DNA from: Candidatus Rariloculaceae bacterium
GTDB taxonomy: Bacteria > Pseudomonadota > Gammaproteobacteria > Steroidobacterales > Rariloculaceae
DNA length: 64,000 nt
NCBI GenBank assembly: GCA_965237785.1
Contig: OZ250159.1
Coordinates: forward strand, 1,099,656 to 1,163,655
Direction: 5' to 3'
Shown here: in pieces, positions 1 to 64,000 of the stretch
Numbering within the stretch: the stretch's first letter is position 1
Layout: the number at the start of each line of letters is the position of its first letter
Made by a program: the position numbers and the translations under genes
Notes under the pieces: model-generated
What the model was told of the DNA's origin: nothing
Seen by the model: the letters and a program-made list of their open reading frames with translations, nothing else
Databases searched by the model: none

Positions 1-1961
1 AGTGGGCGGCTGAGAAACTTGCTCGTAATCCGCGGCAGCGCATTGCCATCGTCGTTTCCGGGATTGACGGTCGTCGCGGAGAGGTCGAGCGCATTTTGGA
101 AGATGCACTTTATCCGGAGCGCTCCCGGCTGGGTGCAGAGGGCGGCGCGCCTATCGTAAATTTGGGCGATCCGCCACCAACGGTCGAAAATCCGGTTATC
201 GGCGCTGCGCTAACGGCATTGGAGTTATTTTCGTCAAGGGGGCGCTTTCAAGTACTGAGTCGCTGGCTCCGCAGCCCGTTTTTCGTCTCCGCGACGGGTG
301 AAGCCGAGGCACGTTGCCGCCTGGAAGTTCAGCTCAGATCGCATATCGCTTCACAACTGGAATTTCTCGAAGCCTTCGGGTCTTGCGGATTGGCGGCGCG
401 AATCAATGCGGAGATGCCTGTGCTCGCCGATGTTCTCGCTTCTGGCGCGGAACTGATGAATTCGCAATCCAGGCAGGCAACTCCCACCCATTGGGCGGGT
501 GTCTGGCGGCGGCTGTTGAGCCTCCTTGGTTGGCACGCCAGCGTGGCGGACGCAACGGCGTTGGAAGACTGGGAGGCGGGCTTGAACGAGTTATCGCTGC
601 TGACCCCAATTCTCGGCGAACTCACGTGCGCTGACACACTGACGGAGCTGGAGAGAATTCTCGCGCGGCCGCAACGCGTCGGCTCGGTACCCCTCGAGGG
701 TGTCTTCCTGTTGGCAGACCCCGAAGACGTGGGGCCCGGTTACGATGCGCTTTGGATCGGCGGGCTTACCGATGCGATTTGGCCTCGGGTTCCGCAACCA
801 AGTCCGTTGCTGCCGCTAACGCTGCAGCGGGCCCACGGGATGCCCTTGACCCTCCCATCCGATGCCCTGGAACACTCTCGTGTGACGCTTCGACGGGCGA
901 TAGACCGCGTACCGGACGTCGTGTTGAGTTCGCCAGGGATCATTCGCGACTACCCGGCGCAACCCAGTCCATTGATCGTCTCGTATCCCAAGGTGCGCGT
1001 CGCCGACCTTGTGCGGCGCCCGACGAAGCGCGTTCGGCAATCACGCCCGCATCCCGCGCGAGTGGAAATCCGCCGTGATGCGGTACCCGCAGTGTCAAAC
1101 CGCCGAATGCGAGGCGGTGCCCACACATTGTCCTTGCACTCGCACTGTCCGCTGCGAGCGTTTCTTGAGAGTCGATTGCAAGCAACTCCACTGGAAACCG
1201 TCAGGGCCGGTCTGAGCGCTCGGCAGCGCGGCATAGTCACCCATTCGTCTGCGCAACAACTGTTTCGGGAGTTGCCGGCGCAGGCTGATATCGCATCCTG
1301 GAGCGTCGCCGAACGTTCGCGGCGTATAGATACCTGCGTCCAGGAGTCGCTTCGCAAGTTTTTTGGTCCTGCCGAAGACGCCTTGCGGGCGATCGTTGAC
1401 TTGGAGGCCGCGAGATTGCGGTCAGCCCTGACCGGCTTGTTGGAGCTTGAACTTGCTCGTAACGCGTTTCGGGTGAAGGCCGTGGAGTTTCCGGTGGAAG
1501 CGAGCGTCGGCGGAATGAAAATGATCTGCCGAATCGACCGAATTGACGAGTTGGTTCCCGGAGGGACGCTCGCCATCATCGACTACAAGACCGGCTCTTC
1601 GAGTCGGCCGGGCGACTGGCTCAAGGAGCGGCCTCGCAACCTGCAACTGCCCCTCTATGCACTGGCCGTTACAGGAGATGTACGCGGCGTGGTCATTGCC
1701 ACACTTCACCCGCGCAACCTGGGCTACAAGGGGGTTTGGACGGCATCCGGGATGTTCCCCGGGCGTTCGACCCGCTTGCCCGGCGGTCGTACCTGGCCCG
1801 TGCAACTGAGTTGCTGGCGCGATCGAATCGAGCTTTTCGCCAGGGAGTTTGCCCACGGGGACGGAAGAATATTCAAGACTCAACTCAAGGCGGCTGGTGG
1901 TGCTTTTGCACCCCTCACCCGTGTTCACGAGTTGGTGGCGCGGCAACGTCGACTGTCCTGA
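1..1961 (+). CDS. PD-(D/E)XK nuclease family protein, AddB-like (5' end outside window)
   Basis: The reading frame is open from base 3, with no stop upstream of the TTG at 96, so the gene starts outside the window. The C-terminal CRIDRIDEL...LAIIDYKTG matches a PD-(D/E)XK nuclease motif. It lies directly upstream of a UvrD-type helicase-nuclease, as in AddAB-like pairs. Confidence 0.7.
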   Translation, partial: WAAEKLARNPRQRIAIVVSGIDGRRGEVERILEDALYPERSRLGAEGGAPIVNLGDPPPTVENPVIGAALTALELFSSRGRFQVLSRWLRSPFFVSATGEAEARCRLEVQLRSHIASQLEFLEAFGSCGLAARINAEMPVLADVLASGAELMNSQSRQATPTHWAGVWRRLLSLLGWHASVADATALEDWEAGLNELSLLTPILGELTCADTLTELERILARPQRVGSVPLEGVFLLADPEDVGPGYDALWIGGLTDAIWPRVPQPSPLLPLTLQRAHGMPLTLPSDALEHSRVTLRRAIDRVPDVVLSSPGIIRDYPAQPSPLIVSYPKVRVADLVRRPTKRVRQSRPHPARVEIRRDAVPAVSNRRMRGGAHTLSLHSHCPLRAFLESRLQATPLETVRAGLSARQRGIVTHSSAQQLFRELPAQADIASWSVAERSRRIDTCVQESLRKFFGPAEDALRAIVDLEAARLRSALTGLLELELARNAFRVKAVEFPVEASVGGMKMICRIDRIDELVPGGTLAIIDYKTGSSSRPGDWLKERPRNLQLPLYALAVTGDVRGVVIATLHPRNLGYKGVWTASGMFPGRSTRLPGGRTWPVQLSCWRDRIELFAREFAHGDGRIFKTQLKAAGGAFAPLTRVHELVARQRRLS

Positions 1962-1976
1962 CGCGTGGGGATACGG

Positions 1977-4900
1977 ATGAACGATTCGCCCGTGCGCAAA
2001 CGAGCACTGGATACCAGTCAATCGTTTATCGTCCAGTCGCCAGCGGGTTCCGGCAAGACTGAGCTACTCATTCAGCGCTACCTGGCGCTACTGTCGACGG
2101 TCGAGTTACCGGAGCAAGTGGTCGCGATCACCTTTACCCGCAAGGCAGCCGCACAGATGCGCGCACGCGTACTGGCGGCATTGGCGAACGCCGCACTGAA
2201 GAAACCTCCGTCAGAGCCCCACCGGCGCGAGACATACGAGTTGGCGCGGCGCGCGCTGGCGCGAGATAGACACTGTAAGTGGTTCATGATCGATCAGCCC
2301 CGGCGTTTGAAAATCGATACGCTGGACGCGCTGAACTCCTGGCTCGCACAGCGGTTGCCGATGTCGGCGGGCGGAGTCGCGACAGCCCGAATCGTCGAGG
2401 ATGCTCGCGAGTACAATGCGCTCGCCGCCCGCCGTTTGATGCAGCGGTTGGGGGGCTCTTCGCCGGCCGCTGCCGCATTGCAGAACCTCCTGGAACACTC
2501 GACCGGTACCGATGAGGTCGTCGCCAAGCTGGCGGGAATGTTATCGACCCGTGACCAGTGGCTACCCCTGCTTCTCGCGGGGGAAGAGGGCCAATTGCGC
2601 CAAGAGGTCGATCGGGCCCTGCGTCGTTCGGTCGAGGACGATCTTGCCAATGTTGCCGGTTTGTTGCCCGCGGAGGCCGCCGCCCAACTTGCGCCATTGC
2701 TGCGTCATGCCGCCGAACACGCCCCTGAATACGGCACGGTATTCGAGGAATGGCGAGAACTCGGGGCGCTGCCCGCTCCCGAGTTTTCCCTGGTCAGGTC
2801 CTGGAAGGCATTGCCCGAACTCCTGTTAAATAAGCAGGGTGGTTGGCGCAAGCAACTGAGTGTTGTCGGTTTTTCGCGCCGCTTTGTCGAACCACAGGAG
2901 AAACTGAGAGCGTTGATCGCTTCGCTGGCGAACGCGAGCGATCTGCGCCTCGCGTTGCACGAATTAAGAGCCATACCGGCAACCGAACCGGGAGCCGCGT
3001 GGTGGGACGAACTGGCAGCGCTTCGCACGACACTGCAACACCTGGTAGCCGAGTTGCGCGTGCTGTTCGCGGAACGCGATGCGGCGGATTTTGTGGAGCT
3101 GGCTTTCGCGGCCCAGCGCGCCTTGGGAAGTACCACTCAACCATCCGAGCTGTTGCTGGCGCTGGACCGGCGGATCCAGCACATTCTCGTGGATGAGTTC
3201 CAGGACACGTCTCGCTCACAGATCAGGCTGCTCGAGCTGCTCACGGCGGGTTGGGAGCCGGGGGATGGCCGGTCGCTGTTCCTGGTGGGCGATCCGATGC
3301 AATCCATCTATCGCTTTCGAAATGCCGACATGGCGCTATTTCTGAAAGCGAAGTATCGGGGCATCGGTGATACTTATTGCGAGCCGCTGGTACTGACGCA
3401 GAATTTTCGTAGCAGCCCGATGTTGATCGAATGGGTCAACAGCGCGTTTTCTCACGTATTTCCGCAAACAGACGATATCAGGGCGGGTGCAGCCCGGTTC
3501 AGCCCATCTGTTGCAGCTAGAGCGCCGTCACGAAACGAGACGGTCGAGGTCCACGCCTTGCGGGGGACCGACCCCGAAGCGGAGACGAGGCACGTGGCAA
3601 ATATTGTTGCCGAGGAAAGGGCCCGGTCGCCAACAGGCTCCGTGGCCATTCTCGTGCAAAACCGGGCTCACCTGACGGGCTTGCGGTCCCACCTTCGAGC
3701 GTTGGGTCTGGAGGCGCATGCCGTGCAGATCGAGGCGCCGAACCAGTATCAGGTCACCCAGGACCTTATCGGCCTTACACGGGCTCTGACGCACTTTGCG
3801 GATCGTATCGCATGGTTGGCGGTACTGCGGGCTCCATGGTGCGGAATTCGATGGCGCGACTTGCATAGCCTCTGCCGGGACGATTCCGACAGCGCGGTCT
3901 GGACATTGATGCACGATCCCGGACGCATCGCCGGGCTCACCGCGGACGGACGCCACCGTGTCGCCGCCATTCGCGAGATTCTGCAGTTGGCATTTCAGTC
4001 ACGCGCCGCTCAACCCTTGGCGCACTGGGTGCAGCGCACCTGGGTGACTCTGGGCGGTCCTGCCTGTGTGGAGGATCCGGAGGATCTGGAACGTGCCGAG
4101 AGTTTTTTTTCAACTCTCGACGAAATCGCTACCTGTGGCGATCTTGACGATCCGGCGGCGTTGGAGAGTCTGTTCCAGGATCCATCATCCAGCACCGACC
4201 GCCCCCGGGAAAGCGGAATCGAAATTATGTCCATTCACCGGGCGAAAGGTCTGGAATTCGATAGCGTCATCGTTCTGGGTCTGGGCCGGGAGCCGCCGGC
4301 TCAGAGCGTGAAAGCGCTATGCTGGCATGAGCAAGTGCACGACAGCGGCGAGGAATCCGTCTTGTTGGCCCCGGCGCTTGCAGACAGCGCGGAATTCGAT
4401 GCGCTGACCCGGTGGGTAAGGGGTATGGAGCGGCGCAAGGATGACTCCGAGCGGGCGCGGCTTTTGTATGTTGCAGCTACCCGGGCAAGGGAACGCCTGC
4501 ATCTGGTGGGGCAGCTCGCTCCAGGCAGATCGTCGCCACCGCCAAGGAGTCTTCTGGCTTGCCTATGGCCGCGAGTGTCGACCGCGTTCGAGTCGGCGAA
4601 GGCGGTTGGCCAATCGCCCAAAGGGGAGGGCGAGGCCTTCGAATCCGAGCTCAGGCGCCTTGCCGAGCCGCAGAGCCTTGCGGAACTTCGGGTGGTCCCG
4701 CCGTCGCGGACGGTACGCCGACCTCATTTCGATTGGGCAGGCCAGGCCACTTTGCAAGTGGGTGTGGTGGTGCATCGTTGGCTGCAGACCATTGCTCGGG
4801 AAAGCACCGAGAGTTGGAATGGCGAGCGTGTACGCGCGGCCTCAAGCCGATTCCGGGAGGAGCTGAAGTTGCTTGGCGTCGAGGACGGCGAACTTGCCGA

Positions 4901-5270
4901 CGCATCGGAACGGGTGATCCAGGCATTGGACGCTGTGCTCACCGATCCTGTCGGACTTTGGATCTTGGCCAACCACGGCGAGGCGCGTTCGGAATTGCCG
5001 ATAACACTGGTTAACGATGGCCGACTGGAGAACATGCGGTTGGACCGCACGTTCATCGATGACAAGGGGATTCGGTGGATCATTGATTTCAAGACCAGTT
5101 CCCATGAGGGAGGATCCACATCGTCGTTTCTGGATTCCGAGGTAAAGCGATATCGAGGGCAACTGGATCGCTATGCCAGGGCCCTGGCCTCGGTCGACAG
5201 CCGGCCGATCAGGGTGGGACTGTATTTCCCCTTGCTCCGGGCATTCAGGGACTGGCGCCCGCTCCAGTAA
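1977..5270 (+). CDS. UvrD/Rep-family helicase-nuclease, AddA-like
   Basis: Walker A SPAGSGKTE, helicase motif VDEFQDTS, QNFRS, and a C-terminal IIDFKTS PD-(D/E)XK motif. The ATG at 1977 is preferred over the GTG at 1965. Confidence 0.8.
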   Translation: MNDSPVRKRALDTSQSFIVQSPAGSGKTELLIQRYLALLSTVELPEQVVAITFTRKAAAQMRARVLAALANAALKKPPSEPHRRETYELARRALARDRHCKWFMIDQPRRLKIDTLDALNSWLAQRLPMSAGGVATARIVEDAREYNALAARRLMQRLGGSSPAAAALQNLLEHSTGTDEVVAKLAGMLSTRDQWLPLLLAGEEGQLRQEVDRALRRSVEDDLANVAGLLPAEAAAQLAPLLRHAAEHAPEYGTVFEEWRELGALPAPEFSLVRSWKALPELLLNKQGGWRKQLSVVGFSRRFVEPQEKLRALIASLANASDLRLALHELRAIPATEPGAAWWDELAALRTTLQHLVAELRVLFAERDAADFVELAFAAQRALGSTTQPSELLLALDRRIQHILVDEFQDTSRSQIRLLELLTAGWEPGDGRSLFLVGDPMQSIYRFRNADMALFLKAKYRGIGDTYCEPLVLTQNFRSSPMLIEWVNSAFSHVFPQTDDIRAGAARFSPSVAARAPSRNETVEVHALRGTDPEAETRHVANIVAEERARSPTGSVAILVQNRAHLTGLRSHLRALGLEAHAVQIEAPNQYQVTQDLIGLTRALTHFADRIAWLAVLRAPWCGIRWRDLHSLCRDDSDSAVWTLMHDPGRIAGLTADGRHRVAAIREILQLAFQSRAAQPLAHWVQRTWVTLGGPACVEDPEDLERAESFFSTLDEIATCGDLDDPAALESLFQDPSSSTDRPRESGIEIMSIHRAKGLEFDSVIVLGLGREPPAQSVKALCWHEQVHDSGEESVLLAPALADSAEFDALTRWVRGMERRKDDSERARLLYVAATRARERLHLVGQLAPGRSSPPPRSLLACLWPRVSTAFESAKAVGQSPKGEGEAFESELRRLAEPQSLAELRVVPPSRTVRRPHFDWAGQATLQVGVVVHRWLQTIARESTESWNGERVRAASSRFREELKLLGVEDGELADASERVIQALDAVLTDPVGLWILANHGEARSELPITLVNDGRLENMRLDRTFIDDKGIRWIIDFKTSSHEGGSTSSFLDSEVKRYRGQLDRYARALASVDSRPIRVGLYFPLLRAFRDWRPLQ

Positions 5271-5274
5271 GTGA

Positions 5275-7185
5275 TTAGAAGGCCAGATTGGTACCGATCC
5301 TGATGCGAGCGCCAGGAGAGGGAAACCCCGGCGCGTCTTCGTAGTCGTTATCGAACGCATTGTCGATCGCGATCCAGAATGTCTGATCTGCCAAGCGTTC
5401 GTAGCGGGCGGTCCCGCCCACGATCGTGTATCCCGCCGCGTTGACGTTACCAGTGGGTATCGATGTGATCAGGCGAGAGCCGACATATCGAGTCGTCACG
5501 TTAATGCGCCACCGTCGCGGGAGAGACCAGTCCAGACTCACACCGCCCATGCGCTCGGGGCGCCTGCGAAGGTCTTCGGACCGGCTCGAACTGTTTGACC
5601 AGGTACCGTCGACCAGCACTCGTAGTGTCGGCGACAGTTCCAGGCTGGTCCGGATTTCCACGCCGCTGACGTCAATCCGACCTCTGTTCACATTCGTAAA
5701 CGAGTCAAAGTCGAAGTCTACGAGATCCTCGTAGCGACTCCTGAAGGCGGAGAGAATCAACTCACTCCCGCCCGAAAGTACATGCGTGTATCCGATCTCC
5801 GCGTTGCGCACGTTTTCATCGATCAGGTTCTGATTCCCGAAGAGCGGATTGCCCAAAGCAAAAAAACTCGGCAATTTGAAGCCGTTTGCGACGCGTCCCC
5901 AGATGCGGCTGCCGCTCTCGGAAACCGTTCGTGCAATGCCCAACTTGCCCGAAAAGCGTCCCTCGCCGCCGTCGTGATCCCATCGCGTGGCGAGCGTTGT
6001 CGTGATGCCTCCGTTCCACTGTTTGCCGAGTTCCCCAAAAAGAGACGATACGGACCGGTCCAGTTCGTAGGAATTGGGGACCACGGCAAAGCCCAGATCG
6101 ACCGCGCCATCGTCACTGCCATCTTCCACGACGAAATCGGCGCCGGTAACGAGATGAAGGTTCTCCGGCAATTCAACGCGATTGACCCAAAGTAGCTGCG
6201 CCCGCTCGTAGCGGGTTATCGTGGAGAATGAAGGCTGTCCATCGAGCATGCCCGGCGCCACTGCGGGAACGTCGACGTTATCCCTGGTTCGTAAACTGCT
6301 TATATACAGATCGGATTGCCACATCTCCGATAAAGCCCAGCTGCTTGTGGCCGCAACGGCCAGCTCGTCGCCATCGGCGGTTTCAAGTTCCCGCAGTACC
6401 GCGGACCGCGGACCTCCACTGACTTCAGGGAAACTGGACCGATCGCGCCGAACGCCGCGGACGCCGATCTCCCAGGAGCCGCCTGTTGACCAGCCACCCG
6501 CGAGCCGGGAACCAAAGCTGTCAAGACGTAACGATGAGCCTTCGATTTCGTTGCCGCCGTCCAGCGCGGACGCGCGCACGCTCCACTCCAGGTCTTCGCC
6601 TGGATTGAACGACGCGCCGGCGCCGAATCGCCAGTCATCGATCGTGCCAGCCTCCAGAAATACGTTCGACGAACCCGGGTCGGCCCAGGCTGAACGAATA
6701 CGGATTACGCCGGCCATCGCATCCGCTCCATAGACAGCCGACATGGTTCCGGTTGCAACGTCTATGCGGTCGATGTCGTAGATGCCCAACAACGAGAAAT
6801 CGAACGATCCGCCGCGCGTATTGGACGGATTATTGAGGCGAATGTTGTCGACGTACACAGCGGTAAAGTTCGACTCCGCGCCGCGTAGAAAGATTTCTGA
6901 AACTCCGCCTGGTCCGCCGGGGCGGCTGACCGAGAACCCCGGTAACCTCTGGAAAAGTTGCTCGGGGTCAACGGGCTGACTCGTCGAGAGTTCCAAGGAA
7001 TCGGTAGCGATAGCCTCGCCGATGCCGAAAATGTCATTGTCGAGTCGCGTCTCGACGATGACGATCTCTTCCAATTCTTGCTCGTCGTCGCCGGTCGTTG
7101 GTGCAGCTGTCGCGGCCGCTACCCGTCCTGGGCCAAAGACGAGTGCGATGGCGACGGCGCTAATTGAACGGGCGGTTATCCCCAT
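5275..7185 (-). CDS. TonB-dependent receptor
   Basis: Signal peptide, TonB-box-like EEIVIVETR, plug-domain sequence IFLRGAESNFTAVYVDN, and a long beta-barrel ending in the typical terminal aromatic ...TNLAF. Confidence 0.85.
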   Translation of the reverse strand: MGITARSISAVAIALVFGPGRVAAATAAPTTGDDEQELEEIVIVETRLDNDIFGIGEAIATDSLELSTSQPVDPEQLFQRLPGFSVSRPGGPGGVSEIFLRGAESNFTAVYVDNIRLNNPSNTRGGSFDFSLLGIYDIDRIDVATGTMSAVYGADAMAGVIRIRSAWADPGSSNVFLEAGTIDDWRFGAGASFNPGEDLEWSVRASALDGGNEIEGSSLRLDSFGSRLAGGWSTGGSWEIGVRGVRRDRSSFPEVSGGPRSAVLRELETADGDELAVAATSSWALSEMWQSDLYISSLRTRDNVDVPAVAPGMLDGQPSFSTITRYERAQLLWVNRVELPENLHLVTGADFVVEDGSDDGAVDLGFAVVPNSYELDRSVSSLFGELGKQWNGGITTTLATRWDHDGGEGRFSGKLGIARTVSESGSRIWGRVANGFKLPSFFALGNPLFGNQNLIDENVRNAEIGYTHVLSGGSELILSAFRSRYEDLVDFDFDSFTNVNRGRIDVSGVEIRTSLELSPTLRVLVDGTWSNSSSRSEDLRRRPERMGGVSLDWSLPRRWRINVTTRYVGSRLITSIPTGNVNAAGYTIVGGTARYERLADQTFWIAIDNAFDNDYEDAPGFPSPGARIRIGTNLAF

Positions 7186-7290
7186 TGCATGGTTTTTATC
7201 ATCTGCTGCCGCTCACATGTCTTGATGATGGGGTCCACCGACATTCCTTGTTTGGATGAGAGAATTGCGGTCGCCGATCGGGCGATTGGG

Positions 7291-8265
7291 CTAGCTCGAC
7301 ATTCGGGCCAGACGCCGGTTAATCAGAACGTCGGCTTCAGCCATGATTCGGTCGATGAGCTCTTTCACAGTAGGGATGTCGTAGATAAGGCCTGCAACCA
7401 TTCCGCAAGACCATGCTCCGGCATCCATGTCGCCTTCCAGCATAATTTGGGGATAAACCCCCACAACGTCGTCAAAAATGTCTTCGAATTTCAGCTTGTC
7501 CCCGAGTCGCTTTTCGGTTTCAAGAAGCCGCTCAACAGCGGTATTGTTCAGGACCCGTTCGGTATTGCGCAAAGGACGCATGACCAGCCGCGTGTCCAGC
7601 TCGGTCGCGCTGACAATCGCCTGTTTGACGTGCTCGTGTACCGGGGCCTCCCTGGTTGCGATGAATCGGGTACCCATGTTCATGCCCTCCGCGCCCAATG
7701 CAAGCGAGGCAACGAGCGACCGCCCATCCGCTTGTCCGCCCGAGGCGACAAACGGAATTTCAAGCTCGTCCGCAGCGCGGGGGAGCAGAATCATGTTCGG
7801 AATGTCGTCTTCGCCGGGATGGCCACCGCATTCGAAACCGTCGACACTGGCCGCGTCGCAGCCGATTTTCTGCGCCTTCAATGCATGGCGAACCGATGTG
7901 CACTTATGAATGACCTTGATCCCGGCATCCTTCAGGTAGGGCAATACGTGAGAGGGATTGTTGCCCGCGGTTTCAACGATTTTCACGCCGCCATCGATGA
8001 TGGTCTTGATGATGGCCGGATAGTCGCGAGCACTGACTACCGGCAGAAACGTCACATTGACGCCGAAGGGCTTGTCGGTCATGTCCCGGCATTTCGCAAT
8101 CTCGTTTGCCAGATCAGCCGGGGTCTTCTGCGTTAGCCCCGTGATGATGCCGAGTCCACCCGCGTTGGACACGGCAGCCGCCAACTCGGCAAAGCCCACA
8201 TAGTGCATGCCGCCCTGAATAATCGGGTGCCGAATACCCAGCATTTCCGTAATTCGTGTCTTCAT
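7291..8265 (-). CDS. Nitronate monooxygenase / NAD(P)H-dependent flavin oxidoreductase (FabK-like fold)
   Basis: The N-terminus ITEMLGIRHPIIQGGMHYVGFAELAAAVSNAGGLGIITG is the characteristic NMO/2-nitropropane dioxygenase family signature. Confidence 0.8.
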   Translation of the reverse strand: MKTRITEMLGIRHPIIQGGMHYVGFAELAAAVSNAGGLGIITGLTQKTPADLANEIAKCRDMTDKPFGVNVTFLPVVSARDYPAIIKTIIDGGVKIVETAGNNPSHVLPYLKDAGIKVIHKCTSVRHALKAQKIGCDAASVDGFECGGHPGEDDIPNMILLPRAADELEIPFVASGGQADGRSLVASLALGAEGMNMGTRFIATREAPVHEHVKQAIVSATELDTRLVMRPLRNTERVLNNTAVERLLETEKRLGDKLKFEDIFDDVVGVYPQIMLEGDMDAGAWSCGMVAGLIYDIPTVKELIDRIMAEADVLINRRLARMSS

Positions 8266-8347
8266 GAAGTCGGTCCGTCAGGTAACTGAACGAATCGCAA
8301 GGTTTCGTATGTCATCGGTTTCCGCTTTCCAGGGACAAGGTTCGGAC

Positions 8348-9081
<734 letters not shown>

Positions 9082-9239
9082 CTAGGTACATTGTCACGAT
9101 ACCGTGCACCGAGCGACTCTGAGCACATGAGCAACCGTTTAAACCGTATAGAAAGATGGGCGTCATAAAACAGAAATGCAGACGTTCGGCGACTGCTATC
9201 ATCGGCCGAATGCAAAGTCACCGGTGGAGACGGTAAATC

Positions 9240-9662
9240 ATGCCCCTTCGGACCCTGGATCATTGCTCTATCCGTACGTTGAAGTTGAAGGAGAGTCGGG
9301 ATTTCTATATCGATGTGCTCGGCATGGATGAAGGTGACCGGCCGGATTTACCCTTTCCCGGGTGCTGGCTGTATGTGGACGACCTCACGGTGGTCCATCT
9401 CGTCGGCGTCGACCCCGACGATCCCAGCGGTCTGTTGGAGTACCTGGGCGGAGACGTCGACCCGGACGCTTTGGAAGGAAGCGGATCGTTCGATCACATC
9501 GCGTTCCGTGCGACGGATGCACCGGCAATGATCAAGCGGCTGAAGCAAAACAATGTCGCCTATCGTGAACGTCAGGTGCCGAACATGGGCCTCTATCAAT
9601 TGTTTGTGGAGGACCCCAACGGGATCACCCTTGAACTCAACTATTTCGGTTTCGAACAGTAG
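9240..9662 (+). CDS. VOC family protein (glyoxalase/bleomycin resistance/dioxygenase fold)
   Basis: 140 aa. LDHCSIRT...FYIDVLGM...FDHIAFRA...LFVEDPNGITLEL follows the paired beta-alpha-beta-beta-beta VOC pattern. Confidence 0.75.
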   Translation: MPLRTLDHCSIRTLKLKESRDFYIDVLGMDEGDRPDLPFPGCWLYVDDLTVVHLVGVDPDDPSGLLEYLGGDVDPDALEGSGSFDHIAFRATDAPAMIKRLKQNNVAYRERQVPNMGLYQLFVEDPNGITLELNYFGFEQ

Positions 9663-9733
9663 CTCGGGAAAACTTGCCGCCGGCCGCCACCGCAAGTGGA
9701 TCGGCGGCCGCAGCAGAAGGTGAGATATCCAGG

Positions 9734-10501
9734 CTAGAGCCCAGCCAGCATGTGTCCGCCGTCCACCGGCAGCGCGACACCGTTGATGAACGAACCCGCC
9801 TCACTTGCGAGTAGCATGAACGGCGCTGCAATTTCGTGCATCTCGCCCATTCGCTGTGCCGGGGTATTGCTTATGTAGTCGCGACCCATGTCGGACTCGA
9901 TAAACCACGCATTGATTTCGGTCAGGAAATAGCCCGGGCACAATGCGTTCACGCGAATGCCCTTTCGGCACCACTCCAGCGCGAGCGAGCGCGTCAATTG
10001 AATCAGGGCCGCTTTCGACGTTGCATAGGTGGTGAGTCCACGGGCCACGCGTAGTCCGAGTACGGAAGCAGTATTGACAATGCTGCCGCCAACGCCGGCG
10101 TCGATCATCCGGCGGCCCGATTCTCTCGCCACCAGCCATGCGCCCTTTAGATTGGTATCCAGCACGAAATCCCAGCGGTCCTCATCGATGTCGACCGCCT
10201 TTCTCTGGTCGACGACGCCGGCGTTGTTTGCAACGATGTCGACCGTGCCGAATGCATCCTCGGCAACGTCGAACGCGGCTTTGACACTGTCTGCGTTGCA
10301 GACATCCATTGCGACGGCCAGCGCCTCGCCGCCGTTCCGTTCAATCTCTTTTGCGAGCGTTTCAAGGCGGTCGAGCCTCCGAGCCGCCAGGACAACCCTC
10401 GCACCGTGTTCGGCCAGCAGCCCCGCAAAATGCGCTCCCAGTCCACTTGACGCGCCGCTCACCAGCGCCGTGCGGCCCGTGCAGTCAAATTTCTTGTCCA
10501 T
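9734..10501 (-). CDS. SDR family oxidoreductase
   Basis: TALVSGASSGLG cofactor motif, NNAG, and YxxxK (YATSKAAL). The ATG at 10501 is preferred over the GTG at 10510. Confidence 0.85.
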   Translation of the reverse strand: MDKKFDCTGRTALVSGASSGLGAHFAGLLAEHGARVVLAARRLDRLETLAKEIERNGGEALAVAMDVCNADSVKAAFDVAEDAFGTVDIVANNAGVVDQRKAVDIDEDRWDFVLDTNLKGAWLVARESGRRMIDAGVGGSIVNTASVLGLRVARGLTTYATSKAALIQLTRSLALEWCRKGIRVNALCPGYFLTEINAWFIESDMGRDYISNTPAQRMGEMHEIAAPFMLLASEAGSFINGVALPVDGGHMLAGL

Positions 10502-10538
10502 TGTCGTCACTCATCGATCCAGTATGTCTACGGCATGC

Positions 10539-10853
10539 TCACCTGGCCGTCATCGTCGGGTTCCACAATATCCGGCCGTTCTCATAACTCATCACAAAGA
10601 ACAGGGTCCCGAGCAATTCCCGATCTTCGCAGAGATGGATCGCGCGCGGTACGGGCACATCTGTTTGAGCCAATGCACGAATGACCCTGTATTCGCGGTC
10701 AACCGCGTGGGCGGACTTCAAGAGGGTTCCCGGCGGCTGCTTGCGCAGGACGTACTGCCCGGTGTCCGTGGTCAGCAGGAATGTGGGGTTGGACTGACCG
10801 CCGGAAAATTTCTTCGCCTTCAGCAAGCGGCCGAAGCCCTCGATACTCGCGTC
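10539..10853 (-). pseudogene. Phosphotransferase (APH/ACAD10-type kinase-like) gene fragment, truncated at both ends
   Basis: ASIEGFGRLLKAKKFSGGQSNPTFLL...YVLRKQPPGTLLKSAHAVDREYRVIRALAQTDVPVP...FFVMSYENGRILWNP matches only roughly residues 20-115 of the family. A stop follows and the next gene begins about 30 bp later. Confidence 0.65.
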
Positions 10854-11643
10854 CGGGCCCCAGGCGGCCCTGGGCGATTTCGAATCCGCGACCTTCGCCG
10901 AGCAACATGTTGTCGGCGGAGACGCGAACGTTGTCGAACTCGACTTCGGCGTGACCAAATGGCGCGTCATCGAATCCCAGCGTGCGCAATCGCCGCACCA
11001 CGGTCACTCCGGGCGTATCGATGGGCACCAGAATCTGCGATTGTCGGGCATGGCGGTTAGCGACTTCCGGATCCGACTTGCCCATGACAATCACGATCCG
11101 GCAGTTTTCGTGCATGGCGCCGGTGATGAACCATTTCCTGCCGTTGACGACATACTCGTCGCCGTCCCTGATGATCGAGCACTCGATATTCGTCGCGTCG
11201 GATGACGCGACAGCCGGCTCTGTCATGGCGAAAGCAGACCGACATTCTCCGGTCAGCAACGGTTCGAGCCAGCTCGCTTGTTGCGCGGGCGTTGCGTACT
11301 TCATCAGGACTTCCATATTCCCGGTATCGGGTGCGCTGCAATTGAATACCTCCGGCGCCCAAAGAACCCGTCCCATGGTCTCAGCGAGCGGGGCGTAGTC
11401 GAGATTGCCGAGACCCTTGCCGCCGTACTGTTGGTGTTCCCTGGGAATGAACAGATTCCACAGGCCGGCAGCCTTCGCGTTTTTCTTCAACTGCCCCATG
11501 AGCGGCGGACTTGCCCAGCGACTTTCGGCCGCTTCGACGTGCTCGAAGTAAAGCTGCTCCACAGGGTACACATGCTCCTGCATGAAGGCGTCCAGTTCAG
11601 CTCTCAGCCTTTTTGCTACATCGCTAAACTCAAATAGCATCAT
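10849..11643 (-). pseudogene. Acyl-CoA dehydrogenase, 3'-truncated and joined to the phosphotransferase fragment
   Basis: Good ACAD sequence (FAMTEPAVASSDATNIE...GEGRGFEIAQGRLGPGR) stops abruptly at the point where IHHCMR normally follows. The C-terminal helical domain is missing. The frame then runs into unrelated sequence. Confidence 0.7.
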
Positions 11644-11851
11644 GGATACCTTTGCCGCTGCTAAGCGGGTGCCAAATGCGAAATATCATGCGTAGGTCGG
11701 AAATCTCGCCTGCTCGGGGCGACTGAATTGCGGCACGGAATTAAAGCTCGCGCGACAGCGGCCTCTTGAACCGAACCCTGAAACGCACATCAAAATTGGA
11801 GAAAACTACCGACTTGACAACATGGATACCAGTGGCCGGCATCGCGACCCA

Positions 11852-13138
11852 TCAGGGCCGGTATGACCCCGGCATCCACGGGCTCTCGTGGTCGATGAGG
11901 ACGAGGCCGACGGTATTCGTGCTGCTCTGGTGAATCACCAGATTCCCGTCATGCGTCGCCCGCATGTTGCGGATGATGCCGATGCCGGAGGGGATCGCCC
12001 AGCTCTGGAACTGCTCGGTTCCCGGGTCGAATCGCAAAAGAACGTCGGGTCTCATTTCCGATTCGTTCAGCCAGACGATGTCGTTGACGACCTCGATGGC
12101 GTACGGGTGCGAGCGATGTCCGTTCGGCGTCGGCCACTCCTTGATCTCGCCGGACTTCGGGTCGAGACGACCGAGGTAGCCGCGCCCGGAATCCACGTAC
12201 CAGACCGTATCGTTGCTGTCGACCGAGAGTCGCCGGACATATTGGTTCCCATGGTGTGACTCCGGATCCGGATTGGGCGTATCGAACTCCTGGATTGCCC
12301 ATGAATCCGGGTCGACCCGGGCAATCTTCGGTGCGCCGCGGTACGCGATCCAGATCATGCCGCTTGAGTCCTCGTCGATACCATAGGGGCGCGCGCCTTC
12401 GGTGGGAGTGTCAATCAACCGGATGTCACCGGTATCCGGCACCAGCCGGCCGATCATGTTGCTGTTCTGGACCGTGAACCAGAGGTCTCCGCTGCGTGTA
12501 ACGATAGGTGTGTGCGGGTCGAGCGCCGCAGGGTCGGGCATTGGGTAGACCGTGATCTCGCCCGTCTCCGGATCGAGCATCCCGACCGTGCCGTTGCCGT
12601 TCCCGGTGTACCAGATGTTGCCTTCCACATCGTTGATGATGCTGTGCGGCATGGCCTTAGGATCGAGCTTCCACTCGGTCATCTCCCCGGTTTCCGGATC
12701 GAGCCGGCCGATGAGACTCCCGTACATCCCCGCCCACCAGATCATTCCATCCGGCGTCATGAGCGGGTCCCGGGGCCGCTGCCCGAGCGTCGGCACACTC
12801 CACTCGAGGAACGTCACCTTGTTGTCGCCGGGTACCAGAGTGGGGCGGCGGTCGTATCGCTCCGGAAAGCTCACGGCGAGATACTGCGTGACGTTCGAAG
12901 CCAGCGGCTCCGGCAGGTCGATCATTGTGCCGATGAGATGCCGCCACTGATCATGCGTGTATCCCGTCGAGCTGAAGATTATGTCGGTTTCGTGGCACGC
13001 CACACAGGCCGCCTGGACCAATTCCTTGCCTGGCCTATCGGGCAGCGCGCTCAATTGTTCCTGTGCGTACACCGGCAGGCAGGCAGCAATGAATGGGACG
13101 ACTGGAAGACGCGACAACAAATTCATGCGATTCTCCAT
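11852..13138 (-). CDS. Secreted cytochrome c domain fused to a Vgb/SMP-30-like beta-propeller
   Basis: After the signal peptide MNLLSRLPVVPFIAACLPVYA comes a CVACHE haem-binding motif. This is followed by repeated ...W(F/Y)T...G.IGR(L/V)DP.TGE... propeller blades. The start is assigned to the ATG at 13138 (or 13126), not the long upstream ORF. Confidence 0.55.
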   Translation of the reverse strand: MENRMNLLSRLPVVPFIAACLPVYAQEQLSALPDRPGKELVQAACVACHETDIIFSSTGYTHDQWRHLIGTMIDLPEPLASNVTQYLAVSFPERYDRRPTLVPGDNKVTFLEWSVPTLGQRPRDPLMTPDGMIWWAGMYGSLIGRLDPETGEMTEWKLDPKAMPHSIINDVEGNIWYTGNGNGTVGMLDPETGEITVYPMPDPAALDPHTPIVTRSGDLWFTVQNSNMIGRLVPDTGDIRLIDTPTEGARPYGIDEDSSGMIWIAYRGAPKIARVDPDSWAIQEFDTPNPDPESHHGNQYVRRLSVDSNDTVWYVDSGRGYLGRLDPKSGEIKEWPTPNGHRSHPYAIEVVNDIVWLNESEMRPDVLLRFDPGTEQFQSWAIPSGIGIIRNMRATHDGNLVIHQSSTNTVGLVLIDHESPWMPGSYRP

Positions 13139-13422
13139 GGCTTTCGGCATGTACCCGGCGTTTGCCTGGATCGTAGCGCACAATGCTAACTCGGAATTAA
13201 GGTCAGGTTCCAGGCAGAACTGCAGTGCGATCATTGTGCGTTCGAACATTCTGCGTGCTTCGAAAGGGCTTTCAATTTCGGTACAACCGACGCGACTGCC
13301 TCCTAAATTGGCAACGGGGTGGGTTCGACTTGCCGCAACGAGTTCTCTTATCATGAAAGAGCACAACGGCTCTGTCTGACGAGCCCGAAAATCAAACGGA
13401 ACCCCGGTAGGAAACGGTGATT

Positions 13423-14193
13423 ATGACAATCAGAGCAACGCCGATAGTTCTTCTTTTTGCCTTGACCGCGATACCCATGGCCCGTGCCCAGGATGCCTCG
13501 GCGACGATCCAGGCTGCCGCCGAGGCACTCGGCATGTTGCGAGGCGTACAACGCAGGATGGATTCCATCAACACGATTCAATTCTCGGGTATGGGAGTAA
13601 TGCGAGTGCCGGAATCCGATGGCGATTGGGTGCAGTACGATGTCGCCGATCTCACCGTCGGTATGAGTTACTTCATTCCCGCCATGCGCTGGGATATGAC
13701 AAGCACCGATTCCGCAGGACAAATGGAGCGTGCGATTGCCGTCGTCCGGAACGATCAAGCCTGGGACGAGGCTGAACCGGGGGTTGGCGCGACGCCTGCG
13801 ATGGATCGGGTCGCCGCACGGCTGAGGCAGATCTGGCTGACACCGCACGGCATTGTTCGCGCGGCAGTGGATGCCGAAGCTGCGACACCCGGTAGCGTTG
13901 AAGTTGCTTCGGGCGGAGGAACCACCACGCTGACAGTGGTAGTCGACGGTGTGCCCGTCACTGCCACCCTGAACGATGATTTTCGCCCGGAAAGGGTTGA
14001 GATGCCGATCGACCATCCGGTGCTGGGCGATACTTTGCTTGAGGCGATTTACTCCGACTACGTAGACTGGCCGATTCTGGATGTCTACTTCCCCTCACGC
14101 ATCGTCCACAGACTGGACGGCGAAACGAGCCTCGATCTTGAGGTGACTTCGTTCTTTCAGAATCCCTATGTCGTATTTCCGATGCCTCAATGA
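13423..14193 (+). CDS. Secreted hypothetical protein
   Basis: Clear signal peptide (TIRATPIVLLFALTAIPMARAQD) and an AGGAAA ribosome-binding site 8 nt upstream of the ATG. I recognise no family. Confidence 0.5.
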   Translation: MTIRATPIVLLFALTAIPMARAQDASATIQAAAEALGMLRGVQRRMDSINTIQFSGMGVMRVPESDGDWVQYDVADLTVGMSYFIPAMRWDMTSTDSAGQMERAIAVVRNDQAWDEAEPGVGATPAMDRVAARLRQIWLTPHGIVRAAVDAEAATPGSVEVASGGGTTTLTVVVDGVPVTATLNDDFRPERVEMPIDHPVLGDTLLEAIYSDYVDWPILDVYFPSRIVHRLDGETSLDLEVTSFFQNPYVVFPMPQ

Positions 14194-14282
14194 AACAACG
14201 TAACAAGTCCGGCTCGCCGGGCGAGGTTACTGGACTTGGGCATGATTAACCACTCGCCCAGACACATTTACTGGAGAGCAAT

Positions 14283-15719
14283 GTGCTAGACAAACGTCAG
14301 TTCTATATCGGTGGCCAGTGGGTTCTGCCGGAACAGGCAAATGACTTCGACGTCATCGATCCCTCCACCGAGGACGTCGTCGGCGTAATTTCCCTGGGCG
14401 ATCAAGCCGACACTGACGCCGCCGTAGCGGCAGCCAACGCCGCCTTTGAGGACTGGTCCGCATCTTCCAGGGAGGAGCGGGTCGCTCTGCTGGAGCGCAT
14501 TCTCGAGGTTTACAAGGCGCGATCCGCTGACATCGCGCAGGCCATCAGTCTGGAAATGGGTGCGCCGATCGATATGGCCAGGACGCAGCAAGCGGGTGCG
14601 GGCGCATGGCATATCAAGGGATTCATTCGCACGTTGCAGGGATTCGAGTTCGAACGGATGCTGGGCCCGCATGCGCCCAACGATCGAATTCTCTACGAGC
14701 CGGTGGGTGTTTGCGGTCTGATTACACCGTGGAACTGGCCGATGAACCAGATCGCGCTCAAGGTGATCCCCGCGCTGGCGGCGGGCTGCACCATGGTGCT
14801 CAAGCCGTCGGAAATTGCGCCACTTTCGGCCATGGTTTTTGCTGAAGTCATGCACGACGCAGGGACGCCCGCGGGGGTATTCAACATGCTCAACGGCGAC
14901 GGGCCTGGAGTAGGCACCCAGCTCAGCGGGCATCCGGATCTCGATATGATCTCCTTTACCGGTTCGACACGCGCCGGATCGGAAATATCCAGGAATGCCG
15001 CGGCCACGCACAAGCGGGTGCATTTGGAACTCGGTGGCAAGGGCGCAAATATCATTTTCAGCGATGCGAATGAGAAAGCAGCGAAGCGCGGCGCTTTGCA
15101 GTGTTTCAATAACACGGGGCAGTCCTGCAATGCGCCGACGCGAATGCTGGTGCAAAGCGATATCTACGACGAGTGCGTTGCGGCGGTTGCGGCCGTTGCA
15201 AGCACCTACCAGATCGGCCCGGCTTCCAGGCAAGGTCGGCACGCCGGCCCTGTCGTGAGTCGCGGGCAATTCGACAAGATCCAGGGTTATATACAAACCG
15301 GGATCGATGAGGGAGCGCGTTTGGTTGCCGGCGGATTGGGACTGCCGGAAGGCATCGACTCCGGCTATTTCGTCAGGCCGACTGTGTTTGCCAATGTCTC
15401 CAACGACATGACGATTGCGCGAGAGGAAATTTTCGGGCCCGTATTGGCGATCATTCCCTTTGATACCGAAGAAGATGCCATCCGCATCGCCAACGATACG
15501 CCCTATGGACTGACCAACTATGTCCAGAGCGAAGACGGCGCGAAACGCAATCGTGTCGCGCGCCGGCTGCGTTCGGGAATGGTAGAGATGAATGGCCAGT
15601 CGCGGGGCGCCGGTAGTCCGTTTGGCGGCATGAAAGCATCGGGCAACGGTCGCGAAGGGGGCGTTTGGGGTCTGGAGGAGTTTCTCGAAGTCAAAGCCGT
15701 CAGCGGTTGGGCTGAGTAA
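14283..15719 (+). CDS. NAD(P)-dependent aldehyde dehydrogenase
   Basis: 478 aa with ELGGKG and the FNTGQSCNAP catalytic-Cys region. GGAGA ribosome-binding site before the GTG start. Confidence 0.9.
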   Translation: MLDKRQFYIGGQWVLPEQANDFDVIDPSTEDVVGVISLGDQADTDAAVAAANAAFEDWSASSREERVALLERILEVYKARSADIAQAISLEMGAPIDMARTQQAGAGAWHIKGFIRTLQGFEFERMLGPHAPNDRILYEPVGVCGLITPWNWPMNQIALKVIPALAAGCTMVLKPSEIAPLSAMVFAEVMHDAGTPAGVFNMLNGDGPGVGTQLSGHPDLDMISFTGSTRAGSEISRNAAATHKRVHLELGGKGANIIFSDANEKAAKRGALQCFNNTGQSCNAPTRMLVQSDIYDECVAAVAAVASTYQIGPASRQGRHAGPVVSRGQFDKIQGYIQTGIDEGARLVAGGLGLPEGIDSGYFVRPTVFANVSNDMTIAREEIFGPVLAIIPFDTEEDAIRIANDTPYGLTNYVQSEDGAKRNRVARRLRSGMVEMNGQSRGAGSPFGGMKASGNGREGGVWGLEEFLEVKAVSGWAE

Positions 15720-15869
15720 TTAGGGTAGGGGAAATGGCAAGAGACACGAATACAGTGTCATTCAAGGGAATGCTAACCGTAGTAGCGACCGGGCTTGTCA
15801 GCCTTGGGATTTACCAGGCAGAGGCCCAGACGCGATCGTTTGGCGGGAAGAGAGTTTGAAGAGAGTTTA

Positions 15870-17051
15870 ATGAGAGAAGCAGTCATCGTTTCAACCGCGC
15901 GGACGCCGATCGGCAAAGCTTATCGCGGCGCCTTCAACAACACCGAAGCTCCGACGCTCGGCGGGCATGCGGTGCGGCACGCGATTGAGCGCGCGGAACT
16001 GGATCCATCCGAGGTCGATGACGTCATGATGGGTTGCGCCATGCCGCAGGGAACGCAGGGCTATAACGTCGGCCGGCAGATTGCGCTTGCGGCTGGCCTG
16101 CCCGTAACCACGGCCGGCATGACGATTGACCGGCAGTGCTCGTCCGGCATGATGGCTATAGCGCTGGCTGCAAAGACCGTTATCTGCGACAACGTCGATG
16201 TCGTGGTTGCCGGTGGCCTCGAATCAATCAGCCTGGTTCAGAACAAGCACGCCAATGTCTACCGTGCGACCGACCCCCGTTTGCTGGCAACGCACGAGCA
16301 TTTCTACATGCCCATGATCGATACGGCTGACGTTGTGGCCAATCGCTACGGCATCACTCGAGACAGTCAGGACGAGTATGCGTTGCAAAGTCAGCAGCGT
16401 ACCGCGGCCGGTCAGGCGAACGGCAAGTTCAACGATGAGATCGTGCCACTGCCATCGACCAAGGGCGTGATGGATCGGGAGACCGGGGAAATCGGTTTCG
16501 AGGCCGTGGTTCTGGAGAAGGATGAAGGCAATCGATCCGGAACCAGTCTGGAGGGCTTGTCGTCGCTCAATCCAGTCCGGGAAGACGGGTTCATAACGGC
16601 CGGAAACGCGAGTCAGTTATCGGACGGCGCATCCGCTTGTGTGGTCATGGAAGCGAGTATCGCCGAGCGTAAGGGCCTGCTCCCTCTGGGCATTTACCGC
16701 GGAACGGCGGTGGCCGGCTGCGAACCCGATGAGATGGGGATCGGACCGGTTTTCGCCGTACCGAAGCTGCTGGAGCGTAACGGCCTTAAGATGGACGATA
16801 TCGACCTGTGGGAGCTCAACGAAGCGTTCGCCGTGCAGGTGCTTTATTGCCGGGATACGCTCGGCATCCCAAACGACAGGTTGAACGTCGATGGCGGCGC
16901 CATTTCGATCGGACACCCCTATGGCATGTCCGGTGCGCGGATGGTCGGCCATGCGCTGATCGAGGGTAAGCGGCGTGGTGCGCGATACCTCGTATGCACC
17001 ATGTGTATCGGCGGTGGCCAGGGTGCTGCGTCACTGTTCGAAGTCGTGTAG
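15870..17051 (+). CDS. Acetyl-CoA C-acyltransferase (thiolase)
   Basis: [22 protein letters not shown], the active-site region DRQCSSGM, and the C-terminal CIGGGQGAA. Confidence 0.9.
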
Positions 17052-17062
17052 GGCAGGGGAAT

Positions 17063-17161
17063 ATGGCGATGCGCGCGGTGGTTTGCTCGGAGCTCGGGCC
17101 CGCCAGCAAACTGAAGTTAACGGATTTCCCCGAGCCCTGGGCAAGGTGGTTCTCAGGGTAG
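17063..17161 (+). pseudogene. Remnant of an MDR / NADPH:quinone oxidoreductase gene (first ~25 codons only)
   Basis: MAMRAVVCSELGPASKLKLTDFPEP is a typical MDR N-terminus. The expected continuation (KVVLRV) is in another frame, and the gene then ends. Confidence 0.45.
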
Positions 17162-17165
17162 GGGA

Positions 17166-17480
17166 GTGCTGATGGAGCTTGAGGGCAGGACCGTCGCCGT
17201 CACGGGTGCCGCCGGCGGTATTGGCGCAGCACTGTGTCGCGGGTTTCACGACGCCGGCGCCGCGGCGATCGCGGCACTCGACCTGGATCGACCCGGTGCT
17301 GAGGCGGTTACAGCACCTCTCTCCGGACTGGCGCTCGGTGTGGACGTCGGCAACGAGGGGGCGCTCATCATGATTCTGCCGCACGCCAGGGCGGGAGACT
17401 ATTTTCGCGGCAAGGCCGCCGACTACGAGCGTTGGATCGCCGGCATGCGCGGGTTGCGTCGCAAGGCCAGGCGAGCGTAG
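17166..17480 (+). pseudogene. SDR gene with a large in-frame internal deletion
   Basis: The N-terminal RTVAVTGAAGGIGAAL...VDVGNEGAL is joined directly to a C-terminal-type tail ILPHARAGDYFRGKAADYERWIAGMRGL. Total length is 104 aa against ~250-270 expected. The catalytic S/YxxxK region is absent. Confidence 0.55.
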
Positions 17481-17534
17481 TCCGCAGTTCTTGCAAAGCT
17501 GCGACCGTGGGCGCGTTCGGACAGCACTTGCGGT

Positions 17535-18281
17535 TCAGATCGTGCCGGTAAAGCTGAAAGCGCGCATGCCCGTTTCGTCCGGATCGCCAGTCAATATCTC
17601 CAGACCGCGCACCAGGGCGATGGGCGCGTCCGGGCGAGCGCGGGCCAGACCGCTTATATCGTAGTTGCCGTCAGCACCGAGGCTGGCGGACCCCCGTACC
17701 TGCAGCGGACCGCCCCGGTCCTCAAAAGCACCCCTGAGGTCAGCGGTACCGGAAAGCGAGACGTTGTAGCTGCCGAGCGCAACGGAATCGCCCACGCTGC
17801 CGGGAACCAGGGATGGCACGATGAGTTGGGCCAGGCGCACCTCTCCCGTGGCAGCGGTCAGCCGGCCGTTTTGCAGCACGACTTCGGTCAAATCGAAGCT
17901 GATCTGACCGCGGATACCGACGATGGGCAGAACGGCCGCAAGGGCTGAAAGGCTGCAACCGGCACGAAGCCCCGTAAGGACGATTTCTCCGGTCCCGACG
18001 CGAACATCGGCTTGCAGGAATCCATCGCCGAGGCCGGTCTCGATCCGCGCCCCCGGCCGCGCGAGCAGGATCGACCAGGGTTGGATCTGCCAACGGAGTT
18101 CCTGGAATCCGAGTTCGCCCGCGGAACCCAACTCGGCACGGCCCGACCACACCGTACCTTGTAACCCGGATAGACGAAGTTCGTCAGGCGCAAACCAGCG
18201 GTAGGCGGTGCCGGCCGGGAAGGACGCGATGGTGAACGCGATATAGGCGGCCACGCCCAGGCCTATCCACCTGGTCTGCAT
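17535..18281 (-). CDS. gspN: Type II secretion system protein N
   Basis: Last gene of the gsp operon. Single N-terminal TM helix, then ...LSGLQGTVWSGRAE...ELRWQIQPWSLL..., typical of GspN. Confidence 0.7.
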   Translation of the reverse strand: MQTRWIGLGVAAYIAFTIASFPAGTAYRWFAPDELRLSGLQGTVWSGRAELGSAGELGFQELRWQIQPWSILLARPGARIETGLGDGFLQADVRVGTGEIVLTGLRAGCSLSALAAVLPIVGIRGQISFDLTEVVLQNGRLTAATGEVRLAQLIVPSLVPGSVGDSVALGSYNVSLSGTADLRGAFEDRGGPLQVRGSASLGADGNYDISGLARARPDAPIALVRGLEILTGDPDETGMRAFSFTGTI

Positions 18282-18357
18282 GGCTCACAGTTCCCGGTCG
18301 CGTGCGGATTGGCGACCGCGGTAGCGACTCGGTGCGCGATGCGGGCGAGACTTCACG

Positions 18358-18828
18358 CTAGTTTCTCCGCAATACCAGGGTCGCGTTGACGAGTCCGGGC
18401 TGTTGCGTGGAATCCATATTGGCCGAATCCACGGATATTCCGTGGCCCTGTTGCAAGGCGTCGAGCCAACCCAGCAGGCGGGCGAACGGAACCCGCTGGA
18501 AGCTCACGCGAATCCCGTTCTCACCATCGGGTTGATTGCGGGCCAGTGTGCCGCCCAAACCGTGTGCTCGATGTGTTTGGTCCATTACCAGAACCAAAGA
18601 CTCCGACGATGGTAAGGACCGGGGCAGGGAGGCGCCAATCGCCTCGAACCGGCGCACCTCGCTCAGCGTCCCTTGCTTCTCGGTCACGGCTCGGTCCAAC
18701 TCCAGGGTCGCGTTTCGCAACGGTGTCCAGGCGAAACTCCACGCGAGGATCAACGTAGCCAATGCGCCGCCAATTGCAATGACAAGGCGCTCGCGGGGTT
18801 GCAGGGATTCGAACCACGTTCTCATCAT
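18358..18828 (-). CDS. gspM: Type II secretion system protein M
   Basis: 156 aa. WFESLQPRERLVIAIGGALATLIL has the TM topology and the position between gspL and gspN. Confidence 0.7.
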   Translation of the reverse strand: MMRTWFESLQPRERLVIAIGGALATLILAWSFAWTPLRNATLELDRAVTEKQGTLSEVRRFEAIGASLPRSLPSSESLVLVMDQTHRAHGLGGTLARNQPDGENGIRVSFQRVPFARLLGWLDALQQGHGISVDSANMDSTQQPGLVNATLVLRRN

Positions 18829-20060
18829 GGTTCACCGGTGATCTGCAAGCGTCCCAACACGCCGTCCTCGGAGGGATTGGCGGACAAGATGGAGGCCTGA
18901 AACGCGCCCTGGCCGTTCACCTTTCGGGTCAACTCGTCCAGCGCGGAAACGCTGGCGGATGTCATACGCAGGTCCATTACTCCATTGCGATAGCTTAATG
19001 CTTCGATGCTCGCGGTTTCGTCCCACGCTTGCGTCACCGCGTCCAGTACCGCCAGGAAGCCACCTCCGGTGCTGTTGGCGGTCGATGCCAGGACCCGCCG
19101 AACCTCGGCCTCGCAACTCGATAGCACGGCTGATTGCACAGCGCGTTGACACGCTGTCCGCAGCATCGATGTCAACGTCCGGTCTTCCCTGCTCAACGAC
19201 ACGTAGCGCACGCCTTCGCCGAGCATTGCCAGCGAGACGAGACCGACCAGCAGCGCGGCGGCCATCCGCCAGGGCTTGAACCTGGTGTGCCAATCGGTCT
19301 TGGGCCCATACGCGCCCTGCAGCAAGTTGCTTCCCGGTTGGCCTATCAGCGTTGTTCCGAGCCGGGGCAGCAATCCGTCTCGCAACAGTTGTACATCGAC
19401 GCTGAGGTTCTGCTCGCGCAGCCACGCCAACTCATCCTCACACCGGGCGTATCCCGCTTCGTCGGCGTACAGGAGCACGTGCAGGGGATCGGATTGACCT
19501 TCGACGTTGCCGTGTACCACCTCCAGGACCTCACTCAGCGTCAGCCCCTGCAGCGCGAAGGGCGCCTGCCCGGGAGCACGGCCATGGATGCAATTGTCTT
19601 CGACGAGCAGGGTCAGGCATCCGGGCGTTGCCGGCACGCCTTCGGATTCCGCGTACATGAGTTCCGGCGACAGTCCGGCACGTTCGCAGTCCTCAAGCCA
19701 GCGATCCACAAGCGGCCGGGCAACGACCGCCACGGGCATCTCGCCCGACGCATCCCTCGTGCCCGCGGCGAAATGCAGCCGCTCCACATCGTCGGCGACC
19801 GCATCTTCAAGGGAGTACGGCAGCATCTGCCGCAACCGTGTCGGACTCTTGACCGGCAAGGATGCGCGGGTGCAGACGACGCCAAGCCCGGAAACCAGCA
19901 ACATCACGCGCCGCTGGCCGGCCGCCGGGACAGCGGCCTCCAGGGAGCCCTGCCCGATAGGTGAGAGGCGCTGTCCAGCGGAGTCAAGCGCAACCCAGCT
20001 AACGTCCCCGGTACCGTCCGCGGATTCCGCCGGCAATCGAACCACCAGGAATTCAGCCAC
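18825..20060 (-). CDS. gspL: Type II secretion system protein L
   Basis: 411 aa, with a cytoplasmic domain, one TM helix (AAALLVGLVSLAML) and a periplasmic domain. Its end overlaps the gspM start by 4 nt. Confidence 0.75.
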   Translation of the reverse strand: MAEFLVVRLPAESADGTGDVSWVALDSAGQRLSPIGQGSLEAAVPAAGQRRVMLLVSGLGVVCTRASLPVKSPTRLRQMLPYSLEDAVADDVERLHFAAGTRDASGEMPVAVVARPLVDRWLEDCERAGLSPELMYAESEGVPATPGCLTLLVEDNCIHGRAPGQAPFALQGLTLSEVLEVVHGNVEGQSDPLHVLLYADEAGYARCEDELAWLREQNLSVDVQLLRDGLLPRLGTTLIGQPGSNLLQGAYGPKTDWHTRFKPWRMAAALLVGLVSLAMLGEGVRYVSLSREDRTLTSMLRTACQRAVQSAVLSSCEAEVRRVLASTANSTGGGFLAVLDAVTQAWDETASIEALSYRNGVMDLRMTSASVSALDELTRKVNGQGAFQASILSANPSEDGVLGRLQITGEP

Positions 20061-20062
20061 GG

Positions 20063-20992
20063 CTACAGCACCCCCAGACTGCGAAAGATTGCGCCGACGA
20101 GACCGCTCGGATCCCGTTCCAGCAGAGAGTATAAGGTCAGTTGATGCGTGCCGAGCACTACTGTAGCGGTCAGCAGAAAGTATCGGCTGGTGCCTGCCAT
20201 ACGGCCGCGGACGTCGGGATCCACCAGGTTGCCGAAGGTCGCATCGATGTCCGCGAATTCGGCACCGCCGCGCTGCTCTACCAGCGACGCCGCCAGGGCG
20301 AGGTCGATATCGTCCGAAAGGGAGGCCAGGACCGGCGCCGACGCGGTATTGACATTCAAAAGAGTACCCGACGGCAACGTCGTGACGTAGGGCAGCAAGA
20401 CCTGGAAACTGTCCGCATCGAATCCCGTCATCGCCGTCAATTCGCTGGGGCTGGTGATCGGTCCATCGGGCGTACGATAGGGCGGCGTGGCGCTCGCATA
20501 GGCGCCGTCCTCCGCACCGCCCGGAAAGCTGGCGTCCCCGTTTGCGTCGAGCCAGTCGATAACCGCGCCTGCGACGCTTGCGTCCAATCCCAGCGACGCC
20601 AGCAATCGCTCGAATTGCCGTTGAGCGATAACATCGACCTCACCCTGGGGAGTCACCAGATTATTCAGGTTGAAGCGCCCCTGCAGATCTTCCAGGCGAC
20701 CGCCGATGGCGCCGCCGTCCACCGGCAGCGGAGGCAACTCCAAGGCCCACTGTTCGCCCAGATGGTCGCTTTGCGGCGATTCCACCTGGTCCTGGCGGAG
20801 AATGTCTCCGGCCCACGCTTCGGCGCCTTGCAGGTACATCAGGCCCTGGTCCGCTGCCAGTCCGGCCGCCGCCCTTCGTTGGTCCACGGTGGCGGTCCAC
20901 ATCATGTTCACGGCGATCATCGTGCCGAGAGTCACTACGACCATGGCGGTCAGGACCGCCACGCCGCGCTGCTGTTGCGCGGCATGGTTCAT
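20063..20992 (-). CDS. gspK: Type II secretion minor pseudopilin K
   Basis: QRGVAVLTAMVVVTL N-terminal helix, size ~309 aa, and position in the operon. Confidence 0.8.
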   Translation of the reverse strand: MNHAAQQQRGVAVLTAMVVVTLGTMIAVNMMWTATVDQRRAAAGLAADQGLMYLQGAEAWAGDILRQDQVESPQSDHLGEQWALELPPLPVDGGAIGGRLEDLQGRFNLNNLVTPQGEVDVIAQRQFERLLASLGLDASVAGAVIDWLDANGDASFPGGAEDGAYASATPPYRTPDGPITSPSELTAMTGFDADSFQVLLPYVTTLPSGTLLNVNTASAPVLASLSDDIDLALAASLVEQRGGAEFADIDATFGNLVDPDVRGRMAGTSRYFLLTATVVLGTHQLTLYSLLERDPSGLVGAIFRSLGVL

Positions 20993-21603
20993 CCGCCGAC
21001 CTCCACCGTCCGCCAGAGATGGCCCAGATCCTCAAGATAGAGATTGAATTCCACCAACCGGGGTCGAGTCACCAGCGAGTCCGGAGTCGCCATGTCCAAC
21101 GGCGGCCACGCCACGTGCCATTGGCCGTTGCGGTCGAGCAGACGAATTTCCACGTTATCCACGCCGGTCAACAGTTCCGTGCGAACGGGCGGCGTTGCCA
21201 GGGTTCGGTCCATGACCGGCCAATGAAAGCGAACCAACGTGCTGTCGGCCGCCTCCCAGTCGTATGCGACCCGCAGAACGTGGCCTCGTGGTAGCTTGGC
21301 CGGATTGGCCCAACCCCCACGGCTCATTTCCACGGCAAACTGCTGGTTGGGCCCGACGAGAAAGCTCGGCTTCCACGTTTCGCCGGATTCGTCACGGGTT
21401 GCGCGGGGGTGTATCTGCGCCAGGTCCTGGGCGATGATTCGCATGGCGAATTGAATGTCGCGCCAGCGCTCGGTTCTCGCTTCCGCAATGGACTGCTGCC
21501 GGATTACCGTGTTTAACCCGCTCAACGCAATGACACCGATCACCGCCAGGATTGACATGGCAACGAGCAGCTCGATCAGGGTAAATCCGCGGGCGGACTT
21601 CAT
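20989..21603 (-). CDS. gspJ: Type II secretion minor pseudopilin J
   Basis: Prepilin-type N-terminus MKSARG/FTLIELLVAMSIL. Confidence 0.8.
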   Translation of the reverse strand: MKSARGFTLIELLVAMSILAVIGVIALSGLNTVIRQQSIAEARTERWRDIQFAMRIIAQDLAQIHPRATRDESGETWKPSFLVGPNQQFAVEMSRGGWANPAKLPRGHVLRVAYDWEAADSTLVRFHWPVMDRTLATPPVRTELLTGVDNVEIRLLDRNGQWHVAWPPLDMATPDSLVTRPRLVEFNLYLEDLGHLWRTVEVGG

Positions 21604-22037
21604 CGGCCGGAACTCCCGGCGCCGGCAAGCCAGCTGGGGGGTGGCAGCCCAGGTGGAGGAGGGGGCTCCAGCAGGCCCGACACGGTGTGGATGATCCGCT
21701 CGGGACGATCCGCGAGCGCCACCGATACATCGACTCTACGGAGATTTTCAACCGCTGTTTCGGAAACCTCTGCGCGCCGGATCCACGTGCGTTGTGCGTA
21801 GTCCACTTCGTCCCGGGTCTCGCCCGGTTGCGGCCACTGCGGCGCGACGCTGAGTTCGGCGATGCGGTTTGTGGCGATCCAACTGGCAAGTACTTTGTGC
21901 TCGATGTAATCGGCGCCGACGGCGTAGCGATTGAGTTGGACATGTACAGCCATCATCCCCAGGGCAACGATGGCCAGCGCCACAAGGGTTTCCAGAAGCG
22001 TAAACCCGGTGCTCCGGTTACGATCCGTCGAAGCCAC
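21600..22037 (-). CDS. gspI: Type II secretion minor pseudopilin I
   Basis: GTG start. Prepilin leader ...RSTG/FTLLETLVALAIV. Confidence 0.75.
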   Translation of the reverse strand: MASTDRNRSTGFTLLETLVALAIVALGMMAVHVQLNRYAVGADYIEHKVLASWIATNRIAELSVAPQWPQPGETRDEVDYAQRTWIRRAEVSETAVENLRRVDVSVALADRPERIIHTVSGLLEPPPPPGLPPPSWLAGAGSSGR

Positions 22038-22566
22038 GCGTGGTTACCTCCAGTGAACCGTCCAGCATTCCCGTCAATACGTAGCGGCCACCGGTCGGAG
22101 TCCGAAAGAACTCTGCTTCAAAGGGGGTGATCGCGCCGCTGGCGAGGAGTATCACCTGGGGTTCCGGTACTTCCAGCAGTTGCGGACGAAACTCGGATTC
22201 GAGCGCAATCTCGCGGTCGTCCATGAAGAGCGCCAATTCCAGCGGTTCGGAAAGATCGTGCGCGCTCAGGAAGTAGTCTCCGGAGGGGGCAAACCAATTC
22301 AACTGTTGATAGTCGTAGACGAAGAACCGGTAACCGGACTCGGTGAACATGACGCCATAATCCCGGGTTTCCAATACGGCTTCTTCCATCAACACATCGA
22401 TAAGGCTTCTGAGTCTGAGCGTTTCACGTTCAAGCTCCCGGTCGCCGCCGAGCACACCTAGCGACAACATGGCCACACCGGCGAACAAACCGATGATGGC
22501 CACCACGACCAGCAACTCTACAAGTGAAAACCCGGCGGCCCGGGTTCGAGCGGTTGCGGTGCGCAA
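22018..22566 (-). CDS. gspH: Type II secretion minor pseudopilin H
   Basis: Prepilin motif AAG/FSLVELLVVVAIIGL. The long upstream extension of the ORF overlaps gspG and has no ATG. I place the start at the TTG at 22566 (alternative TTG at 22584). The start is uncertain. Confidence 0.7.
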   Translation of the reverse strand: MRTATARTRAAGFSLVELLVVVAIIGLFAGVAMLSLGVLGGDRELERETLRLRSLIDVLMEEAVLETRDYGVMFTESGYRFFVYDYQQLNWFAPSGDYFLSAHDLSEPLELALFMDDREIALESEFRPQLLEVPEPQVILLASGAITPFEAEFFRTPTGGRYVLTGMLDGSLEVTTRGFDGS

Positions 22567-22576
22567 CGGTCGGTAG

Positions 22577-22993
22577 TCAGTCAAGGCCCCAGTTGCCGAT
22601 GTCCGCGTTGATATCTTCACCGCCCTGAGCGCCGTCCGCACCGTAGGACAAAAGATCGAACTCACCCTGCTGGCCTGGATAGGCGTATCGATATGGCTGG
22701 TTCCACGGGTCCGACGGGAGATTGCGCAAGTACGCCTGCCAGTTGGGCGCTGCCGCTTCTCCTGGATTGTTGACCAGTGCCGCCAGTCCCTGGTCCGTTG
22801 TGGGATACCGGAAGTTGTCCAATCGGTAGAGGTTCAGCGCTGTCTCGATGCTACGAATATCCGCCCTCGCGCGATTCACGGCTGCCCGGTCGATGTTGCC
22901 AATCAGGTTGGGCGCAACGATAGCAGCCAGGAGACCGATGATCACCACAACCACCATGATTTCTATCAACGTGAAGCCCTGCTGGAATGACAT
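22577..22993 (-). CDS. gspG: Type II secretion major pseudopilin G
   Basis: MSFQQG/FTLIEIMVVVVIIGLLAAIVAPN...DPWNQPYRY is near-canonical GspG. Start at the ATG at 22993, not the 195-aa ORF. Confidence 0.9.
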   Translation of the reverse strand: MSFQQGFTLIEIMVVVVIIGLLAAIVAPNLIGNIDRAAVNRARADIRSIETALNLYRLDNFRYPTTDQGLAALVNNPGEAAAPNWQAYLRNLPSDPWNQPYRYAYPGQQGEFDLLSYGADGAQGGEDINADIGNWGLD

Positions 22994-23182
22994 ATGGCGC
23001 CTGCGTTCGGTGCGACCCGATCGGTGGTTGTAGTCGTTAGGGTCCGAGTCAGTCCGGCTTTGCCTGATCATCCTCTTCATAGCGGCGAAGATAACACAAT
23101 CCATGCCCGCTTCGACGACGCAGGCTGACAACGCGTCCTGGGCGTATAATCGCGCTCGCATCAACTGGAGGGTATCCGTTCC

Positions 23183-23953
23183 ATGGAATTAGCACAGCTT
23201 GGACCTTGGCCCGGCATTGAGGGTCGCGTGGTACTGGTGACCGGTGCTTCGCGGGGCATCGGGCGCGCGACGGCGCACGCGCTGGGTTTGCAGGGCGCGG
23301 TGGTCATTGGCACGGCCACGACCGAATCCGGCGCTTCTGCAATATCGGCGCGCCTGGCCGCGGCCTCGTTGCAGGGGCGCGGTCTGGTATTGAATGTCGC
23401 CGAGCCCGCCTCGGTGCGAGCACTTTTCGAAACGTTGGCCAGTTCGGGATCGCCACCCTCGATCCTGGTCAACAATGCTGGAATCGCCCGTGACAATCTC
23501 CTCGTCCGTATGAAGCCCGACGAGTGGGACCAGGTACTGTCGACGAACCTCTCGTCACTCTACTGGGTCTGCAAGGGGGCGGTTCGCGGCATGATGAGGG
23601 CGCGCTGGGGACGAATAATCAATATCGCATCCGTGGTCGGTTTGACAGGCAACCCCGGGCAGGCCAACTATGCCGCGGCAAAGGCTGGAATGATCGGTTT
23701 CAGCAAGTCATTGGCCAGGGAAGTGGCCTCGCGGAACATCACCGTCAATGTGGTAGCGCCGGGTTTTATCGAGACCGATATGACCCGGGAGATGAGCGAG
23801 TCCCGGCAGGATGTCCTCAGAGCCCAGATTCCCTCGGGCCGATTGGGCACGCCGGAGGATATCGCGGCAGCGGTGGTCTATCTGGCTTCCGACGCGGCGA
23901 GCTACATGACGGGGGAAACGCTCAACGTCAACGGCGGTCTCTCGATGAACTGA
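23183..23953 (+). CDS. fabG: 3-oxoacyl-ACP reductase
   Basis: VLVTGASRGIGRA, NNAGI, YAAAKAG and the C-terminal GETLNVNGGLSM. It lies immediately upstream of acpP. Confidence 0.9.
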   Translation: MELAQLGPWPGIEGRVVLVTGASRGIGRATAHALGLQGAVVIGTATTESGASAISARLAAASLQGRGLVLNVAEPASVRALFETLASSGSPPSILVNNAGIARDNLLVRMKPDEWDQVLSTNLSSLYWVCKGAVRGMMRARWGRIINIASVVGLTGNPGQANYAAAKAGMIGFSKSLAREVASRNITVNVVAPGFIETDMTREMSESRQDVLRAQIPSGRLGTPEDIAAAVVYLASDAASYMTGETLNVNGGLSMN

Positions 23954-24105
23954 TTCCACGCGCGGTAATTTCTTGAAGTAAAAGCGAAAATACGATTTTC
24001 GGCGGACATTGTAGATTGCCCCGGTTGTTCTCAGTACAATACGCGCCACGCAGGTGCGGCCATTGGCTTGGCTCGCCGGTCAATTAGTTAAGGGGTGCCC
24101 CACGA

Positions 24106-24348
24106 ATGAGTAGTGTCGAAGACCAAGTCAGAGCGATTATCGCTGAACAGCTCGGCGTCAAAGCGGACGAAATCAAGAACGACGCGTCGTTTGTTGACGA
24201 TCTGGGAGCGGATTCGCTGGATACCGTCGAGCTGGTCATGGCTTTAGAGGAAGAATTCGAGACCGAGATTCCCGACGAGGAAGCCGAGAAGATCACCACG
24301 GTCCAACATGCGATCGACTACGTCAACGCGAGCAAGAGTGCCCCGTAG
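24106..24348 (+). CDS. acpP: Acyl carrier protein
   Basis: 80 aa with the [20 protein letters not shown] phosphopantetheine-attachment motif. Confidence 0.95.
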
Positions 24349-24462
24349 CCCGCATATCTCTCCATCGTTGTTCGAGAGGACGTCAATACGCCAGGTTGGC
24401 GGGGCGCACGCGCCGAGTGGCGCGGACGTCATAGCTAACCCGAACGTGCCAGGTTTGCCCTG

Positions 24463-25704
24463 ATGTCCAAGCGGCGAGTGGTCGTAACCGGTCTCGGCTT
24501 GATCGCCCCCACGGGCAACAACTGGAAGCGTGGTTGGGAAAACGTACGCGATGGCGTCAGCGGCATCGGTGTGATCGATTCTTTCGATACCACCGGGTTC
24601 GCCACCACCTTCGGCGGCGTCATCAAGGACTTCGATGTGACCGACTACATGTCGGTCAAGGACAGCCGCAAGGCCGATCGGTTCATGCACTACGGCATCG
24701 CGGCCTGCTCCGAGGCGTTCGAGGATGCCGGACTGGAGGTCGACGAATCGCAGGCTCATCGGTTCGGTGTGATCATGGGATCCGGCATCGGCGGGCTCAA
24801 CACCATCGAGCAGAACTATGGGCGATATCAGGCGGGGGGGGCGCGGCGAATTTCGCCGTTCTTCGTTCCCGGCAGCATCGTCAACATGATCTCCGGCCAT
24901 GTTTCCATCAAGTACGGCTTGACCGGCCTTAATCTGGCCCTGGTGACCGCCTGCGCGACCTCAGCTCATTGCATAGGCCTGGCGGGACGGCTCATAGGGA
25001 TCGGAGAAGCGGACGTCATCCTGGCGGGCGGCGCGGAGTACGCAACCACGCCGCTTGGAATCGGTGGATTCTGCGCGGCACGAGCGCTCTCCACACGGAA
25101 TGACGATCCGACCGGTGCCAGCCGACCCTGGGATCGGGATCGGGACGGTTTTGTCCTCAGCGACGGGGCGGGTTGCCTGGTGCTGGAAGACTACGAGCAC
25201 GCCACCCGGCGCGGGGCGCAAATCTACGGTGAACTGATCGGCTCCGCCATGAGCGGCGATGCGCATCACATTACCGCGCCGACTGAGGATGGGGCCGGCG
25301 CGGATCTGTGCATGCGCCTGGCTTTGAAAGATGCGCGCGTCAACCCCGAAGACGTGGACTACGTCAACGCGCATGGGACATCGACTCCCCTGGGCGATCT
25401 GTCGGAAACGCTGGCGATAAAGCGGACCTTCGGAGACTATGCGAAAAAACTGGTGATCAGTTCCACGAAATCCACCACCGGCCATACACTCGGCGCCGCC
25501 GGAGCGATCGAGGCGCTGTTTACCGTAATGGCCATACGGGATGGCGTAGTGCCGCCCACGATAAACCTGGAGAATCCCGATCCGGCGTGCGATCTGGACT
25601 ACACGCCAAACGTCGCCCGTGAACTGGATGTGCAAATCGCGCTGTCAAATTCCTTCGGCTTCGGCGGCACCAACGGCACCGTCGTCTTCAGGAAATTCAG
25701 CTGA
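24463..25704 (+). CDS. fabF: Beta-ketoacyl-ACP synthase II
   Basis: MSKRRVVVTGLG..., active-site ACATSAH, HGTSTPLGD, and the C-terminal SNSFGFGGTNGTVVF. Confidence 0.95.
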   Translation: MSKRRVVVTGLGLIAPTGNNWKRGWENVRDGVSGIGVIDSFDTTGFATTFGGVIKDFDVTDYMSVKDSRKADRFMHYGIAACSEAFEDAGLEVDESQAHRFGVIMGSGIGGLNTIEQNYGRYQAGGARRISPFFVPGSIVNMISGHVSIKYGLTGLNLALVTACATSAHCIGLAGRLIGIGEADVILAGGAEYATTPLGIGGFCAARALSTRNDDPTGASRPWDRDRDGFVLSDGAGCLVLEDYEHATRRGAQIYGELIGSAMSGDAHHITAPTEDGAGADLCMRLALKDARVNPEDVDYVNAHGTSTPLGDLSETLAIKRTFGDYAKKLVISSTKSTTGHTLGAAGAIEALFTVMAIRDGVVPPTINLENPDPACDLDYTPNVARELDVQIALSNSFGFGGTNGTVVFRKFS

Positions 25705-25705
25705 C

Positions 25706-25837
25706 CGAAATTCTGTTCGGATCTGGCCCGAAACGGACGCGAGCTACATCGACCGCACCTCCGGCGAGCGCCTGCACCGCACCGAGTGGCACCGGGCGGT
25801 TTCGTTCCAGCCGGGATTAATCGATATGCACGAGAAT
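25706..25837 (+). pseudogene. ssb (single-stranded DNA-binding protein) fragment, left arm of a palindrome
   Basis: Translation ...ETDASYIDRTSGERLHRTEWHRAVSFQPGLIDMHEN resembles the SSB OB-fold core (...TGER.EKTEWHRVV.F). It starts right after the fabF stop and has no start codon. Confidence 0.5.
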
Positions 25838-25838
25838 C

Positions 25839-26006
25839 ATTTTCAAGCATGCCAAGTAAGCGTGGCTGGAAACTGACCACCCGGTGCCACTCGGTCTTCT
25901 CGACCCGCTCGCCGGTGTTGCGGTCGACGAAGCTCTCGTCGGTGGCGATGGAGAGGTTCGCGATCCTTCCGCCGCTGGCCAGGTGGTTTACGGTTATGTC
26001 TGCACT
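25839..26006 (-). pseudogene. ssb fragment, right arm of the palindrome
   Basis: Translation ...ASGGRIANLSIATDESFVDRNTGERVEKTEWHRVVSFQPRLLGMLEN. It has no start codon and the N-terminal part is degenerate. Confidence 0.55.
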
Positions 26007-26138
26007 TTACCGCCTGAGACCGAATGAGACGACATAAACCGCCAATAATCATACATGTATAGCGATTATCCTTCAGTTTGGCCGACAATGACCGTCGGGA
26101 GATACCCTGGAATTTGATTTCTCGTGTTGACTATTTCG

Positions 26139-26166
26139 TTGACATTCTTTGTGTTTTGGCTATCAT
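26139..26166 (+). promoter_or_regulatory. Sigma70-like promoter of the integrase gene
   Basis: TTGACA (26139-26144), a 16-nt spacer, then TATCAT (26161-26166). The integrase ATG lies only 7 nt after the -10 element, so the transcript may be leaderless. Confidence 0.45.
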
Positions 26167-26173
26167 TTCGGCC

Positions 26174-27421
26174 ATGAATTTGCGCACGAAAAAACGAGTG
26201 GCCAAGGTTCGCCTCACGCTCACCAAACGCTCCGTCGAGTCCCTTGCGCCGTCCGCAGGACCCTGGATCGCCTGGGACGACAAGCTCACGGGCTTCGGCG
26301 TCAGGGTGCAACCCTCGGGCACCAAGTCCTTCCTGATCAACTACCGGGCGAACGGGGGTGGACGGTATTCTCCCAACCGCCGACTGGTCATTGGGCGCTT
26401 CGGGAGACTCACCGCCGCCGAGGCCCGCAGGACGGCCCAGTCGCTGTTGGGCCGGGTGGCGGCGGGAGAAGACCCCGCCGCGGAGCGGGCCGAAGCGAGA
26501 GGCCTCCCCACGCTGGGAGAAGCCTTCGAGGACTACATGGCCGTGAACCCGAACCGCTCGGCGAATACCAACAAGGTCTACCGGCAGAATCTCCGGGTGA
26601 ATCTCTCCGACTGGGTGAACCGGCCACTGAACGCCATTTCCCGCCGGGACGTGGAGGCGCGCTTTCATCGCATCACCGAAAGACACGGATGGGCGGGGGC
26701 GAACCAGACGAATTCAATGCTGCGATCCATCTACCGCCGCCCGTGCGTGGATCACGAGGGACTGAAAAACCCGGTGGAGTTGTGGCTGGCCGCGGGCGGA
26801 AAGTTTCACCCTCACAGGAGACGAAGAATCTCCTCTCCCGCCGAAGTGCTACCCCGGTGGTGCGCGGGGATCGAGGCGGTGCCGATGCCCGAACCGGTCA
26901 GGGACATTCTCTGGATCGGGGTGTACACCGGGATGCGATTGGGCGAGGTGAAGTCGCTCCGATGGGAGCGGGTGGATCTCGAGAAACGGATCCTGCGGGT
27001 GGAGGAGACCAAGACGGGCGAGGTGCTGGAGCTGCCGATCACGGACCAACTGGAGGCGGTGTTCAGTCGGCGCCTCGCCGAAGCCGAAGGTTCAGGCGAA
27101 CCGGTGACCGGCTGGCTGTTTGCTTCTGCCAAGAGCGCCTCGGGGCACCTGGAGGACCTGTTCAAGTTCTATGCGCCGATTGGCCGGGTCGCCGGCACGA
27201 AATTCTGGTTCCACGGGCTGAGGAACAGTTTCATCTCCGTTGCGGAGCGCGAACTCCTGCTGCCGAGATCGCTGGTCAAGCGGCTGGTGAATCATGCGCG
27301 CGGCAGCGACGTCACCGAGGGGTACGCGGCGGACTGGACGGTGGAGCAGTTGCGGGAACCGGCGCAGCGGGTCGCGGACCGGATCGACATCCTTCGCGGG
27401 CTGCCCGAACGTTCCAGATGA
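26174..27421 (+). CDS. int: Tyrosine-type site-specific integrase with DUF4102 arm-binding N-terminal domain
   Basis: The N-terminus LTKRSVESL...WDDKLTGFGVRVQPSGTKSFLINYR is the P4-like/DUF4102 pattern. The catalytic region has GMRLGEV, HGLRNSF and the terminal ...TEGYA tyrosine. Confidence 0.9.
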   Translation: MNLRTKKRVAKVRLTLTKRSVESLAPSAGPWIAWDDKLTGFGVRVQPSGTKSFLINYRANGGGRYSPNRRLVIGRFGRLTAAEARRTAQSLLGRVAAGEDPAAERAEARGLPTLGEAFEDYMAVNPNRSANTNKVYRQNLRVNLSDWVNRPLNAISRRDVEARFHRITERHGWAGANQTNSMLRSIYRRPCVDHEGLKNPVELWLAAGGKFHPHRRRRISSPAEVLPRWCAGIEAVPMPEPVRDILWIGVYTGMRLGEVKSLRWERVDLEKRILRVEETKTGEVLELPITDQLEAVFSRRLAEAEGSGEPVTGWLFASAKSASGHLEDLFKFYAPIGRVAGTKFWFHGLRNSFISVAERELLLPRSLVKRLVNHARGSDVTEGYAADWTVEQLREPAQRVADRIDILRGLPERSR

Positions 27422-27440
27422 CTTGAGCGGATTTCGCGGA

Positions 27441-27689
27441 TCAGACCAGCAGCAACCGCACCAGGATCGCAACGTTCAGCGCCGCCACCAAGCCGAGCAC
27501 CCACTTGATCGCGCCCAACTCGGCTCGCTGCGCGCCCATTTCCGTGCGCAGGGCGGCGATGTCGTCCTTCGTTGCAAGGTCGCCCTGACCGGCCCGAACG
27601 ATCCTTGCAACGGCCTCGGCCTGGGGCTGTTCGAAGCCGGCGGCCTGCAGCTCCTTCGCGGCGCTCAATGTATCGAATGCGGCAGCCAT
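27441..27689 (-). CDS. DUF1640-like small coiled-coil protein with C-terminal TM helix
   Basis: 82 aa. FDTLSAAKELQAAGFEQPQAEAVARIV...DLATKDDIAALRTEM...IKWVLGLVAALNVAILV matches my recollection of DUF1640. Confidence 0.55.
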   Translation of the reverse strand: MAAAFDTLSAAKELQAAGFEQPQAEAVARIVRAGQGDLATKDDIAALRTEMGAQRAELGAIKWVLGLVAALNVAILVRLLLV

Positions 27690-28235
27690 GCGGGAATTAT
27701 ACTCCCAATGCGATGGCGACGGGACGGGGATGTTGAGAGCAAAAAAGAACTGTCCGCCTTATAGCACAAGGGTTGTCCGGTCCCCTCGATCTTTATCTTG
27801 GTGAGAAAACTGGTTGCAGGTCCTGTGGATTTGGTGGGAGAAAGGCACGCGAGTGGTGTGTCGGGCGAACTGGGGGAGTATAGCCGGTGGCGGCCGAGAG
27901 TCGCCGGACGCTCAGACGAGCCGCTGCTGCCGATGCCCGTCCTGGGCGAGATCCAGGTACGCGGCCCGGATCAGCGCCCGAATGAGCTGGGATTGACTCG
28001 GCGGCGGCAAGCCGAACCGGGCGGTCTGGTTCGCCTTGTGCTCGAGAAGCCGGGGTTTCCCAAGATGCTCATGACGGCTGAAGCGCGCAGTCGGAATGCC
28101 TGGTTCCGGAAATTCCCCAACAACGCGGAAACGGTCCGAAAATGCTCGCGCAATTCGGTGCGCACCACGGCGATTCTCCGGAGAACCGCACCATAACCTG
28201 CTGAAATAAATGAACTAAGTTCGAACCAATTTTCG

Positions 28236-28260
28236 AGCGTATATGAAAATGATATACGCT
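28236..28260. repeat. Perfect 9-bp-stem hairpin
   Basis: agcgtatat-gaaaatg-atatacgct, an AT-rich hairpin in a region without convincing genes. Confidence 0.8.
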
Positions 28261-28330
28261 GTCACTGCCAGAGCATTCAGCTTTTCCCAAGGCTCCGGCA
28301 CCCGTTTTTGGCGGGCCGCAGGTGGCTCCA

Positions 28331-28360
28331 GCGTAGCCGAGCGTAGTCAGGCGTAGCCAA
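28331..28360. repeat. Three tandem 10-bp direct repeats
   Basis: gcgtagccga gcgtagtcag gcgtagccaa, with a period of exactly 10 bp. Confidence 0.85.
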
Positions 28361-28635
28361 CGGTATCTTCTGCCCTCTTGGGCACCGGGGTGCGGTCGGT
28401 GTGTAAGTCTTGACGTCCGCCAGGACGTTGACTGAAATGGCGTTTTCGACGAACCGCTGTTGACAGGCTCACGGGGGTATTCTGCAAGGCAAAGCCCAAG
28501 CGGCGCATGAGCGGGATCAGGTCGATGAGGATCTTGGGATTTTGCAGTTCCGCGACCGCATGAATGACAATCCTGGCATGGGCCTGGTGACATCACGGGA
28601 TGGCGATTTCAACGAATCCGCCAAGACGCAAATGG

Positions 28636-29290
28636 GCACAGGAGGTGCCGAATCGCCGAATACGGTCAGCGGGCCATTCGCACAAGGGCAACGGAAACGG
28701 CTCGATCAGCTTAGCATCGGGCGGGGTCGTTGAAGCCGCGGGGTCGATGTTCGCATTCGCAATTACGCGGCAGTCGACAGAAGAGCCGGTGCACAGGGTA
28801 TCGAGGCAATATCAGGGGCGGGGCGCTCGTAGGGTAACGGCTGCGTCGCGATCACGGGAGTTGACGCTGTAGAAGCGGCAGTGGCGTGCGCGGAAATTTG
28901 CGGCAAGGCCGTCGTGGAACAGGCGATTCGCCAGCGACGGTCACCGTGCGGGCATTCGATTGTCGCGGTGTGCATTCCCGGCGCGTGCGGCAGACGGTTG
29001 GTGTCAATCGACGGGTGACGCGGTGACAACAACGCTCAAGTCTCGGGAACCCAACGGGATACCTCGGACAAGGCGTATGCGCAGTTGACGATGCGGCGGC
29101 AAGGTCGATAATCGCTATCACGACCGTCATGAACCAGGCGACGTGCCAGACGGCGGTCCCCGTGCCGGCATTCGGTTATGGTGGTGCGTATTTTCCGGCC
29201 GGGCGAGAGTCTGTTGGCGTCAATCGGCGCGCGACGAATTGTGGACCGCTGCGAAGTTGGCGAATAGGGTAACCGGGCAAATGACAATTT
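28636..29290. repeat. Degenerate long direct repeats (~224-bp period)
   Basis: Two clear units, 28860-29083 and 29084-~29290, each begin with gttgacg. They share a core ccag.cg.cggtc.ccgtgc.ggcattcg...gttgg.gtcaatcg at about 70 percent identity by eye. A weaker third copy of the core lies at ~28664-28690, plus a related gcattcgcaattacgcgg at ~28752. Confidence 0.6.
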
Positions 29291-30635
29291 GCATTCAGGC
29301 TTGGCGCAGGTGGCCGAAAAGAGCGTGATTGGAGAGCTTGTGAGGCTGAGGGATCACGTTGTTGACTTAGCGCATTTCGCCGACGAGCGGATGTTCGCGG
29401 AGATGTCCGAGGGCATTCCCCTTATCGTCGAGAGCGCTGAGGAACTGGATGAAGCCGGCCGGCAGTTGTTTGAAGCCGGGGAGTTTCGCGCCAGCACGAT
29501 CATCAAAGGGCTCGCGGAGGAAGAGGCGGCGAAAGTGCTGATACTTCTGGACTCGGTGCGGTGCCCACCGGATCCCAAGTCGAAGAAGAAGTGCTTGAGG
29601 GGTTTCTACCAACACTTGGCGAAGCGCGTCTATTCAGCGGTGAACTCGCTCCCCAACATCTTGTCATTCGGCGAATTGTCCGAATTCGTAGAGTACGAGT
29701 GCGAAACGTTCTATCTGGATGGTCCCCGCGGCGTGGATTGGATTTTCACGAACGCTATCACTACCGAAAGGGAGAACAAGATGTACGTGGACTATGTCCG
29801 CGATATCACTGAGCCGAAAGGCAAGTACAATTGGAGCGTGCCACAGGTTCTCCCGCCGCTTGTCGGAACCTATCAACACCCCCCGGTCGTGCGTCTTGCT
29901 CGTGCCCTTTGTGATGCCGGAGCAAGTTCTGCGCCGGGGCTCGCGTGTATCGCGGGCCTGTGGCGAGGGTTTCGTCCAGAGAGTGGGACGAGTCGTGCAG
30001 ATCTGAGGTGCGTAATTGAACGGACGCTAGAACGCCTTGATAAAGAGCACATCGGTGCGATTAATCAGGTAGCAGCGAGTCTGATTCTCTCAGAATGGTC
30101 GTTCCCGTTGTGGCCGCTCAACTTGGTCAAGAGCAATTCCCGGGGCGGCTCTTTGGAGGAATTGCAGGCAAAGCGAAGGAGCGCCATCGAGCGGATTGAG
30201 AAGATCGAAGCGAGAAGGGAGCCGCGGCCAGCGATAACGCGTGTCAAGGTGGAGGCCATGAGCAACGCGCACGATGCCTGGCGGAAGGAGGTCGCGGAAC
30301 GAACAGCGACCAGAGACTCGAGCGCCGGCGAAAAGCTGAAGCCGAGGTCGTTGGCTGACTTGGCGGCGGAGCGGGACTTGCCCTCCTACATGAGAATGAA
30401 GGAGATGTTCGTGGAGCTGAGCGATCACGAGCGGACGGTGCTGTTGGCCTTAGCGTGGTTCACCCGCGACGCGGTTGCCGATTGGCCAAAGGCATATGCC
30501 AAAGCGACGGCCAGTTACCCCACGCTGGACCAGATGTATCAGCTCGGTCTGGGGCGGAATTGGTTGGCGGGACTAAACCGTTGGGAGGAATCACCATCGA
30601 GGTTCGAACTGGGACGGTGGCATAGTATTATCTGA
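29289..30635 (+). CDS. AbiV-like HEPN-domain protein with long uncharacterised C-terminal half
   Basis: The N-terminal part IVESAEELDEAGRQLFEAGEFRASTIIKGLAEEEAAKVLILLD resembles the AbiV/HEPN_AbiV helix pair. It is followed by an RX4H motif (LRGFYQH; R104, H109 in ORF numbering). The start is uncertain: TTG at 29289, or GTG at 29310 or 29325. Confidence 0.6.
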   Translation: MHSGLAQVAEKSVIGELVRLRDHVVDLAHFADERMFAEMSEGIPLIVESAEELDEAGRQLFEAGEFRASTIIKGLAEEEAAKVLILLDSVRCPPDPKSKKKCLRGFYQHLAKRVYSAVNSLPNILSFGELSEFVEYECETFYLDGPRGVDWIFTNAITTERENKMYVDYVRDITEPKGKYNWSVPQVLPPLVGTYQHPPVVRLARALCDAGASSAPGLACIAGLWRGFRPESGTSRADLRCVIERTLERLDKEHIGAINQVAASLILSEWSFPLWPLNLVKSNSRGGSLEELQAKRRSAIERIEKIEARREPRPAITRVKVEAMSNAHDAWRKEVAERTATRDSSAGEKLKPRSLADLAAERDLPSYMRMKEMFVELSDHERTVLLALAWFTRDAVADWPKAYAKATASYPTLDQMYQLGLGRNWLAGLNRWEESPSRFELGRWHSII

Positions 30636-30671
30636 ATTGGCGAGTGAGACTGTGCTGGGAAGGGGGCAACG

Positions 30672-31268
30672 GTGTCGAATCTCGACAAGCTGAAAAGATC
30701 GGCGCCGATTGCTTCGCAGGACTCGAAGAAATCGGCAAATGGCGGTCGACAGCGGATCGGTCCGGCGGGAACGCGGTTATCAGGCAGCGCGATACGCTCG
30801 GATTCAGCCGATGCTTCCTTTCGCCATCATTGGATCTTGTGGGCAGGGCCAGTTGCGATGCTGCTGGCGGCTTTGCTCCCGTGGCCGTATGGCTACTACA
30901 ACTTCCTCAGGTTTTGCGTCTGTGGGGCGGCGGCTTTTCTGGCGTATCAGCAATGGACTCATGACGATGCCGCAAGCAAGTGGGTCGTCGTGCTCGTCGC
31001 AATCGCGCTCTTGTACAACCCGTTTGTACCCGTTTATCTGACTCGCGAGATCTGGACCGTGCTGAACGTCGGCACGGCGATAGCCCTGGTTGGACACTAC
31101 CGCTCATTGCGGCGACTGCTCCGACAGACCGTCGAGAACTCACCGCAGATCGGGCGCACACTCTCGAGGCGGACGCCGGTCCGGGCAGGGAAGTCGCGCG
31201 CTTTCTCCCTGCTCTCAGCAGTCGGTAGGGGCATCCGCGTGTTCAAACAGCGCGACGGCGGAGGATGA
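30672..31268 (+). CDS. Membrane protein, DUF6804-like core
   Basis: A polar N-terminal ~55 aa is followed by TM helices with YYNFLRFCVCGAAAFLAY...VAIALLYNPFVPVYLTREIWTVLNV, the pattern I associate with DUF6804. GTG start 37 nt after the preceding gene. Confidence 0.5.
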   Translation: MSNLDKLKRSAPIASQDSKKSANGGRQRIGPAGTRLSGSAIRSDSADASFRHHWILWAGPVAMLLAALLPWPYGYYNFLRFCVCGAAAFLAYQQWTHDDAASKWVVVLVAIALLYNPFVPVYLTREIWTVLNVGTAIALVGHYRSLRRLLRQTVENSPQIGRTLSRRTPVRAGKSRAFSLLSAVGRGIRVFKQRDGGG

Positions 31269-32074
31269 GCGGCGCAGACGAAGTCCGTAGGCTGGCGCGT
31301 GAGGAGGCAGAACGTGGCGTTGCCGACGCGCAGGTCGCTCTCGGGGTGATGTACCTCACCGCGCAGGGGGTTGAGCGGGACGCGGAGAAGGCACTCTCTT
31401 GGCTCCTGAAGGCTGCGGATCAGTCCGACACCGATGCACTGTATAACTTGGGCATCGTATTTGACACCGGGTTCTTCGGAATGCGACCGCCAGACGCAAT
31501 TGAGGCGCTGAGTTGGTTCCGCCGGGCTGCGAGCCAAGGACATGATGGAGCCAAATACAACCTCGGTGTTGCCTACGCGGAGGGAAAGGGCGTGACTCCG
31601 GATCGTGCGCGAGCCATCGAGTGGTGGCGGGAGGCTGCGGAAGCGGGCAATGCTCGTGCTCAGTACAACCTCGGTGTGAGCTACAGCAACGGCGAAGGGG
31701 TTGCCCGCGACGACGTGCAAGCCGTGGCGTGGTGGGAGAAGGCCGCGATGCCGCCCAACCCTGCCGCGAAACCTGAAAAAGCATACTACTCGGCGCCTAG
31801 TGGAATAATCGTCAGGAAGGGGCTCGGCGACGCTGGACGGGGGGAGCACGGCTATGCCGATGCCCAGTACCACTTGGCCCGCATGTATGCATTGGGCCAA
31901 GGGGTGGACCGCGACAACGCGCGATCGGCAGAATGGCTGCGGCGCGCGGCTGAACAGGGACATAGTGGTGCACGGCCTGCGCTATCAGGTAGATTCTGGC
32001 GGCGCGCTCTTTTGGCGGGGGGAGTTGTCTTGGTTACCGTGCTAATCCTGACGGTCTTCGTGGCGGCCAATTGA
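31265..32074 (+). CDS. Sel1-repeat (SLR) protein with C-terminal TM anchor
   Basis: About five Sel1 repeats (AQVALGVMY..G.GV.RD...A..W..KAA..G...A.YNLG). The C-terminal helix is ALLAGGVVLVTVLILTVFVAA. Its start overlaps the previous stop (ATGA). Confidence 0.8.
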   Translation: MSGADEVRRLAREEAERGVADAQVALGVMYLTAQGVERDAEKALSWLLKAADQSDTDALYNLGIVFDTGFFGMRPPDAIEALSWFRRAASQGHDGAKYNLGVAYAEGKGVTPDRARAIEWWREAAEAGNARAQYNLGVSYSNGEGVARDDVQAVAWWEKAAMPPNPAAKPEKAYYSAPSGIIVRKGLGDAGRGEHGYADAQYHLARMYALGQGVDRDNARSAEWLRRAAEQGHSGARPALSGRFWRRALLAGGVVLVTVLILTVFVAAN

Positions 32075-32272
32075 GTGTTGTAACCGATCGGATGCATCCT
32101 GTTGTTGGGTTTGGTATGCAAAGCGCCAGGAAGCGCTGGATGACGAAGTACAAGGCCGAGTGCTCAATTGTGCTTACCAGCGCGGTCATTCGCGGGAGAG
32201 TGCGCTGGATGTCGTGGGCGTTGAACTATGTGACAACGCGCTGACGAGATTACAGCGCTTGCATGAATTGCC

Positions 32273-32449
32273 ATGATCGACTGGTTGATTTCTGTTCTCT
32301 CCACCATCTGGGAATGGAGAATGCTGTTGCCGTTTGAGGGCTGGCGCGCTATCTATGGGATGTGGTTCTTTTTGTTGCTCTTGGCTCTTTTCGTCGGTGT
32401 TCCCGTCTGGGCTCTCATCTCGATCAGGCGTTTTTTCAGGTCGCGCTGA
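32273..32449 (+). CDS. Small hydrophobic protein (58 aa)
   Basis: MIDWLISVLSTIWEW...GMWFFLLLLALFVGVPVWALISIRRFF. Its ATG overlaps the stop of an upstream open frame (ATGA). It lies in a lower-GC segment. Not in the ORF track because it is under 60 aa. Confidence 0.3.
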   Translation: MIDWLISVLSTIWEWRMLLPFEGWRAIYGMWFFLLLLALFVGVPVWALISIRRFFRSR

Positions 32450-32492
32450 TCTGCCAACTTAGGTATGTAATCCCAATTTGAAAAGAAATCGG

Positions 32493-33026
32493 ATGAACAA
32501 GCTGCTAATCGGAATTACCACTCTGGCCGCGCCGATCATGGTTGGATGTCAGGATGCGGAGAACTCAGACCATGTTGCGATACTTTTGCGAACTTTCGAC
32601 GCGGTATGTATCAGCACGCGTCTTGACGAAAGTATCTTTCACGCCCAAATGAGCTTGTTCGGCGACACCATGGAGGTGCCAGCGGATGAGCTACGTATGA
32701 TGTCCCCAACCAACATTGCAGGCTATTACTTGACAGACGTTGAAGGGCAGACTTTTGTCGCGGTGATGGGGCTGACACAAGCCGACGACATATCGTCGAG
32801 AAATTGCGGGGTCTTGACACGATCCGTTGGATTCGAGGAAGCAGTAGCGCTGGTTGCAGAAAATTTCCCGGTTGAGAAGTTGGATGAATTTAGCCAAGGA
32901 ATCAGTCGCTATGTGACTTTCCAAGGGTACTTGGCAGGATACCCTGACAACATGGCCATTTCGGTACAGGGCGGCGAGCGAGTCACGGGCGTCTATCTAT
33001 ACGAGTTACCCTCAGCTGGGCGATGA
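32493..33026 (+). CDS. Lipoprotein, unknown function
   Basis: Signal peptide with lipobox MNKLLIGITTLAAPIMVG/C. Lower GC than the surroundings. Confidence 0.55.
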   Translation: MNKLLIGITTLAAPIMVGCQDAENSDHVAILLRTFDAVCISTRLDESIFHAQMSLFGDTMEVPADELRMMSPTNIAGYYLTDVEGQTFVAVMGLTQADDISSRNCGVLTRSVGFEEAVALVAENFPVEKLDEFSQGISRYVTFQGYLAGYPDNMAISVQGGERVTGVYLYELPSAGR

Positions 33027-33380
33027 CGCATTGGACTCAATTTGAATTGCTTTGTTGATAACGCTGGCTGCAGTCTTCGCTATTGCGAAAAGATGCGCGC
33101 CGGCGAGGCGGGGAACCGGGCGTGCTCCAATACCGTCGATGCTCAAACAAGTTGCCGGCCAGAGGCAGCTATTTTCCGCCCTGATCGGCTGGCTGGCAGG
33201 GGTTTCGCAAAGATTGTTTGGCCGTAGGCTTCCGAGTTTCGGTTTTGTGTAGATTTGCGTTGGTTGACGCTCACCTACCGTGGTACGCAGTGAATCTCGC
33301 ACGACTTGCGCCCTTCCGCGGAACCATGCGCGGCAATGACGGTACCGGCGTCGCCCTGAAGCGCTTGAAGGGAAATTGGC

Positions 33381-33908
33381 GTGGCAGTGCTCATCGAAGG
33401 GCTTTCTGTGGTGATTCGCATCGATGCGATAAAGGCCAGGTATCCCGGTGGGTGGGAGGCGTTTGCCGCGAACGCGCCCAAGGCCAATTGTTGCTGGAAC
33501 GGGGAACTCGCCCGCGTGGGCTTCATGGCGCCATGGGACACGAAGGCTTTTGTCCAGTCCCTCGAGAGCCTTGGATTGATCCACCTGGTCGACGGGATGG
33601 CGCGCGACATGGTGGTGGTGGATCAGTTTTAGGGTCCGGCGACGCCGTGCGACTGGGTTGAAGGCGGGCACGTGGACCTGGAAGACGACCCAGAGCGCCG
33701 GGTGCTGGCTGTCCGTCTCAAGGGCAGCAGGCAGCAACTGGTGTACACGCCCGATGAGTGGACGTTCGAAAGGTCCCTGTCGCGCTCGTTCGGCTTCGCG
33801 CCCGAGGAACACGTGGACAGGAGCCTGACGTTCGTGCGTCACGAGAACGGTCTGGACGTCTACCTGAACGCGGTCACGAGCACCGAGGTCTGCGTTGGGG
33901 GCTTATAG
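33381..33908 (+). pseudogene. Conserved hypothetical gene interrupted by an in-frame TAG
   Basis: ORFs 33381..33632 and 33672..33908 are in the same frame and are separated only by the TAG at 33630-33632 (...MVVVDQF*GPATPCDWVEGGHVDLEDDP...). The sequence reads as one continuous protein. Confidence 0.5.
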
Positions 33909-33925
33909 CGGATAATGACCAAACA

Positions 33926-34278
33926 TCAGTCCGAATCGTCCGCCGACGCCTTTATCAACGGCGCGGGGTCGTAATGTTCCGCCAGCTTGCGGGCTAGCGC
34001 AACGATCAGAGCCCTTGCCGCGTCGTCGTCTCGAATCACGGAGAACACCGCCCAATTCAGGATGAGTATCCAGCCCGTCTCACGACTGGTGGCGATCAGT
34101 CGGTTGAGATCGTCCTCGTCGAGCCTTTCATCAGCTCTTTCTTCTTCAGGTTTTTCCACTGTTTGCGTTTTTTGGGGGTGTGCCAAGGACGGCACGCGCG
34201 ATGTTCTCCGGTGTGTCTGGGATGGGTTCCGCCATCCGTTTCTCGATGGGGGCCGCCTCTGTGTTTCGGCTGACTCAT
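33926..34278 (-). pseudogene. Frameshifted small gene(s) of unknown function
   Basis: ATG at 34278 (MSQPKHRGG). The protein-like continuations IEKRMAEPIPDTPENIARAVLGTPPK and ...LDEDDLNRLIATSRETGWILILNWAVF... lie in the two other frames. The frame changes coincide with homopolymer runs. Confidence 0.3.
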
Positions 34279-34327
34279 GCCCGTACTCTACCCATGTCGA
34301 GTGAATCAGTCTGACTCGATTCTATGA

Positions 34328-34352
34328 CCCGCCGCTGCTACGGCGGGTTTTT
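34328..34352 (+). terminator. Rho-independent terminator-like hairpin
   Basis: cccgccg-ctgcta-cggcggg followed by ttttt on the + strand. It sits between two minus-strand genes, so which transcript it ends is unclear. Confidence 0.45.
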
Positions 34353-34579
34353 CATTTCAAATTACGATAAGTCGGGCTTGGGATCACCCCATCGTCAACG
34401 GCGGTCTGGCGGTCAACCTGCCTGTCCTCTTCCTGAGTCTCCAGCACGTCGGCAATCCGCTTCAGGCTGATGGCGATGGAAGCCAGGCATTCGTCACGGG
34501 ATGGAAAACGGTTGTTCCGACGGCGAAATTCCTCTCCCGCCGCATCAATGTCTTCAAACAGCTTCGCGTTTCGTGCCAT
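34352..34579 (-). CDS. Small hypothetical protein (75 aa)
   Basis: ATG with an AGGGA ribosome-binding site ~9 nt upstream. Acidic, helical-looking sequence. No family recognised. Confidence 0.35.
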   Translation of the reverse strand: MARNAKLFEDIDAAGEEFRRRNNRFPSRDECLASIAISLKRIADVLETQEEDRQVDRQTAVDDGVIPSPTYRNLK

Positions 34580-34620
34580 AGGTCGGTCCCTGTCAAATCC
34601 TCATACTTCAATCGCTTGTG

Positions 34621-34850
34621 TTACATCCTCGGCACCATGTCGCCCATCTGTTCGATGGTATCCAGATCGCGGGCGTTGTGACCGCCCGCGAACTCGCGCA
34701 CATACCGATGGAGGTGTTTCTCGCTCATCGTGTGGTACGTACCCTTGTGACCCCGCTTCAGGAGTTACCAGAACGATTCTATCCCATTCGTGTGAGCCAT
34801 CCCAATGACGTACTCGCAGGCTGAGCGTGCTAGCGCTATCTGATGGCGCG
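34621..34850 (-). mobile_element. IS1595-family (ISXO2-like) transposase C-terminal remnant with internal stop
   Basis: Translation ...SACEYVIGMAHTNGIESFW*LLKRGHKGTYHTMSEKHLHRYVREFAGGHNARDLDTIEQM. HTNGIESFW..LKRG..G.YH..S.KHL.RY..EF is the DDE_Tnp_IS1595 C-terminal signature. The N-terminal two thirds are absent. Confidence 0.6.
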
Positions 34851-34928
34851 ATGCTCACGTTGTTTGATGGATTTTGGGTGGCGTCCTTGGCGACGGGCGG
34901 CGAAATGTCGGATGAACGTCGCCGTAAC

Positions 34929-35508
34929 TCATCTGATAATGCGTGGATTGACGTTCAGCCGTTCCAAGTACTCGTCGAACTCAGACCGATCTCGAGCCTC
35001 CAAGCACCGTTCCAGCATCGGCGCGTCGTCAGGACCCACCTCAAAGCCGACGCCCTCAAGCGGCTCTCCGAACACCTCCAGCCATCGTTCTTGAATGGGC
35101 CGCAAGGCGGAAAAATCGGTAATTGAATCGTCTCCAGCAGGTCCATGACTTCGCGATACAAGTCGGGAAAAAGCCGCTCGACCATTTGGGCGGCGATCTC
35201 GCTCTCGCCCGATATGCCGACCACATTAGCAAACATTCCGTCTCTCGGCTGCCCGGAGTCTTGTAGTACGCCTTGGAGTGTCCAACCGAACCATGGGTGC
35301 GGCTCATGGTGGCGCCATCGGCCAGATCGGACAGCAGGAACCCGTATTGGCTCCGGGCGCGGGGCGGGGGCGCGGACAGTGCCGTCGACGGGGAGTTGCC
35401 CTGACGAACGATGCTCAAGGCCGCTGTAGGGCGATATTGCGAGACCGCAAGGCTGCGATAGGAGTCATTTTCAGCCGATTTCGGCGATTTAGGGGAATGG
35501 CGGGGCAT
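34929..35508 (-). pseudogene. Frameshifted gene of unknown function downstream of the relaxase
   Basis: Three successive protein-like segments lie in three different frames: ...YGFLLSDLADGATMSRTHGSVGHSKAYY..., then MFANVVGISGESEIAAQMVERLFPDLYREVMDLLE, then ITDFSALRPIQERWLEVFGEPLEGVGFEVGPDDAPMLERCLEARDRSEFDEYLERLNVNPRIIR*. Confidence 0.3.
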
Positions 35509-35550
35509 CCCGGCGTCGACCTTCGGATTCCCTTGTCCGGCCCCGGATCC

Positions 35551-38500
35551 TCACATTTCCATGTCGAGATCCATGTCCATCTCGACCGGCTCGTTGGCCC
35601 GGTCGTTCTCGGCAACGGGCGCGGGCGACTTCGGGGCGGGGTCCGGGCTGGCCTTGCCCGCACTGGCCTCGCGTACCGTCCCGGGCTCGGCCTGTTTGAC
35701 AGTTTCAAGCTCCGCGCCCCACTCGGCGACTTGGCGGTCCGGCTTGCGCTCAAGCTGCGCGCCGCGGCCCGGCGAGGGTTCGATCTCCTCCCGGGCGTAG
35801 CGCCCGGCGGCCTGCGCCACCTTCGCCGGGTCCTTGGCGTCCCCCGCGTCCCTGAAAATGGCCTTCACCGCGGCGGTGTCCGCCGCCGCGTCCAGCGCCG
35901 ATATTCTCTCGCCGCTGGCGCGCTCAAGGTGATCGGAGAGCTTTCGCCCGTCGTCGGTGATCAGCTCCGCCCGGAATCGCGCCCGGCTGATGGCCACATA
36001 AAGGGCCTTCTGGTTGACCAGCGCCCGGTTCCCCGACTCCATCGCCGCGATGATCGTGTCCACGGTGCGGCCCTGGAAGGAATGGATCGTGGTGGCCCAG
36101 GCATGGTCAAGGAACCGCAAGCTCGGGTGTCCTTCCCCCAGCGTGATGGTTGGCCCGTCCTCGAGTTCGAATCGCACCTCGTCTTCCTCGATCCCCGCGA
36201 CGCGGGCCATCTGACCGTTGACCAGTCCCGCGTCCCGGTCGTTCCGGGTGAACCGCACCCGGTCGCCGGCACGCAGGTCCAGGCGGCCTGAGCGGTACGA
36301 GTCCACGCCGCCCTTCTTGCCCGCGATCTCCCAGGGCCGCCACCGCACCTTGGCGCCTTTCGAACCCTCAAGAATCACTGCGTGACGGTCCCGGTCGATT
36401 CCAGCGACGGTTCTCTCGTCGCCTTTCTCGACCCCCAGCCGCTTGTACTTGCGGTTGAAGATCACCGTGTCGCCTTCCGCGTAGCTCGAATGCAGCCCAG
36501 CCTCCGCGCAAGTGAGGCCGCGGGAAAGGAGTTTCGTACCCGTGCGCGCCGGGCCGTGGATTTCGCCTTCGGCGGCAAGTTCGTTTCGGATGATACGATT
36601 GATCGAGTCGCGCAGCGCCCGGGTGGGCGCGATGACACCGGTATTGTCCCTATCTGAGTGAGACAGCGCCAGCCACCGCTGCGCGGCTTCGTCCGCGAGT
36701 TTTTCAGACGCGATTTCCGTGACGTTGTCCCCGAGCTTCTTGAACGCCGCCTTGATTTCCCCCTCAAGCGTGGACTTCACCGCGGACTTCAGTCTTGAAT
36801 CTTTCTGCCTGAGTATTTCGTCCAGCACGGCGGTCTGCATCCCCGCCTTCATCAACTGCCCGAAGGGCCTGCCGGCATCCACCCCGTCAAGCTGCTTCTC
36901 GTCCCCGACCAGCACCACCCTTGGCAACCGCATGGCCGTGGCGGCCTTGAGCAGGCCCCTCATTTGTTCGGTTGAGGCCAGCGACGCCTCGTCCACCACC
37001 ACCACGGTCTTACTCACCTTGCGCCGCAGCCCCTTCAGTCCCTTTGCGGAAACTCGCCCCTCGATCAGTCCGGTGTTTCGGGCTAGGAAGCGCTGCAGGG
37101 TTTCGGTCGGGATACCGGCTTCCTCCCGCAGCGTTTTGGCAGCAGATGCAGACGGGGCCAGCCCCTTCAGCCTGTAACCCTTGCGTTGGGAGAGATCCCG
37201 GAAGCGTTTCAGCATCGTGGTCTTTCCGGTGCCGGCGTAACCTTGGATGCCGATCACCCGATCCCTGCCGGAAAGCACCGACTTGACCGCCTCCTTCTGG
37301 CCGCGGTTCAATCGCCCCTTGCGAAGGCTGCTCTCGGCGACCCAGTTCCTCATCATCCTCGGACCCTTGCCCCGGCCCGCGCGCATCAGGGATATTGTCT
37401 CCGATTCCCTGGCAAGTGCTCTATCGGTCGTCCAGCCGCTGGCGCGGTGCATACCGTTGGCACGGTGCAAACCGCCCTTCCGTTCAAGGTCCAGAATGGC
37501 TTTCTCGGCCGATTCCACCGTGACGGCGCCGGGCTCTTTCCCCAGCACCGCCGTCAGCAGCGCCGCATGAGTGAACACCGACTGGCGCTCGCTCAGGTGC
37601 TTCACGGCCCATTGGGCGGCCTGTGTGGCCGAGTAGTCCGGATTGGCGAAGAGATCCTGCTGAGAGAGGGCGTCGCCTGTCTTCGCCACTGATCGGCGGG
37701 TCCGGGAAACCACCGCCTTGGCCGAAAAATCCAGTTCGCTCGCCTGCCGCGACCACTGCCGGCGCAGGGCGGACTTGTCCACGTCACGTTTGTGCGCGCG
37801 CGTCACCAGCGCGGCGCGGTCGGCCAGTCGGGCGTTGTCTCCGGGAGCACCCATGCCGCGCGCCTTCATCGCCGCCTCGATCTCGGCCCGTCTCGTGGAG
37901 AACGCCTTGATGACCTCGCGCGAGACCCCCTCGATCTCGAACCGCCCGTCCGCGTGGGTTTTCTCGATCCCGTACCCGAGCCCTTCAAGCCCCCGCGCCA
38001 GTTCCGAGCGGTAGATCGCCCCGATGGCGATCACGCCCCGGTACACCCGGTCGTTGATCATCGTTCTCCACTTGGAATCGTTTCCCTGAACCATGTTGAC
38101 GATCACCGCATGGGTGTGAAGCTGCGGGTCCAGATTCCGGGACGTGTCATGCCTAAAGGTGGCCGCCACCATCTTCTGGTTGCCCTTGCGCACCATCGTC
38201 CGGGTGACGGGATCCATGACGCGGGTCTCGACGGCGCGGTGCTCGATCCAGTCGAGCGTGCGCTTCACGGCGCGCGCGTGGGCCTTGACGATCCGGCGGT
38301 CCCCGCCCACCAGCGCGGCCAGAGAAACCGACTTCGGCGCGGACAGCGTGACGTCGATGCCCGGGCGGTGACGGATCGTGCCGTCGCGCTCCCGTTTCCC
38401 CAGCCTTCGCCCGTCCGGAACATGGCCTTCCAGCACCATCTGAAACGCTTCTGGCTCCACCGGTCCGGAGAGACCCATCGCTTCGGCGCCCTTGCCGCGC

Positions 38501-38619
38501 CAAGCGCTGGCCTCGCGGTGCAGGGCGTCGTCCTTGGCATAGTAGCCGTCTTTCTCGTAATAGCTGACGCCCTGGGCGGCGGAAGCGACTGTGCCGATGG
38601 AAGCTACCACGGATTGCAC
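35551..38619 (-). CDS. MobF-family conjugative relaxase (TrwC/TraI-like) fused to RecD-like helicase
   Basis: N-terminal YYEKDGYYAKDD...GKGAEAMGL and the histidine triad FRHDTSRNLDPQLHTHAVIVN mark the TrwC relaxase domain. It is followed by the AAA_30 Walker A GIQGYAGTGKTT and the helicase C-terminal motif TIHSFQGRTVD. Confidence 0.9.
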   Translation of the reverse strand: MQSVVASIGTVASAAQGVSYYEKDGYYAKDDALHREASAWRGKGAEAMGLSGPVEPEAFQMVLEGHVPDGRRLGKRERDGTIRHRPGIDVTLSAPKSVSLAALVGGDRRIVKAHARAVKRTLDWIEHRAVETRVMDPVTRTMVRKGNQKMVAATFRHDTSRNLDPQLHTHAVIVNMVQGNDSKWRTMINDRVYRGVIAIGAIYRSELARGLEGLGYGIEKTHADGRFEIEGVSREVIKAFSTRRAEIEAAMKARGMGAPGDNARLADRAALVTRAHKRDVDKSALRRQWSRQASELDFSAKAVVSRTRRSVAKTGDALSQQDLFANPDYSATQAAQWAVKHLSERQSVFTHAALLTAVLGKEPGAVTVESAEKAILDLERKGGLHRANGMHRASGWTTDRALARESETISLMRAGRGKGPRMMRNWVAESSLRKGRLNRGQKEAVKSVLSGRDRVIGIQGYAGTGKTTMLKRFRDLSQRKGYRLKGLAPSASAAKTLREEAGIPTETLQRFLARNTGLIEGRVSAKGLKGLRRKVSKTVVVVDEASLASTEQMRGLLKAATAMRLPRVVLVGDEKQLDGVDAGRPFGQLMKAGMQTAVLDEILRQKDSRLKSAVKSTLEGEIKAAFKKLGDNVTEIASEKLADEAAQRWLALSHSDRDNTGVIAPTRALRDSINRIIRNELAAEGEIHGPARTGTKLLSRGLTCAEAGLHSSYAEGDTVIFNRKYKRLGVEKGDERTVAGIDRDRHAVILEGSKGAKVRWRPWEIAGKKGGVDSYRSGRLDLRAGDRVRFTRNDRDAGLVNGQMARVAGIEEDEVRFELEDGPTITLGEGHPSLRFLDHAWATTIHSFQGRTVDTIIAAMESGNRALVNQKALYVAISRARFRAELITDDGRKLSDHLERASGERISALDAAADTAAVKAIFRDAGDAKDPAKVAQAAGRYAREEIEPSPGRGAQLERKPDRQVAEWGAELETVKQAEPGTVREASAGKASPDPAPKSPAPVAENDRANEPVEMDMDLDMEM

Positions 38620-38730
38620 TCTGCAAAGGGGCCGCCCGCGGCCACGCCGCCGTACCGGTCACCGGGATTGCTGCCCGCAGACGTATTGCCGCCCGCAATG
38701 GCCACTGCCGGGGTTCAATCCCGGTCCGTA

Positions 38731-38913
38731 ATGACGGACAATCCCGCCCCGATGAATGCCGGGCAGGACTTCCTCATCGGACTGGCGGGCTTGTGCCTTT
38801 GCGTATGGGCGCTGCTCGGCACGAACCGCTTCATGGTGCGCGGAATGCGCGCGGCGTGCGCAGGCTTGGGCGCGATCTTGCTCGTCACCGGGTTCATGTT
38901 CATGTACCGGTGA
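38731..38913 (+). CDS. Small two-TM membrane protein (60 aa)
   Basis: MTDNPAPMNAGQDFLIGLAGLCLCVWALLGTNRFMVRGMRAACAGLGAILLVTGFMFMYR. It forms the C-terminal end of a long spurious ORF. Only this part looks like a real protein. Confidence 0.35.
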   Translation: MTDNPAPMNAGQDFLIGLAGLCLCVWALLGTNRFMVRGMRAACAGLGAILLVTGFMFMYR

Positions 38914-39121
38914 GGGCGGTAAAATCCGTTCGCAATCGCCTTTCATGGCCCGAACGTAGCACCGCCGGAAACGGGTCCGCAACGGCTTTCAGGAGGCCGC
39001 TTGCGCCGTGTTGACTCCTTGTTGACCCGGCGTGTAGGACTGTGAGCAGAGCCTCGATTGCCCTGATAAAAATCCTTTTATTTACGGTATGTTACGAGCG
39101 TTCTCGCGCCGCGGCGGCGAT

Positions 39122-39433
39122 TTATTGGTCAGGATCGAGAAGCACGCTCGCAAGGGCTGGCCCTTTCCCCATGCTCGGCTCAACGCCGCTTACGCCTCGG
39201 CGCCGGCCAGGGCGTCGTCCAGCTCGCTCGCGCGCCGCGGGCGCCAGCCCGTCTTCTGGGAACGCATCGGCCAGATACGCGCAAATCGCCGCCGTCTCCG
39301 TTACCGCTACGCTCCGGTGGCGAAGCGCCGGCACCTTGCCCATGGGATTGATCGCGCGATACCGCGCCGACTTCATCTCCGACGTGTTTCCATCGCGGCC
39401 TTCACTAACCTTCCTCGTCTCCTGTTTCAACAT
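39122..39433 (-). pseudogene. Glutathione S-transferase fragment
   Basis: ...KSARYRAINPMGKVPALRHRSVAVTETAAICAYLADAFPEDGLAP is a GST N-terminal (thioredoxin-like) domain segment. The beginning is overlapped by parE and the C-terminal domain is not recognisable in frame. Confidence 0.45.
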
Positions 39434-39767
39434 GACGTATCGGGTCCATCGAGTCGTGCAACAGTCGGAGAACGTCAATCACGGGCCGCTCTTCTTGTCT
39501 GTCGACCCGGTACAGCACGAGGTGTCGGCCTTTCCGGCCCCTGCGCGCCACATTCACAATCATCAAGCCTTCCGCAATTTCATCCCGTTTTCGCGATCCG
39601 GGAACGTCCGGTCCCGCTGCAAGCGATTCGATCGCCCGCGTCAAGGTCTCGGCATATTGGCGCGCCTGTGCCTCCCCGAACCGTTCCGACGTCCAACGAA
39701 CAATGTTCTGGAAATCAACCTCGGCGGCGGTTGTCAGACGGATGCGCCAACCGCGACCGTCGGCCAT
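39405..39767 (-). CDS. parE: ParE/RelE-family toxin
   Basis: 120 aa. ...RIRLTTAAEVDFQNIVRWTSERFGEAQARQYAETL...HLVLYRVD...VIDVLRLLHDSMD is the typical ParE pattern. Its ATG overlaps the antitoxin stop (TGATG). Confidence 0.8.
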   Translation of the reverse strand: MADGRGWRIRLTTAAEVDFQNIVRWTSERFGEAQARQYAETLTRAIESLAAGPDVPGSRKRDEIAEGLMIVNVARRGRKGRHLVLYRVDRQEERPVIDVLRLLHDSMDPIRHVETGDEEG

Positions 39768-40069
39768 CAGGAGTTGTCGGTTTTGGGCGAACCGGGGCCG
39801 AGCGCCTCCGCGGTAAGCGCGGACAAGTCCTCGCGCAGCGCCTCCGCCGCGTCGAATGCACGATAGCGCCCCGCTGCGATATCGGCGATGCCGGCCTCCG
39901 CGGCCGTCCGCATGGCCTTCAGGCGGATATTCTCTTCCACATCCCGCCGCTCAACGAGCCTCAGACCCTCACGCATCACTTCACTGGCATTCTGATAACG
40001 GCCGGACGCGACCAGCCTTGCGACAAGGGACGCCTGATAATCCGAAAGGACAACATTACGCGTCGGCAT
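39767..40069 (-). CDS. parD: ParD-family (RHH/COG3609) antitoxin
   Basis: MPTRNVVLSDYQASLVARLVASGRYQNASEVMREGLRLVERRD. AAGGAG ribosome-binding site upstream of the ATG at 40069. Confidence 0.8.
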   Translation of the reverse strand: MPTRNVVLSDYQASLVARLVASGRYQNASEVMREGLRLVERRDVEENIRLKAMRTAAEAGIADIAAGRYRAFDAAEALREDLSALTAEALGPGSPKTDNS

Positions 40070-40090
40070 GACAAATTCTCCTTGGCGGAA

Positions 40091-40117
40091 CCCTATTGGC
40101 ATATTATGCCAATAGGG
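40091..40117. promoter_or_regulatory. 27-bp perfect palindrome, probable parDE operator
   Basis: ccctattggcata-t-tatgccaataggg (13-bp arms), 22 nt upstream of the parD ATG. Confidence 0.5.
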
Positions 40118-40284
40118 CCAGGATTGTCATACTTCAGTAGCGTCGATTCTGGAAATCGACGCCCTCGCGACGAACATCGGTGAGCGGGCTAGCGCCTGAC
40201 ACGCGGGTCTGCCATCCTTGTGCTTGCGTCCGGGTTCGATGGGCACGATGAACCATCGCGCCCGCAGAAGGGCAGTGGTGCAAA

Positions 40285-41322
40285 ATGCGGGTCAAGGCTC
40301 TGCGTGCGATCATTCTGGCAGCGATTTGCGGCGGAGCCGCGGTCGCCGTGTGCATGATCGCGATGCTGGGCTGGCAAACGCTGGGCACGCCCATGAACGT
40401 CGCCGCGCCCGGGGAATGGCTCAACGTGGCGCCGGGGACATCGCTGACTCGCATCAGCAGCGAATTGTCCCGGCGGGGCATGCTCGACTCGTCGTGGGCG
40501 CTCAACGCGTACGCCCGTTATTCCGGAGACGCGACACGAATTCACGCCGGGGAATACCTCATCGACCGGGGAACCACGCCCCGACAGTTGCTTGAGCAGT
40601 TGGTCAGCGGGCGCGTCCACCTGCACGACATGGCGATCATCGAGGGCTGGCGGTTCGAGGACGTGATCATCGCCCTGCGAAACCACCAGGCCGTGGATGC
40701 CAGCACATTGGATTCGGAGACCGTAATGGCGGAGTTGGGCAAGCCCGAACTTCATCCGGAAGGCCAGTTTTACCCCGATACCTACCGGTTTCCGAGGAAC
40801 ACCGCCGCCGGGGACATTCTCAGACAGGCCCATGACGCAATGGAAGATCGGCTCAACCGGGCCTGGGAGCAGTATCGCTCCACTACCGTGTTGACGTCAC
40901 CGTACGATGTGCTGATATTGGCGTCGATCATCGAGAAGGAGACGGCCGTGAACGAAGAACGCCGTCGAATCTCGGGCGTATTTCACCGCCGAATGGAACG
41001 CGGCATGCGTCTGCAGACCGATCCCACCGTAATCTACGGCCTGGGAGCGGATTTCGATGGCAATCTACGCCGATCCGACCTGGCGCGCGACACGCCCTAC
41101 AACACCTATACACGATCGGGATTCCCACCCACACCCATCGCGTTGCCGAGCCAGGAATCCCTGTTGGCGGCGGTGAATCCGGACTCCGGCGCGGAACTTT
41201 ACTTTGTGGCAACCGGGCTGGGGGATGGAAGCCATCATTTCTCTACTACCTTCGATGAACACCGGGCCGCCGTGGCCCGGTATCGGTCGGGGGCTGCGTA
41301 TACCGAGAACGCCGCGCAGTGA
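40285..41322 (+). CDS. mltG: Endolytic murein transglycosylase MltG (YceG)
   Basis: N-terminal TM helix, then ...IHAGEYLI...TPRQLLEQLVSG...IIEGWRFEDV...LASIIEKET...ISGVFHRRMERGMRLQTDPTVIYG...YNTYTRSGFPPTPIA. Confidence 0.9.
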   Translation: MRVKALRAIILAAICGGAAVAVCMIAMLGWQTLGTPMNVAAPGEWLNVAPGTSLTRISSELSRRGMLDSSWALNAYARYSGDATRIHAGEYLIDRGTTPRQLLEQLVSGRVHLHDMAIIEGWRFEDVIIALRNHQAVDASTLDSETVMAELGKPELHPEGQFYPDTYRFPRNTAAGDILRQAHDAMEDRLNRAWEQYRSTTVLTSPYDVLILASIIEKETAVNEERRRISGVFHRRMERGMRLQTDPTVIYGLGADFDGNLRRSDLARDTPYNTYTRSGFPPTPIALPSQESLLAAVNPDSGAELYFVATGLGDGSHHFSTTFDEHRAAVARYRSGAAYTENAAQ

Positions 41323-41954
41323 GAGGCGCGTTCATCACCCTGGAAGGCACCGAGGGCGTCGGCAAATCCACCTGTATGGACTACGTGGTCGACACCCTTG
41401 CCGCGGCGGACATCCCGGTCGTGGTCACTAGAGAACCCGGTGGTACGCCGTTGGGGGAACGTATCCGGGAGTGGATTCTGCAAGGGGATCACGCCACGTT
41501 GTCCGCGGAGACGGAAACGCTGCTGATGTTCGCCTCCCGGGCGTACCATCTGGATGAAGTCATCCGCCCGGCGCTTATGGCCGGGAAGTGGGTGGTCTGC
41601 GATCGCTTCAGCGATGCAACCGCCGCCTACCAGGGCGGTGGTCACGGCGCCAGCCCGTCCTGGATCGCGTCGCTACGTGGCGCGGTACACGGTAACCTGG
41701 AACCGGATCTGACACTTTTGCTCGATGCGCCCGTGGAAGTGGGAATGGACCGAATTCGCGGGCGCGATCCGGACCATTTCGAGCGTGAGGACAAGGGTTT
41801 TTTCGCGCGCGTGCGCGAGACGTATCTTCACTTGGCGAAGACCAGCCCGGACCGCATCATCTTGGTGGATGCGACGCGAATTTTGCCCGAGGTCAGACGA
41901 CAAATCGTCGCGCACGTGGAGGCGTTCGTACGCCGATTTCCTAACGCATCATGA
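41319..41954 (+). CDS. tmk: Thymidylate kinase
   Basis: FITLEGTEGVGKST P-loop and DRF.DAT.AYQG. The GTG start overlaps the mltG stop. Confidence 0.9.
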   Translation: MRGAFITLEGTEGVGKSTCMDYVVDTLAAADIPVVVTREPGGTPLGERIREWILQGDHATLSAETETLLMFASRAYHLDEVIRPALMAGKWVVCDRFSDATAAYQGGGHGASPSWIASLRGAVHGNLEPDLTLLLDAPVEVGMDRIRGRDPDHFEREDKGFFARVRETYLHLAKTSPDRIILVDATRILPEVRRQIVAHVEAFVRRFPNAS

Positions 41955-42985
41955 CCACAATGTCCCCGTACGAGACACTCAGCACGGGCGTATGCCCGTG
42001 GTTGCATGCCCCGCTGGGCAAACTGGAAGCGGCACATGGCGGCGGCCGTATGGCTCACGGATGGTTGTTGGCAGGATCGAAGGGCACGGGCAAGATCAAT
42101 CTTGCGCTGGCCGCAGCCCGCCGGCTTTTGGAGGGTTCCAATCGTCCGGTGAAGAGCCTGGGGGCCGATGAGGCCGCGGTGGCTATGGCCGAGCGCCACG
42201 TGCCTGCGGATCATCACCCCGATCTCCACTGGCTTTTCCCTGAATCCGGGCGTCGAACGCTTGCCGTTGACCAAATTCGCGAAGCCACCCGCGCACTTTC
42301 CCTTACCAGCCTTGCGGGCCAGGCCAAGGTGCTTGTGCTGGAAACCGCAGATGCAATGACAACGTCGGCTGCCAATGCCTTGCTGAAAACCTTGGAGGAG
42401 CCAAGCGCCAAGACCTATTTGCTGTTGATTTCTCACCAGCCGGGACGGCTACCGGCGACGGTTCGCAGCCGTTGCCAGTCGCTTGCCGTGCAACGCCCGC
42501 CCGCTGCAGACACAGTCGCCTGGCTTGGAGCAAGCAAATCAGAGGCGCGGGCGGCTGACTGGGCGACGCTCGTGGTCCTGGCCGAGGGGTCTCCGTTTCG
42601 CGCCATTGCATTCAATGATGGTGATTTTATAAATAAAAATAAATATCTACAAAAACAATTTAAACTAATATCTGAAAACAGAATCGATCCTCAGAAAGTT
42701 GCCGACGAGTGGCTCAAGGGGGATATTGAACTCGCCCTCGGTTGGCTGACGGCGCGGTTGCACGCGGTGATTCGGATGCGACTGGCGCCAGACACCGCCG
42801 CAGGCGATGCGAGCCTGGGGGCCGAAGAATCAGGCGATGCGTGGCAGCGATGGACAACGCGATTTCTGTTCGAACAGTTGCAAAATGTGGAGTTGCTTCT
42901 ACGCCGACTTGGCGGTGGAATAAATGTGGACCTGGCCACCAGGGCTTTGTTGCTTGAATTCGAATCGCGGGGAGGGCGGCGGTGA
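41951..42985 (+). CDS. holB: DNA polymerase III delta-prime subunit
   Basis: PWLHAPL...HGWLLAGSKGTGK...LLKTLEEPS...TVRSRCQ. Position after tmk (ATGA overlap). Contains an anomalous AT-rich in-frame segment, described in the findings. Confidence 0.85.
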   Translation: MTTMSPYETLSTGVCPWLHAPLGKLEAAHGGGRMAHGWLLAGSKGTGKINLALAAARRLLEGSNRPVKSLGADEAAVAMAERHVPADHHPDLHWLFPESGRRTLAVDQIREATRALSLTSLAGQAKVLVLETADAMTTSAANALLKTLEEPSAKTYLLLISHQPGRLPATVRSRCQSLAVQRPPAADTVAWLGASKSEARAADWATLVVLAEGSPFRAIAFNDGDFINKNKYLQKQFKLISENRIDPQKVADEWLKGDIELALGWLTARLHAVIRMRLAPDTAAGDASLGAEESGDAWQRWTTRFLFEQLQNVELLLRRLGGGINVDLATRALLLEFESRGGRR

Positions 42986-43314
42986 CCGTATCTGGACAAT
43001 TGACGCTGACAATCCCGGGCGAGCGTGCACTCTACCGGGCGTATATGCCCTTCATTCGTAACGGCGGGCTATTTGTGCGTACCGATCGCAGCTATGAACT
43101 GGGTGATGACGTATCGATCGAGCTCAATCTGATGGGCGCGGCAGAGCCGGTCCCGGTCTCGGGAAAGGTCATCTGGATTACGCCCAGGCGGGCGCAGGGC
43201 AAGCGGCCCGCGGGAATTGGAGTGCAGTTCAACGACAACGCGAGGTATCGCAGGGAAATCGAAGCGCAATTGACCGGGTTGCCGGGAAGCGACGAATTGA
43301 CGCACACGCTGTAA
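42982..43314 (+). CDS. pilZ: PilZ-domain protein
   Basis: 110 aa. LYRAYMPFIRNGGLFVRTD...GDDVSIEL...GKVIWITP...AGIGVQF. Conserved position after holB, as in Pseudomonas. Confidence 0.8.
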   Translation: MTVSGQLTLTIPGERALYRAYMPFIRNGGLFVRTDRSYELGDDVSIELNLMGAAEPVPVSGKVIWITPRRAQGKRPAGIGVQFNDNARYRREIEAQLTGLPGSDELTHTL

Positions 43315-43321
43315 CGCCCGG

Positions 43322-45325
43322 CTATAGCAACTTCTGCCAACCCGGATGCGGCGTGAAACGGGGACCGAAAGCGGCCGCAAGGGATTCCAGTCGCTGGACC
43401 GTGGCCCGGATGCCTCGTTGTCGCGCGTATTGGATCGGACCGCCTGTGTAGGGCGCAAATCCGGTACCGAAGACGATACCGGCGTCCACGAGATCCGGAT
43501 CGCCGACGACACGTTCTTCGTAACAGGCCACCGCCGCGTTCACGATCTGCAGGATCAGCCGGTCCTGAAGATGCTCGTCCGGCGCGGCAAAGTTGCGTGA
43601 TTTTTGTGGGTGGCCACCCTCGAACCTGTAGAAACCGATTCCGCTCTTGGCTCCCAATTCACCGGCCTGCACCTTATCCTCCAATATGGAGATCGCGTCA
43701 CCCAGGCGTTCGCCGAGCGTTGCAGCCGCCTTCAAGGCAACATCCAATCCCACGCGGTCAGCAAGTTCTACCGGCCCCATGGGCATGCCGAAGTTTTCGG
43801 CTGCCCGGTCGATCGTTTCGGGGGCGTGGCCATCCCGGTGCGCCGCGAGCGCCTCGGCGAAGTAGGGCGCGAGGATGCGATTGACCAGGAAACCCGGGGT
43901 ATCGCGGCATGGCAGAGGTAGCTTCCCGATCGCGGTGACAAACGCGGTCGCCCGATTGAGGTTCGACGGGTCCGTGGCCTGGCCACGTACGACTTCCACC
44001 AGGGGGAGTTTGGCCACTGGGTTGAAGAAATGCAGGCCGAGAAACCGTTCAGGGCGCCGCAGTCCTTCGGAAAGTCGCTCCAGGGAGATGCTCGAAGTGT
44101 TGGTCGCGAGCAGGGCGTCGGCGCGCATGCGTCGTTCCAGATCCCGAAACAGCGCTCGTTTGGCGTCCGGGCGCTCGACAATGGCTTCTATGACCAGGTC
44201 CGCGTCCGCGACTCCGTCCGCATCGGCAACGAGTCGTCGCTGCGCCTCGGCGGCGGCTCCCGGGGCCTCGAGGCGCCGTTCGAAGAGGGCCGCTGCCCTC
44301 GTCAACGCCGGCTCGATCTGCGCGCCGGATTGATCGTGAACCGTCACGGTGAATCCACGCAACGCGCACCAGGCGGCGATATCGCCTCCCATGACCCCGG
44401 TTCCGGCCACATGGACATGGCGTATCTCGTGCGACTTCGGTGCTGCTCCGCGCAATCGTTCACGCAGGAAAAACACCCGCACCAGGTTTCGGGAGGTTGA
44501 TGAGACCAGGAGCTTGCCGATGGAATGCGCCTCGGCCCGGTAGGCCGATGGTCCGGCGGCGCCGTGACGTACCCACAGATCCACGATCGCGGCGGGCGCG
44601 GGATAATGTACGCGGCGCGCCCGGCGTTCGATCCGGGCGTGCAACCGCCGGCCCATCCAGCGCCTGACGGGCGCCAGGTTGAGCATTCGCAAGTGAATTG
44701 GAGCGCGGCGTTTGGGTGGTCTGCTGGCAATGAATTCGCTCGCGACTCGATCGATTTCGGCAGCAGCTACGATGCGGTCGACCAGCCCGACGCGCCGGGC
44801 TTCCAGAGGTGATATGGATCTTCCGGTCAGCATGAGATCCAGTGCCGTCATCGGACCCAGGAGCCGGACGCTCCGCACCGTTCCACCAAACCCCGGATGG
44901 ATGCCGAGTCGCACCTCCGGCAGTCCCATGCAGCGCTCGTGGCTTGCCGCGGCGATTCGGTAATCGCAAGCCAACGCCAGTTCCAGTCCGCCACCCAGCG
45001 CAAAGCCGTGCATTGCGGCAACGGTGGGGCAGGGCAGGTTTTCCAACCGGTTCAGCAGTGCATGGGCGTGATTGGCCAGCGTTTCCACCTGGGCCGGGTT
45101 GCGCAGCCCGCGAAACTCTGAAATGTCGGCCCCGGCGACGAACCCGGAGTCTTTGGCTGATTTGATCACCACACCCGCGGGTGGATCGGCAGCGATTTGA
45201 TCGATCAGGTCGGCCAGTTCCTGAAGCACGGGCTGAGACAGGACATTTGTTCCGCTGTTTGCCTTGTCCAGCAATAGCCAGCGGATACCGTTCGGATCGT
45301 CCTCCACTTTCCATTGATCGGTCAT
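43322..45325 (-). CDS. Bifunctional enoyl-CoA hydratase / 3-hydroxyacyl-CoA dehydrogenase (FadB/FadJ-like)
   Basis: N-terminal crotonase domain (SGFVAGADISEF) followed by the NAD-binding VAGTGVMGGDIAAW and the HFFNPV motif. Confidence 0.85.
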   Translation of the reverse strand: MTDQWKVEDDPNGIRWLLLDKANSGTNVLSQPVLQELADLIDQIAADPPAGVVIKSAKDSGFVAGADISEFRGLRNPAQVETLANHAHALLNRLENLPCPTVAAMHGFALGGGLELALACDYRIAAASHERCMGLPEVRLGIHPGFGGTVRSVRLLGPMTALDLMLTGRSISPLEARRVGLVDRIVAAAEIDRVASEFIASRPPKRRAPIHLRMLNLAPVRRWMGRRLHARIERRARRVHYPAPAAIVDLWVRHGAAGPSAYRAEAHSIGKLLVSSTSRNLVRVFFLRERLRGAAPKSHEIRHVHVAGTGVMGGDIAAWCALRGFTVTVHDQSGAQIEPALTRAAALFERRLEAPGAAAEAQRRLVADADGVADADLVIEAIVERPDAKRALFRDLERRMRADALLATNTSSISLERLSEGLRRPERFLGLHFFNPVAKLPLVEVVRGQATDPSNLNRATAFVTAIGKLPLPCRDTPGFLVNRILAPYFAEALAAHRDGHAPETIDRAAENFGMPMGPVELADRVGLDVALKAAATLGERLGDAISILEDKVQAGELGAKSGIGFYRFEGGHPQKSRNFAAPDEHLQDRLILQIVNAAVACYEERVVGDPDLVDAGIVFGTGFAPYTGGPIQYARQRGIRATVQRLESLAAAFGPRFTPHPGWQKLL

Positions 45326-45337
45326 GAAATCAACGGG

Positions 45338-46201
45338 TTACCCTGAATTCCTCACCAATCTACGTGGTTGCCGCAACGAACTGGGTGAACAATGGAACAC
45401 GCGGCGAAACGCCCGCCTGAAGCCCGCCGCGGACTCATAGCCCGCGTGTTCCGCAACATCCTTGATCGGAGCCTGGCTGCGGCGGATTTCTCGAAACGCC
45501 TTCAGCATGCGCCAGTGTCTGAGATACCGCGACGGCGGTTCCCCGACCTGACGGTGAAAGCGCTCCGCGAAAACGCTTCTCGACATTCCGACCGATGCCG
45601 CGAGATCCGCGTTGTGCCAGGGATGCTGGGGTTTTGCATGAATGTGCTGCAGCGCGGGCAAAAGGACAGGATCGGACAGTGCTGCGAGAAACGCGGGTGC
45701 AGGCCCCTCCAACTGGCACCGCCTGAACATTTCCACAAGAATGATCTCCGCGAGACGCAGGGCCACAAAGTCGAAGCCGAGCCTTGCGTTGATCAACTCG
45801 CCTTCCAGGAGCCATACCGCGCGGCCGAGTTCGCTCTCGTCAGTGAGGTACCGCGAACGCAGCGGCAGGTGCCGTGGCAGGCTTTGCGCAAACGGATGAG
45901 GCAAGTTGCGGTCGAGGGCATACGTGCAACGCAGCAGGCGAGTAGGGGAGTGCGGCTGCACGGGGCCGGGTTCGATACGGAAGTCGGCGGCCCCCACGAC
46001 GAGAAAACCGTCAAGGGTCCGGAGTTTCATCGCCGGGGCGTCCGCGCCGAGATGCAGCGCGCAACGGCCGGACATGACGATGTAGGCCTGAGTCGGTGCC
46101 GATTCTCCCGCGCGCGTGCCTTCCAATGCGATGGTTTCCACGCCACTGCATCGAAGTCCGAGGGCTTCCAGCACGTCACTCAGGATGTCCATATCTGCCA
46201 A
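45338..46201 (-). CDS. AraC-family transcriptional regulator (cupin N-domain)
   Basis: C-terminal double HTH: LAASVGMSRSVFAERFHRQVGEPPSRYLRHWRM...VAEHAGYESAAGFRRAFRRVF. Confidence 0.8.
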   Translation of the reverse strand: MADMDILSDVLEALGLRCSGVETIALEGTRAGESAPTQAYIVMSGRCALHLGADAPAMKLRTLDGFLVVGAADFRIEPGPVQPHSPTRLLRCTYALDRNLPHPFAQSLPRHLPLRSRYLTDESELGRAVWLLEGELINARLGFDFVALRLAEIILVEMFRRCQLEGPAPAFLAALSDPVLLPALQHIHAKPQHPWHNADLAASVGMSRSVFAERFHRQVGEPPSRYLRHWRMLKAFREIRRSQAPIKDVAEHAGYESAAGFRRAFRRVFHCSPSSLRQPRRLVRNSG

Positions 46202-46387
46202 CGGTATACGCTACGCGGGGAAATTTCACTAGCTCGGATGTCTCAGCAATTTTCGTGGCGAGTGGGTCGGCGGCCTCAGTAGATAAAGGGTGAGTTGAAC
46301 GTCGTTGGGATCTGCAGTCACGGTGCGCGACGGCATTAGACTGCCCGGAACAACCGGCTTAGACTGTCGCGAAGGAACCTGGAATCC

Positions 46388-46948
46388 ATGTACCGAAACC
46401 TTTTTTACGCTGTCTGCCTCGTCAGTGCGGGATGTGCCACAACGTCGAGTCAGGTTGTTGTGCCTCGTTGCGACCCCACGGATACCTGTTTCAACCGCAA
46501 TACGGTTCGCAGCTTCGAAGTCCTGGACCGCGACACGATCATCGTGGAGGTGGGGTCCGGCCGCTGCCGCTTTCTGGTCGAGGTCGACGGCATCATGTGC
46601 GACGTGGCGCTCTCCGGCCGTGTCGGATTTCTGGATAATGACGGGCGGATTTGCGCCGCGGACAATTCGCTCCTGTTAATGGATCCTTTTCTGCGGAACA
46701 CCACGGACGATGTCTGCCGAATCCGCGACGTGCGCGCCGTCTCCGACGATGAACTGCTCGAACGCTACGCCGCGCTCGGGCGGATACCGCCATTGCCGCC
46801 GGTGGGTTCGGGTGAACTTCAGGTTGAAGCGGATTCCGAGGCCGCGCGCCCCGAAGCCACGGGCGACGCGACCGAGAACGATTTAAGCGAATCGTCCGAA
46901 AGTTCCGGCACAGAGTCGGTCGGTTATCCCGACGAATCGATCAACTGA
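46388..46948 (+). CDS. Lipoprotein, DUF6491-like
   Basis: Lipobox LVSAG/C. ...IRSFEVLDRDTIIVEVGSGRCRFLVEVDG.C.. pattern, with an acidic C-terminal tail. Confidence 0.5.
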   Translation: MYRNLFYAVCLVSAGCATTSSQVVVPRCDPTDTCFNRNTVRSFEVLDRDTIIVEVGSGRCRFLVEVDGIMCDVALSGRVGFLDNDGRICAADNSLLLMDPFLRNTTDDVCRIRDVRAVSDDELLERYAALGRIPPLPPVGSGELQVEADSEAARPEATGDATENDLSESSESSGTESVGYPDESIN

Positions 46949-46968
46949 CGGTATCGAGCAAGCTGGCC

Positions 46969-47766
46969 TTACGGCGTACAGATCGCTCGTCCGGTTTCGG
47001 TGAGCGCCTTGTTGTAGGTGATCAGTGCGGGCGTCATGGAGCTGATCAGATCGTGAATCCGGCGGTCGTCGGCCGGGTGGGTGGATGCGAATTCGGCGAC
47101 TTCCTTGCCTTCCTTGCTTTCTGCCATGTTTTTCCACAACTGGATACTGGACCGGGGGTCGTAACCGGCCTTGGCCATGAATTCCAAACCCACGATATCC
47201 GCATCCGATTCCTGTTTGCGGCTGAACGGCAGCAACAAGCCGAATGCCGCCGCGGTTTCCGCGGCTTCACGCCCGTACCGCCCGTACCCGTACCGCCCGG
47301 CCGCCGCGCCCCCGAGGATCGACAATATATCGCCACCGGCCTGTCTCTTGGCTCTCGCCATGACGTGTTCCTGAGTGACATGGGCAATCTCGTGACCGAT
47401 GACGGCCGCCAGCGAGTCCACGTTATCGGCTACCCGAAAGATGCCCGTAAAAATCCCTATCTGCCCGCCCACCATGGCAAAGGCGTTGATCGCTTCATCG
47501 TCGAATACGACGACTTCCCAATTCATGCTTGCGTAGGGTTCCTCAAGAACCTCGATAATGCTTCTGGCGACGCATTCGACAAAGGGTTGGACCCGTGGAT
47601 CGGCGGGCTTGGGAACATCCCGCTTCATGGTCAGCCACTCCACCCGGGTCTGGCGAATGATTTCCTTTTCGCTGACGAATAGCGCCTGTGCCGTACCGGC
47701 GGCCAGCATCGTCAAACACGCGGCCATGGTGGTAATTACGAGCTTTCGGGATAACTGATGGTGCAT
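46969..47766 (-). CDS. M48-family zinc metallopeptidase
   Basis: HEIAHVTQEH zinc motif, signal peptide after the ATG at 47766, and the downstream E..AD..G motif (QESDADIVG). Confidence 0.8.
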   Translation of the reverse strand: MHHQLSRKLVITTMAACLTMLAAGTAQALFVSEKEIIRQTRVEWLTMKRDVPKPADPRVQPFVECVARSIIEVLEEPYASMNWEVVVFDDEAINAFAMVGGQIGIFTGIFRVADNVDSLAAVIGHEIAHVTQEHVMARAKRQAGGDILSILGGAAAGRYGYGRYGREAAETAAAFGLLLPFSRKQESDADIVGLEFMAKAGYDPRSSIQLWKNMAESKEGKEVAEFASTHPADDRRIHDLISSMTPALITYNKALTETGRAICTP

Positions 47767-47997
47767 TGCCTGTCCCCAGTGTCGAAATCGGTACAGAACC
47801 TTAGATGCCGCAGTGTCTTCGAGGTTCACTCATGATTGGCAAGATAGCACATGTTCGCCTGAAAATCGTTTGCCTATCGGAGACTCGAGGACGCCGCGGT
47901 GCAATGGCCCAACACAATGAATATTTCATATGATATTGCGCATAATATATATTATGTTAAGTAATGCATGGGGTGGTATTACCGCCTGGGCCCCTTC

Positions 47998-48035
47998 CAA
48001 AAGAAAACCGCGGACACCCTGGGGTATCCGCGGTC
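47998..48035 (-). terminator. Rho-independent terminator
   Basis: On the minus strand: gaccgcgga-(12 nt loop)-tccgcggt followed by tttcttttgg, just downstream of the gene ending at 48061. Confidence 0.6.
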
Positions 48036-48060
48036 TGCTTTACAGCCTTGATACAGAGGC

Positions 48061-48372
48061 CTATTCGGTCACTTTCCCGTAGATGGCCAACACGATGATG
48101 GTCACGGAAGCTGCGGCCACCAAAGAGCCGGTGCCTTCCAGAATGGCAGTCAGATACATTCCAACTGCGGGAATCGAATCAAGCGCGCCAGCACCAGCTG
48201 ACAGAAAAATCGCAGCTACAAGCGTCCCGGTCTGATGTTCGCTCGCAATGAAATATCCGACCACGAGACCAACAATCGCAAGGATAAGTCCCCCGAGTGG
48301 GATATTGGGTACCAAAGCGACCGCCAGTATTGCGACTACGCCTACGATGTTAACGATTTTGGCTGGGCTCAT
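48061..48372 (-). CDS. Small integral membrane protein (103 aa)
   Basis: ATG at 48372 preceded by the GGGAGGA ribosome-binding site. Three or four hydrophobic helices. Lower GC than neighbouring genes. Confidence 0.5.
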   Translation of the reverse strand: MSPAKIVNIVGVVAILAVALVPNIPLGGLILAIVGLVVGYFIASEHQTGTLVAAIFLSAGAGALDSIPAVGMYLTAILEGTGSLVAAASVTIIVLAIYGKVTE

Positions 48373-48526
48373 ATTAATCCTCCCAAAGTTGTTATTTATA
48401 TTCGCGTATATTCGCGAGTCCAAGTTCGCTTTTGGCGACACTTGGCACCACCACCAGCGAGCCCTTATCGTAGCACGATTGTCGTGGTGACCGGCAGGAA
48501 TCCTCCGCTGAGGTTTTTTTTTATCA

Positions 48527-50419
48527 ATGACATCGCTCGTACGACTTGACGAAGTGGCACTGGCGTTCGGGGATCAGGTGATCCTGCGACGTGCAAATCT
48601 GCGCATTGACCCGGGTGAGCGGGTCTGCCTGATCGGACGAAACGGCTCCGGAAAGTCATCCACGCTCAAGCTCCTGACCGGTCACCTTGAACCCGATGAA
48701 GGCCGAGTCAGGATGTCGCCTCAACTGAGGCTCGCCATGCTCGATCAAATACTCAGCGAACCCTCCGAGCGGCGCGTTCGCGATGTGGTGGCAGACGGAA
48801 TGCGGGAGCAACACGTTCGCATCGAAGCCTTTCGGTCGCTGTCCGCCGACCTGCGACACGGAAAATCCAGGCTGCGGGAACTTGAAAGCCTGCAAGCCGC
48901 TATCGAAGCCGGCGGCGGCTGGTCGGTTGACGTTCAGGTGGATGCCATGGTCTCCCAACTCGATCTGCCGGCAACGGACCGGATGTGTAATCTTTCCGGA
49001 GGCTGGCGAAGGCGCGTGGCTTTGGCGCAGGCATTGGTCGGCCAGCCGGAATTGCTGCTGCTGGACGAACCCACCAATCACCTCGATATCAGCACCATCG
49101 AATGGCTGGAAGGCGAAGTCCGCCGGTTCGACGGTACGGTGCTGTTCGTATCCCACGACCGTGGCTTGGTGGAGCGGTTGGCGTCGCGTATCGTCTCCAT
49201 CGACCGGGGCGAGTTGAGATCCTGGCCGGGCGGGTACCGGGATTTTCTGCGGCAGAAACAAAAGGCCGACGCGGAAGAAGACCGCGCCAATGCCCTCTTC
49301 GACAAGGTGCTCGCTGAGGAAGAAGCCTGGATTCGCCAGGGCATCAAAGCCCGTGAGAGCCGCAACGAGGGTCGCGTGCGCGCTCTGGAGGCAATGAGAG
49401 AGCAGCGCAGTCAACGCATCAAACGCCCAAACCAGGCGCGCATTCATATCAACGAGTCCGAATACCTCTCCGGCAAGAAGGTGATCGAAGCGCGAAACAT
49501 CACCCACGGCTATGGGGGGCAAGCGTTGCTGAGGAAATTCTCGCTGCGCGTCATGCGCGGTGACCGTATCGGCATCATCGGCAACAATGGCGTCGGCAAG
49601 AGCACGCTGCTGCGGATTCTGCTCGGCGAGTTGAGTCCCGATTCCGGGTCGATCAAGCTCGGCACGCACCTGCATGTGGCCTACTTCGATCAGCTCCGGC
49701 GGGAGTTGGATACCACGAGGACCGTGGCGGAAATCGTCGGCGATGGCCGCGATTACATCCGGATTAACGGCCGGCAAAAACACATTGTCGGCTATCTGAC
49801 CGATTTTCTGTTTTCCGCGAAACGCGCCATGACCCGCGTTTCCGCGCTCTCCGGCGGTGAACGCAACCGGGTGATTCTCGCCAAACTCCTGGTCCAGCCG
49901 GCGAACCTGCTGATATTCGACGAGCCCACCAACGATCTCGATGTGGAGACATTGGAGGCGCTGGAAAGACGGTTGCGTGCGTATTCGGGGACCCTGATCG
50001 CGGTCAGTCACGACCGTTTTTTCCTCGATCAGGTGGTCACCAGCACCCTGGTATTCGAGGGGGACGGCGTGGTGAAACGCTATGCCGGCGGTTACAGCGA
50101 CTGGGAGCGATTGCACCGTCAACTCGCGGTGACCGATGCGCCGTCGTCCGCGCGCGAGGCGGAACAGGCTGCGTCGCCGGCAAGGGCGCCCTCCCCCGCC
50201 CGGAAACTCTCCTATCGGCTGCAGCGCGAACTTGACGGTCTGCCGGAACGCATCAGTGGCCTTGAACAGCGGCTCGCGTCGATCGAGGCACAGGTCAACG
50301 CCGAAGACTTTTACCGCCAGCCCCACGAAACGGTGCATGCCGCGCTCGGCGAGTTGCAGAGGGTACGGGAACAATTGGAGGTAGCCGTGGACCGTTGGGC
50401 CCAGTTGGAAACGCAATAA
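48527..50419 (+). CDS. uup: ABC-F family ATPase Uup
   Basis: Two ABC cassettes (GRNGSGKSS / LSGGWRRR / LLLDEPTNHLD and GNNGVGKST / LSGGERNR / LIFDEPTNDLD) plus a C-terminal coiled coil. 630 aa. Confidence 0.85.
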   Translation: MTSLVRLDEVALAFGDQVILRRANLRIDPGERVCLIGRNGSGKSSTLKLLTGHLEPDEGRVRMSPQLRLAMLDQILSEPSERRVRDVVADGMREQHVRIEAFRSLSADLRHGKSRLRELESLQAAIEAGGGWSVDVQVDAMVSQLDLPATDRMCNLSGGWRRRVALAQALVGQPELLLLDEPTNHLDISTIEWLEGEVRRFDGTVLFVSHDRGLVERLASRIVSIDRGELRSWPGGYRDFLRQKQKADAEEDRANALFDKVLAEEEAWIRQGIKARESRNEGRVRALEAMREQRSQRIKRPNQARIHINESEYLSGKKVIEARNITHGYGGQALLRKFSLRVMRGDRIGIIGNNGVGKSTLLRILLGELSPDSGSIKLGTHLHVAYFDQLRRELDTTRTVAEIVGDGRDYIRINGRQKHIVGYLTDFLFSAKRAMTRVSALSGGERNRVILAKLLVQPANLLIFDEPTNDLDVETLEALERRLRAYSGTLIAVSHDRFFLDQVVTSTLVFEGDGVVKRYAGGYSDWERLHRQLAVTDAPSSAREAEQAASPARAPSPARKLSYRLQRELDGLPERISGLEQRLASIEAQVNAEDFYRQPHETVHAALGELQRVREQLEVAVDRWAQLETQ

Positions 50420-50567
50420 CAGGGCGTGGGTTAACCCGTATTCCTCACCAGTCTTCTACCGCGGCGACCGATGCATTCGCCGCAAAGATCGGCTAGTATC
50501 ATCGCCTCCAAACCGCCGGTGTAGACGTGCCGAGGGCAGCGCCCTGGGTATCGCAGCACGCTTTGCA

Positions 50568-50819
50568 ATGGGGAGAGAAATGACCGATCGCAAACCGCAG
50601 AATCACCTGGTACCCCAGACCCTGTGGCACAAGCTCTACCTGGGCTGGTTCCTGTTCTGTTTTTTCATGGTCTGGATCGGTACCTGGGCGGTTAACGAGC
50701 CGGTTGCGGTTCTCGGCATGCCCAAGGTGTTCGTCTGGTGCAGCGGTTGGGGATTGGCGTGGTTGCTTGGTTGCCTGTACGTCGGTTTTAGAATCGAGCG
50801 CGAAGACGAAGCGGGTTAG
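50568..50819 (+). CDS. DUF3311-like small membrane protein
   Basis: Two TM helices. It lies immediately upstream of a sodium:solute symporter, the usual partner of this family. The start may be the ATG at 50580. Confidence 0.55.
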   Translation: MGREMTDRKPQNHLVPQTLWHKLYLGWFLFCFFMVWIGTWAVNEPVAVLGMPKVFVWCSGWGLAWLLGCLYVGFRIEREDEAG

Positions 50820-50876
50820 CCCCGGCTCTTCACCCATTGGCGCATTTCTGAATTATCCGAGCTTGGGAGAATAGCG

Positions 50877-52397
50877 TTGGAATCCTGGCACTACACGGTC
50901 GTCATTGTCATTCTTTATGCGATGCTGATTCTCTGGATCGGAACCGGCCGTTGGACCCGGGTCGGCAAAGTGTCCATGGACGATTACTTCAAGGTTGCGC
51001 CAGGCTTCGGCTTCGTGGTTCTCTACCTCGGCATCGCCGGCGGCTTCCATACCGCCTTCGCCATCCCGGGCTCCATGGGGTTCTACCACGCTCACGGCGT
51101 CGCCTTTGCAGCCAACGTCTTGTGGACCGTGTTTACGCCGCTGGGCGTGATCTATTTCGTCGGTTCCCGGATTACCTGCCTCGGCCGGAAGTTCAACTAC
51201 ATCACCCCGTCCGACCTGCTGGTGGATTATTTCGGCGACGGCAAGTTTCGAGCCTTTATCGCCATCTATATCCTTTCCTGCTGCATTCCGTTGATGACCG
51301 CCAACGTGACGGGGCCGGCGCGGCTGCTATCCAGCGGGACCGAGGGCAATATTTCCTATCTGGGGGCGTTGCTCATCATGGGATTCATGGTCATGATCTA
51401 CGTCACGTCCAGCGGTATTCGCGGCGTCACCTGGACCACGGTGGCCCAGGCCATATGGATGTTCGTGGCGGTGTGGGCAGCGGCATTCTGGTGTCTGAGC
51501 CTGATTGACGGCAACCTGCTGACGCTGTTCAACAGCATTCGGGAAACCGAGCCTTCCATGTTGACGCTGCCGGGCCGCCAGGGGTTGGCGACCCCGCAGT
51601 GGTGGACCACGTTCCCGGTATTCGGTCTCGCCCTCTACTGGGCCATCCTGCCGCGGGGATTCATGTTCTTCTACTCATCGCGGAGTGTGAAGACGACCAA
51701 GCGGATCGGTTTGACCGTGGGACTCTATCTCATGACCCTGTATCTGCCGGCGATGGTGATCGGCTTTACCGCCTTTCACTACTTCCCGGAATTGACGGGC
51801 TCCGACGCCGACAACTCCTTCCCGCTGCTGCTGGCGATGTATGCGCCGGCCTGGTTCGCCGGGCTGATCGTGGCGGGCGGGCTGGCGGCAGGCATGTCGT
51901 CGCTGGATGCGGATACCAACGCCAATTCCGCGATGCTCACCAAGGACGTTTATGCGAGCTTCGTGAAGAAAGACGGAACGGATCGGCACTACATTACGGT
52001 TGGGCGAATCTTCGTCATATTCCTGGTCGCGATTACCGTGCTCGCGGCGGCGCGGGATTGGGGCTTGATCGTGCTGATGATCGGCGTCACGGCTTCGATG
52101 ATTACCCAGCTCCTGCCGGCCGTTCTGGCGGTGACCGTTCCCATGGGCATCCGCTTTACCAAGGCCGGTGTCACCGCGGGCATCCTCGCGGGACTCGCCG
52201 TGGCGCTGCTGACGCGTTTCTACGCGGCGGATTTCGTGCCCACCGGCTGGCGTTTTGACCCGTCCTTCTGGGGTTTGGTGGTCAACGTTCCCGTAACTCT
52301 GATAGTGAGCCGATTCACCACCCCGCCGGATCCCGAGGCGGTCGCACGGATTCGCGCTGCGCTGGACGAGGAATTTCGCAAGGCGCCGGCGGCCTGA
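50877..52397 (+). CDS. Sodium:solute symporter (SSS) family transporter
   Basis: 506 aa with ~13 TM segments. TTG start with a GGGAGA ribosome-binding site. Typical SSS organisation with the DUF3311 partner. Confidence 0.8.
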   Translation: MESWHYTVVIVILYAMLILWIGTGRWTRVGKVSMDDYFKVAPGFGFVVLYLGIAGGFHTAFAIPGSMGFYHAHGVAFAANVLWTVFTPLGVIYFVGSRITCLGRKFNYITPSDLLVDYFGDGKFRAFIAIYILSCCIPLMTANVTGPARLLSSGTEGNISYLGALLIMGFMVMIYVTSSGIRGVTWTTVAQAIWMFVAVWAAAFWCLSLIDGNLLTLFNSIRETEPSMLTLPGRQGLATPQWWTTFPVFGLALYWAILPRGFMFFYSSRSVKTTKRIGLTVGLYLMTLYLPAMVIGFTAFHYFPELTGSDADNSFPLLLAMYAPAWFAGLIVAGGLAAGMSSLDADTNANSAMLTKDVYASFVKKDGTDRHYITVGRIFVIFLVAITVLAAARDWGLIVLMIGVTASMITQLLPAVLAVTVPMGIRFTKAGVTAGILAGLAVALLTRFYAADFVPTGWRFDPSFWGLVVNVPVTLIVSRFTTPPDPEAVARIRAALDEEFRKAPAA

Positions 52398-52509
52398 GTG
52401 CCCACTGCCAAAGTTTAAATCTTTGTTACACGGCGGAGTCGAGCGCGCGAGCGAACGTCGGAGTCGGTATAATTCCCGATTGACTTGAAACTTCCCGAGG
52501 ACAACCAAG

Positions 52510-53742
52510 ATGAGTGAACATCCGTGGAAAAGCGACGACTGGTTCAGCAGTGCCTGGAACTTCAACGATGAAGTCACCAGGGACCTGAACTTCGCCGACA
52601 CTATCAAGATCCACGACGTGTCGCTTCGGGACGGCGAGCAGCAGACCGCCATCGCCTACACCTACGACGACAAGCTGCGTATCGCAGAGGCTCTCGCCGA
52701 AGCCGGCATCCACCGCATCGAGGCGGGTCTTCCCGCCGTCTCCAAGGACGATTTCCGTGCCATCGAGGCGATCGTCAAGCGCAATTTGGGGCCGGATATC
52801 TATTCCTTCTGCCGCTGCATGAAGGCCGATATCGACGCTTCTGTCGACTGCGGCGTCAAGGGCCTGATCATGGAGGTTCCGGCCAGCCCACACCTGATCG
52901 AATTCGGCTACAAGTGGCCCTTGCAGAAGGCGATCGATCTCTCCGTCGAAGCCACCGCCTACGCTCATGAGCGAGGCTTGGAGGTGGTGTTCTTCCCGAT
53001 CGATTTTTCCCGGTCGGAAATCGATTGGGTTCTCAATCTCATCGACACGGTTGCCACCGAAGGGCATATGGACGCACTGGTTCTGGTGGACACCTTTGGC
53101 GTGGTCTCGCCCCATGCGATGAAATTCTTCGTCCGCGCCGTCAGGAATCGCTTCCCCGATACGCGGCTTGAAACGCATTTCCACCAGGATTTCGGCCTCG
53201 GCGTGGCGAATACACTGCTGGCGCTGGCCGAAGGCGCCGAAGTCGTGCATTCCACCGTGCTCGGCATCGGCGAGCGCGCCGGCAACGCCCCGACCGAAGA
53301 CATCGTCATGGCCCTGCTGACCATGTACGGCCTGGACATCGGCATCCGTACGGAGAAGTTCTATTCCCTGGCCAAGCTGGTCCAGGAACTCTCCAATGTG
53401 GACGTGCCCAGCAACCGCTCCATCGTCGGGGATCGCCTGTTCCAGGTGGAATCGGGCATCATCGCCAACTGGTTCGCGAACTGCGGCAAGGAGCATCAGA
53501 CCGAACTCTTCCCCTTCCGGCCCGAAATCGTCGGCCAGGCGGAGGCGGAAGTGGTTCTCGGCAAGGGCAGCGGTATCGACTCGGTGAACATTTGGCTGAG
53601 CCGCATCGGAGCGCAGGCGACTGACGAGGAAGTCGGCGAGATCCTCTTGCAAGTCAAGGCGCTGGGCCTGCAGACGAAGAAACTGCTCAGCGAGGATCAG
53701 TTCCGCGGCATCGTCAATCGAACCGTATCCAAGGTGGCCTGA
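52510..53742 (+). CDS. HMGL-like pyruvate carboxyltransferase (LeuA/NifV/CimA family)
   Basis: IHDVSLRDGEQ...IEAG...ETHFHQDFGLGVANTL...GIGERAGNAPTE are the metal- and substrate-binding motifs of the DRE-TIM family. Confidence 0.75.
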   Translation: MSEHPWKSDDWFSSAWNFNDEVTRDLNFADTIKIHDVSLRDGEQQTAIAYTYDDKLRIAEALAEAGIHRIEAGLPAVSKDDFRAIEAIVKRNLGPDIYSFCRCMKADIDASVDCGVKGLIMEVPASPHLIEFGYKWPLQKAIDLSVEATAYAHERGLEVVFFPIDFSRSEIDWVLNLIDTVATEGHMDALVLVDTFGVVSPHAMKFFVRAVRNRFPDTRLETHFHQDFGLGVANTLLALAEGAEVVHSTVLGIGERAGNAPTEDIVMALLTMYGLDIGIRTEKFYSLAKLVQELSNVDVPSNRSIVGDRLFQVESGIIANWFANCGKEHQTELFPFRPEIVGQAEAEVVLGKGSGIDSVNIWLSRIGAQATDEEVGEILLQVKALGLQTKKLLSEDQFRGIVNRTVSKVA

Positions 53743-53749
53743 TACCCCG

Positions 53750-54616
53750 ATGCGCCCGCTCGAATACATCGTTCCGGAGAGCGCCGACGCGGCCGTGGCC
53801 GTGTTGGCGGAGCACGGCGAACATGCCTGCCCTCTGGGCGGCGGCACGGATCTTGTGGTGGATCTCAAGCACGCGCCCGGCAACATCAGCGCGCTGGTTG
53901 ACATATCCGGCCTGAAGGAGTTCCTCGGCATCGAAGAGACCGACGAGGGACTGCGAATCGGCAGCATGGTCACCTATGGCGAGATCATGCAAAACCCGAT
54001 CTGCCTGGAGAAAACGCCGGAAGTCGTGGCCGCATCGCATACGGTTGGCGCCGTCCAGACCCGCAATCTGGGCACTATCGGCGGCAACCTGGTGACGTGC
54101 GTGCCCTCGGCCGACAGCGCACCGGCGTTGATGGTACTGGACGCGGAAGTCACCCTCGTGGGCCCCAACGGCTGGCGGCGAATGCCGATCGATGACTTCT
54201 TCGTCGGTCCCCGCAAGACCATTCTGGAGCCTTACGAACTTCTTGCGGAAATCTGGATTCCAAAGCATACCTTGGGCAAGCCATCGAACTTCTGCAAGTT
54301 CGGGCTGCGCAAGGGACAGGCTCTGGCCCTGGTAAACACCGCCGCCGCGCTGGAACTGGACAATGGCAAGATCGTGGAACCGCGCATCGCGCTCGGCGCC
54401 GTCGCGCCCACGCCCCTTCGGGCGCTGAAAGCCGAGGCCTTTCTTGCAGGCGGGGAAGCCGACGCTGAAAATCTGGACGAGGCGGCTAGAATCGCGGTTA
54501 CGGAAGCCAAACCGATCGACGATTTCAGGGCGTCCGCCAACTACCGCAGGCAATTGATTCACACCCTGACCCGGCGGGTTCTGGAGCGGTCCGTGGCGAT
54601 CGCACAGGAACGATAG
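53750..54616 (+). CDS. Molybdo-flavoenzyme FAD-binding subunit (CoxM/XdhB-like)
   Basis: PLGGGTDLVVDLK, TIGGNL, and the C-terminal ..DDFRASANYRR. Confidence 0.8.
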   Translation: MRPLEYIVPESADAAVAVLAEHGEHACPLGGGTDLVVDLKHAPGNISALVDISGLKEFLGIEETDEGLRIGSMVTYGEIMQNPICLEKTPEVVAASHTVGAVQTRNLGTIGGNLVTCVPSADSAPALMVLDAEVTLVGPNGWRRMPIDDFFVGPRKTILEPYELLAEIWIPKHTLGKPSNFCKFGLRKGQALALVNTAAALELDNGKIVEPRIALGAVAPTPLRALKAEAFLAGGEADAENLDEAARIAVTEAKPIDDFRASANYRRQLIHTLTRRVLERSVAIAQER

Positions 54617-54651
54617 CTCGTGGCAGGACCTGGCAACGGAGAACTTGAGGT

Positions 54652-55131
54652 ATGTTGGTAGAACTTACGGTCAACGGTGAATCCAGGTCGGCCGACGTGC
54701 CGCCGGAGACGACATTGCTGAAGATGTTGCGAGAGCAGCTCGGGCTGACCGGGGCGAAGCTCGGTTGCGACGTGGGTGACTGCGGGACGTGTACCGTCAT
54801 CGTCGACGACGTATCCGTCAACTCGTGCCTGATGTTGGCGGGTCGCGCGGGCGGATGCGATGTGACCACCATCGAGGGACTGGCGAACGCGGACGAATTG
54901 CATCCGCTGCAGCAGAAATTCGAGGAGCACGGCGCCCTTCAATGCGGATTCTGTGGGCCCGGCATGCTTATCTCGGCCAAGAATCTGCTCGACCGGAACC
55001 CGAATCCCAGTGTCTTCGACGTTCGGGATGCTCTTGCCGGTAATCTCTGCCGCTGTACCGGATACACCAAGATTATCGAAGCGGTTATCGATGCGGGCGA
55101 GATGATGAACTCGGAGCAGGCGAACGTTTAA
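54652..55131 (+). CDS. (2Fe-2S)-binding small subunit (CoxS-like)
   Basis: GCDVGDCGTCTV and QCGFCGPGM...CRCTGY cysteine clusters. Confidence 0.9.
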   Translation: MLVELTVNGESRSADVPPETTLLKMLREQLGLTGAKLGCDVGDCGTCTVIVDDVSVNSCLMLAGRAGGCDVTTIEGLANADELHPLQQKFEEHGALQCGFCGPGMLISAKNLLDRNPNPSVFDVRDALAGNLCRCTGYTKIIEAVIDAGEMMNSEQANV

Positions 55132-55191
55132 GGCCTGTAACGGTTAAGGCCTGTTTAGCGCTAGTTGCCCTGCCCGAAAAGGAGAATGCGG

Positions 55192-56595
55192 ATGGCGACC
55201 CGAATAAAGGATGTTCAGACCAACGTTGAAGACCTTGTAACGGCACGTGAAGCGAGGGCGCCATCCAGGCAACCCCTGGCGGTTCCGGCTGACAATCCGG
55301 TTACCTTTCCGCTGGATCTTCCCGAGAGCGAGTCCCGGCTTCGAACCCCGGCGGTGGGACAGCGGGCGACCCGGCCGGACGGCCGTCTTCACGGCCTCGG
55401 GCAAACCAGGTACATCGACGACTTCACCTTTCCGCACATGCTCCATGCCAAGATCCTGCGCAGTGAATATCCTCACGCGCGCATCGTCAGCATCGACACC
55501 AGCGAAGCGGAAAAGATGCCGGGCGTGATGGCAACGCTGACCGGCGCCGAGGTTCCGGAGAATTCATTCGGCCCCACGTACCAGGACCAGCCGGTACTCG
55601 CCTACCCCATCGCCCGGCATCGCGGTGACGGTGTAGCGGCGGTCGCCGCGACCTCCGAGCAACTGGCCCTCGACGCGCTGGAGAAGATCAAGGTCGAGTA
55701 TGAGCCTCTTCCGGCGGTATTCGATCCTCTGGAGGCCATGAAAGACGACTCGCCCAAGGTGCATGGCGATTCCAACATCTATACCAGCAAGACGATCAGG
55801 AAGGGCGACGTGGAGAAAGGCCTGGCAGAGGCCGACCACGTCTTTCACCGGCAGTTTCGTACCCAGATGGTGGAGCACGTGCCGTTGGAGCCGCATGCTT
55901 CAATCGCCTCCTGGGACGGTAACGGTCGTGTCACCCTTTGGACCAGCCTCGGACGGATCACGCTGGGCCGCGAAGACCTGGCGCGCACATTGCACATGCC
56001 GCAAAGCCGGATCCGGCTGATCGGCACCGTGGTCGGCGGCAATTTCGGCGGCAAGAACGAAATCACCAGCGAACCGATCCTGGCGCTGTTGGCCAAAAAG
56101 TCCCGCCGGCCCGTCAAGTCCGTGTTCACGCGCGGCGACGAGTTCGTCTCCTCGACCATCCGCCACCCCTTCACCATGGATTACACTACCGGGGTCAATA
56201 ACGACGGCAAAATCGTGGCGCGAAAGATTCGCCTGGTTCTCGACGGCGGCGCGTATTGCTCGTGGACGGGCACCACCATCGGCAAGGGATCGATTTTGGC
56301 GCCGGGACCGTACAATATCGACAATGTTCTTGTGGAGGCCTACGCGGTCTATACGAACAAGACAACCACGGGCGCCATGCGCGGATTCGGCGCGCCGCAG
56401 GTCTGTTTTGCCTACGAATCCCAAATGGACGATATGGCCCAGGCGCTGGGCATCGACCCATTGGAGATCAGGCTGCGCAACGGGTTCTCGGAAAACTCCC
56501 TGAGCCCCACCGGGCAGAGCCTGCAAAGCGTGGCATTGAAGGAGTCGCTGACCCAGGCGGCGGATCGATTCGGTTGGAAGGAGTGGCGGGCATGA
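55192..56595 (+). CDS. Xanthine dehydrogenase-family molybdopterin subunit, N-terminal part
   Basis: GQTRYIDDF...MLHAKILRSEYPHARI..IDTSEA...GV. region, then GGNFGGK and the GAMRGFGAPQ motifs. AAGGAG ribosome-binding site before the ATG at 55192. Confidence 0.8.
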   Translation: MATRIKDVQTNVEDLVTAREARAPSRQPLAVPADNPVTFPLDLPESESRLRTPAVGQRATRPDGRLHGLGQTRYIDDFTFPHMLHAKILRSEYPHARIVSIDTSEAEKMPGVMATLTGAEVPENSFGPTYQDQPVLAYPIARHRGDGVAAVAATSEQLALDALEKIKVEYEPLPAVFDPLEAMKDDSPKVHGDSNIYTSKTIRKGDVEKGLAEADHVFHRQFRTQMVEHVPLEPHASIASWDGNGRVTLWTSLGRITLGREDLARTLHMPQSRIRLIGTVVGGNFGGKNEITSEPILALLAKKSRRPVKSVFTRGDEFVSSTIRHPFTMDYTTGVNNDGKIVARKIRLVLDGGAYCSWTGTTIGKGSILAPGPYNIDNVLVEAYAVYTNKTTTGAMRGFGAPQVCFAYESQMDDMAQALGIDPLEIRLRNGFSENSLSPTGQSLQSVALKESLTQAADRFGWKEWRA

Positions 56596-57602
56596 AGAAG
56601 CGCGGACGCGGCATGGCGTGCATGTGGTACCCCATCGGCTTTACGGTGGCGGCCAACCCCAGCGCGGCAACCGTCAAGGTGAATACCGATGGAACCGCGA
56701 CATTGCTCACCGGTACGGTGGAAACCGGTCAAGGCGCCCTCACCGTGCTCGGCCAGATCGCCGCGGAAACACTCGGTCTCGCCACCGACGACGTGCATGT
56801 CGTCTCCGGCGACACCGACGTGACGCCCATGGACACCGGCGCCATTGCCAGCCGCACCACGTACGTCACCGGTAACGCCATCGTTCGCGCCGCGGAAAAG
56901 GCGCGCGACATCCTGTTCGAGGCGGCGGCGCCGCTGCTCAACGTCAAGCCGGAACAACTGGAAGTCAGGGACAGGCATATCCAGGTCCTGGGGTTTCCAT
57001 CAAGATCGATCCCGATCGACAAGGTGGTCCACCACAGCGAAACCGTCATGGGCAACCCGGCGATCGGGAGCGCTTCCTACAATCCGCCCACCGTTGAAAT
57101 GGATCCGGAAACCGGCCAGGGCAAGCCATTCAATACCTACGTCTACGCCACCCAGATCGCCGACGTCGAAGTCGATGACGAAACCGGCGAAGTGGAAGTG
57201 CTGAAGATCGTGGCGGTCCACGATTGCGGAACGCCCATCAACCCGATGCTGGTCGAAGGCCAGATTCAGGGCGGTATTTCCATGGGCGTGGGATTTGCCC
57301 TGCAGGAAGAAATCCTCTTCGAGGAAGGCCGCCAGATCAATCCCAACCTCACCAACTACATCATGCCCACCAGCCTGGACATGCCCGAACTGGATGTGGG
57401 ATTGGTGGACAATTACGATCCCACCGGCCCCTTTGGCGCCAAGGGCGCCGGGGAGCCCACGGCGGTACCCACCGCGGCTTGCATCATGAATGCGATATTT
57501 GACGCCGTAAGTGTCAGGATCACCGCCCTGCCAGCGACCGCGGAGCGGGTACTGACCGCCATTAACGAGAAACGTCAGGCTGAGCAAGCCGACGCGGCTT
57601 AA
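56592..57602 (+). CDS. Xanthine dehydrogenase-family molybdopterin subunit, C-terminal part
   Basis: Starts MKKRGRGMACMWYPIGF, with its ATG overlapping the previous stop (ATGA). Contains GTVETGQG, VHDCGTPINP and FGAKGAGEP motifs. Confidence 0.8.
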   Translation: MKKRGRGMACMWYPIGFTVAANPSAATVKVNTDGTATLLTGTVETGQGALTVLGQIAAETLGLATDDVHVVSGDTDVTPMDTGAIASRTTYVTGNAIVRAAEKARDILFEAAAPLLNVKPEQLEVRDRHIQVLGFPSRSIPIDKVVHHSETVMGNPAIGSASYNPPTVEMDPETGQGKPFNTYVYATQIADVEVDDETGEVEVLKIVAVHDCGTPINPMLVEGQIQGGISMGVGFALQEEILFEEGRQINPNLTNYIMPTSLDMPELDVGLVDNYDPTGPFGAKGAGEPTAVPTAACIMNAIFDAVSVRITALPATAERVLTAINEKRQAEQADAA

Positions 57603-57727
57603 CCAGCGCTGGTTGCCCGGTTTGGGCCGCGCGGAGGTTTGGGCAACTCCCGCGGCCCGTCCGCCACATACAGAACACTCAAATGTGGTTGCATGGCTGA
57701 TCTTTGCCGTGTGCGCTTACGTCTCGC

Positions 57728-57756
57728 TTGACATAGAGTGAAATTACTTCAGTATT
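57728..57756 (+). promoter_or_regulatory. Possible sigma70 promoter of the repeat-protein gene
   Basis: TTGACA (57728-57733), 17-nt spacer, weak -10 AGTATT. Located 25 nt upstream of the ATG at 57781. Confidence 0.3.
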
Positions 57757-57780
57757 TTTTGGGTGCGACAGGAACCGGAA

Positions 57781-58272
57781 ATGAAGGCCAGTCACGTCAG
57801 CTCGGAATTCTGGGCCATCGTTGGGGTGGGTGTTTCCCTGGCCCTCCTTATTATCGGTATGGGCACGTTCATGGTGACCGACCATTCGTCGATGCGTGCC
57901 GAGATGAGATCGATCCGTACTGACCTGGGCAGTGAGATAGGCATGCTTCGCGCCGACAATCGAGACGATCACATCGCGATACGCAATGACCTGGGCAGCG
58001 AGATAAGCATGCTCCGCTCCGACAATCGAGACGATCACATCGCAATACGCAATGACTTGGGCAACGAAATAAGCATGCTTCGCGCCGACAATCGAGACGA
58101 CCACATCGCAATACGCAATGACCTGGGCAGCGAGATAAGCATGCTCCGCACCGATAATCGAGACGACCACATTGCAATACGCGATGACATAGAAGCACTG
58201 GGTGGGCGGATGGGCTATGTCGAGGGACGGCTCGGTATTCCCCCTGTAGACGTCGGACCCGAGGCTCCGTAG
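57781..58272 (+). CDS. Membrane-anchored protein with four 22-residue tandem repeats
   Basis: N-terminal TM helix FWAIVGVGVSLALLIIGMGTFMV followed by 4x DLGSEISMLRADNRDDHIAIRN. The long antisense ORF 57679..58749 is judged spurious. Confidence 0.6.
   Translation: MKASHVSSEFWAIVGVGVSLALLIIGMGTFMVTDHSSMRAEMRSIRTDLGSEIGMLRADNRDDHIAIRNDLGSEISMLRSDNRDDHIAIRNDLGNEISMLRADNRDDHIAIRNDLGSEISMLRTDNRDDHIAIRDDIEALGGRMGYVEGRLGIPPVDVGPEAP
57922..58185 (+). repeat. Four tandem 66-bp coding repeats
   Basis: Units start at 57922, 57988, 54 and 58120 with no indels. Units 1 and 2 differ at 5 of 66 positions (about 92 percent identity). Confidence 0.9.
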
Positions 58273-58296
58273 GAGAGCGCCACCGGATCGGGATAT

Positions 58297-59406
58297 ATGA
58301 CCGTATTCGAGATTCCACAGACGATGAAAGCCTGGGTCCTGGGCGACCCGGATGAACTCAAGCTGGTGGAAAAACCGGTGCCCCGGCCCGGAGCCGCGGA
58401 GGTGCTGGTGCGAATCGACGCGGTGGCCATCTGTGCCACCGACCTGGAAATCATCAGCCACGGCGCCCCGGCCATGATCGGCGGCGAACTGCCGTTCAAC
58501 AAGAATTTCACTCCCGGCCACGAATACATGGGCACGATCGTCGCGCTGGGACCTACCGTGGATGAATTTGCCGTGGGAGAGCGAATCGCCGTGGAAATCC
58601 ATGCCGGCTGCGGCCGTTGCCAGCGCTGCCGCATGGGCATGTACACCTCGTGCCTGAATTACGGCGCCAATTACGGTGAATTCTCGAAGGGGCACCGAGC
58701 GAACGGCTACACCACCGACGGCGCATTCACCCAATACGCAGTGAATCACGTTAATACACTGGTCAGGGTGCCGGACTTAATGAGCGACGAAGTGGCTACG
58801 CTGATCGTCACCGCCGGGACCGCGACCTATGGACTCGACGTCCTCGGAGGGCTGGTGGCGGGTGAGAGCCTGGCAGTCACCGGCGCCGGACCTATCGGCC
58901 TTCTCGGGGTTGCCGTCGGCAAGGCTTTGGGCGCCGGCCCCGTCATTCTTACGGATATCGTCGACGAGCGTCTGCACATCGGCGTCCGGCTCGGCGCCGA
59001 TCATGTGGTCAACGCAGCCCGTGAACCTGCGGTAGAGGCCGTGCGCCGCGCCAACGGCGGGCGCGGAGTGAGCTTTGCGTTGGAGTGCTCCGGCGCGCCC
59101 AACGCCGTCAATGAAGCCATCGCCATCGTCAACCGCGGCGGGCGCGTCTGCCTGGCCGCATTTTCACCGAAACCTGTTTCCGTGGATATCAGCCAGATTG
59201 TTATCAACAACATCTACCTCTATGGCATTCGCGGCGAAGGTCAGAGTGCCGTGCGCCGCGCCGCGGCATTGATGACCCAGAAAAAATTCGATGCTTCCCC
59301 GGTTCACACTCATACTTTCCCGTTGAGTGAGCTGCCGGAGGGGCTTCGCCACGCCCGGGAGAAACTCGACGGCGCCATCAAGGTGGTCATCAAGAACCAG
59401 GAATGA
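58297..59406 (+). CDS. Zinc-dependent alcohol/polyol dehydrogenase (MDR family)
   Basis: ICATDLE, GHEYMG, the structural-zinc CGRCQRCRMGMYTSC, and the GAGPIGL Rossmann motif. Confidence 0.85.
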   Translation: MTVFEIPQTMKAWVLGDPDELKLVEKPVPRPGAAEVLVRIDAVAICATDLEIISHGAPAMIGGELPFNKNFTPGHEYMGTIVALGPTVDEFAVGERIAVEIHAGCGRCQRCRMGMYTSCLNYGANYGEFSKGHRANGYTTDGAFTQYAVNHVNTLVRVPDLMSDEVATLIVTAGTATYGLDVLGGLVAGESLAVTGAGPIGLLGVAVGKALGAGPVILTDIVDERLHIGVRLGADHVVNAAREPAVEAVRRANGGRGVSFALECSGAPNAVNEAIAIVNRGGRVCLAAFSPKPVSVDISQIVINNIYLYGIRGEGQSAVRRAAALMTQKKFDASPVHTHTFPLSELPEGLRHAREKLDGAIKVVIKNQE

Positions 59407-59454
59407 CCGAAGGCCCTCAGCCGAATTACCCGCAAAACCGAAAGGAAGAGACAA

Positions 59455-59760
59455 ATGCCCGCGTACTGGCTCGCACGCTCGAAAATTAATGACCCGGTGG
59501 AATATAAGCGCTACACGGATCTCGTTCCCGCCATCCTGAGCAAGTTCAACGGCAAGGTGTTGGCCAGAGGCGGACGCCACGAACACCTGGAACGTGGCGG
59601 CCACTTCCAACGCCACGTGGTCGTCGAGTTTCCTACCTTCGAGGATGCCGTGGCCTGCCACCGTTCACCGGAGTACCAGGAAGCACGTCTGTTTCGATTG
59701 AACGGGGTCGGTGACAACGAGTTGGTAATCGTCGATGGGGGTGATGCGACCCCGCAGTGA
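59455..59760 (+). CDS. DUF1330-domain protein
   Basis: 101 aa. MPAYWLARSKINDPVEYKRY...VVVEFPTFEDAVACHRSPEYQEA matches the DUF1330 pattern. Confidence 0.8.
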   Translation: MPAYWLARSKINDPVEYKRYTDLVPAILSKFNGKVLARGGRHEHLERGGHFQRHVVVEFPTFEDAVACHRSPEYQEARLFRLNGVGDNELVIVDGGDATPQ

Positions 59761-59926
59761 CGTTTGTCGGCCCACTCGGTCTGACCTCCTTGCAGCGTCG
59801 TCGAACTCCGCCAAGTCGATATCGGTGACGAACGCTCTATCTAGTGCGTGGTTGGGACGTAAGCGGCGAGAACGATTTCCGCGTACCTTGACAGGAAGCC
59901 GCTCCAGGGTAGTCGGAATTCTTCCT

Positions 59927-60140
59927 TCAATTTGAGGCCCGTATTGCGTTCAACAATTCGCGGCCTTTGTCCGTTGTAACGAATTCGTCGTACACTGTTT
60001 TGGATGCTTCGCGAAATGGGGTCGTATCCGGGTACGTTACTTTCACGCCGTTGCGTTGCAACACGGAAAGTAAACTATTGTCGCTATCAGCATATGCTTG
60101 CCGTTCGAGAATCGCCGACTGCCGGCCCGCACTTGTTGAA
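59927..60140 (-). pseudogene. TRAP transporter solute receptor (DctP family) C-terminal fragment
   Basis: ...AILERQAYADSDNSLLSVLQRNGVKVTYPDTTPFREASKTVYDEFVTTDKGRELLNAIRASN* matches only the last ~70 residues of DctP-type proteins. Nothing upstream fits. Confidence 0.55.
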
Positions 60141-60146
60141 TCCGGA

Positions 60147-60188
60147 CCTCCAGGACCAGAACGCGTTCCTCCAGGACCAGAACGCGTT
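60147..60188. repeat. Perfect 21-bp tandem duplication, each copy containing a 10-bp palindrome
   Basis: cctccaggaccagaacgcgtt occurs twice (60147-60167 and 60168-60188). The core gaacgcgttc is self-complementary. Confidence 0.9.
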
Positions 60189-60274
60189 CCTGGATGACGA
60201 TCTGCGTGCGCCGCAACAGCTCTTCCATGGAAATGACCGACGTTATGAGGGCCGTGATGAGGAGGCCGTTCATG

Positions 60275-60976
60275 TCACACTATTTTGGCGTCTCCTGTGG
60301 AGGCCTCGATATCGAGCGGAGCAACCAGACGACCGTATTCAAGATCCTCCGCCACGAGGGGTTGGCGCCCGATGGCGACGCCAAGACCCTCTACTGCGGC
60401 GTGGAGGGCCAGTGCCAATGTGTCCAGCTTGAGGCAACTTTCCGTATCGATGTCGTGAACGCCAGCCGCGTCGCACCACAATTGCCACTCGTTCGGGTGT
60501 TGAATGTTGTGGATCAGCTTGCAGCGGGTGAGATCCTCGGGCCGTTCGATTGGGCCGTGGTCGGCAATCAGCTGCGGGCTGCAGACCGGGAAAAAGGTCT
60601 CTTCCACAATCAGGTCGAGTTGCGAGCCGGACCAATCGCCGCGACCAAAACTGATCGCCATGTCGGCCTCGACATAACGGAAGTCGGCAGGAGTGGTGGA
60701 AGTGACCAGGCGCACCTCGATCTCAGGATGCAGGTCTTGAAAGGATGAAATTCGCGGTATCAGCCAACGAGCGGCGAAAAGTCCGAGGACGAAGATTGTT
60801 AGGCTGCGATTCCCGGAAGTGTTCCGTAAGCGCGAAGTCGCTGATCCAATGCAATTGAGGGCGTCGCGAATGTCTGGAAGATACTCCTGCCCGTGACCGG
60901 TTAGTACGATGCCTCGACCGAGGCGGCGAAACAGTTGGATGCCAAGAAATGTTTCCAGCTGCGACTTGGCAGGAAC
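60275..60976 (-). pseudogene. LysR-family (GcvA-like) regulator lacking the N-terminal HTH and probably the C-terminal end
   Basis: The frame opens after a TAA at 60977-60979 with ...AKSQLETFLGIQLFRRLGRGIVLTGHGQEY... This corresponds to about residue 45 onward. The wHTH recognition part is missing and the gene ends early after GRLVAPLDIE. Confidence 0.7.
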
Positions 60977-61065
60977 TTATCGTAGAAATAAAGAACGACT
61001 ACCCCGATCCCCAGAATATGATTGATGTGCATCAAGAGTGAGTAGACAAAGCGCAGGTACATTTA

Positions 61066-61815
61066 TTGTCGACGAATCTTCTTCCAGTCCCATGGGAGCA
61101 ACGAGTCGATGTGGTACCGCGCGCAGAGTACCTGCGGAAGGGATCTTACTACGGTAATTTTTCGCGTGCGAGACAAGTCAACGATGAAGGAGTGTTAGTT
61201 GCACAGTGGATGATCAACCCGTTCGAGGAGCAGTGGGACGAACAAACCAAGGCCGAAGACCTCGTCGAGCACGATTACGGAGTAATCATCGTGACTGCTC
61301 CCCACGAGACCTATTCCGGCCACCATGTTCAGAGCCTCTACCAGATGCACAACCCGAGCAAGCTGCGCCGCACAAACGGAATATTCATCTTTAGCGAAGG
61401 ATGGGGACTCTACAACGAGCAACTTATGCGGGAGACCGGTTTTTACCCAAATGATCGCATTGTGTTGCGCCAGTTGCAGCTGCGACTATGGCGAAATGCT
61501 CGCGTAGTATGGGACGTTGGAATTCATACAGGGAAAATGTCTTACGAAGAGGCAATTACTCTGTTGAGTGATGGAGTCGGTTTCCTCCGCTGGGCGGCTC
61601 AACTCGAAATCGACGGCTCCGCGGAGAGTCCGGTTTACAAAATCGGTTACTTCCTCGGAATGTACGAGATCCTCAAGATGCGAGAGGAGTACGAGGACCG
61701 CATGGGCGATCGTTACTCACTGGCGGAATTCCACGAACGGCTGCTGAAAGTAGGCAATATGCCTCCAGCGCTTATGCGTAAAGGGCTGATGGCCGCAATT
61801 TCCGATCCCGCCTGA
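61066..61815 (+). pseudogene. DUF885-family protein, C-terminal half only
   Basis: Contains HETYSGHHVQ (the HExxxGHH motif) and the C-terminal domain. Family members are ~550-600 aa and this one is 249 aa. The frame is closed by a TGA ~25 nt upstream of the first possible start. Confidence 0.65.
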
Positions 61816-61931
61816 TCGGACAGCATGCTGATCGCAGATTCCGGCGCTCATGGCTGGATTCCGATTTTGCCGTATTCCGGGGCATAACGAGCTGGCGAAT
61901 TGTTCTGATTGCATTTCGTAACGGGAACCTC

Positions 61932-62973
61932 TTATTGCGCGACCCGATCGATAACCAACTCCATTACCCCACTGCCCTCTTCCGGGCGTATACTGAATTT
62001 CCCCGAACAGATCGCCCGGCTGTGCGGTGGGCTGACCCGACGCCGGACAGGCGGGCGACCACGGTCAGCGCGTCGAAAGTCGGCCAGCGAACGGCCCGGT
62101 AGCATGTTGTTGGCATCGCTCAGGGTGAACTCACCGGGCACGGCGGAGGCCGTATCCCTGATCACGGCCACCGGCGGACCGCCCTCAGGCGCACGGGCGA
62201 AGATAAAGAGCGCCACGGCGGGGTTGCCGACGACTGCGTCGGCGCTGAGTCCCTCGGCAAGACGGATGCTGAGCCTGATCTCCAATCCGGCGGGGGCCTC
62301 CGCCTGAGCAAGCTGCAGGGACTCGTCCGCCGACTGTAACGCGCCGCCCAGACGCGTCAAGGTGCTGGCGGAGCACGTCGCGGAGCGCCTGAGGGGGATC
62401 CAACTGCAGCAGGCGCGTCCAGCGCATGCGCGCGACCTCTGCGCGCTGGGTCGCCGCGGCGGCCAAGCCGCCGTACCAGAGTGCCGTGGGGTTCTCCGGC
62501 TCGAGTTGCAAGATCTCTTCGAATAGCTGGCCAGCCGAGCCCCGCAACGACTCGGGATCGGCCAAGACCTCGGCTTCGCCGAGCGCAAGCCTCAAGTCGG
62601 TTTCCGGCGCCGGCGTTCGCGCCAGGGCTTCGCGGAAGGCCCGACGCGCGTCGACGAAGCGACTCAACGACATGTAGCTCTGGCCGAGAAGAAACCAGCC
62701 GGCCGGATCGTCCGGCTGCTCTTGAAGACGGGCGTCGAGGTTGGCGACCAGTTCAACCATTGCCGGCATCGCGCCAGGCGGAGCAGATTGACCCTGCCAT
62801 GTGCCGATGCCGAGATAAAGCACCACCGCAGAGGGCACCAGCAGACCGGCTGCCACCGAGCCGAGACCCGACCAGCGTCCGCTGCGCCGCCGTTCCCGCC
62901 ACAGCGGCACGAGCACGAAACCCAGCGCACCCAGGGACAGAATGGCGGCGCCGATCCAGAACTGGACGATCAT
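61932..62973 (-). pseudogene. ccmI: Cytochrome c maturation protein CcmI (CycH) with frameshifts
   Basis: The N-terminal TM and TPR part (MIVQFWIGAAILSL...LLGQSYMSLSRFVDARRAFREAL...) is in the frame of ORF 62185..63081. The C-terminal part (...LEIRLSIRLAEGL...ALFIFARAPEGGPPVAVIR...VMELVIDRVAQ*) is in the frame of ORF 61932..62588. There are further local frame changes near 61985-62076. Confidence 0.7.
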
Positions 62974-63389
62974 GAGGTTTCCGATTCTTCCAGGGGTTGT
63001 GCCATGCGCACGCGCAGTACGCGAATGAACACCACGAGCCCGATGATGACGAAAATCGCCGGACCTCCCCATAGCGCCCACGTGGTGGGCTGGAAGGGAG
63101 GTCTGTACAGCACGAAGTCGCCGTAGCGAGCAACGAGAAACTCAACGACTTCCTGCCGGGTTGCGCCCTCCCCCATCATCTCCCGAATCTCGCGGCGCAA
63201 GTCGGCAGCCAGCGGCGCGTTGGAGTCCGCAATGGTCTGGTTCTGACAGACCAGGCAGCGAACTTCCTTGATCAATCCCTGGTATTGCGCCTCCAATACC
63301 GGGTCTTCAAAGGGGGGATGCGGGTCGATGGCCCAGACCGGCGCCAATATCAGCACCGATGCCAACGCGATTGCGAGCCGGTGCATCAT
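62970..63389 (-). CDS. ccmH: Cytochrome c-type biogenesis protein CcmH (CycL)
   Basis: Signal peptide, LRCLVCQNQ motif, C-terminal TM helix. The start overlaps the ccmG stop and the stop overlaps the ccmI start (ATGA in both cases). Confidence 0.85.
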   Translation of the reverse strand: MMHRLAIALASVLILAPVWAIDPHPPFEDPVLEAQYQGLIKEVRCLVCQNQTIADSNAPLAADLRREIREMMGEGATRQEVVEFLVARYGDFVLYRPPFQPTTWALWGGPAIFVIIGLVVFIRVLRVRMAQPLEESETS

Positions 63390-63943
63390 TCCCTCTCCAC
63401 CAGCGGACAAGGCAGGCTGCCGCACCGCTCCGCGATCCTGGGAAGAAATTCCCGGGCCCAGACTGCCTCGTTGAGCGGGGCGATGTGCTTGTAGAGCACT
63501 GTTCCGTCCCGAGCCAGCAGGAACGTTTCCGGCGCGCCGTAAACGCCCCAGTCGATCGCGACATCGCCCATCTCGTCAAATGCCGAAGCCACGTAGGGAT
63601 CGCCCAGATCGGAGAGCCAGTTGAGCGCTGCAGGCCGTTGATCCTTCCAGTTGAGGCCGAATATCGGCACGTCGCCCGACTCTGCCAGGTCAACCAGAAA
63701 TCCATGCTCCTGCCGGCAGCCGACGCACCACGTCGCCCAGACATTGAGCAGCGCGACCTGGCCATCGATATCGCGGCTGCCGAGCGTCACTTCCGGATCC
63801 TTGAGCCGAGGCAGTTCGAATTCGGGTGCGGGCTTACCCAGGAGCGGGGATGGAACATAGCCCGGGTTGAGGCTCAACCCACGAAAGAAGAAGCCCGCCA
63901 GGACCACAAAGACGGCAACAGGAATAAGATACCGCCACATCAC
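63386..63943 (-). CDS. ccmG: Thiol:disulfide interchange protein DsbE/CcmG
   Basis: N-terminal TM anchor, the WATWCVGCRQEH thioredoxin motif, and GVYGAPETFL. Confidence 0.9.
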   Translation of the reverse strand: MMWRYLIPVAVFVVLAGFFFRGLSLNPGYVPSPLLGKPAPEFELPRLKDPEVTLGSRDIDGQVALLNVWATWCVGCRQEHGFLVDLAESGDVPIFGLNWKDQRPAALNWLSDLGDPYVASAFDEMGDVAIDWGVYGAPETFLLARDGTVLYKHIAPLNEAVWAREFLPRIAERCGSLPCPLVERE

Positions 63944-64000
63944 GCCGGTTCCGCCGCCCGTCCGGCGCGCTTCGGCGCCGCCTGACGCTTCCGCTCAAGC
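63940..64000 (-). CDS. ccmF: Probable ccmF, 3' end only
   Basis: An open frame ...LERKRQAAPKRAGRAAEPA* ends with a TGA overlapping the ccmG start. The call rests on position in the ccm operon only. Confidence 0.45.
   Translation of the reverse strand, partial: LERKRQAAPKRAGRAAEPA

Follow-up and report, generated by a model that had tools for sequence, protein, structure and literature searches.

Probable deletional gene loss in an accessory catabolic cluster and decay of acquired DNA in an uncultured marine gammaproteobacterium

The stretch of DNA analysed here (the window) comprises 64,000 nt from Candidatus Rariloculaceae bacterium, an uncultured marine gammaproteobacterium, and its chromosomal part without a 14.5-kb island is referred to as the backbone. 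We compared the window with a near-identical conspecific ENA contig (L002, labelled 7.51x) and with 13-21-kb pieces of three syntenic relatives, L003, L004 and L005. L003 shares ~82-85% nucleotide identity with the window (blastn), L004 is collinear with it over positions 2-20404 with 80% amino acid identity in the acyl-CoA dehydrogenase (ACAD), and identity between L003 and L004 is 98-99%. Long-read metagenomes and one metagenome-assembled genome (MAG), Langseth_MAG_00106, supplied the nearest relatives. Published metagenomes from Langseth Ridge represent tissue of the sponge Geodia parva (PMC8826442), and the name of this one MAG together with this one paper suggests that the lineage is probably sponge-associated. 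The features of the window are given below, with positions counted from its first letter.

8351-8973, minus strand: remnant of a haloalkane-dehalogenase-family alpha/beta hydrolase (Pfam, tblastn, blastn)
10551-10853, minus strand: remnant of an APH-family phosphotransferase, residues 16-116 of 339 (Pfam APH 2-85/239)
10789-11640, minus strand: remnant of ACAD, residues 1-284 of 406 left, C-terminal domain deleted
15716-15869, unstranded: site at which L004 has a gene of ~1.77 kb for a 470-aa MFS metabolite/H+ symporter, absent in the window
17063-17169, plus strand: MDR remnant (NAD(P)H:quinone oxidoreductase family; translation against relatives, blastn)
17172-17480, plus strand: SDR remnant with an in-frame 480-bp deletion, junction 17367/17368, microhomology TCA
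17535-22993, minus strand: intact type II secretion genes gspN-M-L-K-J-I-H-G (ENA gene calls, Pfam; full length against relatives)
22994-23182, unstranded: divergent gspG/fabG spacer of ~190 bp, an ancestral junction
23183-25704, plus strand: intact fabG-acpP-fabF (Pfam; full length, 89-94% amino acid identity to a relative)
25711-40183, unstranded: decaying mobilizable island of 14.5 kb between fabF and mltG, absent in L003
25733-25943, unstranded: pair of SSB-like gene fragments in head-to-head orientation at the left island end, forming a 105-nt imperfect inverted repeat
26114-27421: P4-type integrase (Pfam Arm-DNA-bind_3 and Phage_integrase)
29289-30635: AbiV-like protein
31265-32074: Sel1 protein
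34624-34764, minus strand: IS1595 transposase fragment (Pfam)
35551-38619, minus strand: MobF/TrwC relaxase, 1022 aa, 37% identical to a MobF relaxase
39125-39478, minus strand: fragment with GST_N only (Pfam)
39408-40069, minus strand: ParE/ParD
59761-61941, unstranded: islet of gene debris, 2.18 kb, between DUF1330 and ccmI (comparison with L005)
59930-60121, minus strand: C-terminal fragment of DctP (Pfam 233-283/286)
60278-60976, minus strand: LysR truncated at both ends, with HTH positions 1-35 missing at one end and the final ~33 of the substrate domain at the other (Pfam)
61066-61815, plus strand: C-terminal part of DUF885, 249 of ~425 aa (partial Pfam coverage)
61935-62973, minus strand: ccmI, frameshifted by four 1-bp insertions at ~61991, 62043, 62079 and 62353

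The first damaged group encodes the dehalogenase-family hydrolase, ACAD and the phosphotransferase. The hydrolase gene carries an internal frameshifting deletion of ~274 bp with a clean junction at 8680/8681, so that positions 4-62 and 135-244 of Pfam Abhydrolase_1 are found in two frames, and the 299-aa protein of L004 matches it through residues 1-105 and 190-299 (tblastn). A relative's intact dehalogenase protein reaches the NCBIfam cut-off for haloalkane dehalogenase. Only the N and M domains are detected by Pfam in the ACAD remnant, and its reading frame continues through the junction to 10699. An intact ACAD of 406 aa is located at the same position in L004, and all 119 homologs listed besides the self match are 402-414 aa long with PF00441. 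The identical truncated ACAD frame of 314 aa, spanning a junction, is present on two contigs. The phosphotransferase gene has suffered deletions on both sides, one of ~480 bp (junction ~10850-10857) and one of ~630-640 bp (junction ~10537-10547), as placed by tblastn and blastn against L004, which retains an intact protein of 339 aa. ACAD and APH are intact and adjoining in six metagenome outgroups; a scan of metagenomes with ACAD returned only more distant outgroups, in which the ACAD-APH(-SDR) arrangement is kept and the wider synteny is not.

The second damaged group, an adjacent MDR-SDR pair, has been hit repeatedly. All that is left of MDR are ~25 N-terminal and ~10 C-terminal residues around a junction at ~17129, with 355 bp missing relative to L004 (blastn), and of SDR Pfam recognizes adh_short 2-45/195. 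The relatives carry lesions of their own: in L004 MDR is itself internally deleted (152 aa) next to an intact SDR of 262 aa, and in L003 MDR is longer and keeps part of the middle that L004 has lost, while SDR is short of ~585 bp. Both junctions of the window lie at positions differing from those of L003 and L004, so that at least four independent deletions have struck the pair across three related genomes. Because each of the three genomes carries different deletions here, the process seems to continue within the clade.

The five deletions mapped in these two groups measure ~274, ~480, ~630-640, 355 and 480 bp, as sized from blastn breakpoints against L004 and located to within a few bases, and they leave collinear, conserved flanks. 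This bears out the description, in the first-pass annotation of this DNA, of clean deletions of hundreds of base pairs with preserved flanks, and likewise its caveat that a poor consensus could account for frameshifts, now those of ccmI, and not for the large deletions. The conspecific contig has exactly the same SDR junction; it aligns without gaps over both the MDR and the SDR junctions yet differs by 31 SNPs in that kilobase. Since the SDR, MDR, ACAD/APH and islet lesions all recur in this second, independently assembled contig, they are not assembly artefacts. Surviving parts share 78-85% amino acid identity with L004, the same as intact neighbours, and tblastn against L004 revealed no additional stops or frameshifts inside the remnants. 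Their dN/dS of 0.12-0.24, compared with 0.07-0.22 for intact neighbours at dS ~0.45-0.9, indicates purifying selection, and junction microhomology is confined to 0-8 nt; together these values argue that the deletions are recent. Judged from the sequence, they are real and recent, and those shared with the conspecific contig (MDR, SDR and the ACAD/APH junction) are older than the split of the two conspecific strains.

Other parts of the backbone present a different picture. The absence of gspCDEF, fabD and pabC had been taken for truncation of conserved clusters, a claim that does not survive comparison with L003: at ~82-85% nucleotide identity this relative equally lacks all of these genes at the same junctions, one blastn segment of 85% identity spans its gspG/fabG junction with the same arrangement of reading frames, and its fabF lies 16 bp from the mltG-side sequence. 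As the arrangement is common to L003, the missing genes reflect ancestral gene order and not recent loss. An apparent gspG/fabG spacer of 18 bp was considered as a deletion scar and rejected; the true start of gspG lies 57 codons downstream, at ~22993, with the N-methyl motif of GspG at residue 58 of the long frame, and the spacer is thus ~190 bp. A single inversion of fabD/fabG with gspF/gspG that would explain both missing halves was set aside as unnecessary for an ancestral junction. GspH matches its equivalog model, and a scan of JGI metagenomes with GspL gave no match. The lesson for annotation is that absent neighbours of textbook operons, such as fabD, pabC and gspCDEF, can reflect ancestral order.

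Some further differences from the relatives were recorded as side observations. The MFS gene of L004, NMO with a TonB receptor, and an 890-bp segment at 13384-14272 may each represent gain or loss. The MoCoBD large subunit, encoded in two pieces (467 and 336 aa), was rejected as a pseudogene because a relative shows the same split.

Toward the right end of the window, the DctP, LysR and DUF885 fragments share one islet. Most DUF885 homologs from long contigs measure ~420-430 aa. The islet is present in the conspecific contig, where an IS630-like transposase is inserted at ~59846. We conclude that the three fragments are debris of acquired DNA beside a polymorphic IS site. In L005 the islet is absent and ccmI and DUF1330 are 121 bp apart, a difference in which the polarity may be insertion here or deletion in L005.

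The adjoining ccmI differs in its type of lesion. Base-level alignment with the conspecific contig places its four insertions, none of them in a homopolymer, within 362 bp and in this assembly only, and tblastn registers the resulting frame switches. CcmI is intact at 345 aa in conspecific assemblies (345-349 aa counting L005), and nearly all homologs have 330-360 aa with Ig_CycH, compared with a call of 262 aa in this genome. The rest of the conspecific alignment contains one 1-bp indel in ~34 kb. The insertions adjoin a structurally polymorphic site (IS present or absent, 21-bp duplication), and the odds are roughly even between a very recent inactivation and a local consensus error. Clustered 1-bp indels in a single assembly should accordingly be checked against reads before a pseudogene is called.

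The island is an insertion relative to L003 and carries integrase and relaxase, and the conspecific contig has an extra 3.67 kb in it, a presence/absence polymorphism within the species. Neither convincing flanking att direct repeats nor a tRNA target were found at its ends, in keeping with a window in which no tRNA or Rfam feature was detected anywhere, and the island gave no sign of a coupling protein or of T4SS genes. At least seven relics had been counted here, a count borne out in part: the SSB, IS1595 transposase and GST_N-only fragments are backed by Pfam. For SSB, one arm is supported by Pfam (SSB 13-57/104) and the second by eye and the inverted repeat only. With an integrase at one end, a full-length MobF relaxase, ParDE and abortive-infection-like cargo, the inserted island resembles integrative mobilizable elements or decayed ICEs, from which it differs in lacking tRNA target, direct repeats, coupling protein and T4SS, and in containing several gene fragments and the 3.7-kb within-species polymorphism.

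Taken over the whole backbone, all nine broken genes named by the first-pass annotation were found as remnants, and six of them have full-length copies in syntenic relatives. Their designation as backbone genes is right for the six that lie in situ and wrong for DctP, LysR and DUF885, which are debris within an inserted islet. Nine remnants against 41 intact loci amount to 18% (9/50); assuming 3% pseudogenes as typical, the binomial P(>=9) is 1.6e-5, a value to be read in light of a window picked post hoc and lesions that are clustered. Since the 18% was obtained from only 64 kb, flagged for looking broken, it cannot be extrapolated to the genome. In the pieces compared, broken loci number 1/~19 in L004 and 0/~24 in L005. 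Intact genes occupy 80% of the backbone, which is a reduced coding density, though a local one that covers the backbone of this window only. The affected genes are indeed of accessory catabolic, regulatory and transport function, and the remaining backbone genes that were compared, core genes among them, show their full length when set beside those of relatives or NCBIfam models. The excess is less than "window-wide", a term that overstates it: the lesions are confined to 8.3-11.6 kb, 17.06-17.5 kb and 59.8-63 kb plus the island at 25.7-40.2 kb, and the intervals 17.5-25.7 kb and 40.2-59.7 kb are free of any broken gene.

The explanation we prefer, and hold to be likely as a whole, combines deletional loss in the catabolic cluster with a decaying islet and island, an older gsp/fab/pabC gene order, and in ccmI either a new inactivation or a consensus error. 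Dispensable genes would be removed in this lineage by spontaneous deletions of ~0.3-0.6 kb, and the little or no microhomology at the junctions suggests that RecA-independent illegitimate recombination may be the step involved. Damage would have accumulated at three sites: an accessory catabolic cluster (dehalogenase, ACAD-APH, MDR-SDR) that holds all five mapped deletions, a 2.2-kb remnant of acquired DNA by the polymorphic IS site (DctP, LysR and DUF885 fragments), and a 14.5-kb integrated mobilizable island that has putatively lost most transfer functions. It is reasonable to regard genes as still being lost by deletion, plausibly in a lineage associated with a host. It counts against this explanation that the lesions of the window are nearly all mid-size deletions, with no nonsense mutations or small indels except in ccmI, a spectrum different from that of the young pseudogenes of enteric bacteria. 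The mode of gene loss is a known one; what is new is the organism in which it was found.

The strongest competitor, which we place a little below an even chance, is that one dispensable pathway was lost and acquired DNA decayed in the ordinary manner, without any change of lifestyle. After one catabolic gene failed, its partners would have drifted, and the debris of islet and island would be normal in any bacterium. Five of the six in-situ lesions do fall into two adjacent operon-like groups (dehalogenase/ACAD-APH-SDR and thiolase-MDR-SDR), the other fragments sit in inserts absent from relatives, and no other backbone gene that was compared is broken. However, several members of the cluster, namely SDR255, glyoxalase, thiolase, aldehyde dehydrogenase and a Vgb-like protein, are intact and constrained, and the finding that deletions recur independently across three genomes suggests a tendency of the whole clade. 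This explanation also overlaps heavily with the preferred one, from which it differs in scope alone.

Whether the window is instead a representative sample of early genome-wide reductive evolution after a shift to host-restricted, sponge-dwelling life appears doubtful. The local remnant fraction and coding density, the restriction of losses to accessory functions, the independent deletions in relatives, the relative named for Langseth Ridge with its Geodia parva metagenomes, and the presence of mobile-element debris, a toxin-antitoxin pair and a Sel1-repeat protein all agree with such a shift. On the other side, the source contig of 4,388,645 bp, with ~60% GC in the window, is similar to the relatives' contigs of 4.26-5.9 Mb and thus gives no sign of size reduction; moreover the lesions are clustered and not spread, L005 is without a broken gene in 21 kb, and the "lost clusters" are ancestral. 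The IS content is one IS1595 transposase fragment and no multi-copy IS in the window, and one IS630-like element plus an rve fragment in the conspecific contig.

A further proposal, improbable in our judgement, is that the clade has an unusual mutational regime: genes would be inactivated primarily by deletions of 0.3-0.6 kb that show almost no microhomology, ahead of nonsense mutations, small indels and IS, and such deletions would be frequent enough for strains of 98-99% identity to differ by reciprocal deletions in neighbouring genes. If true, such a regime would suggest that a specific source of deletions, or a defect in repair, operates in these sponge-associated bacteria. Least probable is that a low-coverage long-read metagenome assembly produced deletions and frameshifts alike: the 7.51x label of the near-identical contig and the four ccmI insertions, dense in one assembly compared with the remaining alignment and placed beside the polymorphic site, fit such an origin, but the large deletions have exactly the same junctions in two assemblies that are otherwise set apart by patches of SNPs, an IS and a 3.7-kb indel, the Illumina/megahit-era MAG named after Langseth Ridge carries a deletion of this type, and the junctions are clean with flanks in frame and conserved, so that this reading is viable for ccmI only.

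Several known systems offer comparison for deletional loss as preferred here. Deletional bias and the erosion of pseudogenes in bacterial genomes were reportedly described by Mira, Ochman and Moran in 2001 and, for Rickettsia, by Andersson and Andersson. The window shares with that erosion the deletion of nonfunctional genes, preserved flanks, and nested independent deletions per gene across lineages; unlike in those cases, the inactivating lesions here appear to be the 0.27-0.64-kb deletions themselves, with no earlier point lesions visible in the 64 kb covered. Early-stage reduction in a recently host-restricted symbiont is also known from Sodalis glossinidius. Serratia symbiotica provides another such example (PMC5013485), and in luminous symbionts of anglerfish reduction is transposon-mediated (PMC6020299). 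Like these symbionts, the window shows young pseudogenes in metabolism, transport and regulation, a lowered local coding density (80%) and mobile debris, but no IS expansion can be seen within its 64 kb, there is no reduction in genome size or GC, and host restriction is putative. Pseudogenes or genome reduction are also reported for sponge-associated Tethybacterales (PMC8546597) and Microbulbifer spongiae (PMC12388028), and the resemblance lies in marine, sponge-linked Proteobacteria and in the Sel1-repeat protein, toxin-antitoxin system and mobile DNA that occur here too. The present organism belongs to a different lineage, its ACAD being only 65% identical to the Microbulbifer protein, and its sponge link derives from the name of one related MAG.

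If the pattern extends genome-wide, this organism and its relatives would let gene loss be followed as it happens, well resolved by long reads, with exact breakpoints, deletions that vary among strains of one species and genes struck more than once, and could be of use in dating the lifestyle shifts of sponge-associated bacteria and in measuring the natural size spectrum of spontaneous deletions.

All nine broken backbone genes that the first-pass annotation had named (dehalogenase, ACAD, APH, MDR, SDR, DctP, LysR, DUF885 and ccmI) exist, as judged by Pfam coverage, by tblastn and blastn against relatives, and by base-level alignment. Set beside 41 intact loci with an intact coding density of 80%, nine remnants in 50 are far above a nominal pseudogene rate of 3%, in a window that was picked after the fact and in which the lesions are clustered. 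Other backbone genes, where comparable with relatives or NCBIfam models, are all full length; a molybdopterin subunit split in two (467 + 336 aa) was rejected as a pseudogene, as it is split likewise in the related locus L005. Window GC is ~60%, and no tRNA genes or Rfam families were found in the 64 kb. The remnants left by deletion or fragmentation are as follows.

8680/8681: dehalogenase, ~274 bp gone; aa 1-105 and 190-299 left, in different frames
~10537-10547: APH, ~630-640 bp gone; aa 16-116 of 339 left
~10850-10857: ACAD, ~480 bp gone, fusing ACAD to APH; aa 1-284 of 406 left
17063-17169: MDR, ~25 N-terminal and 10 C-terminal residues left
17367/17368: SDR, in-frame 480-bp deletion
Within 59761-61941: DctP, Pfam positions 233-283 of 286 left
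Within 59761-61941: LysR, HTH 36-60 of 60 and substrate-domain 5-176 of 209 left (Pfam)
Within 59761-61941: DUF885, 249 aa left, against about 420-430 aa in most homologs on long contigs

The 299-aa dehalogenase of a relative reaches the NCBIfam haloalkane-dehalogenase cut-off, and in six metagenome outgroups full-length ACAD and APH genes sit side by side. The 3' deletion in APH reaches the start of the next gene, an intact SDR.

One comparison was with an ENA metagenome contig (ERZ26167216 ctg493692_7.51x_l, 391 kb) which is 99.8-100% identical to the window by exact-protein look-ups and alignment; its loci L001 and L002 correspond to window 14463-32174 and 42511-62575. Nearly all substitutions between the two fall into three short patches of 1.5-3.6% divergence (31 of 34 differences within 16672-17649, 18 within 43237-43732, and 6 within 49952-50359), with identity between them; the patches resemble imports by homologous recombination, or strain switching within a consensus, and one of them covers the MDR and SDR remnants. 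Only the ENA contig carries a 3.67-kb island segment and an IS630-like element at about 59846, and only the window carries a 21-bp tandem duplication and four 1-bp insertions in ccmI. These differences together indicate that the two are independent assemblies of one species. In PilZ (window 43241; L002 ~731) an additional A in the 7.5x ENA contig cuts the protein from 110 to 93 aa; the window version has the length inferred for L003 (~110 aa), which places the indel on the ENA side as an error or variant.

Three further loci represent relatives. L003 is a contig of "Gammaproteobacteria bacterium Langseth_MAG_00106" (82-85% nucleotide identity to the window), and L004 (ENA ERZ25069191 ctg586849_15x_l, 1.46 Mb; ACAD 80% identical in protein) is collinear with window 2-20404; the two are 98-99% identical and thus one species. 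L005 (ENA ERZ26167216 ctg495871_41.42x_l, 4.26 Mb; CcmI 88% identical) is collinear with window 49215-63954. A BtuB-like TonB-dependent receptor with an NMO/FabK-like oxidoreductase (5262-8290) and an 890-bp segment with a 258-aa ORF (13384-14272) are present in the window and missing from L004, which in turn has an MFS symporter gene missing at window 15716-15869. A ~620-bp segment between the MoCoBD_2 and ADH genes (57603-58296), holding a 66-bp tandem repeat (57921-58188; 4.1 copies, 90% identity), is shared with the conspecific contig and absent from L005, where the two genes are 85 bp apart.

That the lesions are assembly artefacts, the alternative offered by the first-pass annotation, is excluded for those covered by a second assembly. 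The conspecific contig aligns ungapped to window 14463-31277 across the MDR and SDR junctions, with 31 substitutions in that kilobase; a 314-aa ACAD ORF reading through its junction is found on two contigs; the fragments at 59761-61941 recur in L002; and the MAG locus L003, which probably derives from Illumina/megahit Langseth Ridge data, has a deletion of this kind. Those metagenomes, as published (PMC8826442), were sequenced by Illumina from Geodia parva sponge tissue. The exclusion covers the deletions in MDR and SDR, the junction of ACAD with APH and the fragments at 59761-61941, with the dehalogenase and APH 3' deletions outside it; for ccmI an artefact is about as likely as not. The truncated ACAD and CcmI proteins of the window were found on the 4,388,645-bp contig (NCBI, ENA), which is distinct from ctg493692_7.51x_l.

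The deletion junctions join flush and share 0-8 nt of microhomology, and the remnants are without further stops or frameshifts. Against L004, dN/dS is 0.12-0.24 for remnants and 0.07-0.22 for intact neighbours (dS ~0.45-0.9), and from this similarity it follows that the genes were under selection through most of the divergence and that the deletions are recent; they are nevertheless older than the split of the two conspecific strains. In L004 SDR is intact and MDR is internally cut to 152 aa; L003 retains MDR sequence lost from L004 and lacks ~585 bp of SDR; in the window both are deleted with junctions unlike those of either. The differing lesions thus add up to four or more independent events across 1.8 kb in three genomes. 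Judging from the junctions, spontaneous RecA-independent deletion may have acted on genes under relaxed selection.

DctP, LysR and DUF885 had been counted as broken backbone genes; the fragments are there, and lie within a 2.18-kb islet (59761-61941, between DUF1330 and ccmI) wholly missing in L005, where the ccmI-DUF1330 gap is 121 bp. An IS adjoins the islet in the conspecific contig. For the three, the best reading is debris from acquired DNA and not damage to the core backbone. The 21-bp duplication (perfect, 2.1 copies, 60147-60191) is single-copy in the conspecific contig and neighbours the polymorphic IS630-like insertion site. CcmI has 345-349 aa with a C-terminal Ig_CycH domain in relatives and conspecific assemblies, and almost all listed homologs have 330-360 aa; the gene call in this genome has 262 aa. 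Its frame is broken by the four single-base insertions, all in non-homopolymer contexts inside 362 bp, whereas the remaining ~34 kb of the window/ENA alignment has one 1-bp indel only. Four indels beside about one substitution do not look like neutral decay, and the lesion adjoins a structurally polymorphic spot; an error in the local consensus is about as likely as a genuine inactivation of very recent date.

The truncated clusters (no gspCDEF, fabD or pabC) cannot be kept as recent deletions. In L003 a single blastn segment spans fabF and fabG and continues into gspG-M, and fabF lies 16 bp from sequence upstream of mltG, so the absence of these genes predates the split from this ~17%-diverged relative. 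In the window and L003 the fab cluster (23183-25704) begins with fabG, without plsX-fabH-fabD upstream, and in the clade mltG-tmk-holB-pilZ comes straight after fabF, with no pabC (L003; window mltG side 40285-43314). An 18-bp gspG-fabG spacer was rejected as a product of ORF calling: in the long ORF the GspG prepilin motif begins only at residue 58, and the true spacer is therefore ~190 bp.

The island between fabF and mltG (25711-40183) is an insertion relative to L003, with these features.

25733-25943: two SSB-like fragments, 105-nt imperfect inverted repeat (Pfam SSB 13-57/104 in one arm)
29289-30635: AbiV-like abortive-infection protein (weak, at the NCBIfam cut-off)
31265-32074: Sel1-repeat protein, five repeats
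39408-40069: ParD/ParE toxin-antitoxin pair, intact
Elsewhere in the island: P4-type integrase; full-length MobF/TrwC relaxase (37% identical to a plasmid MobF); IS1595 transposase fragment; GST N-domain fragment

Of the "at least seven" relics claimed here, three have Pfam support and a fourth is recognized by eye. Neither att repeats nor a tRNA target turned up for the island, and no coupling protein or T4SS genes. The SSB arms, 72% complementary with 1 nt between them and each translating to an SSB-like product, lie directly after fabF and before the integrase; two elements integrating one after the other could have left them as a scar, or they could belong to the attachment region. At 33369-33905 (+), two ORFs of high GC3 (0.75 and 0.84), in the same frame with a single stop between and without a Pfam family, may be a nonsense-interrupted island gene. 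The extra segment of the conspecific contig (L001 17000-20671, at window 31551-31590) encodes an AAA_22 ATPase and an rve/HTH_32 transposase fragment, a Tn7/Mu-like pair; the island is polymorphic for its presence.

The original observation of a window-wide excess of deletion-type pseudogenes was thus largely right in its nine remnants, less so in the missing fab, gsp and pabC genes and the island count, and its interpretation as reductive evolution is partly supported. Within these 64 kb the pattern matches deletional erosion of dispensable genes, a well-known process, and early symbiont genome reduction (PMC5013485, PMC6020299; sponge-associated examples PMC8546597, PMC12388028); unlike reduced genomes in size and GC, the contig has 4,388,645 bp at ~60% GC. 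The case adds one more example to a known phenomenon and is mildly unusual in its lesion spectrum, in which mid-size deletions dominate and which recurs across strains.

Follow-up and report, generated by a model that had tools for sequence, protein, structure and literature searches.

The fabF and mltG genes of this genome are separated by a long segment of DNA, which raises the question of what this segment is, how it came to lie there and whether it can still move. We addressed it in a 64-kb window (the whole stretch of DNA that was analysed); the host is an uncultured marine gammaproteobacterium.

The insertion site and its empty counterparts

The left chromosomal flank is fabF (24463-25704, + strand), encoding the N- and C-terminal ketoacyl-synt domains (Pfam), and the right flank is mltG (40285-41322, + strand; YceG, E=1e-82), with tmk, holB and pilZ downstream. 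The first-pass annotation had placed the end of fabF at 25704 and the start of mltG at 40285, and both coordinates were borne out. Alignment with related genomes, the check which that annotation suggested, covered five GTDB genomes and two closer ENA contigs (L017 and L018); it retrieved empty sites and mapped the junctions. In all seven relatives, fabF and mltG were syntenic with our locus and fabF was directly followed by mltG (MltG 47-87% identical), so that each relative had an empty site instead of the genes found here. The short spacer was present at three divergence depths (MltG 85-87%, 68-71% and 47-52% identical), and in L017 and L018 (MltG 85% and 87% identical; spacers of 89 and 122 bp) the synteny was identical to that of the window on both sides of the spacer.

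The segment is an insertion relative to these seven relatives, about 14.5 kb in size, and it leaves both flanking genes intact. Alignment with the empty sites places the foreign DNA between ~25709 and ~40156-40190, narrower than the interval 25705-40284: its left edge lies 4-6 nt past the fabF TGA stop codon, and the last ~95-130 nt 5' of mltG are native spacer, as aligned with those of L017 and L018. The two ends are as follows.

25705-25720: left junction, native TGACCG and then island DNA (alignment with empty sites L017/L018)
40130-40190: right end, inverted repeat and then junction zone (sequence reading and alignments to L017/L018 spacers)

On direct reading of the sequence, a short inverted repeat (CCGAA-ATTCTG-TTCGG) straddles the left junction, while a perfect 9-bp inverted repeat, GCGTCGATT-CTGGA-AATCGACGC (40130-40152), lies just before the right junction zone, the native spacer restarting somewhere within ~40156-40190. 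No significant direct repeats flanking the island were found (the best candidate had p~0.10 and was matched by 22/123 control windows) and the 64-kb window contained no tRNA; this computational search agrees with the earlier inspection by eye, which had reported neither a tRNA target nor convincing repeats.

The insertion had also been described as sitting exactly where pabC is expected, after the Pseudomonas gene order. This framing fails, as pabC was absent between fabF and mltG in 7/7 relatives, where the genes are adjacent and the spacer is too small for a gene. Since the host is not a Pseudomonas but Candidatus Rariloculaceae-like, a MAG of that family being its closest species representative, pabC is lacking between fabF and mltG in the relatives, and fabG is adjoined by a type II secretion cluster with fabD not upstream, Pseudomonas synteny is inapplicable; and since the relatives with adjacent fabF and mltG represent empty sites, the island displaced nothing. 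The accompanying statement that the interval itself holds no pabC stood up in domain scans, which found no pabC homolog inside it and no Aminotran_4/pabC-like ORF in those that were scanned in the remainder of the window.

Integration and transfer functions

The island carries the following features related to integration and transfer, those between 28237 and 28428 lying within the candidate oriT block.

25733-25943: pair of ssb fragments, imperfect palindrome (25733-25837 / 25839-25943; arms 105 nt, 72% complementary)
26177-27421, + strand: tyrosine integrase, intact, 414 aa; Arm-DNA-bind_3 (former DUF4102) and Phage_integrase
27441-27689, - strand: conserved 82-aa coiled-coil protein with hydrophobic C-terminus, accompanying the integrase; 88-93% identical in L019 and L020
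27912-28055, - strand: small 65-aa gene next to the block, reduced to a 3' remnant with the N-terminal ~20 codons deleted
28053-28750, + strand: conserved non-coding block, candidate oriT; 73-81% nt identity in six related elements
28237-28259: inverted repeat GCGTATA…TATACGC
~28330-28365: three CGTAGyC repeats with a 10-nt period
28382-28393: inverted repeat GCACC-GG-GGTGC, covarying among relatives
28398-28410: R388-like nic motif GGTGTGTAAGTCT
28413-28428: invariant hairpin ACGTCC-GCCA-GGACGT
35551-38619, - strand: MobF (TrwC-type) relaxase-helicase, intact, 1019-1022 aa; TrwC (E=1.5e-82), AAA_30 and UvrD_C_2
38620-39150, - strand: relaxase upstream region, kept only in L023, where it directly abuts a truncated ssb

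The integrase ORF could open at 26078 or 26114, and its homologues (70-90% identical) begin at the Met encoded at 26177, the probable start; residues R275, K300, H367, R370, H394 and Y404 were invariant in the homologue alignment. The stretch 25864-27723 (ssb fragment, integrase and 82-aa gene) was 83-84% identical in nucleotides to contigs with quite different surroundings, and the L025 homologue of the integrase begins 235 nt beyond the 3' end of a copy of a glycosyltransferase gene. No recognisable excisionase was found in the island; the 82-aa protein, which gave a weak CCDC90-like match below the cut-off, does not resemble one. Compared with the full-length ssb of L019-L021, the two N-terminal ssb fragments [(+) copy about 25735-25838, (-) copy 25839 to about 26010] end at the same codon (…DMLEN), and L023 and L026 also have a truncated ssb.

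Among solved structures, the N-terminal domain of the relaxase was closest to TrwC of R388 (E=5e-62), with conservation of the tyrosines aligned to Y18/Y26 and of the HxDx…HxH histidine triad, and a C-terminal helicase follows. Full-length homologues 81-89% identical in amino acids were found in other contexts, and large chromosomal contigs (560,805, 106,588 and 1,862,996 bp) carry homologues of both the integrase and the relaxase. By blastn, window positions 35355-39150 matched L023 4933-1123 at 84%, and joining the island ends produces an order (relaxase-upstream block, then truncated ssb) which is contiguous DNA in L023, save for the ParDE/GST segment; such an order is better explained by a circular intermediate than by random deletions. 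Pfam scans of the island, including a six-frame scan of its largest unannotated gap (32.05-35.56 kb) that returned an IS1595 match only, detected no T4SS or coupling-protein domain, nor did either turn up across ~170 kb of related loci. Among the plasmid MobF genes that matched best, by contrast, several overlap or lie next to a gene annotated as type IV secretion DNA-binding (coupling-type). The first-pass inventory of the island (DUF4102-type integrase, MobF relaxase-helicase, ParDE, IS1595 and ssb remnants, without T4SS genes or coupling protein) was confirmed throughout.

The non-coding block is shared with L019, L020, L021, L023, L024 and L025, has neither codon periodicity nor a conserved ORF, and gave no Rfam match. 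Since it carries an R388-like nic motif together with an inverted repeat, its conservation and its resemblance to R388 make it a candidate oriT, with the core intact in the island copy; GGTGTGTAAGTCT is unique in the 64 kb, against 0.02 occurrences expected by chance. Two observations count against the assignment: in the predicted single-strand fold the proposed nic lies within a stem and not 3' of a hairpin, and in one relative the block is ~75 kb from the relaxase. The deletion in the neighbouring small gene is an alignment gap relative to L019/L021, confirmed by ORF comparison; its product looks ribbon-helix-helix-like by eye, and the intact L021 version had no Pfam match.

Cargo, decay and competing explanations

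The remaining genes comprise cargo, a toxin-antitoxin pair and pseudogenes.

29289-30635, + strand: cargo, 441-448 aa protein with weak HEPN_AbiV similarity (PF18728, E=2.4e-5; 25 bits vs 27.1-bit cut-off)
30672-31268, + strand: cargo, DUF6804 protein (PF20619, E=1.4e-23)
31265-32074, + strand: cargo, Sel1-repeat protein (PF08238, 5 repeats, E=3e-52)
33381-33908, + strand: pseudogene of a 180-aa gene, single in-frame TAG at 33630-33632
about 34687-34824, - strand: IS1595 transposase remnant (PF12762, E=2.9e-11, six-frame scan)
39122-39478, - strand: pseudogene, glutathione S-transferase N-terminal fragment (GST_N_2, GST_N_3, GST_N)
39405-39767, - strand: ParE toxin (PF05016, E=1e-13)
39767-40069/40102, - strand: ParD antitoxin (PF03693, E=1.8e-10)

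The HEPN_AbiV-like protein had no PADLOC match, and, on comparison with the ENA contig, the Sel1-repeat gene of the species' second assembly proved to be interrupted by an inserted IS21-family element. Both halves of the 180-aa pseudogene match one intact L024 gene (78-82% amino acid identity), the IS1595 remnant is the C-terminal 46 aa (last 46/153 positions of DDE_Tnp_IS1595), and the GST matches span ~45 residues only. In related elements, a full module of ssb, Toprim_3/DUF7146 and YAcAr genes stands beside the integrase, with DUF932 also present past the conserved block in L020; in the island, the toprim, YAcAr and DUF932 genes are gone and ssb is a palindromic scar. The many pseudogenes noted at first pass, with the suggestion that mobility may be lost, were confirmed and further ones added.

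Because it combines an integrase and a MobF relaxase without T4SS or coupling protein, the island is IME-like (integrative mobilizable element), and we consider it probable that it is a partly decayed, horizontally acquired IME of ~14.5 kb in the fabF-mltG spacer; this part of the first-pass reading stands, now with empty sites, while its pabC framing does not. The losses would also suit an immobile relic, namely what internal and terminal deletions left of a much larger ICE/IME of the ssb-toprim-YAcAr-DUF932-MobF family, incapable of excision or transfer and with integrase and relaxase ORFs merely not yet degraded. Backbone genes kept by the relatives are missing, homologous integrase and relaxase are ~75 kb apart in contig_6 vs 8 kb here, the gene beside the conserved block lacks its N-terminus, at least five pseudogenes or fragments are present, att repeats were not found and both assemblies carry a fixed, identical island. 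We nevertheless judge this reading unlikely, as neither the integrase (414 aa) nor the relaxase (1019 aa) is truncated or lacks a catalytic residue despite decayed neighbours, the candidate oriT core is intact and the joined ends reproduce the L023 order, ParDE/GST excepted; moreover, no related locus has a T4SS either, and the "large ICE" ancestor is therefore itself unproven.

It is very improbable that the island began as a small mobilizable plasmid, with ParDE and a MobF relaxase, which joined the chromosome through IS-mediated or illegitimate recombination and not by the island's own integrase: the island lacks a replication initiator, megablast and blastn against 72,556 plasmids gave no match, neither junction has an IS, the integrase occupies the island end and, like that of L025, adjoins a host gene's 3' end, and its homologues accompany those of the relaxase on the chromosomal contigs cited above. 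These points outweigh the plasmid-typical pairing of ParDE with a MobF relaxase, the plasmid location of all the best annotated relaxase matches, the IS1595 remnant inside the island, the activity of IS21 in the sister assembly and the missing att repeats. As for native DNA, i.e. 14.5 kb of ancestral sequence deleted in the relatives, perhaps along with pabC, its one support is that the only two assemblies of the species both carry the island. The short spacers in 7/7 relatives at three divergence depths and the mobile-element gene content, with close homologues in unrelated contexts, effectively refute it; internal composition is also heterogeneous (GC content 0.52-0.68), and pabC occurs in none of the examined fabF-mltG loci.

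Known systems and present-day mobility

One known group comprises genomic islands that have P4-type (arm-binding, DUF4102) integrases and are inserted at tRNA 3' ends. The island shares their integrase architecture (Arm-DNA-bind_3 plus catalytic domain) and the position of the integrase gene at the edge, reading inward, directly downstream of the target gene; in contrast, its target is the spacer after the protein-coding fabF, with no tRNA and no duplicated target segment. Like ICEs, it has an integrase, a relaxase and a maintenance module, and the ssb, toprim and DUF932 genes of its relatives are typical conjugative-element backbone genes, but a VirB4-type ATPase, a coupling protein and pilus/MPF genes are lacking in the island and in the related loci examined.

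The relaxase likeness to R388 (IncW, MOBF) extends to the conserved block, where GCACC..GGTGC has the same arms as R388 IR2 and GGTGTGTAAGTCT compares with the R388 nic GGTGCGTATTGTCT/AT (substrate sequence from PMC4814116). However, the relaxase shares at most 39% identity with plasmid relaxases, trwA and trwB (coupling protein) are both missing next to it, the candidate nic is 7 kb from the relaxase gene, the spacing from inverted repeat to motif differs, a T follows the proposed nick where R388 requires a purine (PMC4176350), and the island is chromosomal and integrase-borne, not a replicon.

Canonical IMEs have their own integrase, relaxase and oriT without T4SS; those known use MobP, MobQ, MobV or MobC, none MobF/MobH, and no canonical IME was described in Proteobacteria (Guédon et al. 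2017, PMC5704250). Like them, the island is small, integrated and equipped with a tyrosine integrase, a canonical relaxase, cargo and addiction genes; it lacks mating-pair-formation genes and presumably depends on a helper conjugative element. It differs in its MobF relaxase, in its gammaproteobacterial host and in that its mobilisation is putative, with no recognisable att repeats. Since chromosomal relaxases with no T4SS nearby number in the hundreds in genome surveys (PMC3158045), an element of this type is to be expected.

On the IME reading, the element would have arrived in circular form and been inserted just past fabF by its integrase; in L025, too, the integrase directly follows the 3' end of a host gene. 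The element would excise prior to transfer, and the relaxase may cut the + strand within the conserved block, at GGTGTGTAAGTCT|TGAC (28410/28411) or close by. For coupling protein and type IV secretion system, the relaxase-DNA complex would rely on a conjugative element present in the same cell, and ParDE would meanwhile keep the island stable. Given the decay (truncated gene by the candidate oriT, ssb scar, lost backbone genes and GST, IS1595 and nonsense-mutated pseudogenes) and the lack of recognisable att repeats, present-day mobility is doubtful. Consistently with this, the island is present in the two assemblies available for the species, which show zero SNPs within it, and no empty or circular form has been recorded, hence no sign of current excision. 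The island would be an ordinary, partly decayed member of a known hitch-hiking type of element.

Chromosomal site and boundaries of the island

The ~14.5 kb of foreign DNA is flanked by fabF and mltG, as the first-pass annotation had described, within the following chromosomal genes.

18825-23164, minus strand: type II secretion (T2SS) cluster N, M, L, K, J, I, G
23183-23953, plus strand: fabG
24106-24348, plus strand: acpP
24463-25704, plus strand: fabF
40285-41322, plus strand: mltG, followed by tmk, holB and pilZ

The nearest species representative was a Candidatus Rariloculaceae MAG (MltG 68–71% identical), followed by Woeseiaceae and unclassified Gammaproteobacteria MAGs, and a protein search added two closer relatives, the ENA contigs L017 and L018, with MltG 85% and 87% identical. 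Both share the T2SS-fabG-acpP-fabF / mltG arrangement with the window, with fabF-mltG spacers of 89 and 122 bp; tmk-holB-pilZ continues in L017 as in the window, and the L018 contig stops just past mltG. In 7/7 relatives (these two and five GTDB genomes, L003-L007) mltG lies directly 3' of fabF. The seven loci provide the empty sites for which the first-pass annotation had recommended a search, and they establish the island as a discrete chromosomal insertion, as in an integrative mobilizable element (IME). They show that it displaced nothing, pabC included.

The order in Pseudomonas is fabD-fabG-acpP-fabF-pabC-mltG, and fabD is the usual occupant next to fabG in many gammaproteobacteria. The first-pass annotation had accordingly placed the island exactly where pabC is expected. 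The host is not a Pseudomonas, no fabD is present upstream of fabG, where the type II secretion cluster is found instead, and fabF and mltG are adjacent in the seven relatives; the Pseudomonas gene order is therefore not applicable here, a pabC between fabF and mltG is not a feature of this lineage, and the claim fails. Its narrower observation holds, since no pabC-like ORF was present in the fabF-mltG interval, and none among the ORFs scanned in the rest of the 64-kb window. The T2SS cluster also abuts fabG in L003, L017 and L018.

Alignment with L017 and L018 set the left boundary after TGACCG, at ~25708-25710 (4–6 nt beyond the fabF stop codon), and the right boundary between ~40156 and ~40190, where the native spacer returns; in a reconstructed empty site, fabF…TGACCG would be joined to …CATCGGTGAGCGGGCTAGCGCC… ahead of mltG. 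A direct-repeat search with a 9-nt seed revealed no repeat connecting the two junctions, and neither junction had significant direct repeats of the kind that flank an excisable IME as att sites. Several shorter candidates were rejected: the best end-to-end local alignment, GGCGAGCGCCTG-CAC (25763-25777) with GGCTAGCGCCTGACAC (40187-40202), had p~0.10 and was equalled by 22 of 123 control windows; the right copy of TGACCG/TGAGCG matches the native spacer of L018; ATTCTG, present in a short inverted repeat at each end, is a mere 6-mer with an estimated chance probability of ~0.3; and the resemblance between the junctions and the L003-L007 spacers (nominal p 0.03–0.69) was not significant once corrected for the number of comparisons. 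Since every short repeat tested was non-significant, we agree with the first-pass annotation, made by eye, that convincing att repeats are lacking. The same applies to a tRNA target: ARAGORN found no tRNA or tmRNA anywhere in the 64-kb window, and an Rfam scan (E≤1) matched no RNA family at either junction or within the conserved block discussed below. Classical P4-type islands target tRNAs, whereas here there is neither such a target nor an insertion into a tRNA/tmRNA 3' end with duplication of its 3' segment.

The island occupies the same position in an ENA metagenome contig of this species (L002, from ERZ26167216; 99.8% identical). The two island copies have zero SNPs between them and differ solely by an IS21-family insertion, accompanied by an indel, in the Sel1 gene. 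The inserted ~3.7 kb element (rve transposase and IstB-like ATPase) was located at L002 17231-19444, corresponding to window ~31278-31589. The flanks of the two assemblies differ at ~60 positions in three tracts (16672-17649, 43237-43732 and 49952-50359), which look like homologous-recombination patches between strains; a 1-nt indel at 43240 alters the PilZ C-terminus (110 aa in the window, 93 aa in the other assembly). An identical MltG was found on two contigs only, both island-bearing, and the databases contained no empty or circular form of the species. As both assemblies carry a near-identical island, it is fixed in what has been sampled.

Gene content and candidate origin of transfer

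Each of the components that the first-pass annotation had listed in the interval was confirmed, namely an integrase, a MobF relaxase-helicase, ParDE, and IS1595 and ssb remnants. The tyrosine integrase is intact and of the arm type (Arm-DNA-bind_3 and Phage_integrase), with all six catalytic residues (R-K-H-R-H-Y) kept. The relaxase-helicase (1019–1022 aa, minus strand) is full length with its catalytic motifs, and belongs to MOBF by its N-terminal TrwC HUH domain (PF08751, E=1.5e-82) and C-terminal SF1 helicase (AAA_30, E=5e-52). Its closest characterised relative is TrwC, the relaxase of the IncW plasmid R388, which is also the closest solved relaxase domain (E=5e-62); the catalytic residues are conserved, Y18/Y26 and HxDx…HxH in the alignment to 1OMH. 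ParDE is a type II toxin-antitoxin pair (PF03693 and PF05016) with a start/stop overlap at 39767. As the first-pass annotation had stated, no T4SS or coupling-protein domain was detected, either in the island ORFs scanned or in a six-frame scan of the largest gap. The T4SS with VirB4-family ATPase and the coupling protein that an integrative conjugative element (ICE) would carry are absent from the island and from eight related loci, which together cover ~170 kb and gave no T4SS-type Pfam match.

The first-pass annotation had mentioned many pseudogenes inside the island, and the following fragments or pseudogenes were identified.

Just past fabF: two ssb fragments, forming an imperfect palindrome with 105-nt arms
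Adjoining the conserved block: small gene with its N-terminal ~20 codons deleted in the window
33630-33632: single in-frame TAG in a 180-aa gene, a pseudogene here and intact in the relaxase-homologue locus L024
C-terminal 46 aa, from the six-frame scan: IS1595 transposase remnant
N-terminal fragment: GST pseudogene

The island lacks the toprim, YAcAr and DUF932 genes seen in relatives. The cargo includes a Sel1-repeat protein (31265-32074), and an 880-aa ankyrin-repeat protein lies near the relaxase in another relaxase-homologue locus (L022, 1914-4556); both are eukaryote-like repeat proteins. Three assignments were not accepted: a defence role for the cargo, where the sole PADLOC signal was a 20-bit PtuA match to the Sel1-repeat protein in which no single stretch reached the threshold; HEPN_AbiV for a cargo protein, whose score was under the Pfam cut-off; and ribbon-helix-helix for the small gene beside the conserved block, kept as a resemblance by eye that Pfam does not support. 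In the decayed part, the Rfam model of the Burkholderia anti-hemB sRNA gave a match below threshold (34278-34356, plus strand; 22.8 bits, gathering score 49.5 bits, E=0.15), probably by chance.

Of all the non-genic DNA in the family, a conserved block at 28053-28750 (28.05–28.75 kb) is the most widely shared, occurring at 73–81% identity in L019, L020, L021, L023, L024 and L025. A protein-coding reading of it, as the 174-aa ORF of the ENA assembly, was rejected on the lack of codon periodicity (substitutions 69/77/75) and the loss of the ORF in L020. Its core comprises three elements.

28382-28393: inverted repeat GCACC-GG-GGTGC, near-invariant
28398-28410: GGTGTGTAAGTCT, near-invariant
Within the core: hairpin ACGTCC-GCCA-GGACGT, invariant

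The R388 nic substrate is GCGCACCGAAAGGTGCGTATTGTCT/ATAGCC (PMC4814116; PMC4176350); its inverted-repeat arms are identical to those of the block, and the 13-mer of the block matches the R388 proximal arm and single-stranded stretch with one gap. The degenerate nic motif has a single occurrence in 64 kb (0.02 expected), and the small inverted repeat is paired in 6/6 sequences, with two pairs changed on both sides. On the strength of the R388-like arms and 13-mer, the rare motif, the covarying inverted repeat and the TrwC-like relaxase, we propose the block as a candidate oriT. The plus strand would be nicked at or near 28410/28411, after …GTAAGTCT, and genes to the right of the nick would reach the recipient first; in L020 the gene right of the block is DUF932, of the kind we would expect in a leading region. 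The block also departs from R388: the spacing from inverted repeat to motif is unlike that of the plasmid, R388 requires a purine 3' of the nick where the proposed site has T (PMC4176350), and the predicted single-strand fold pairs the proposed nick site, unlike in R388. In one relative the block lies far from the relaxase.

The motif CTACGC (CGTAGyC on the other strand) recurs three times with a 10-nt period within the block (window ~28330-28365), and the repeat is also found directly upstream of the integrase gene in two further related loci, L025 (~9815-9845) and L026 (~9830-9860), which suggests that one DNA-binding protein may act at both places.

Related elements and the ssb scar

Integrase homologues at 70–90% identity are abundant. 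Three such loci (L019-L021) have a full-length ssb in divergent orientation to the integrase; Toprim_3/DUF7146 and YAcAr genes come next in L019 and L021, and unannotated genes in L020; the 82-aa gene of the window is also present after the integrase in L019 and L020, and relatives of this type are 83–84% identical in DNA to window 25864-27723. The ssb of the window is cut at codon ~57 and mirrored. Relaxase homologues, 81–89% identical, occur in three more contexts (L022-L024), with no T4SS or coupling protein ≤10 kb from the relaxase, and the same large contigs carry both integrase and relaxase homologues, among them contigs of 106,588 and 1,862,996 bp; in contig_6 of ERZ25069558 the relaxase (246.8 kb) and the integrase (324 kb) are ~75 kb apart. 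Among the best plasmid MobF matches (≤39% identity), several overlap, or lie directly beside, a gene annotated as type IV secretion DNA-binding (coupling-type). No plasmid DNA relative was found for the whole island or for the conserved block, and IMG/VR scans with the integrase alignment and with the relaxase yielded nothing useful.

In L023, an ssb truncated at the same codon is fused directly to the relaxase-upstream block, and joining the island ends gives the L023 order, save for the ParDE/GST segment, an arrangement that fits a circular intermediate. In L025, a homologous integrase begins 235 nt past the 3' end of a glycosyltransferase gene copy; location just past a protein-coding 3' end thus recurs in at least one relative. 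The same locus (4334-11254) contains the glycosyltransferase gene as well as a second copy of its 3' half (87% identity over 529 nt). Downstream of each lies an integrase of the same family, one of which is 5'-truncated, as if two elements had accreted in tandem at a single host-gene 3' end.

An ssb cut at one codon (…DMLEN) and followed by the palindrome GAGAAT-G/C-ATTCTC was seen in three elements (window 25733-25943, L023 ~1120-1140, L026 ~9790-9810). The neighbours past its centre differ among the three, with a mirrored arm of 105 nt in the window; it could be a recombination site, or an ancient palindrome trimmed differently.

Nature of the element and significance

Like a canonical IME, the island has its own recombinase and its own relaxase and lacks a complete T4SS/MPF module; it differs in having no recognisable att repeats. 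In our judgement it is probably an IME-type island, integrase-borne and relaxase-only, which has shed accessory functions and is possibly still mobilisable, in which case transfer would be provided in trans by a helper conjugative element. That it is instead the dead relic of a larger element seems distinctly less likely: the ssb fragments, the truncated small gene, the TAG-split gene, the IS1595 and GST remnants and the missing toprim, YAcAr and DUF932 genes speak for decay, whereas the integrase keeps its complete catalytic set and the relaxase is of full length with intact motifs. The IME-type and relic readings differ mainly in present activity. An origin as an integrated plasmid is unlikely, as the island has no rep gene, no plasmid DNA match and no IS at its junctions, and a native region lost in the seven relatives is effectively excluded.

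Candidatus Rariloculaceae are sponge-associated. A broader and rather doubtful reading, which we advance tentatively, is that the island belongs to a widespread and undescribed family of IMEs with MobF relaxases, found among uncultured Gammaproteobacteria of marine and sponge-associated origin. Its members would share the R388-like oriT block, adjacent to a small regulator gene and ahead of a leading region, would lack T4SS and coupling protein, would insert after the 3' ends of protein-coding genes and not in tRNAs, and would carry eukaryote-like repeat cargo (Sel1, ankyrin).

Chromosomal relaxases with no T4SS nearby already number in the hundreds in genome surveys (PMC3158045), and the element is therefore not a new kind. 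It is an example, from a gammaproteobacterium, of a relaxase-only integrative element of the MobF type, where a 2017 review knew of no canonical IME with a MobF relaxase and of none of that category described in Proteobacteria (PMC5704250). The finding is an ordinary one for mobile elements and leaves their present understanding unchallenged; with the pabC-displacement claim wrong, it also cautions that gene-order expectations derived from Pseudomonas do not carry over to this lineage. What it supplies is a concrete oriT candidate (28375-28430) and a pointer to a family of related elements, bearing eukaryote-like repeat proteins, in uncultured bacteria of marine and sponge-associated origin. 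Worth noting are this candidate, the recurrent palindromic ssb scar and the possible element family in sponge-associated bacteria; if the family reading were true, the ssb palindrome at a fixed codon in the window, L023 and L026 would mark a recombination site for accretion or rearrangement between elements.

Follow-up and report, generated by a model that had tools for sequence, protein, structure and literature searches.

What brought two broken pieces of ssb together, as an inverted repeat, in the gap behind fabF? They lie in a 64,000-nucleotide stretch of DNA from a Candidatus Rariloculaceae bacterium (GCA_965237785.1 OZ250159.1:1099656-1163655), here called the window, in which an earlier note had described a protein-coding palindrome at the edge of an island. 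A repeat finder bore out the inverted repeat, with arms of 105 nt at 25733–25837 and 25839–25943 that are 72% complementary around a 1-nt spacer, and base-by-base comparison gave the same symmetry about position 25838, without indels, over ~108–117 nt each way. In the 93-nt frame of the first reading the count of 66 matching bases out of 93 was reproduced, as were, exactly, both translations and the positions of the Trp codons. Within that frame the arms are identical in 19 of 31 amino acids, and mismatches at codon positions 1, 2 and 3 number 8, 7 and 12, so that third-position bias is not strong. The repeat is not due to chance: folded as single-stranded DNA, 25725–25950 reaches −71.8 kcal/mol against −43.2±3.4 kcal/mol for shuffled sequences (z=−8.5), and none of 200 shuffles folds as well. 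The palindrome had also been supposed to be unstable; at 72% arm identity, serious instability is not expected.

Both arms derive from ssb, as had been proposed. The right arm matches the Pfam SSB family (PF00436; E 1.7e-6; score 28.5 bits, cut-off 26; profile positions 13–57 of 104) and residues 18–61 of Escherichia coli SSB (E 1.6e-11). The left arm has no Pfam match, even when its continuation at the far end of the island is added to give the reconstructed target peptide, and it aligns with E. coli SSB at E 0.004 and with the full-length SSB of locus L123, a closer relative, at E 3.4e-10 (tblastn). Both are pieces of the N-terminal OB fold that break off at the same codon. Neither is a complete gene, with a start codon, the entire OB fold and an acidic C-terminus; full-length relatives end in ...IPF. 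The right arm is preceded by a stop codon, is without ssb codons 1–14 and without a start, and has as its 3′ end the attP-type sequence GAA AAT G ATT CTC. No second ssb gene was found in the window. Two details of the first description need changing. The fragments were called head to head; there are indeed two of them, but their frames converge and the truncated 3′ ends meet at the centre, which is a tail-to-tail arrangement. Similarly, the left arm does lie beside fabF, but not immediately after its stop codon (25702–25704), since homology to ssb starts ~28 nt past it.

The palindrome stands at one end of inserted DNA (Table 1). The closest genome, a Ca. Rariloculaceae metagenome-assembled genome (MAG; L002) from a gammaproteobacterium, has a FabF to which that of the window is 83% identical, and in it fabF is followed after 185 bp by mltG-tmk-holB. 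In the window the gap between fabF and mltG measures 14.6 kb, and these 14.6 kb have therefore been inserted. Ssb fragments beside fabF were found in none of 80 related genomes. Within the insertion lies an integrase gene whose product carries both an arm-binding N-terminal and a catalytic domain, each above the Pfam cut-off, and R...HxxR...H...Y-like motifs read by eye (TGMRLGE, HGLRNSF, VNHARG, EGY); alternative starts are at 26078 and 26114, and the ENA gene call is 435 aa long. A TrwC-type relaxase gene lies towards the other end. Pfam scans and precomputed gene calls returned no type IV secretion (T4SS), mating-pore or coupling-protein (T4CP) families among the island ORFs. No tRNA or tmRNA was found in the window, nor any known RNA family over 24–41 kb. 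The island thus has its own integrase and relaxase, no pore or coupling-protein genes, and an insertion point that is unoccupied at the syntenic site of L002, which is the make-up of an integrative mobilizable element (IME). The association of both arms with mobile DNA, part of the original proposal, is borne out.

Table 1. Features of the fabF–mltG region, in window coordinates.
Feature	Position	Strand	Remarks
fabF	24463–25704	+	ketoacyl-synt Pfam families; last chromosomal gene before the insertion region
Left arm	25733–25836	+	ssb codons ~35–68; decayed; 5′ half (B) of the target ssb remnant
CGAGAA, integrase-side junction J_L	25831–25836	+	same hexamer at 39136–39141; the palindrome centre, 25838, is the next base but one
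Right arm	25839–26003	−	ssb codons ~15–68; integrase-proximal (P) arm of the island
Fossil site 1 junction	25983–26003	−	GCA GAC ATA ACC GTA AAC CAC; in register with the core of related arms
Conserved integrase-upstream region	26103–26173	+	80–81% identical in L084–L091
P4-type tyrosine integrase	26174–27421	+	Arm-DNA-bind_3 PF13356 1e-16; Phage_integrase PF00589 8.6e-16
Cargo: AbiV-like HEPN protein, DUF6804, Sel1-repeat protein	29289–32074	+	Pfam
TrwC-type (MOBF) relaxase-helicase	35551–38610	−	Pfam TrwC 1.5e-82, AAA_30 4.9e-52; 1019 aa
Relaxase-proximal (P′) arm	38611–39135	−	80% identical to L163 over 669 nt
J_R: CGAGAA (39136–39141), then B′ (GCACGCTCGCAAGGGC)	39136–39157	+	from 39134 reads I-E-K-H-A-R-K-G
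GST N-domain fragment	39266–39391	−	Pfam GST_N_2 2.1e-9; profile positions 27–69 of 70 only
parE toxin and parD antitoxin	39405–40102	−	ParE_toxin 1e-13, ParD_antitoxin 1.8e-10; outside the island, between the remnant and mltG
mltG (YceG)	40285–41322	+	68% identical to the L002 gene after fabF; chromosomal synteny resumes

The region has some further features. A 448-aa island protein (29289–30635, plus strand) matches AbiV/HEPN below the threshold (E 2.4e-5; 25 bits, cut-off 27.1) and may be anti-phage cargo. The GST fragment belongs to a 103-aa ORF (39122–39433, minus strand) that extends into the island junction and has only the C-terminal part of the GST N-domain; next to the ssb remnant and parDE, it resembles the leftover of a gene broken in some earlier event. 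A 391-kb ENA metagenome contig carrying the same region has an extra insertion of ~3.7 kb inside the island (L001 17000–20671, opposite window ~31277–31361), which encodes an rve transposase and an AAA_22 ATPase, is IS21-like in appearance and constitutes a polymorphism between two assemblies that are 99.8% identical. Between the same two sequences, 31 of 34 base differences over 16.8 kb are gathered at window 16672–17649, adjoining a type II secretion cluster; such bunching may mark either a tract exchanged by recombination or a hypervariable segment.

The far end of the island completes the ssb reading of the left arm. The left-arm frame resumes at 39142–39157, 13.3 kb off, with EKHARKG, and the junction there, ATC GAG AAG CAC GCT CGC AAG GGC, corresponds to ssb codons ~66–75 on the plus strand. 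A scan for the core pattern had led to 39137; that pattern is not significant in itself (22 matches against 13 expected), but its surroundings are: the peptide pattern E[KRN]H[AS][KRT]KG has its sole match in six frames of the window at J_R, where strand and end are both as predicted. Direct repeats flanking the island are limited to chance 11-mers, and what the two junctions share is the hexamer CGAGAA. When the outer flanks are joined, one continuous ssb reading results, with ...LIDMHE contributed by the left and KHARKG by the right. The reconstructed attB, ...FQPGLIDMHEKHARKG, is thus a single ssb frame, as are the joined flanks around the shared hexamer, ...LIDMHEKHARKG, and the longer form of the join, ...WHRAVSFQPGLIDMHEKHARKG..., which is continuous ssb. 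Joining the inner flanks gives an attP, ...CTT GGC ATG CTT GAAAAT G ATTCTC GATCCTGACCAATAAATC.... The joint at the palindrome itself (25832–25844) reads GAGAAT-C-ATTTTC on the plus strand and GAAAAT-G-ATTCTC on the minus strand.

By these sequence comparisons the island is the ~13.3 kb at ~25838–39141, with the right arm inside it and the left arm outside. An island boundary had rightly been placed at the palindrome, although its exact position is the palindrome centre and not the fabF stop codon. We put at roughly 70% the probability that the palindrome is the integrase-side attachment junction of this ~13.3-kb IME (~25838–39141), inserted backwards into an older ssb remnant. The evidence for this model is comparative throughout and drawn to a large extent from short metagenome contigs.

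A chimeric fold-back join made during assembly would produce a palindrome without any such history. The sequence does come from metagenome assemblies, and the contig of a relative, L083, stops no more than two codons from the centre. Artefactual fold-backs, however, are near-perfect, and the arm identity here is no higher than 72%. Chromosomal synteny is preserved to either side, and the two junctions agree with each other to the base. Moreover, the same sequence is present in the 391-kb ENA contig, which does not differ from the window at the palindrome or at the far junction, though at 99.8% overall identity the two are not independent witnesses of the palindrome. The exact 1019-aa relaxase is encoded on the ENA contig, and an identical relaxase is recorded on a contig of 4.39 Mb; exact-protein look-ups gave no record of the 415-aa integrase or of a 1022-aa version of the relaxase. 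We regard an assembly artefact as barely credible.

Relatives of the integrase point to ssb as the target. From metagenomes, 80 loci with integrase relatives (50–82% identity) were fetched, and ssb or fragments of it lie directly upstream of the integrase gene in 10 of the 80. A full or nearly full ssb stands on the opposite strand next to the integrase gene in L123 and L094; in L083 ssb runs from codon 15 up to the contig end; L084 and L088 have the 3′ part of ssb on the opposite strand; and in L091, L092 and L098 a 5′ part of ssb reads toward the integrase gene. Homology to ssb starts at codon ~14–15 in the right arm of the window and in L083, and at codon ~8 in L094. At the loci with long flanks, the ssb targets adjoin genes for DUF7146-Toprim and strawberry-notch helicase proteins, a neighbourhood that we take to be typical of conjugative elements. 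A tRNA or tmRNA gene, considered as an alternative target, was rejected: the 60 related loci that were scanned contain none, like the window.

Within ssb, breaks fall at two internal sites in the relatives of the integrase and the relaxase. Site 1 comprises codons ~15–21 (GAC GTC ACC GTC AAC CAC) and site 2 codons ~64–70 (GAC ATG CTN GAG AAN CAC). The closest relatives, L084–L091 (74–75% identity), have in common an integrase-proximal arm ending in ...ATC GAC ATA ATC GAG AAT, which, when read outward from the integrase gene, mimics ssb codons 63–70. Beyond GAGAA, L084 and L088 continue into the 3′ part of ssb in the sense orientation (GAG AAG CAC GCC ACG AAG GGA). L091 continues instead into an inverted 5′ half of ssb through the joint GAGAAT-G-ATTCTC, which is of the same kind as that of the window, and the arrangement in L092 is analogous. 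The integrase-side arms of L084, L088, L091, L085 and L086 all diverge after GAGAA(T). Independent copies, namely these five and the relaxase relative L163, therefore end at the same nucleotides with different flanks, which is the behaviour of attL and attR junctions. The flanks in L085/L090, L086/L089 and L087 are not ssb, and specificity for ssb is therefore not absolute.

The joint in L091 bears on whether the palindrome could have formed in place. Its two sides are plainly unrelated apart from the mimic of ~18 nt (a full ssb 5′ half against 18 nt); it was therefore made by joining two molecules and not by fold-back copying. The earlier note had offered an old inverted duplication as one origin for the palindrome, in which a single ssb segment folds back in situ and the copies then diverge neutrally to 72% identity. 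Exact symmetry, the lack of indels, a centre of 1 nt and the distribution of mismatches over codon positions (8/7/12) all suit that origin, as does the fact that the arms are marginally each other's closest relatives. Against it, the centre is the GAGAAT-C/G-ATTCTC joint that recurs in L091 between unrelated sides, a crossover core seen in independent relatives of the integrase and relaxase. L083 (integrase 82% identical) has the right arm linked to its integrase gene: arm and gene are collinear with the window at 77% identity over 25864–26400, and ssb runs past the centre (...MLERHA) to the contig end. The frame of the left arm is picked up again at the opposite end of the island, and the right arm resembles L091 and L092, its nearest relatives at 75–76%, more than it does the left arm. 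In-situ duplication was probably not the origin of the palindrome, and we give a fold-back event followed by neutral divergence very little chance. Nor is the other origin that had been suggested, recombination between two inverted ssb copies, favoured. Homologous recombination between full copies would give an inversion and two hybrid full-length genes, whereas both fragments here are truncated at the same codon.

The left arm could have a longer history without any change to its junction. It would then be the ssb-carrying arm of an earlier, mostly deleted IME of the same family, itself inserted in ssb, which the present IME entered backwards; accretion of this kind is known behaviour of IMEs (PMC5704250). 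The nearest relative of the left arm is the right arm, and the two share the rare TTA codon for the same Leu as well as a Ser where other ssb sequences have Thr. The margin of identity is small, however (70.3% to the right arm against 68.5% to L092 and no more to the others, a difference of 1.8 points over 111 nt of decayed sequence), and the two Ser codons come from different families (TCG and AGT). The left arm is also far from every other ssb sequence compared (63–69%), as expected of a decayed pseudogene. We consider accretion unlikely as the source of the left arm, and with it, too, the palindrome would still be a site-specific junction.

An independent test of the junction model was provided by the relaxase, relatives of which were collected and their contigs fetched. 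In L163 (relaxase 89% identical) similarity to the P′ arm stops at approximately the predicted junction. The P′ arm is joined there to ssb codons 1–69, with their own start, in the sense orientation: CTC GAG AAT GAT TCT ACA TCC TGC CCA A. The counterpart in the window is GCGTGC TTCTCG ATCCTGACCAA, and the partner of the P′ arm in the window and the ssb 5′ part of L163 have opposite orientations. The L163 and window junctions together therefore indicate that attP carries (C)GAGAA-TGA-TTCTCG, that is, two inverted copies of the block, and that each element was crossed in a different copy. The core of the window element is TGAAAA-TGA-TTCTCG, its counterpart in L163 CGAGAA-TGA-TTCTAC. An attP with two inverted copies of GAGAA explains why relatives are found in ssb in both orientations; among the loci examined, none shows a single element with its two ends in sense. 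The P′ arm has no match in the integrase-derived loci. When the attP-junction pattern was searched for, L163 was its only match among the fetched loci. Four unrelated matches on viral contigs (L168–L171, IMG/VR; TCAAGAATGATTCTTGATCCTGGCCAA) are an identical phage stretch without ssb, integrase or relaxase nearby, and were set aside as chance.

The relaxase relatives also bring in site 1. In L165, L166 and L167 (relaxase 81–82% identical) ssb codons 1–~20 lie ~0.6–1 kb upstream of the relaxase gene and break at D-(I/V)-T-V-N, which is site 1; in L164 an IS element lies upstream, and there is no ssb. In the window it is at site 1 (26003), codon ~15, that the ssb homology of the right arm begins, and the stretch at this point resembles a cross between the arm core GACATAA.. 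and ssb ..ACCGTCAACCAC.

The identity of the catalyst has to be considered. R388 TrwC can catalyse oriT-specific recombination as well as integration into oriT-like targets. The relaxase of the island could in the same way have made the junctions, with CGAGAA-TGA-TTCTCG serving as a hairpin-plus-nic site for oriT-like recombination or integration, and the core is indeed a small palindrome ~0.5 kb upstream of the relaxase gene. But the junctions are 170–340 bp away from the integrase gene, and arm sequences change in step with the integrase clades. At either end, moreover, the exchange has the appearance of a reciprocal, conservative one over a short block of identity, as is typical of tyrosine recombinases. 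The relaxase is in our view a highly improbable catalyst. The block of identity is only 5–6 bp, and both the cleavage positions and the tyrosine integrase as catalyst are inferred.

The proposed mechanism is as follows. The integrase would exchange strands within the 5–6-bp GAGAA block. Because attP would hold two inverted copies of this block 3 bp apart, a target GAGAA could pair with either of them, and pairing with one or the other would allow the element to enter in either orientation. In the window element the sense copy is degenerate (TGAAAA, matching the target CGAGAA at 4 of 6 positions) and the inverted copy matches at 6 of 6, which would therefore account for the backwards insertion. 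An ancestor residing at ssb site 1, as in L083, is envisaged to have excised through site 2, probably capturing codons ~15–68. The resulting element would then have inserted backwards into site 2 of the ssb remnant between fabF and mltG. Backwards insertion of an ssb-carrying arm into an ssb remnant places two ssb 5′ fragments end to end, and this is the palindrome. The target would have been ~41 ssb codons beside the GST fragment and parDE, presumably debris of an older element. The model predicts that an empty fabF–mltG site should hold a ...GATATGCACGAGAAGCACGCTCGC... remnant and should read ...TTAATCGATATGCACGAGAAGCACGCTCGCAAGGGC..., and that the circle junction should read ...GGCATGCTTGAAAATGATTCTCGATCCTGACCAATAAATC.... 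The palindrome is a by-product and not a functional device.

Several known systems resemble this element in part. Firmicutes IMEs integrate site-specifically into conserved genes of ICEs or into oriT, for example into traG and the SNF2-helicase genes of Tn5252-superfamily ICEs (PMC5704250). The window element is like them in being small, in having its own tyrosine integrase and relaxase and no mating pore, in lying inside a gene of other mobile elements and, perhaps, in entering att remnants of decayed elements (accretion). Unlike them, it is found in uncultured Gammaproteobacteria, has a P4-type integrase and a TrwC/MOBF relaxase, and belongs to a family that targets ssb at two internal sites and in both orientations and that has captured a piece of its target. 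The literature searched gave no description of ssb as an integration target or attachment site, which is not proof of absence.

Islands with P4-type integrases (Arm-DNA-bind_3/DUF4102 plus Phage_integrase) classically sit at tRNA or tmRNA genes. The domain architecture of the integrase and the position of its gene directly beside one att junction are shared with these islands, whereas the lack of a tRNA in the window and 60 related loci, the protein-coding target and the 5–6-bp identity block are not. Some elements bring with them a new end for the gene that they enter, an example being SXT/R391 at the 5′ end of prfC. Here, too, an arm holds part of the target gene and junctions read as a hybrid gene, but the ssb piece in the window is without codons 1–14 or a start and is joined backwards, so that nothing is restored. 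The captured piece looks like a by-product of excision via a second site and not a repair device. Engineered lox and FRT sites with symmetric spacers recombine in either orientation. The attP core put forward here, CGAGAA-TGA-TTCTCG, is likewise symmetric apart from its central base, and both orientations are observed; in contrast to the engineered sites it is a natural att site, in which orientation may depend on the better-matching half-copy. Finally, among helper-embedded satellites an integrase clade repeatedly targets prophage late genes (PMC10111431). The preference of an integrase clade for genes of other mobile elements is common to both cases. Those satellites, however, are phage-related and co-oriented with the target gene, whereas the window element is conjugation-related and insensitive to orientation.

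What began as an odd-looking sequence becomes an annotated structure, an island with ends placed at the level of the base, a defined target and a proposed core site. Should the model be true, ssb would be added to the few mobile-element genes that serve IMEs as landing pads, a natural tyrosine-recombinase site would work in both orientations, and there would be an example of how excision through a similar site close by lets an element acquire part of its target gene. In MAGs, inverted coding repeats next to an integrase gene are better considered first as att junctions, and only afterwards as duplications or assembly errors. A wider proposition, which we offer tentatively and at less than even odds, is that in uncultured marine Gammaproteobacteria one clade of P4-type integrases uses an attP core with two inverted copies of its crossover block, is blind to orientation, specifically parasitizes the ssb of conjugative elements at two internal sites and captures target sequence by site-switching excision, coding palindromes being a recurrent diagnostic by-product.

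The integrase relatives show some other arrangements. In L085 (~1100–1140) and L090 the arm passes into GAG AAT CAT ATC CGC AGG GTG... (ENHIRRVNSV) and then into a parD-like gene; ENHIRRVNSV may be what is left of a heavily decayed ssb 3′ part, or else another target. The ssb remnant of the window likewise has a parD/parE pair beside it. In L086 (676–688) and L089 (1945–1957) the arm is joined to non-ssb DNA via CAGAAT-C-ATTCTC, which may be a secondary-site insertion or part of attP. The ssb fragments of L098 (3778–3894) and L126 (125–247) are broken at codons ~31 and ~42, neither of which is site 1 or site 2, and these breaks may represent deletions or further sites. L099, L137, L138, L150, L153–L155, L106 and L159 each contain two full or partial integrase 5′ regions within a few kb, which suggests tandem or nested elements of the family.

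Follow-up and report, generated by a model that had tools for sequence, protein, structure and literature searches.

How does a stretch of about 20% GC come to lie, in frame, deep inside an essential clamp-loader gene of a GC-rich bacterium? The gene that raises this question is holB of a Candidatus Rariloculaceae bacterium, located within a 64,000-nucleotide stretch of DNA that was analyzed as a whole and is called the window here. An earlier note had singled out positions 42611–42690 as an in-frame island inside holB, with 17 G or C in 80 nt and surroundings above 60% GC, and this description holds: our recount of the segment, letters as quoted, again gave 17 G+C (21%), the segment lies in frame within the holB open reading frame, and holB outside the island has 62.6% GC overall and 66% GC at third codon positions (GC3). 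The sliding-window GC plot that the note had proposed places the sharpest dip of the window at 42611–42690, and the island is the GC minimum of the window at every scale tested, with 7.5, 13, 19 and 26% over 40, 60, 80 and 100 nt, respectively. At 80 nt the window has a mean of 60.7% and a standard deviation of 6.4%, placing the island ∼6 standard deviations under the mean. Eight segments of the window have 36% GC or less over 50 nt, and only the holB island is deep inside a gene, the other seven being intergenic or at most 63 nt from a gene start. The segment translates as FNDGDFINKNKYLQKQFKLISENRID; it contains no in-frame stop, as had been noted, with two and six stops in the other two sense frames. 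Its parts are as follows.

42590–42610, forward strand: upstream boundary, codons 214–220 (SPFRAIA), a conserved GC-rich protein motif ending domain II.
42611–42690, forward strand: the segment as delimited in the earlier note, part of codons 221–247, 17 G+C in 80 nt.
42614–42682, forward strand: core of the AT-rich island, codons 222–244, 69 nt, depleted of G+C both at codon positions 1 and 2 and at position 3.
42686–42712, forward strand: downstream boundary, codons 246–254 (DPQKVADEW), nearly invariant in the clade, where GC is normal again.

The identity of the host gene is clear. Its product matches the Pfam family DNA_pol3_delta2 (PF13177) with E = 2e-33 (116 bits, cut-off 27) and the E. 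coli delta' chains 1a5t and 8val of the PDB with E ∼5e-30 over residues 16–226, and the identical HolB protein is present in both NCBI and ENA. The pairwise alignment with E. coli delta' stops at query residue 226, equivalent to E. coli residue 212, and the island maps to the junction of domains II and III and the first helix of domain III. The gene belongs to a four-gene operon in which every junction is a 4-nt overlap of stop and start, so that intergenic room for signals is absent.

40285–43314, forward strand: operon mltG-tmk-holB-pilZ, every junction a 4-nt stop/start overlap.
40285–41322, forward strand: mltG (Pfam YceG).
41319–41954, forward strand: tmk (Pfam Thymidylate_kin), whose stop overlaps the holB start by 4 nt.
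41951–42985, forward strand: holB, DNA polymerase III delta' subunit, an open reading frame of 344 codons that hosts the island.
42982–43314, forward strand: pilZ (Pfam PilZ).

The order of these four genes is the same in all orthologous loci with flanks, and tmk-holB synteny with a stop/start overlap is a general gammaproteobacterial pattern (PMC10653934). The pilZ gene begins with GTG, preceded at 6 nt by a GGAGG of its own.

To place the island in an evolutionary frame, we compared holB orthologs drawn from unrelated ENA, JGI, NCBI and Logan assemblies, ten of which were brought in by a DNA pattern for the DPQKVADEW motif. The AT-rich island was found at residues ∼222–244 in 19/19 orthologs with DNA (46–79% protein identity) and, with the window's own holB included, in 20/20 clade members with DNA. 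Across these 20 members the island has 19–44% GC and the rest of holB 60–73%, with clade means of 0.22–0.25 in the island and 0.6–0.75 in the remaining gene, and the depletion affects codon positions 1 and 2 (GC12, clade mean 0.20–0.28) as well as GC3 (0.19–0.27). Orthologs of 79, 76, 69, 67, 66, 65, 62 and 54–53% identity all have a patch of 19–27% GC, while the island is much weaker, at 35–44% GC, in three lineages (L088, L089 and L091). In the alignments GC drops directly past the SPFRAIA motif, and the 50–60 bp at the island are the most AT-rich in nearly every orthologous locus of 7–21 kb, falling under any intergenic region. The signature is present in 88/120 protein clusters. The outgroup holB set came from a contig profile search with the universal motifs NALLKTLEE and PAT[IV]RSRCQ, the matches listed all having 44% identity or less; among these matches, the GC dip was not found in ∼80 more distant holB genes.

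These comparisons run against the origin that the earlier note had favored, namely that a low-GC donor had contributed a short mosaic patch or insertion. In the ortholog alignment that it had called for, the segment aligns without gaps, 26 residues against 26 in the 20 clade members and in most outgroups, and is thus not an insertion; a recent mosaic patch is contradicted by the same island recurring in every ortholog, down to 46% identity. Relatives encoding these residues with normal-GC codons, which the note had named as a possible sign of an artefact, did not appear among the orthologs, which share the low GC. Searching plasmids and phages with the 80-mer by BLASTN gave only chance-level matches in AT-rich DNA (at best 45 nt at 87% in plasmids and 50 nt at 80% in phages), and lent no support to a donor among these mobile elements.

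We then considered whether the composition is maintained. In the window's island, 22/23 third positions are A or T against 8.2 expected from the amino acids (z = 6.1), and the excess over the amino-acid expectation recurs at z >= 2.8 in 16–17/20 orthologs, with z = 3–6 in most. The protein is affected as well: the FYMINK share is 0.48 in the island and 0.11 in the rest of the gene, and it is also 0.11 in the homologous segment of 45 GC-rich outgroups among the matches listed. Where residues of the island have been replaced, the replacements keep AT-rich codons, as in NDG (AAT GAT GGT), KER (AAG GAA AGA) and RDS (AGA GAT AGT). Outside the island, four-fold sites of distant members have an identity of 0.25–0.35 against 0.28–0.30 expected at saturation, yet island GC3 in these members is still 0.15–0.42. 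Since neutral sites elsewhere in the gene are saturated, the island composition must be actively maintained, and an unselected import would have been erased. Relaxed protein constraint alone does not yield AT-richness either, as the loop at residues 279–294 of HolB is disordered and indel-rich, yet GC-rich.

On these grounds the island very probably dates back to the ancestral holB of a large uncultured gammaproteobacterial clade, has kept its place in the gene and owes its lasting low GC to selection on composition itself; this conclusion takes in, with the same high confidence, that selection acts on third positions while the encoded helix is also pushed to amino acids with AT-rich codons, and that the conserved trait is the composition rather than a particular sequence. 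The clade ancestor may conceivably have acquired the segment from a foreign source, but this would leave its persistence unexplained. Of the alternatives in the earlier note, an embedded cis element is favored in its general form by selection at both synonymous and nonsynonymous sites, whereas its protein-binding form finds no motif match that beats codon shuffles. The island would then be an unusually clean natural case of nucleotide-composition selection overriding protein sequence: ∼23 codons at ∼20% GC have been held in an essential, slowly evolving replication gene long enough to saturate neutral sites, the low GC being accommodated by an encoded helix remade with Asn, Lys, Phe, Tyr and Ile. 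It bears on how GC-rich bacteria embed decay, translation-rate, transcription-start or melting signals in coding DNA and on the degree to which such signals constrain protein evolution, and it indicates that compositional outliers in core genes are not automatically horizontal transfer or misassembly. Because the signal is sharp, conserved and set in a four-gene operon without spacers, it offers a directly testable model. The literature searched contained no description of an AT-rich island in holB.

As for what the composition does, we tentatively infer an action on the mltG-tmk-holB-pilZ mRNA, in which the island may be where RNase E enters and cleaves, keeping HolB output down. The transcript of this GC-rich operon is heavily structured and, with its 4-nt overlaps, leaves signals no room between genes; in it the island would present the one long unpaired A/U-rich stretch as the entry and cleavage point for RNase E and the degradosome. 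Cut at the island, the holB mRNA would remain functional for less time than the mltG-tmk part upstream, and pilZ would be uncoupled, so that a clamp-loader subunit of which very few copies are required would be produced more slowly than its translationally coupled neighbours. For 12-mers unpaired at P > 0.2 in the 3.2-kb operon RNA, 30/49 positions are in the island, which is unpaired in the consensus fold and is the largest unpaired stretch of the operon RNA. RNWUU motifs, the RNase E cleavage consensus, occur at 4.7 per 100 nt in the island and 0.7 in the rest of the gene (6.7-fold), and one of them recurs at a fixed place.

42657–42661, forward strand: AAUUU, a match to RNWUU that begins at this alignment column in 13/20 orthologs.

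The position of this AAUUU follows from a conserved [K/N]-F dipeptide combined with A/T third positions and is not independent evidence; similarly, accessibility and RNWUU enrichment follow from AT-richness and do not discriminate between hypotheses. An excess of A on the sense strand (A/T = 1.51 in the island, 1.01 in the rest of the gene) was considered as a sign of an RNA role, and is weakened as such by an A/T of 1.25 in the homologous segment of low-GC outgroups among the matches listed, which makes it partly a coding constraint.

Sites of the proposed kind are known in GC-rich Rhodobacter, where, according to the passages of PMC6238624 on the puf operon, rate-limiting RNase E cleavage of puf mRNA begins at AU-rich coding sequences of pufQ and pufL and sets the stoichiometry of operon products. 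As summarised there from Heck et al. 2000 and Fritsch et al. 1995, the puf sites resemble the holB island in being AU-rich coding stretches of a polycistronic mRNA in a GC-rich genome, and by the same passages operon segments of different stability translate into product stoichiometry, which for holB is only proposed. The puf sites described in those passages (PMC6238624) were mapped experimentally, while the holB site is a candidate. A single-stranded A/U-rich segment with RNWUU-type motifs in a polycistronic mRNA, the puf-type arrangement, is present in holB as a consequence of its composition. Unlike puf, the holB island spans ∼70 nt at ∼20% GC and has its amino-acid composition reshaped, and we know of no puf site as long or as extreme. 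A second parallel is the E. coli rpsU-dnaG-rpoD operon, in which dnaG is reportedly expressed discoordinately by means of rare codons and an RNase E site. There too a few-copy replication protein is co-transcribed with abundant products and held low at the level of codons and mRNA decay, but the rare codons are dispersed, RNase E acts in the spacer between dnaG and rpoD, and a compositional island is absent. Several features speak against cleavage by RNase E. A site needs only ∼10–20 nt, and 69 nt with 22/23 A/T third positions seems to exceed that; a cut at 64–71% of the gene would be a poor means of reducing HolB synthesis, since the truncated mRNA would leave ribosomes stalled; and the much weaker island in L088, L089 and L091 indicates that the function is dispensable.

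The same codons could instead act on the ribosome. The earlier note had remarked on codons hardly used in the rest of the window, and the island is indeed the strongest run of non-preferred synonymous codons among the 42 window genes, with a mean log2 RSCU over 20 codons of -0.93 against -0.60 for the next gene. It is conceivable, though rather unlikely, that these ∼23 scarce or weakly pairing A/U-rich codons form a slow-translation patch that pauses ribosomes past the AAA+ module (domains I–II), and such a pause would help HolB to fold or assemble as it is translated, or would do no more than limit its output. In keeping with this, the lowest-RSCU cluster of the window genes has a position conserved clade-wide, at the domain II/III junction and first domain III helix, and CTA (2.6%), TCT (5%), AGA (5%) and ATA (11%) make up small shares of their synonymous families. 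The expected slowing is small, however, as the genomic bias is modest: AAA, AAT, TTT, TAT and CAA each make up 31–36% of their own synonymous family in the genome. holB is also a low-expression gene, in which translational selection is weak, and a pause requires synonymous changes only, yet the amino-acid composition is massively shifted.

Position-specific conserved rare-codon clusters are documented (Chaney et al. 2017; PMC5438181), and the island is like them in that non-preferred codons recur at one alignment position in distantly related homologs. By its definition the class excludes the effects of %GC and amino-acid bias, which are treated as confounders and not as evidence of rarity (PMC5438181), whereas the holB island is itself a GC and amino-acid shift: its GC12 falls as far as its GC3, so that the signal is not independent of either bias. 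The documented clusters are furthermore depleted near domain boundaries (PMC5438181), and the holB island sits at one.

An internal promoter is unlikely as well, whether in the sense direction, giving pilZ a transcript of its own, or antisense, giving an RNA that opposes the 5' part of holB and tmk. Every other low-GC spot of the window being intergenic or at a gene start, AT-richness marks regulatory regions here, and within an operon lacking intergenic space pilZ has its own GGAGG. A consensus scan of 41300–43400 nevertheless found 0 sites, and position weight matrices with codon-shuffle controls on both strands supported no sigma-70 promoter: the best sense scores were 4–8 bits, at or under the codon-shuffled expectation in most orthologs, and the antisense scores did not significantly exceed codon shuffles (p = 0.04–0.96). 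The best match in the island is the following.

42624–42652, reverse strand: sigma-70-like match, candidate only, TTGTAG, 17 nt, TAAAAT, 12.0 bits.

This match has p ∼0.12 against codon-shuffled islands and lies under the consensus-scan threshold. Antisense −35/−10-like hexamers 17 nt apart arise from two conserved blocks in 12/20 orthologs, and a second antisense site reaches 12 bits in the window, L164 and L119, but the hexamers are accounted for by conserved [D/E]-[F/Y] and [K/N]-F codons, and a search of the antisense strand for a terminator-like site downstream of the island gave none. A promoter would in any case need two hexamers rather than 23 AT-rich codons in a row; elsewhere in the window, the putative promoter regions have 28–36% GC over 50 nt against 10% in the island, and the variable loop at residues 279–294 would be an easier promoter location, closer to pilZ.

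Other specific signals fared no better. H-NS high-affinity, IHF, Fis, DnaA-box and sigma-54 motifs did not beat codon shuffles, with a median of 0.6–0.9 of the shuffles equalling or beating the observed match for H-NS, IHF, Fis and DnaA. Hfq distal-face (ARN)n repeats, four to five at codons 227–232 in ten orthologs, were not beyond shuffles. The window gave no Rfam match, and conserved RNA structure was not found in the island, where the consensus energy is -1.1 kcal/mol with one covarying pair and the single-sequence z-score is -0.37. An overlapping gene conserved in the orthologs was not found, the sense +2 frame being open downstream in only 8/20, and the open antisense frame, a shadow frame of the kind common to GC-rich genes, merely ends at the stop codons of the island. 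Inspection by eye revealed no zero-frame X XXY YYZ heptamer for a programmed frameshift, TTTAAAC being out of register and not conserved in L083, and a Ter/Tus site is represented only by a chance ATTAGT match, the GTTGTAAC core being absent.

With no promoter, nucleoid-protein, Hfq, RNA-structure or overlapping-frame signal beating shuffles, the element is defined by composition only. It is distinctly unlikely that the island represents a new type of intragenic element defined in this way, whether as a conserved ∼70 bp of DNA that melts in a bistable manner or is occupied by a nucleoid protein, or as a run made up wholly of A/U codons. If it did, clamp-loader synthesis would depend on the state of supercoiling or on how A/U-decoding tRNAs are supplied or modified, and selection would be powerful enough to have recast a folded helix in an essential replication protein throughout an order-level clade. 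Streptomyces offers a precedent for the codon form in bldA control, which relies on one codon type (TTA) and a regulated tRNA. As there, A/U-rich codons avoided by the genome, placed in particular genes of a GC-rich organism, could tie translation to tRNA supply; TTA, CTA, ATA and AGA are all found in the island across various orthologs. The island differs in holding ∼23 mixed codons rather than a single type.

Quite improbable, too, is a site read in the DNA itself, melting most easily under supercoiling stress or nucleating an H-NS/MvaT-like AT-binding protein, and so serving as a landmark in topology or chromatin or as a block to transcription. The exceptional AT-richness of these 50–60 bp within nearly every 7–21-kb orthologous locus agrees with such a role, and the ∼70-bp length with conservation of composition only would fit readers of minor-groove shape and duplex destabilisation. 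The motifs of the known nucleoid proteins are no better than in codon-shuffled islands, however, it would be surprising for an essential replication gene to be silenced or blocked, and a link to the nearby dif and the terminus fails because a distant subclade keeps the island with no dif within 5–6 kb. Xenogeneic islands silenced by H-NS, MvaT or Lsr2 are likewise sharply AT-rich DNA in a GC-rich chromosome, but they are horizontally acquired, kilobases long and strain-variable, whereas the holB island is 70 bp of a core essential gene, vertically inherited, conserved deep in the clade and not enriched in known motifs.

It is very improbable that the island is a historical relic, an ancient gene-conversion tract from a low-GC holB or a local cold spot of mutation or gBGC that was simply never erased. 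Its composition and amino acids do resemble the homologous holB segment of genomes with 32–36% GC (L025, for example), and it is partly lost in three lineages. Low island GC3 among members with saturated four-fold sites, a least constrained HolB loop that remains GC-rich and replacements that go on choosing AT-rich codons all stand against it; plasmids and phages yielded nothing donor-like, and no mechanism is known that would bound a cold spot so sharply within just 70 bp.

Finally, an assembly chimera, which the earlier note had raised, or a sequencing artefact has the odd composition alone in its favor and is vanishingly improbable, given that the island recurs in 19 orthologs from unrelated assemblies and that the holB DNA is 100% identical in an independent long-read contig from ENA, which comes from a near-identical strain and has 20 differences from the window further downstream.

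The gene that carries the AT-rich island is an ordinary holB:

41951-42985, + strand: holB, DNA polymerase III delta' subunit, 344 codons (Pfam DNA_pol3_delta2, E = 2e-33; E. coli delta' in PDB, E ~5e-30)

It is the third gene of mltG-tmk-holB-pilZ, an operon in which all three junctions are 4-nt stop/start overlaps. As the earlier note had counted, positions 42611-42690 hold 17 G or C in 80 nt and stay open in the holB frame, with no stop in that frame and 2 and 6 stops in the remaining two sense frames. The island is the GC minimum of the 64-kb window at all scales tested (7.5%, 13%, 19% and 26% at 40, 60, 80 and 100 nt), with GC across the whole window at the 80-nt scale averaging 60.7% (sd 6.4%). 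Eight window segments reach 36% GC or less over 50 nt; seven are intergenic or no more than 63 nt from a gene start, and only the holB segment sits well within a gene, its 10% GC being much the lowest of the eight. The remark that its codons are hardly used elsewhere in the window is borne out as well, since the island is the strongest run of non-preferred synonymous codons across the 42 window genes.

A sequencing or assembly artefact can essentially be excluded, with next to no probability left to it. The identical HolB protein is recorded in NCBI on a 4.39-Mb contig and on an independent ENA long-read contig from a near-identical strain (L081), which matches the window at 100% identity over 38951-43236, all of holB included, and thus disposes of the proposed assembly chimera. 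The insertion that had been suggested is contradicted by the protein alignment, in which residues 221-246 match the orthologs without gaps, so that no residues were inserted. Compared by BLASTN with plasmid and phage sequences in search of a mobile-element donor, the segment had only chance-level matches in AT-rich DNA.

Ortholog DNA was obtained for 19 holB genes, 9 by exact-protein look-up and 10 by scanning metagenomes for the clade-specific DPQxVADEW pattern. Of the 20 clade members, counting the window, 16 have a patch with 19-32% GC overall and 12-42% at third positions, against 60-68% and 65-77% for holB outside it; the dip is weaker in L088, L089, L091 and L158 (35-44% GC). Clade-mean GC is 0.22-0.25 at residues ~223-243 versus 0.6-0.75 everywhere else in the gene, and the fall is equal at codon positions 1+2 (0.20-0.28) and position 3 (0.19-0.27), with sharp edges flanked by the conserved protein motifs SPFRAI and DPQxVADEW. 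Nearly all orthologous loci, 7-21 kb in length, have their sole or lowest low-GC segment at the island, below any intergenic region, and the protein-level signature of the island is present in 88 of the 120 best database clusters. The presence of the dip at the same codons in all 19 orthologs, and its absence from ~80 more distant holB genes (≤44% identity) among the matches listed by the genome scan, indicate an island that was inherited from the ancestor of a large clade of uncultured Gammaproteobacteria and is confined to that clade; the nearest outgroup holB has GC of 0.63 in the patch and 0.67 in the remainder.

In L088, the ortholog with the weakest island (patch GC 0.44), a 162-nt spacer (2839-3000) that is not AT-rich replaces the normal 4-nt tmk-holB overlap; losing the island and losing translational coupling between tmk and holB may be connected. 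A second, much milder compositional shift is seen in all orthologs over the last ~50 holB codons (~293-344, window ~42830-42985), beside the overlapping pilZ start, where clade-mean GC3 is 0.56-0.67 versus 0.75-0.80 upstream.

Selection on composition is visible in both codons and residues. Of the 23 degenerate third positions in the window island, 22 are A/T, where 8.2 would be expected from the encoded amino acids and from codon usage in the clade outside the island (z = 6.1); z is 3-6 for most orthologs. Phe, Tyr, Met, Ile, Asn and Lys account for 48% of island residues, against 11% both in the remaining protein and in the homologous segment of 45 GC-rich outgroups, and Gly, Ala, Arg and Pro are down to 7% from 36-38%. 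Even where residues have been replaced, the codons are AT-rich (for instance N-D-G as AAT GAT GGT, K-E-R as AAG GAA AGA, R-D-S as AGA GAT AGT). Outside the island, four-fold degenerate sites have reached saturation, with identities of 0.25-0.35 between the window and the distant L169, L114, L090 and L161 against a saturation expectation of 0.28-0.30, and an unselected import would for that reason have drifted to genomic GC3 long ago. A relic without function is therefore very improbable and essentially excluded, and the mosaic patch from a low-GC donor envisaged in the earlier note finds no support, given the same saturation and the dip shared by every ortholog. Relaxed protein constraint was rejected as the cause, as the island lies on a confident helix and the disordered, indel-rich HolB loop 279-294 remains GC-rich (0.60-0.71 across the clade). 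These comparisons argue that the low-GC composition is actively maintained and strongly selected, in an island that is extreme, sharp-edged and deeply conserved and that has reshaped a folded helix in an essential protein.

Sequence-specific signals were evaluated with codon-shuffled versions of the islands as controls. A sigma-70 consensus scan of 41300-43400 found none, and the best sense-strand position weight matrix scores in the island (4-8 bits) lie at or under the shuffled expectation. Sigma-70-like matches on the antisense strand (TTGTAG-17-TAAAAT in the window; the TTTAAA/TTGAAA-17-TATTTT type, shared by 12 of 20 orthologs) are better than those on the sense strand but do not significantly exceed codon shuffles, and arise from conserved [D/E]-[F/Y] and [K/N]-F codons. 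Neither the H-NS high-affinity motif, IHF, Fis, DnaA boxes and sigma-54 nor Hfq (ARN)n runs exceeded the shuffles; no Rfam family matched, no conserved RNA structure was found in the island (consensus energy -1.1 kcal/mol), its folding energy is not unusual (z = -0.37 sense, -1.6 antisense), and no conserved alternative-frame ORF overlaps it. The tests speak against a sigma-70 promoter, a known nucleoid-protein site or a structured RNA, and also against a rare-codon cluster in the strict sense, the island being inseparable from GC and amino-acid bias. The earlier suggestion of an embedded cis element is supported in its general form, as the composition is maintained. Conservation is of composition rather than of sequence, which points to an element acting via its length and its A/T (or A/U) content, and so to a signal at the nucleotide level within coding DNA; a literature search returned no description of an AT-rich island in holB.

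Four readings of this element all fit. The one we rank first, tentatively, is that an unstructured A/U-rich stretch of the mltG-tmk-holB-pilZ mRNA would serve as an RNase E entry site. The cell requires far fewer molecules of HolB than of MltG or Tmk, which gives this reading its rationale, and since the operon has no intergenic space, a signal separating the expression of its members must lie in coding sequence. Among predicted unpaired 12-mers (P > 0.2) in the 3.2-kb operon RNA, 30 of 49 positions fall in the island, where RNWUU density is 6.7 times that of the remainder of holB; one such motif, at 42657, is shared in position by 13 of 20 orthologs. The sense strand of the island is also A-rich (A/T = 1.51). 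A direct precedent comes from Rhodobacter, likewise GC-rich, in which the rate-limiting cut of puf mRNA by RNase E begins at AU-rich sequences within the pufQ and pufL coding regions and determines the stoichiometry of the operon products (PMC6238624). The holB island, a putative cleavage site, resembles these intragenic AU-rich sites of puf. Accessibility and RNWUU enrichment, however, follow automatically from composition, and the A excess of the sense strand is partly a coding effect, the homologous segment of low-GC outgroups having A/T = 1.25, which weakens the case for RNase E. In addition, 69 nt exceeds what a cleavage site needs, and a cut two-thirds into holB is an odd route to lower HolB output.

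A patch of slowly decoded codons is less probable. In the AlphaFold model (mean pLDDT 80.6) the island covers the last part of helix 215-223 together with a confidently predicted helix of 16 residues, 226-241, and pairwise alignment with E. coli delta' stops at query residue 226 (E. coli residue 212). Set against the delta' structure (Guenther et al. 1997), this places the island where domains II and III meet and on the helix that opens domain III. This position and the codon statistics agree with a pause, but codon bias in this genome is mild and a pause needs no amino-acid changes. Moreover, the published definition of conserved rare-codon clusters leaves out effects of GC and amino-acid bias, and such clusters are depleted where domains adjoin (PMC5438181). 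A promoter inside holB is unlikely, given the negative motif tests and a run of 23 consecutive AT-rich codons that it would not require. A DNA site for melting or for an AT-rich-DNA-binding protein is the most doubtful, with no motif support and no candidate protein known in the clade. Some of the probability goes to mechanisms other than these four.

Several features surround the operon:

~39122-40069, - strand: GST-like gene and ParE/ParD toxin-antitoxin pair, directly upstream of mltG (Pfam assignments via the identical L081 stretch)
43322-45325, - strand: enoyl-CoA hydratase/3-hydroxyacyl-CoA dehydrogenase gene (667 residues), convergent with pilZ (+)
47934-47961, + strand: dif-like XerC/XerD site, ATTGCGCATAA TATATA TTATGTTAAGT, in the intergenic gap 47830-48060

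The ends of pilZ and the convergent gene are 7 nt apart (43314-43322), and a scan for a terminator-like hairpin between them found none. After 4.3 kb of identity to L081, 19 SNPs and a 1-nt indel (20 sites) cluster in the 1.6 kb of 43237-44873; the indel, at 43240 inside pilZ, takes the called PilZ from 110 to 93 residues. The break at 43236/43237 resembles a recombination junction of near-identical strains, or may in part reflect errors in long reads.

The dif-like site, identical to E. coli dif at 24 of 28 positions, is the second-lowest GC spot of the window and lies 4.95 kb 3' of the holB stop, which places the window probably at the replication terminus; cumulative GC skew has no clear peak there. 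L160 (position 6832) and L179 (position 15939) have the identical 24-mer core equally far from holB; the distant subclade lacks it within 5-6 kb. An outgroup Burkholderiales MAG has a dif-like 24-mer with 3 mismatches to that of the window (L066:2932-2955), ~2.3 kb 3' of its holB, so the proximity outside the clade may be recurrent or a coincidence. Upstream of mltG, orthologous loci have fabF (ketoacyl synthase) where this genome has the GST-like gene and ParE/ParD, which marks an insertion or rearrangement in this genome.
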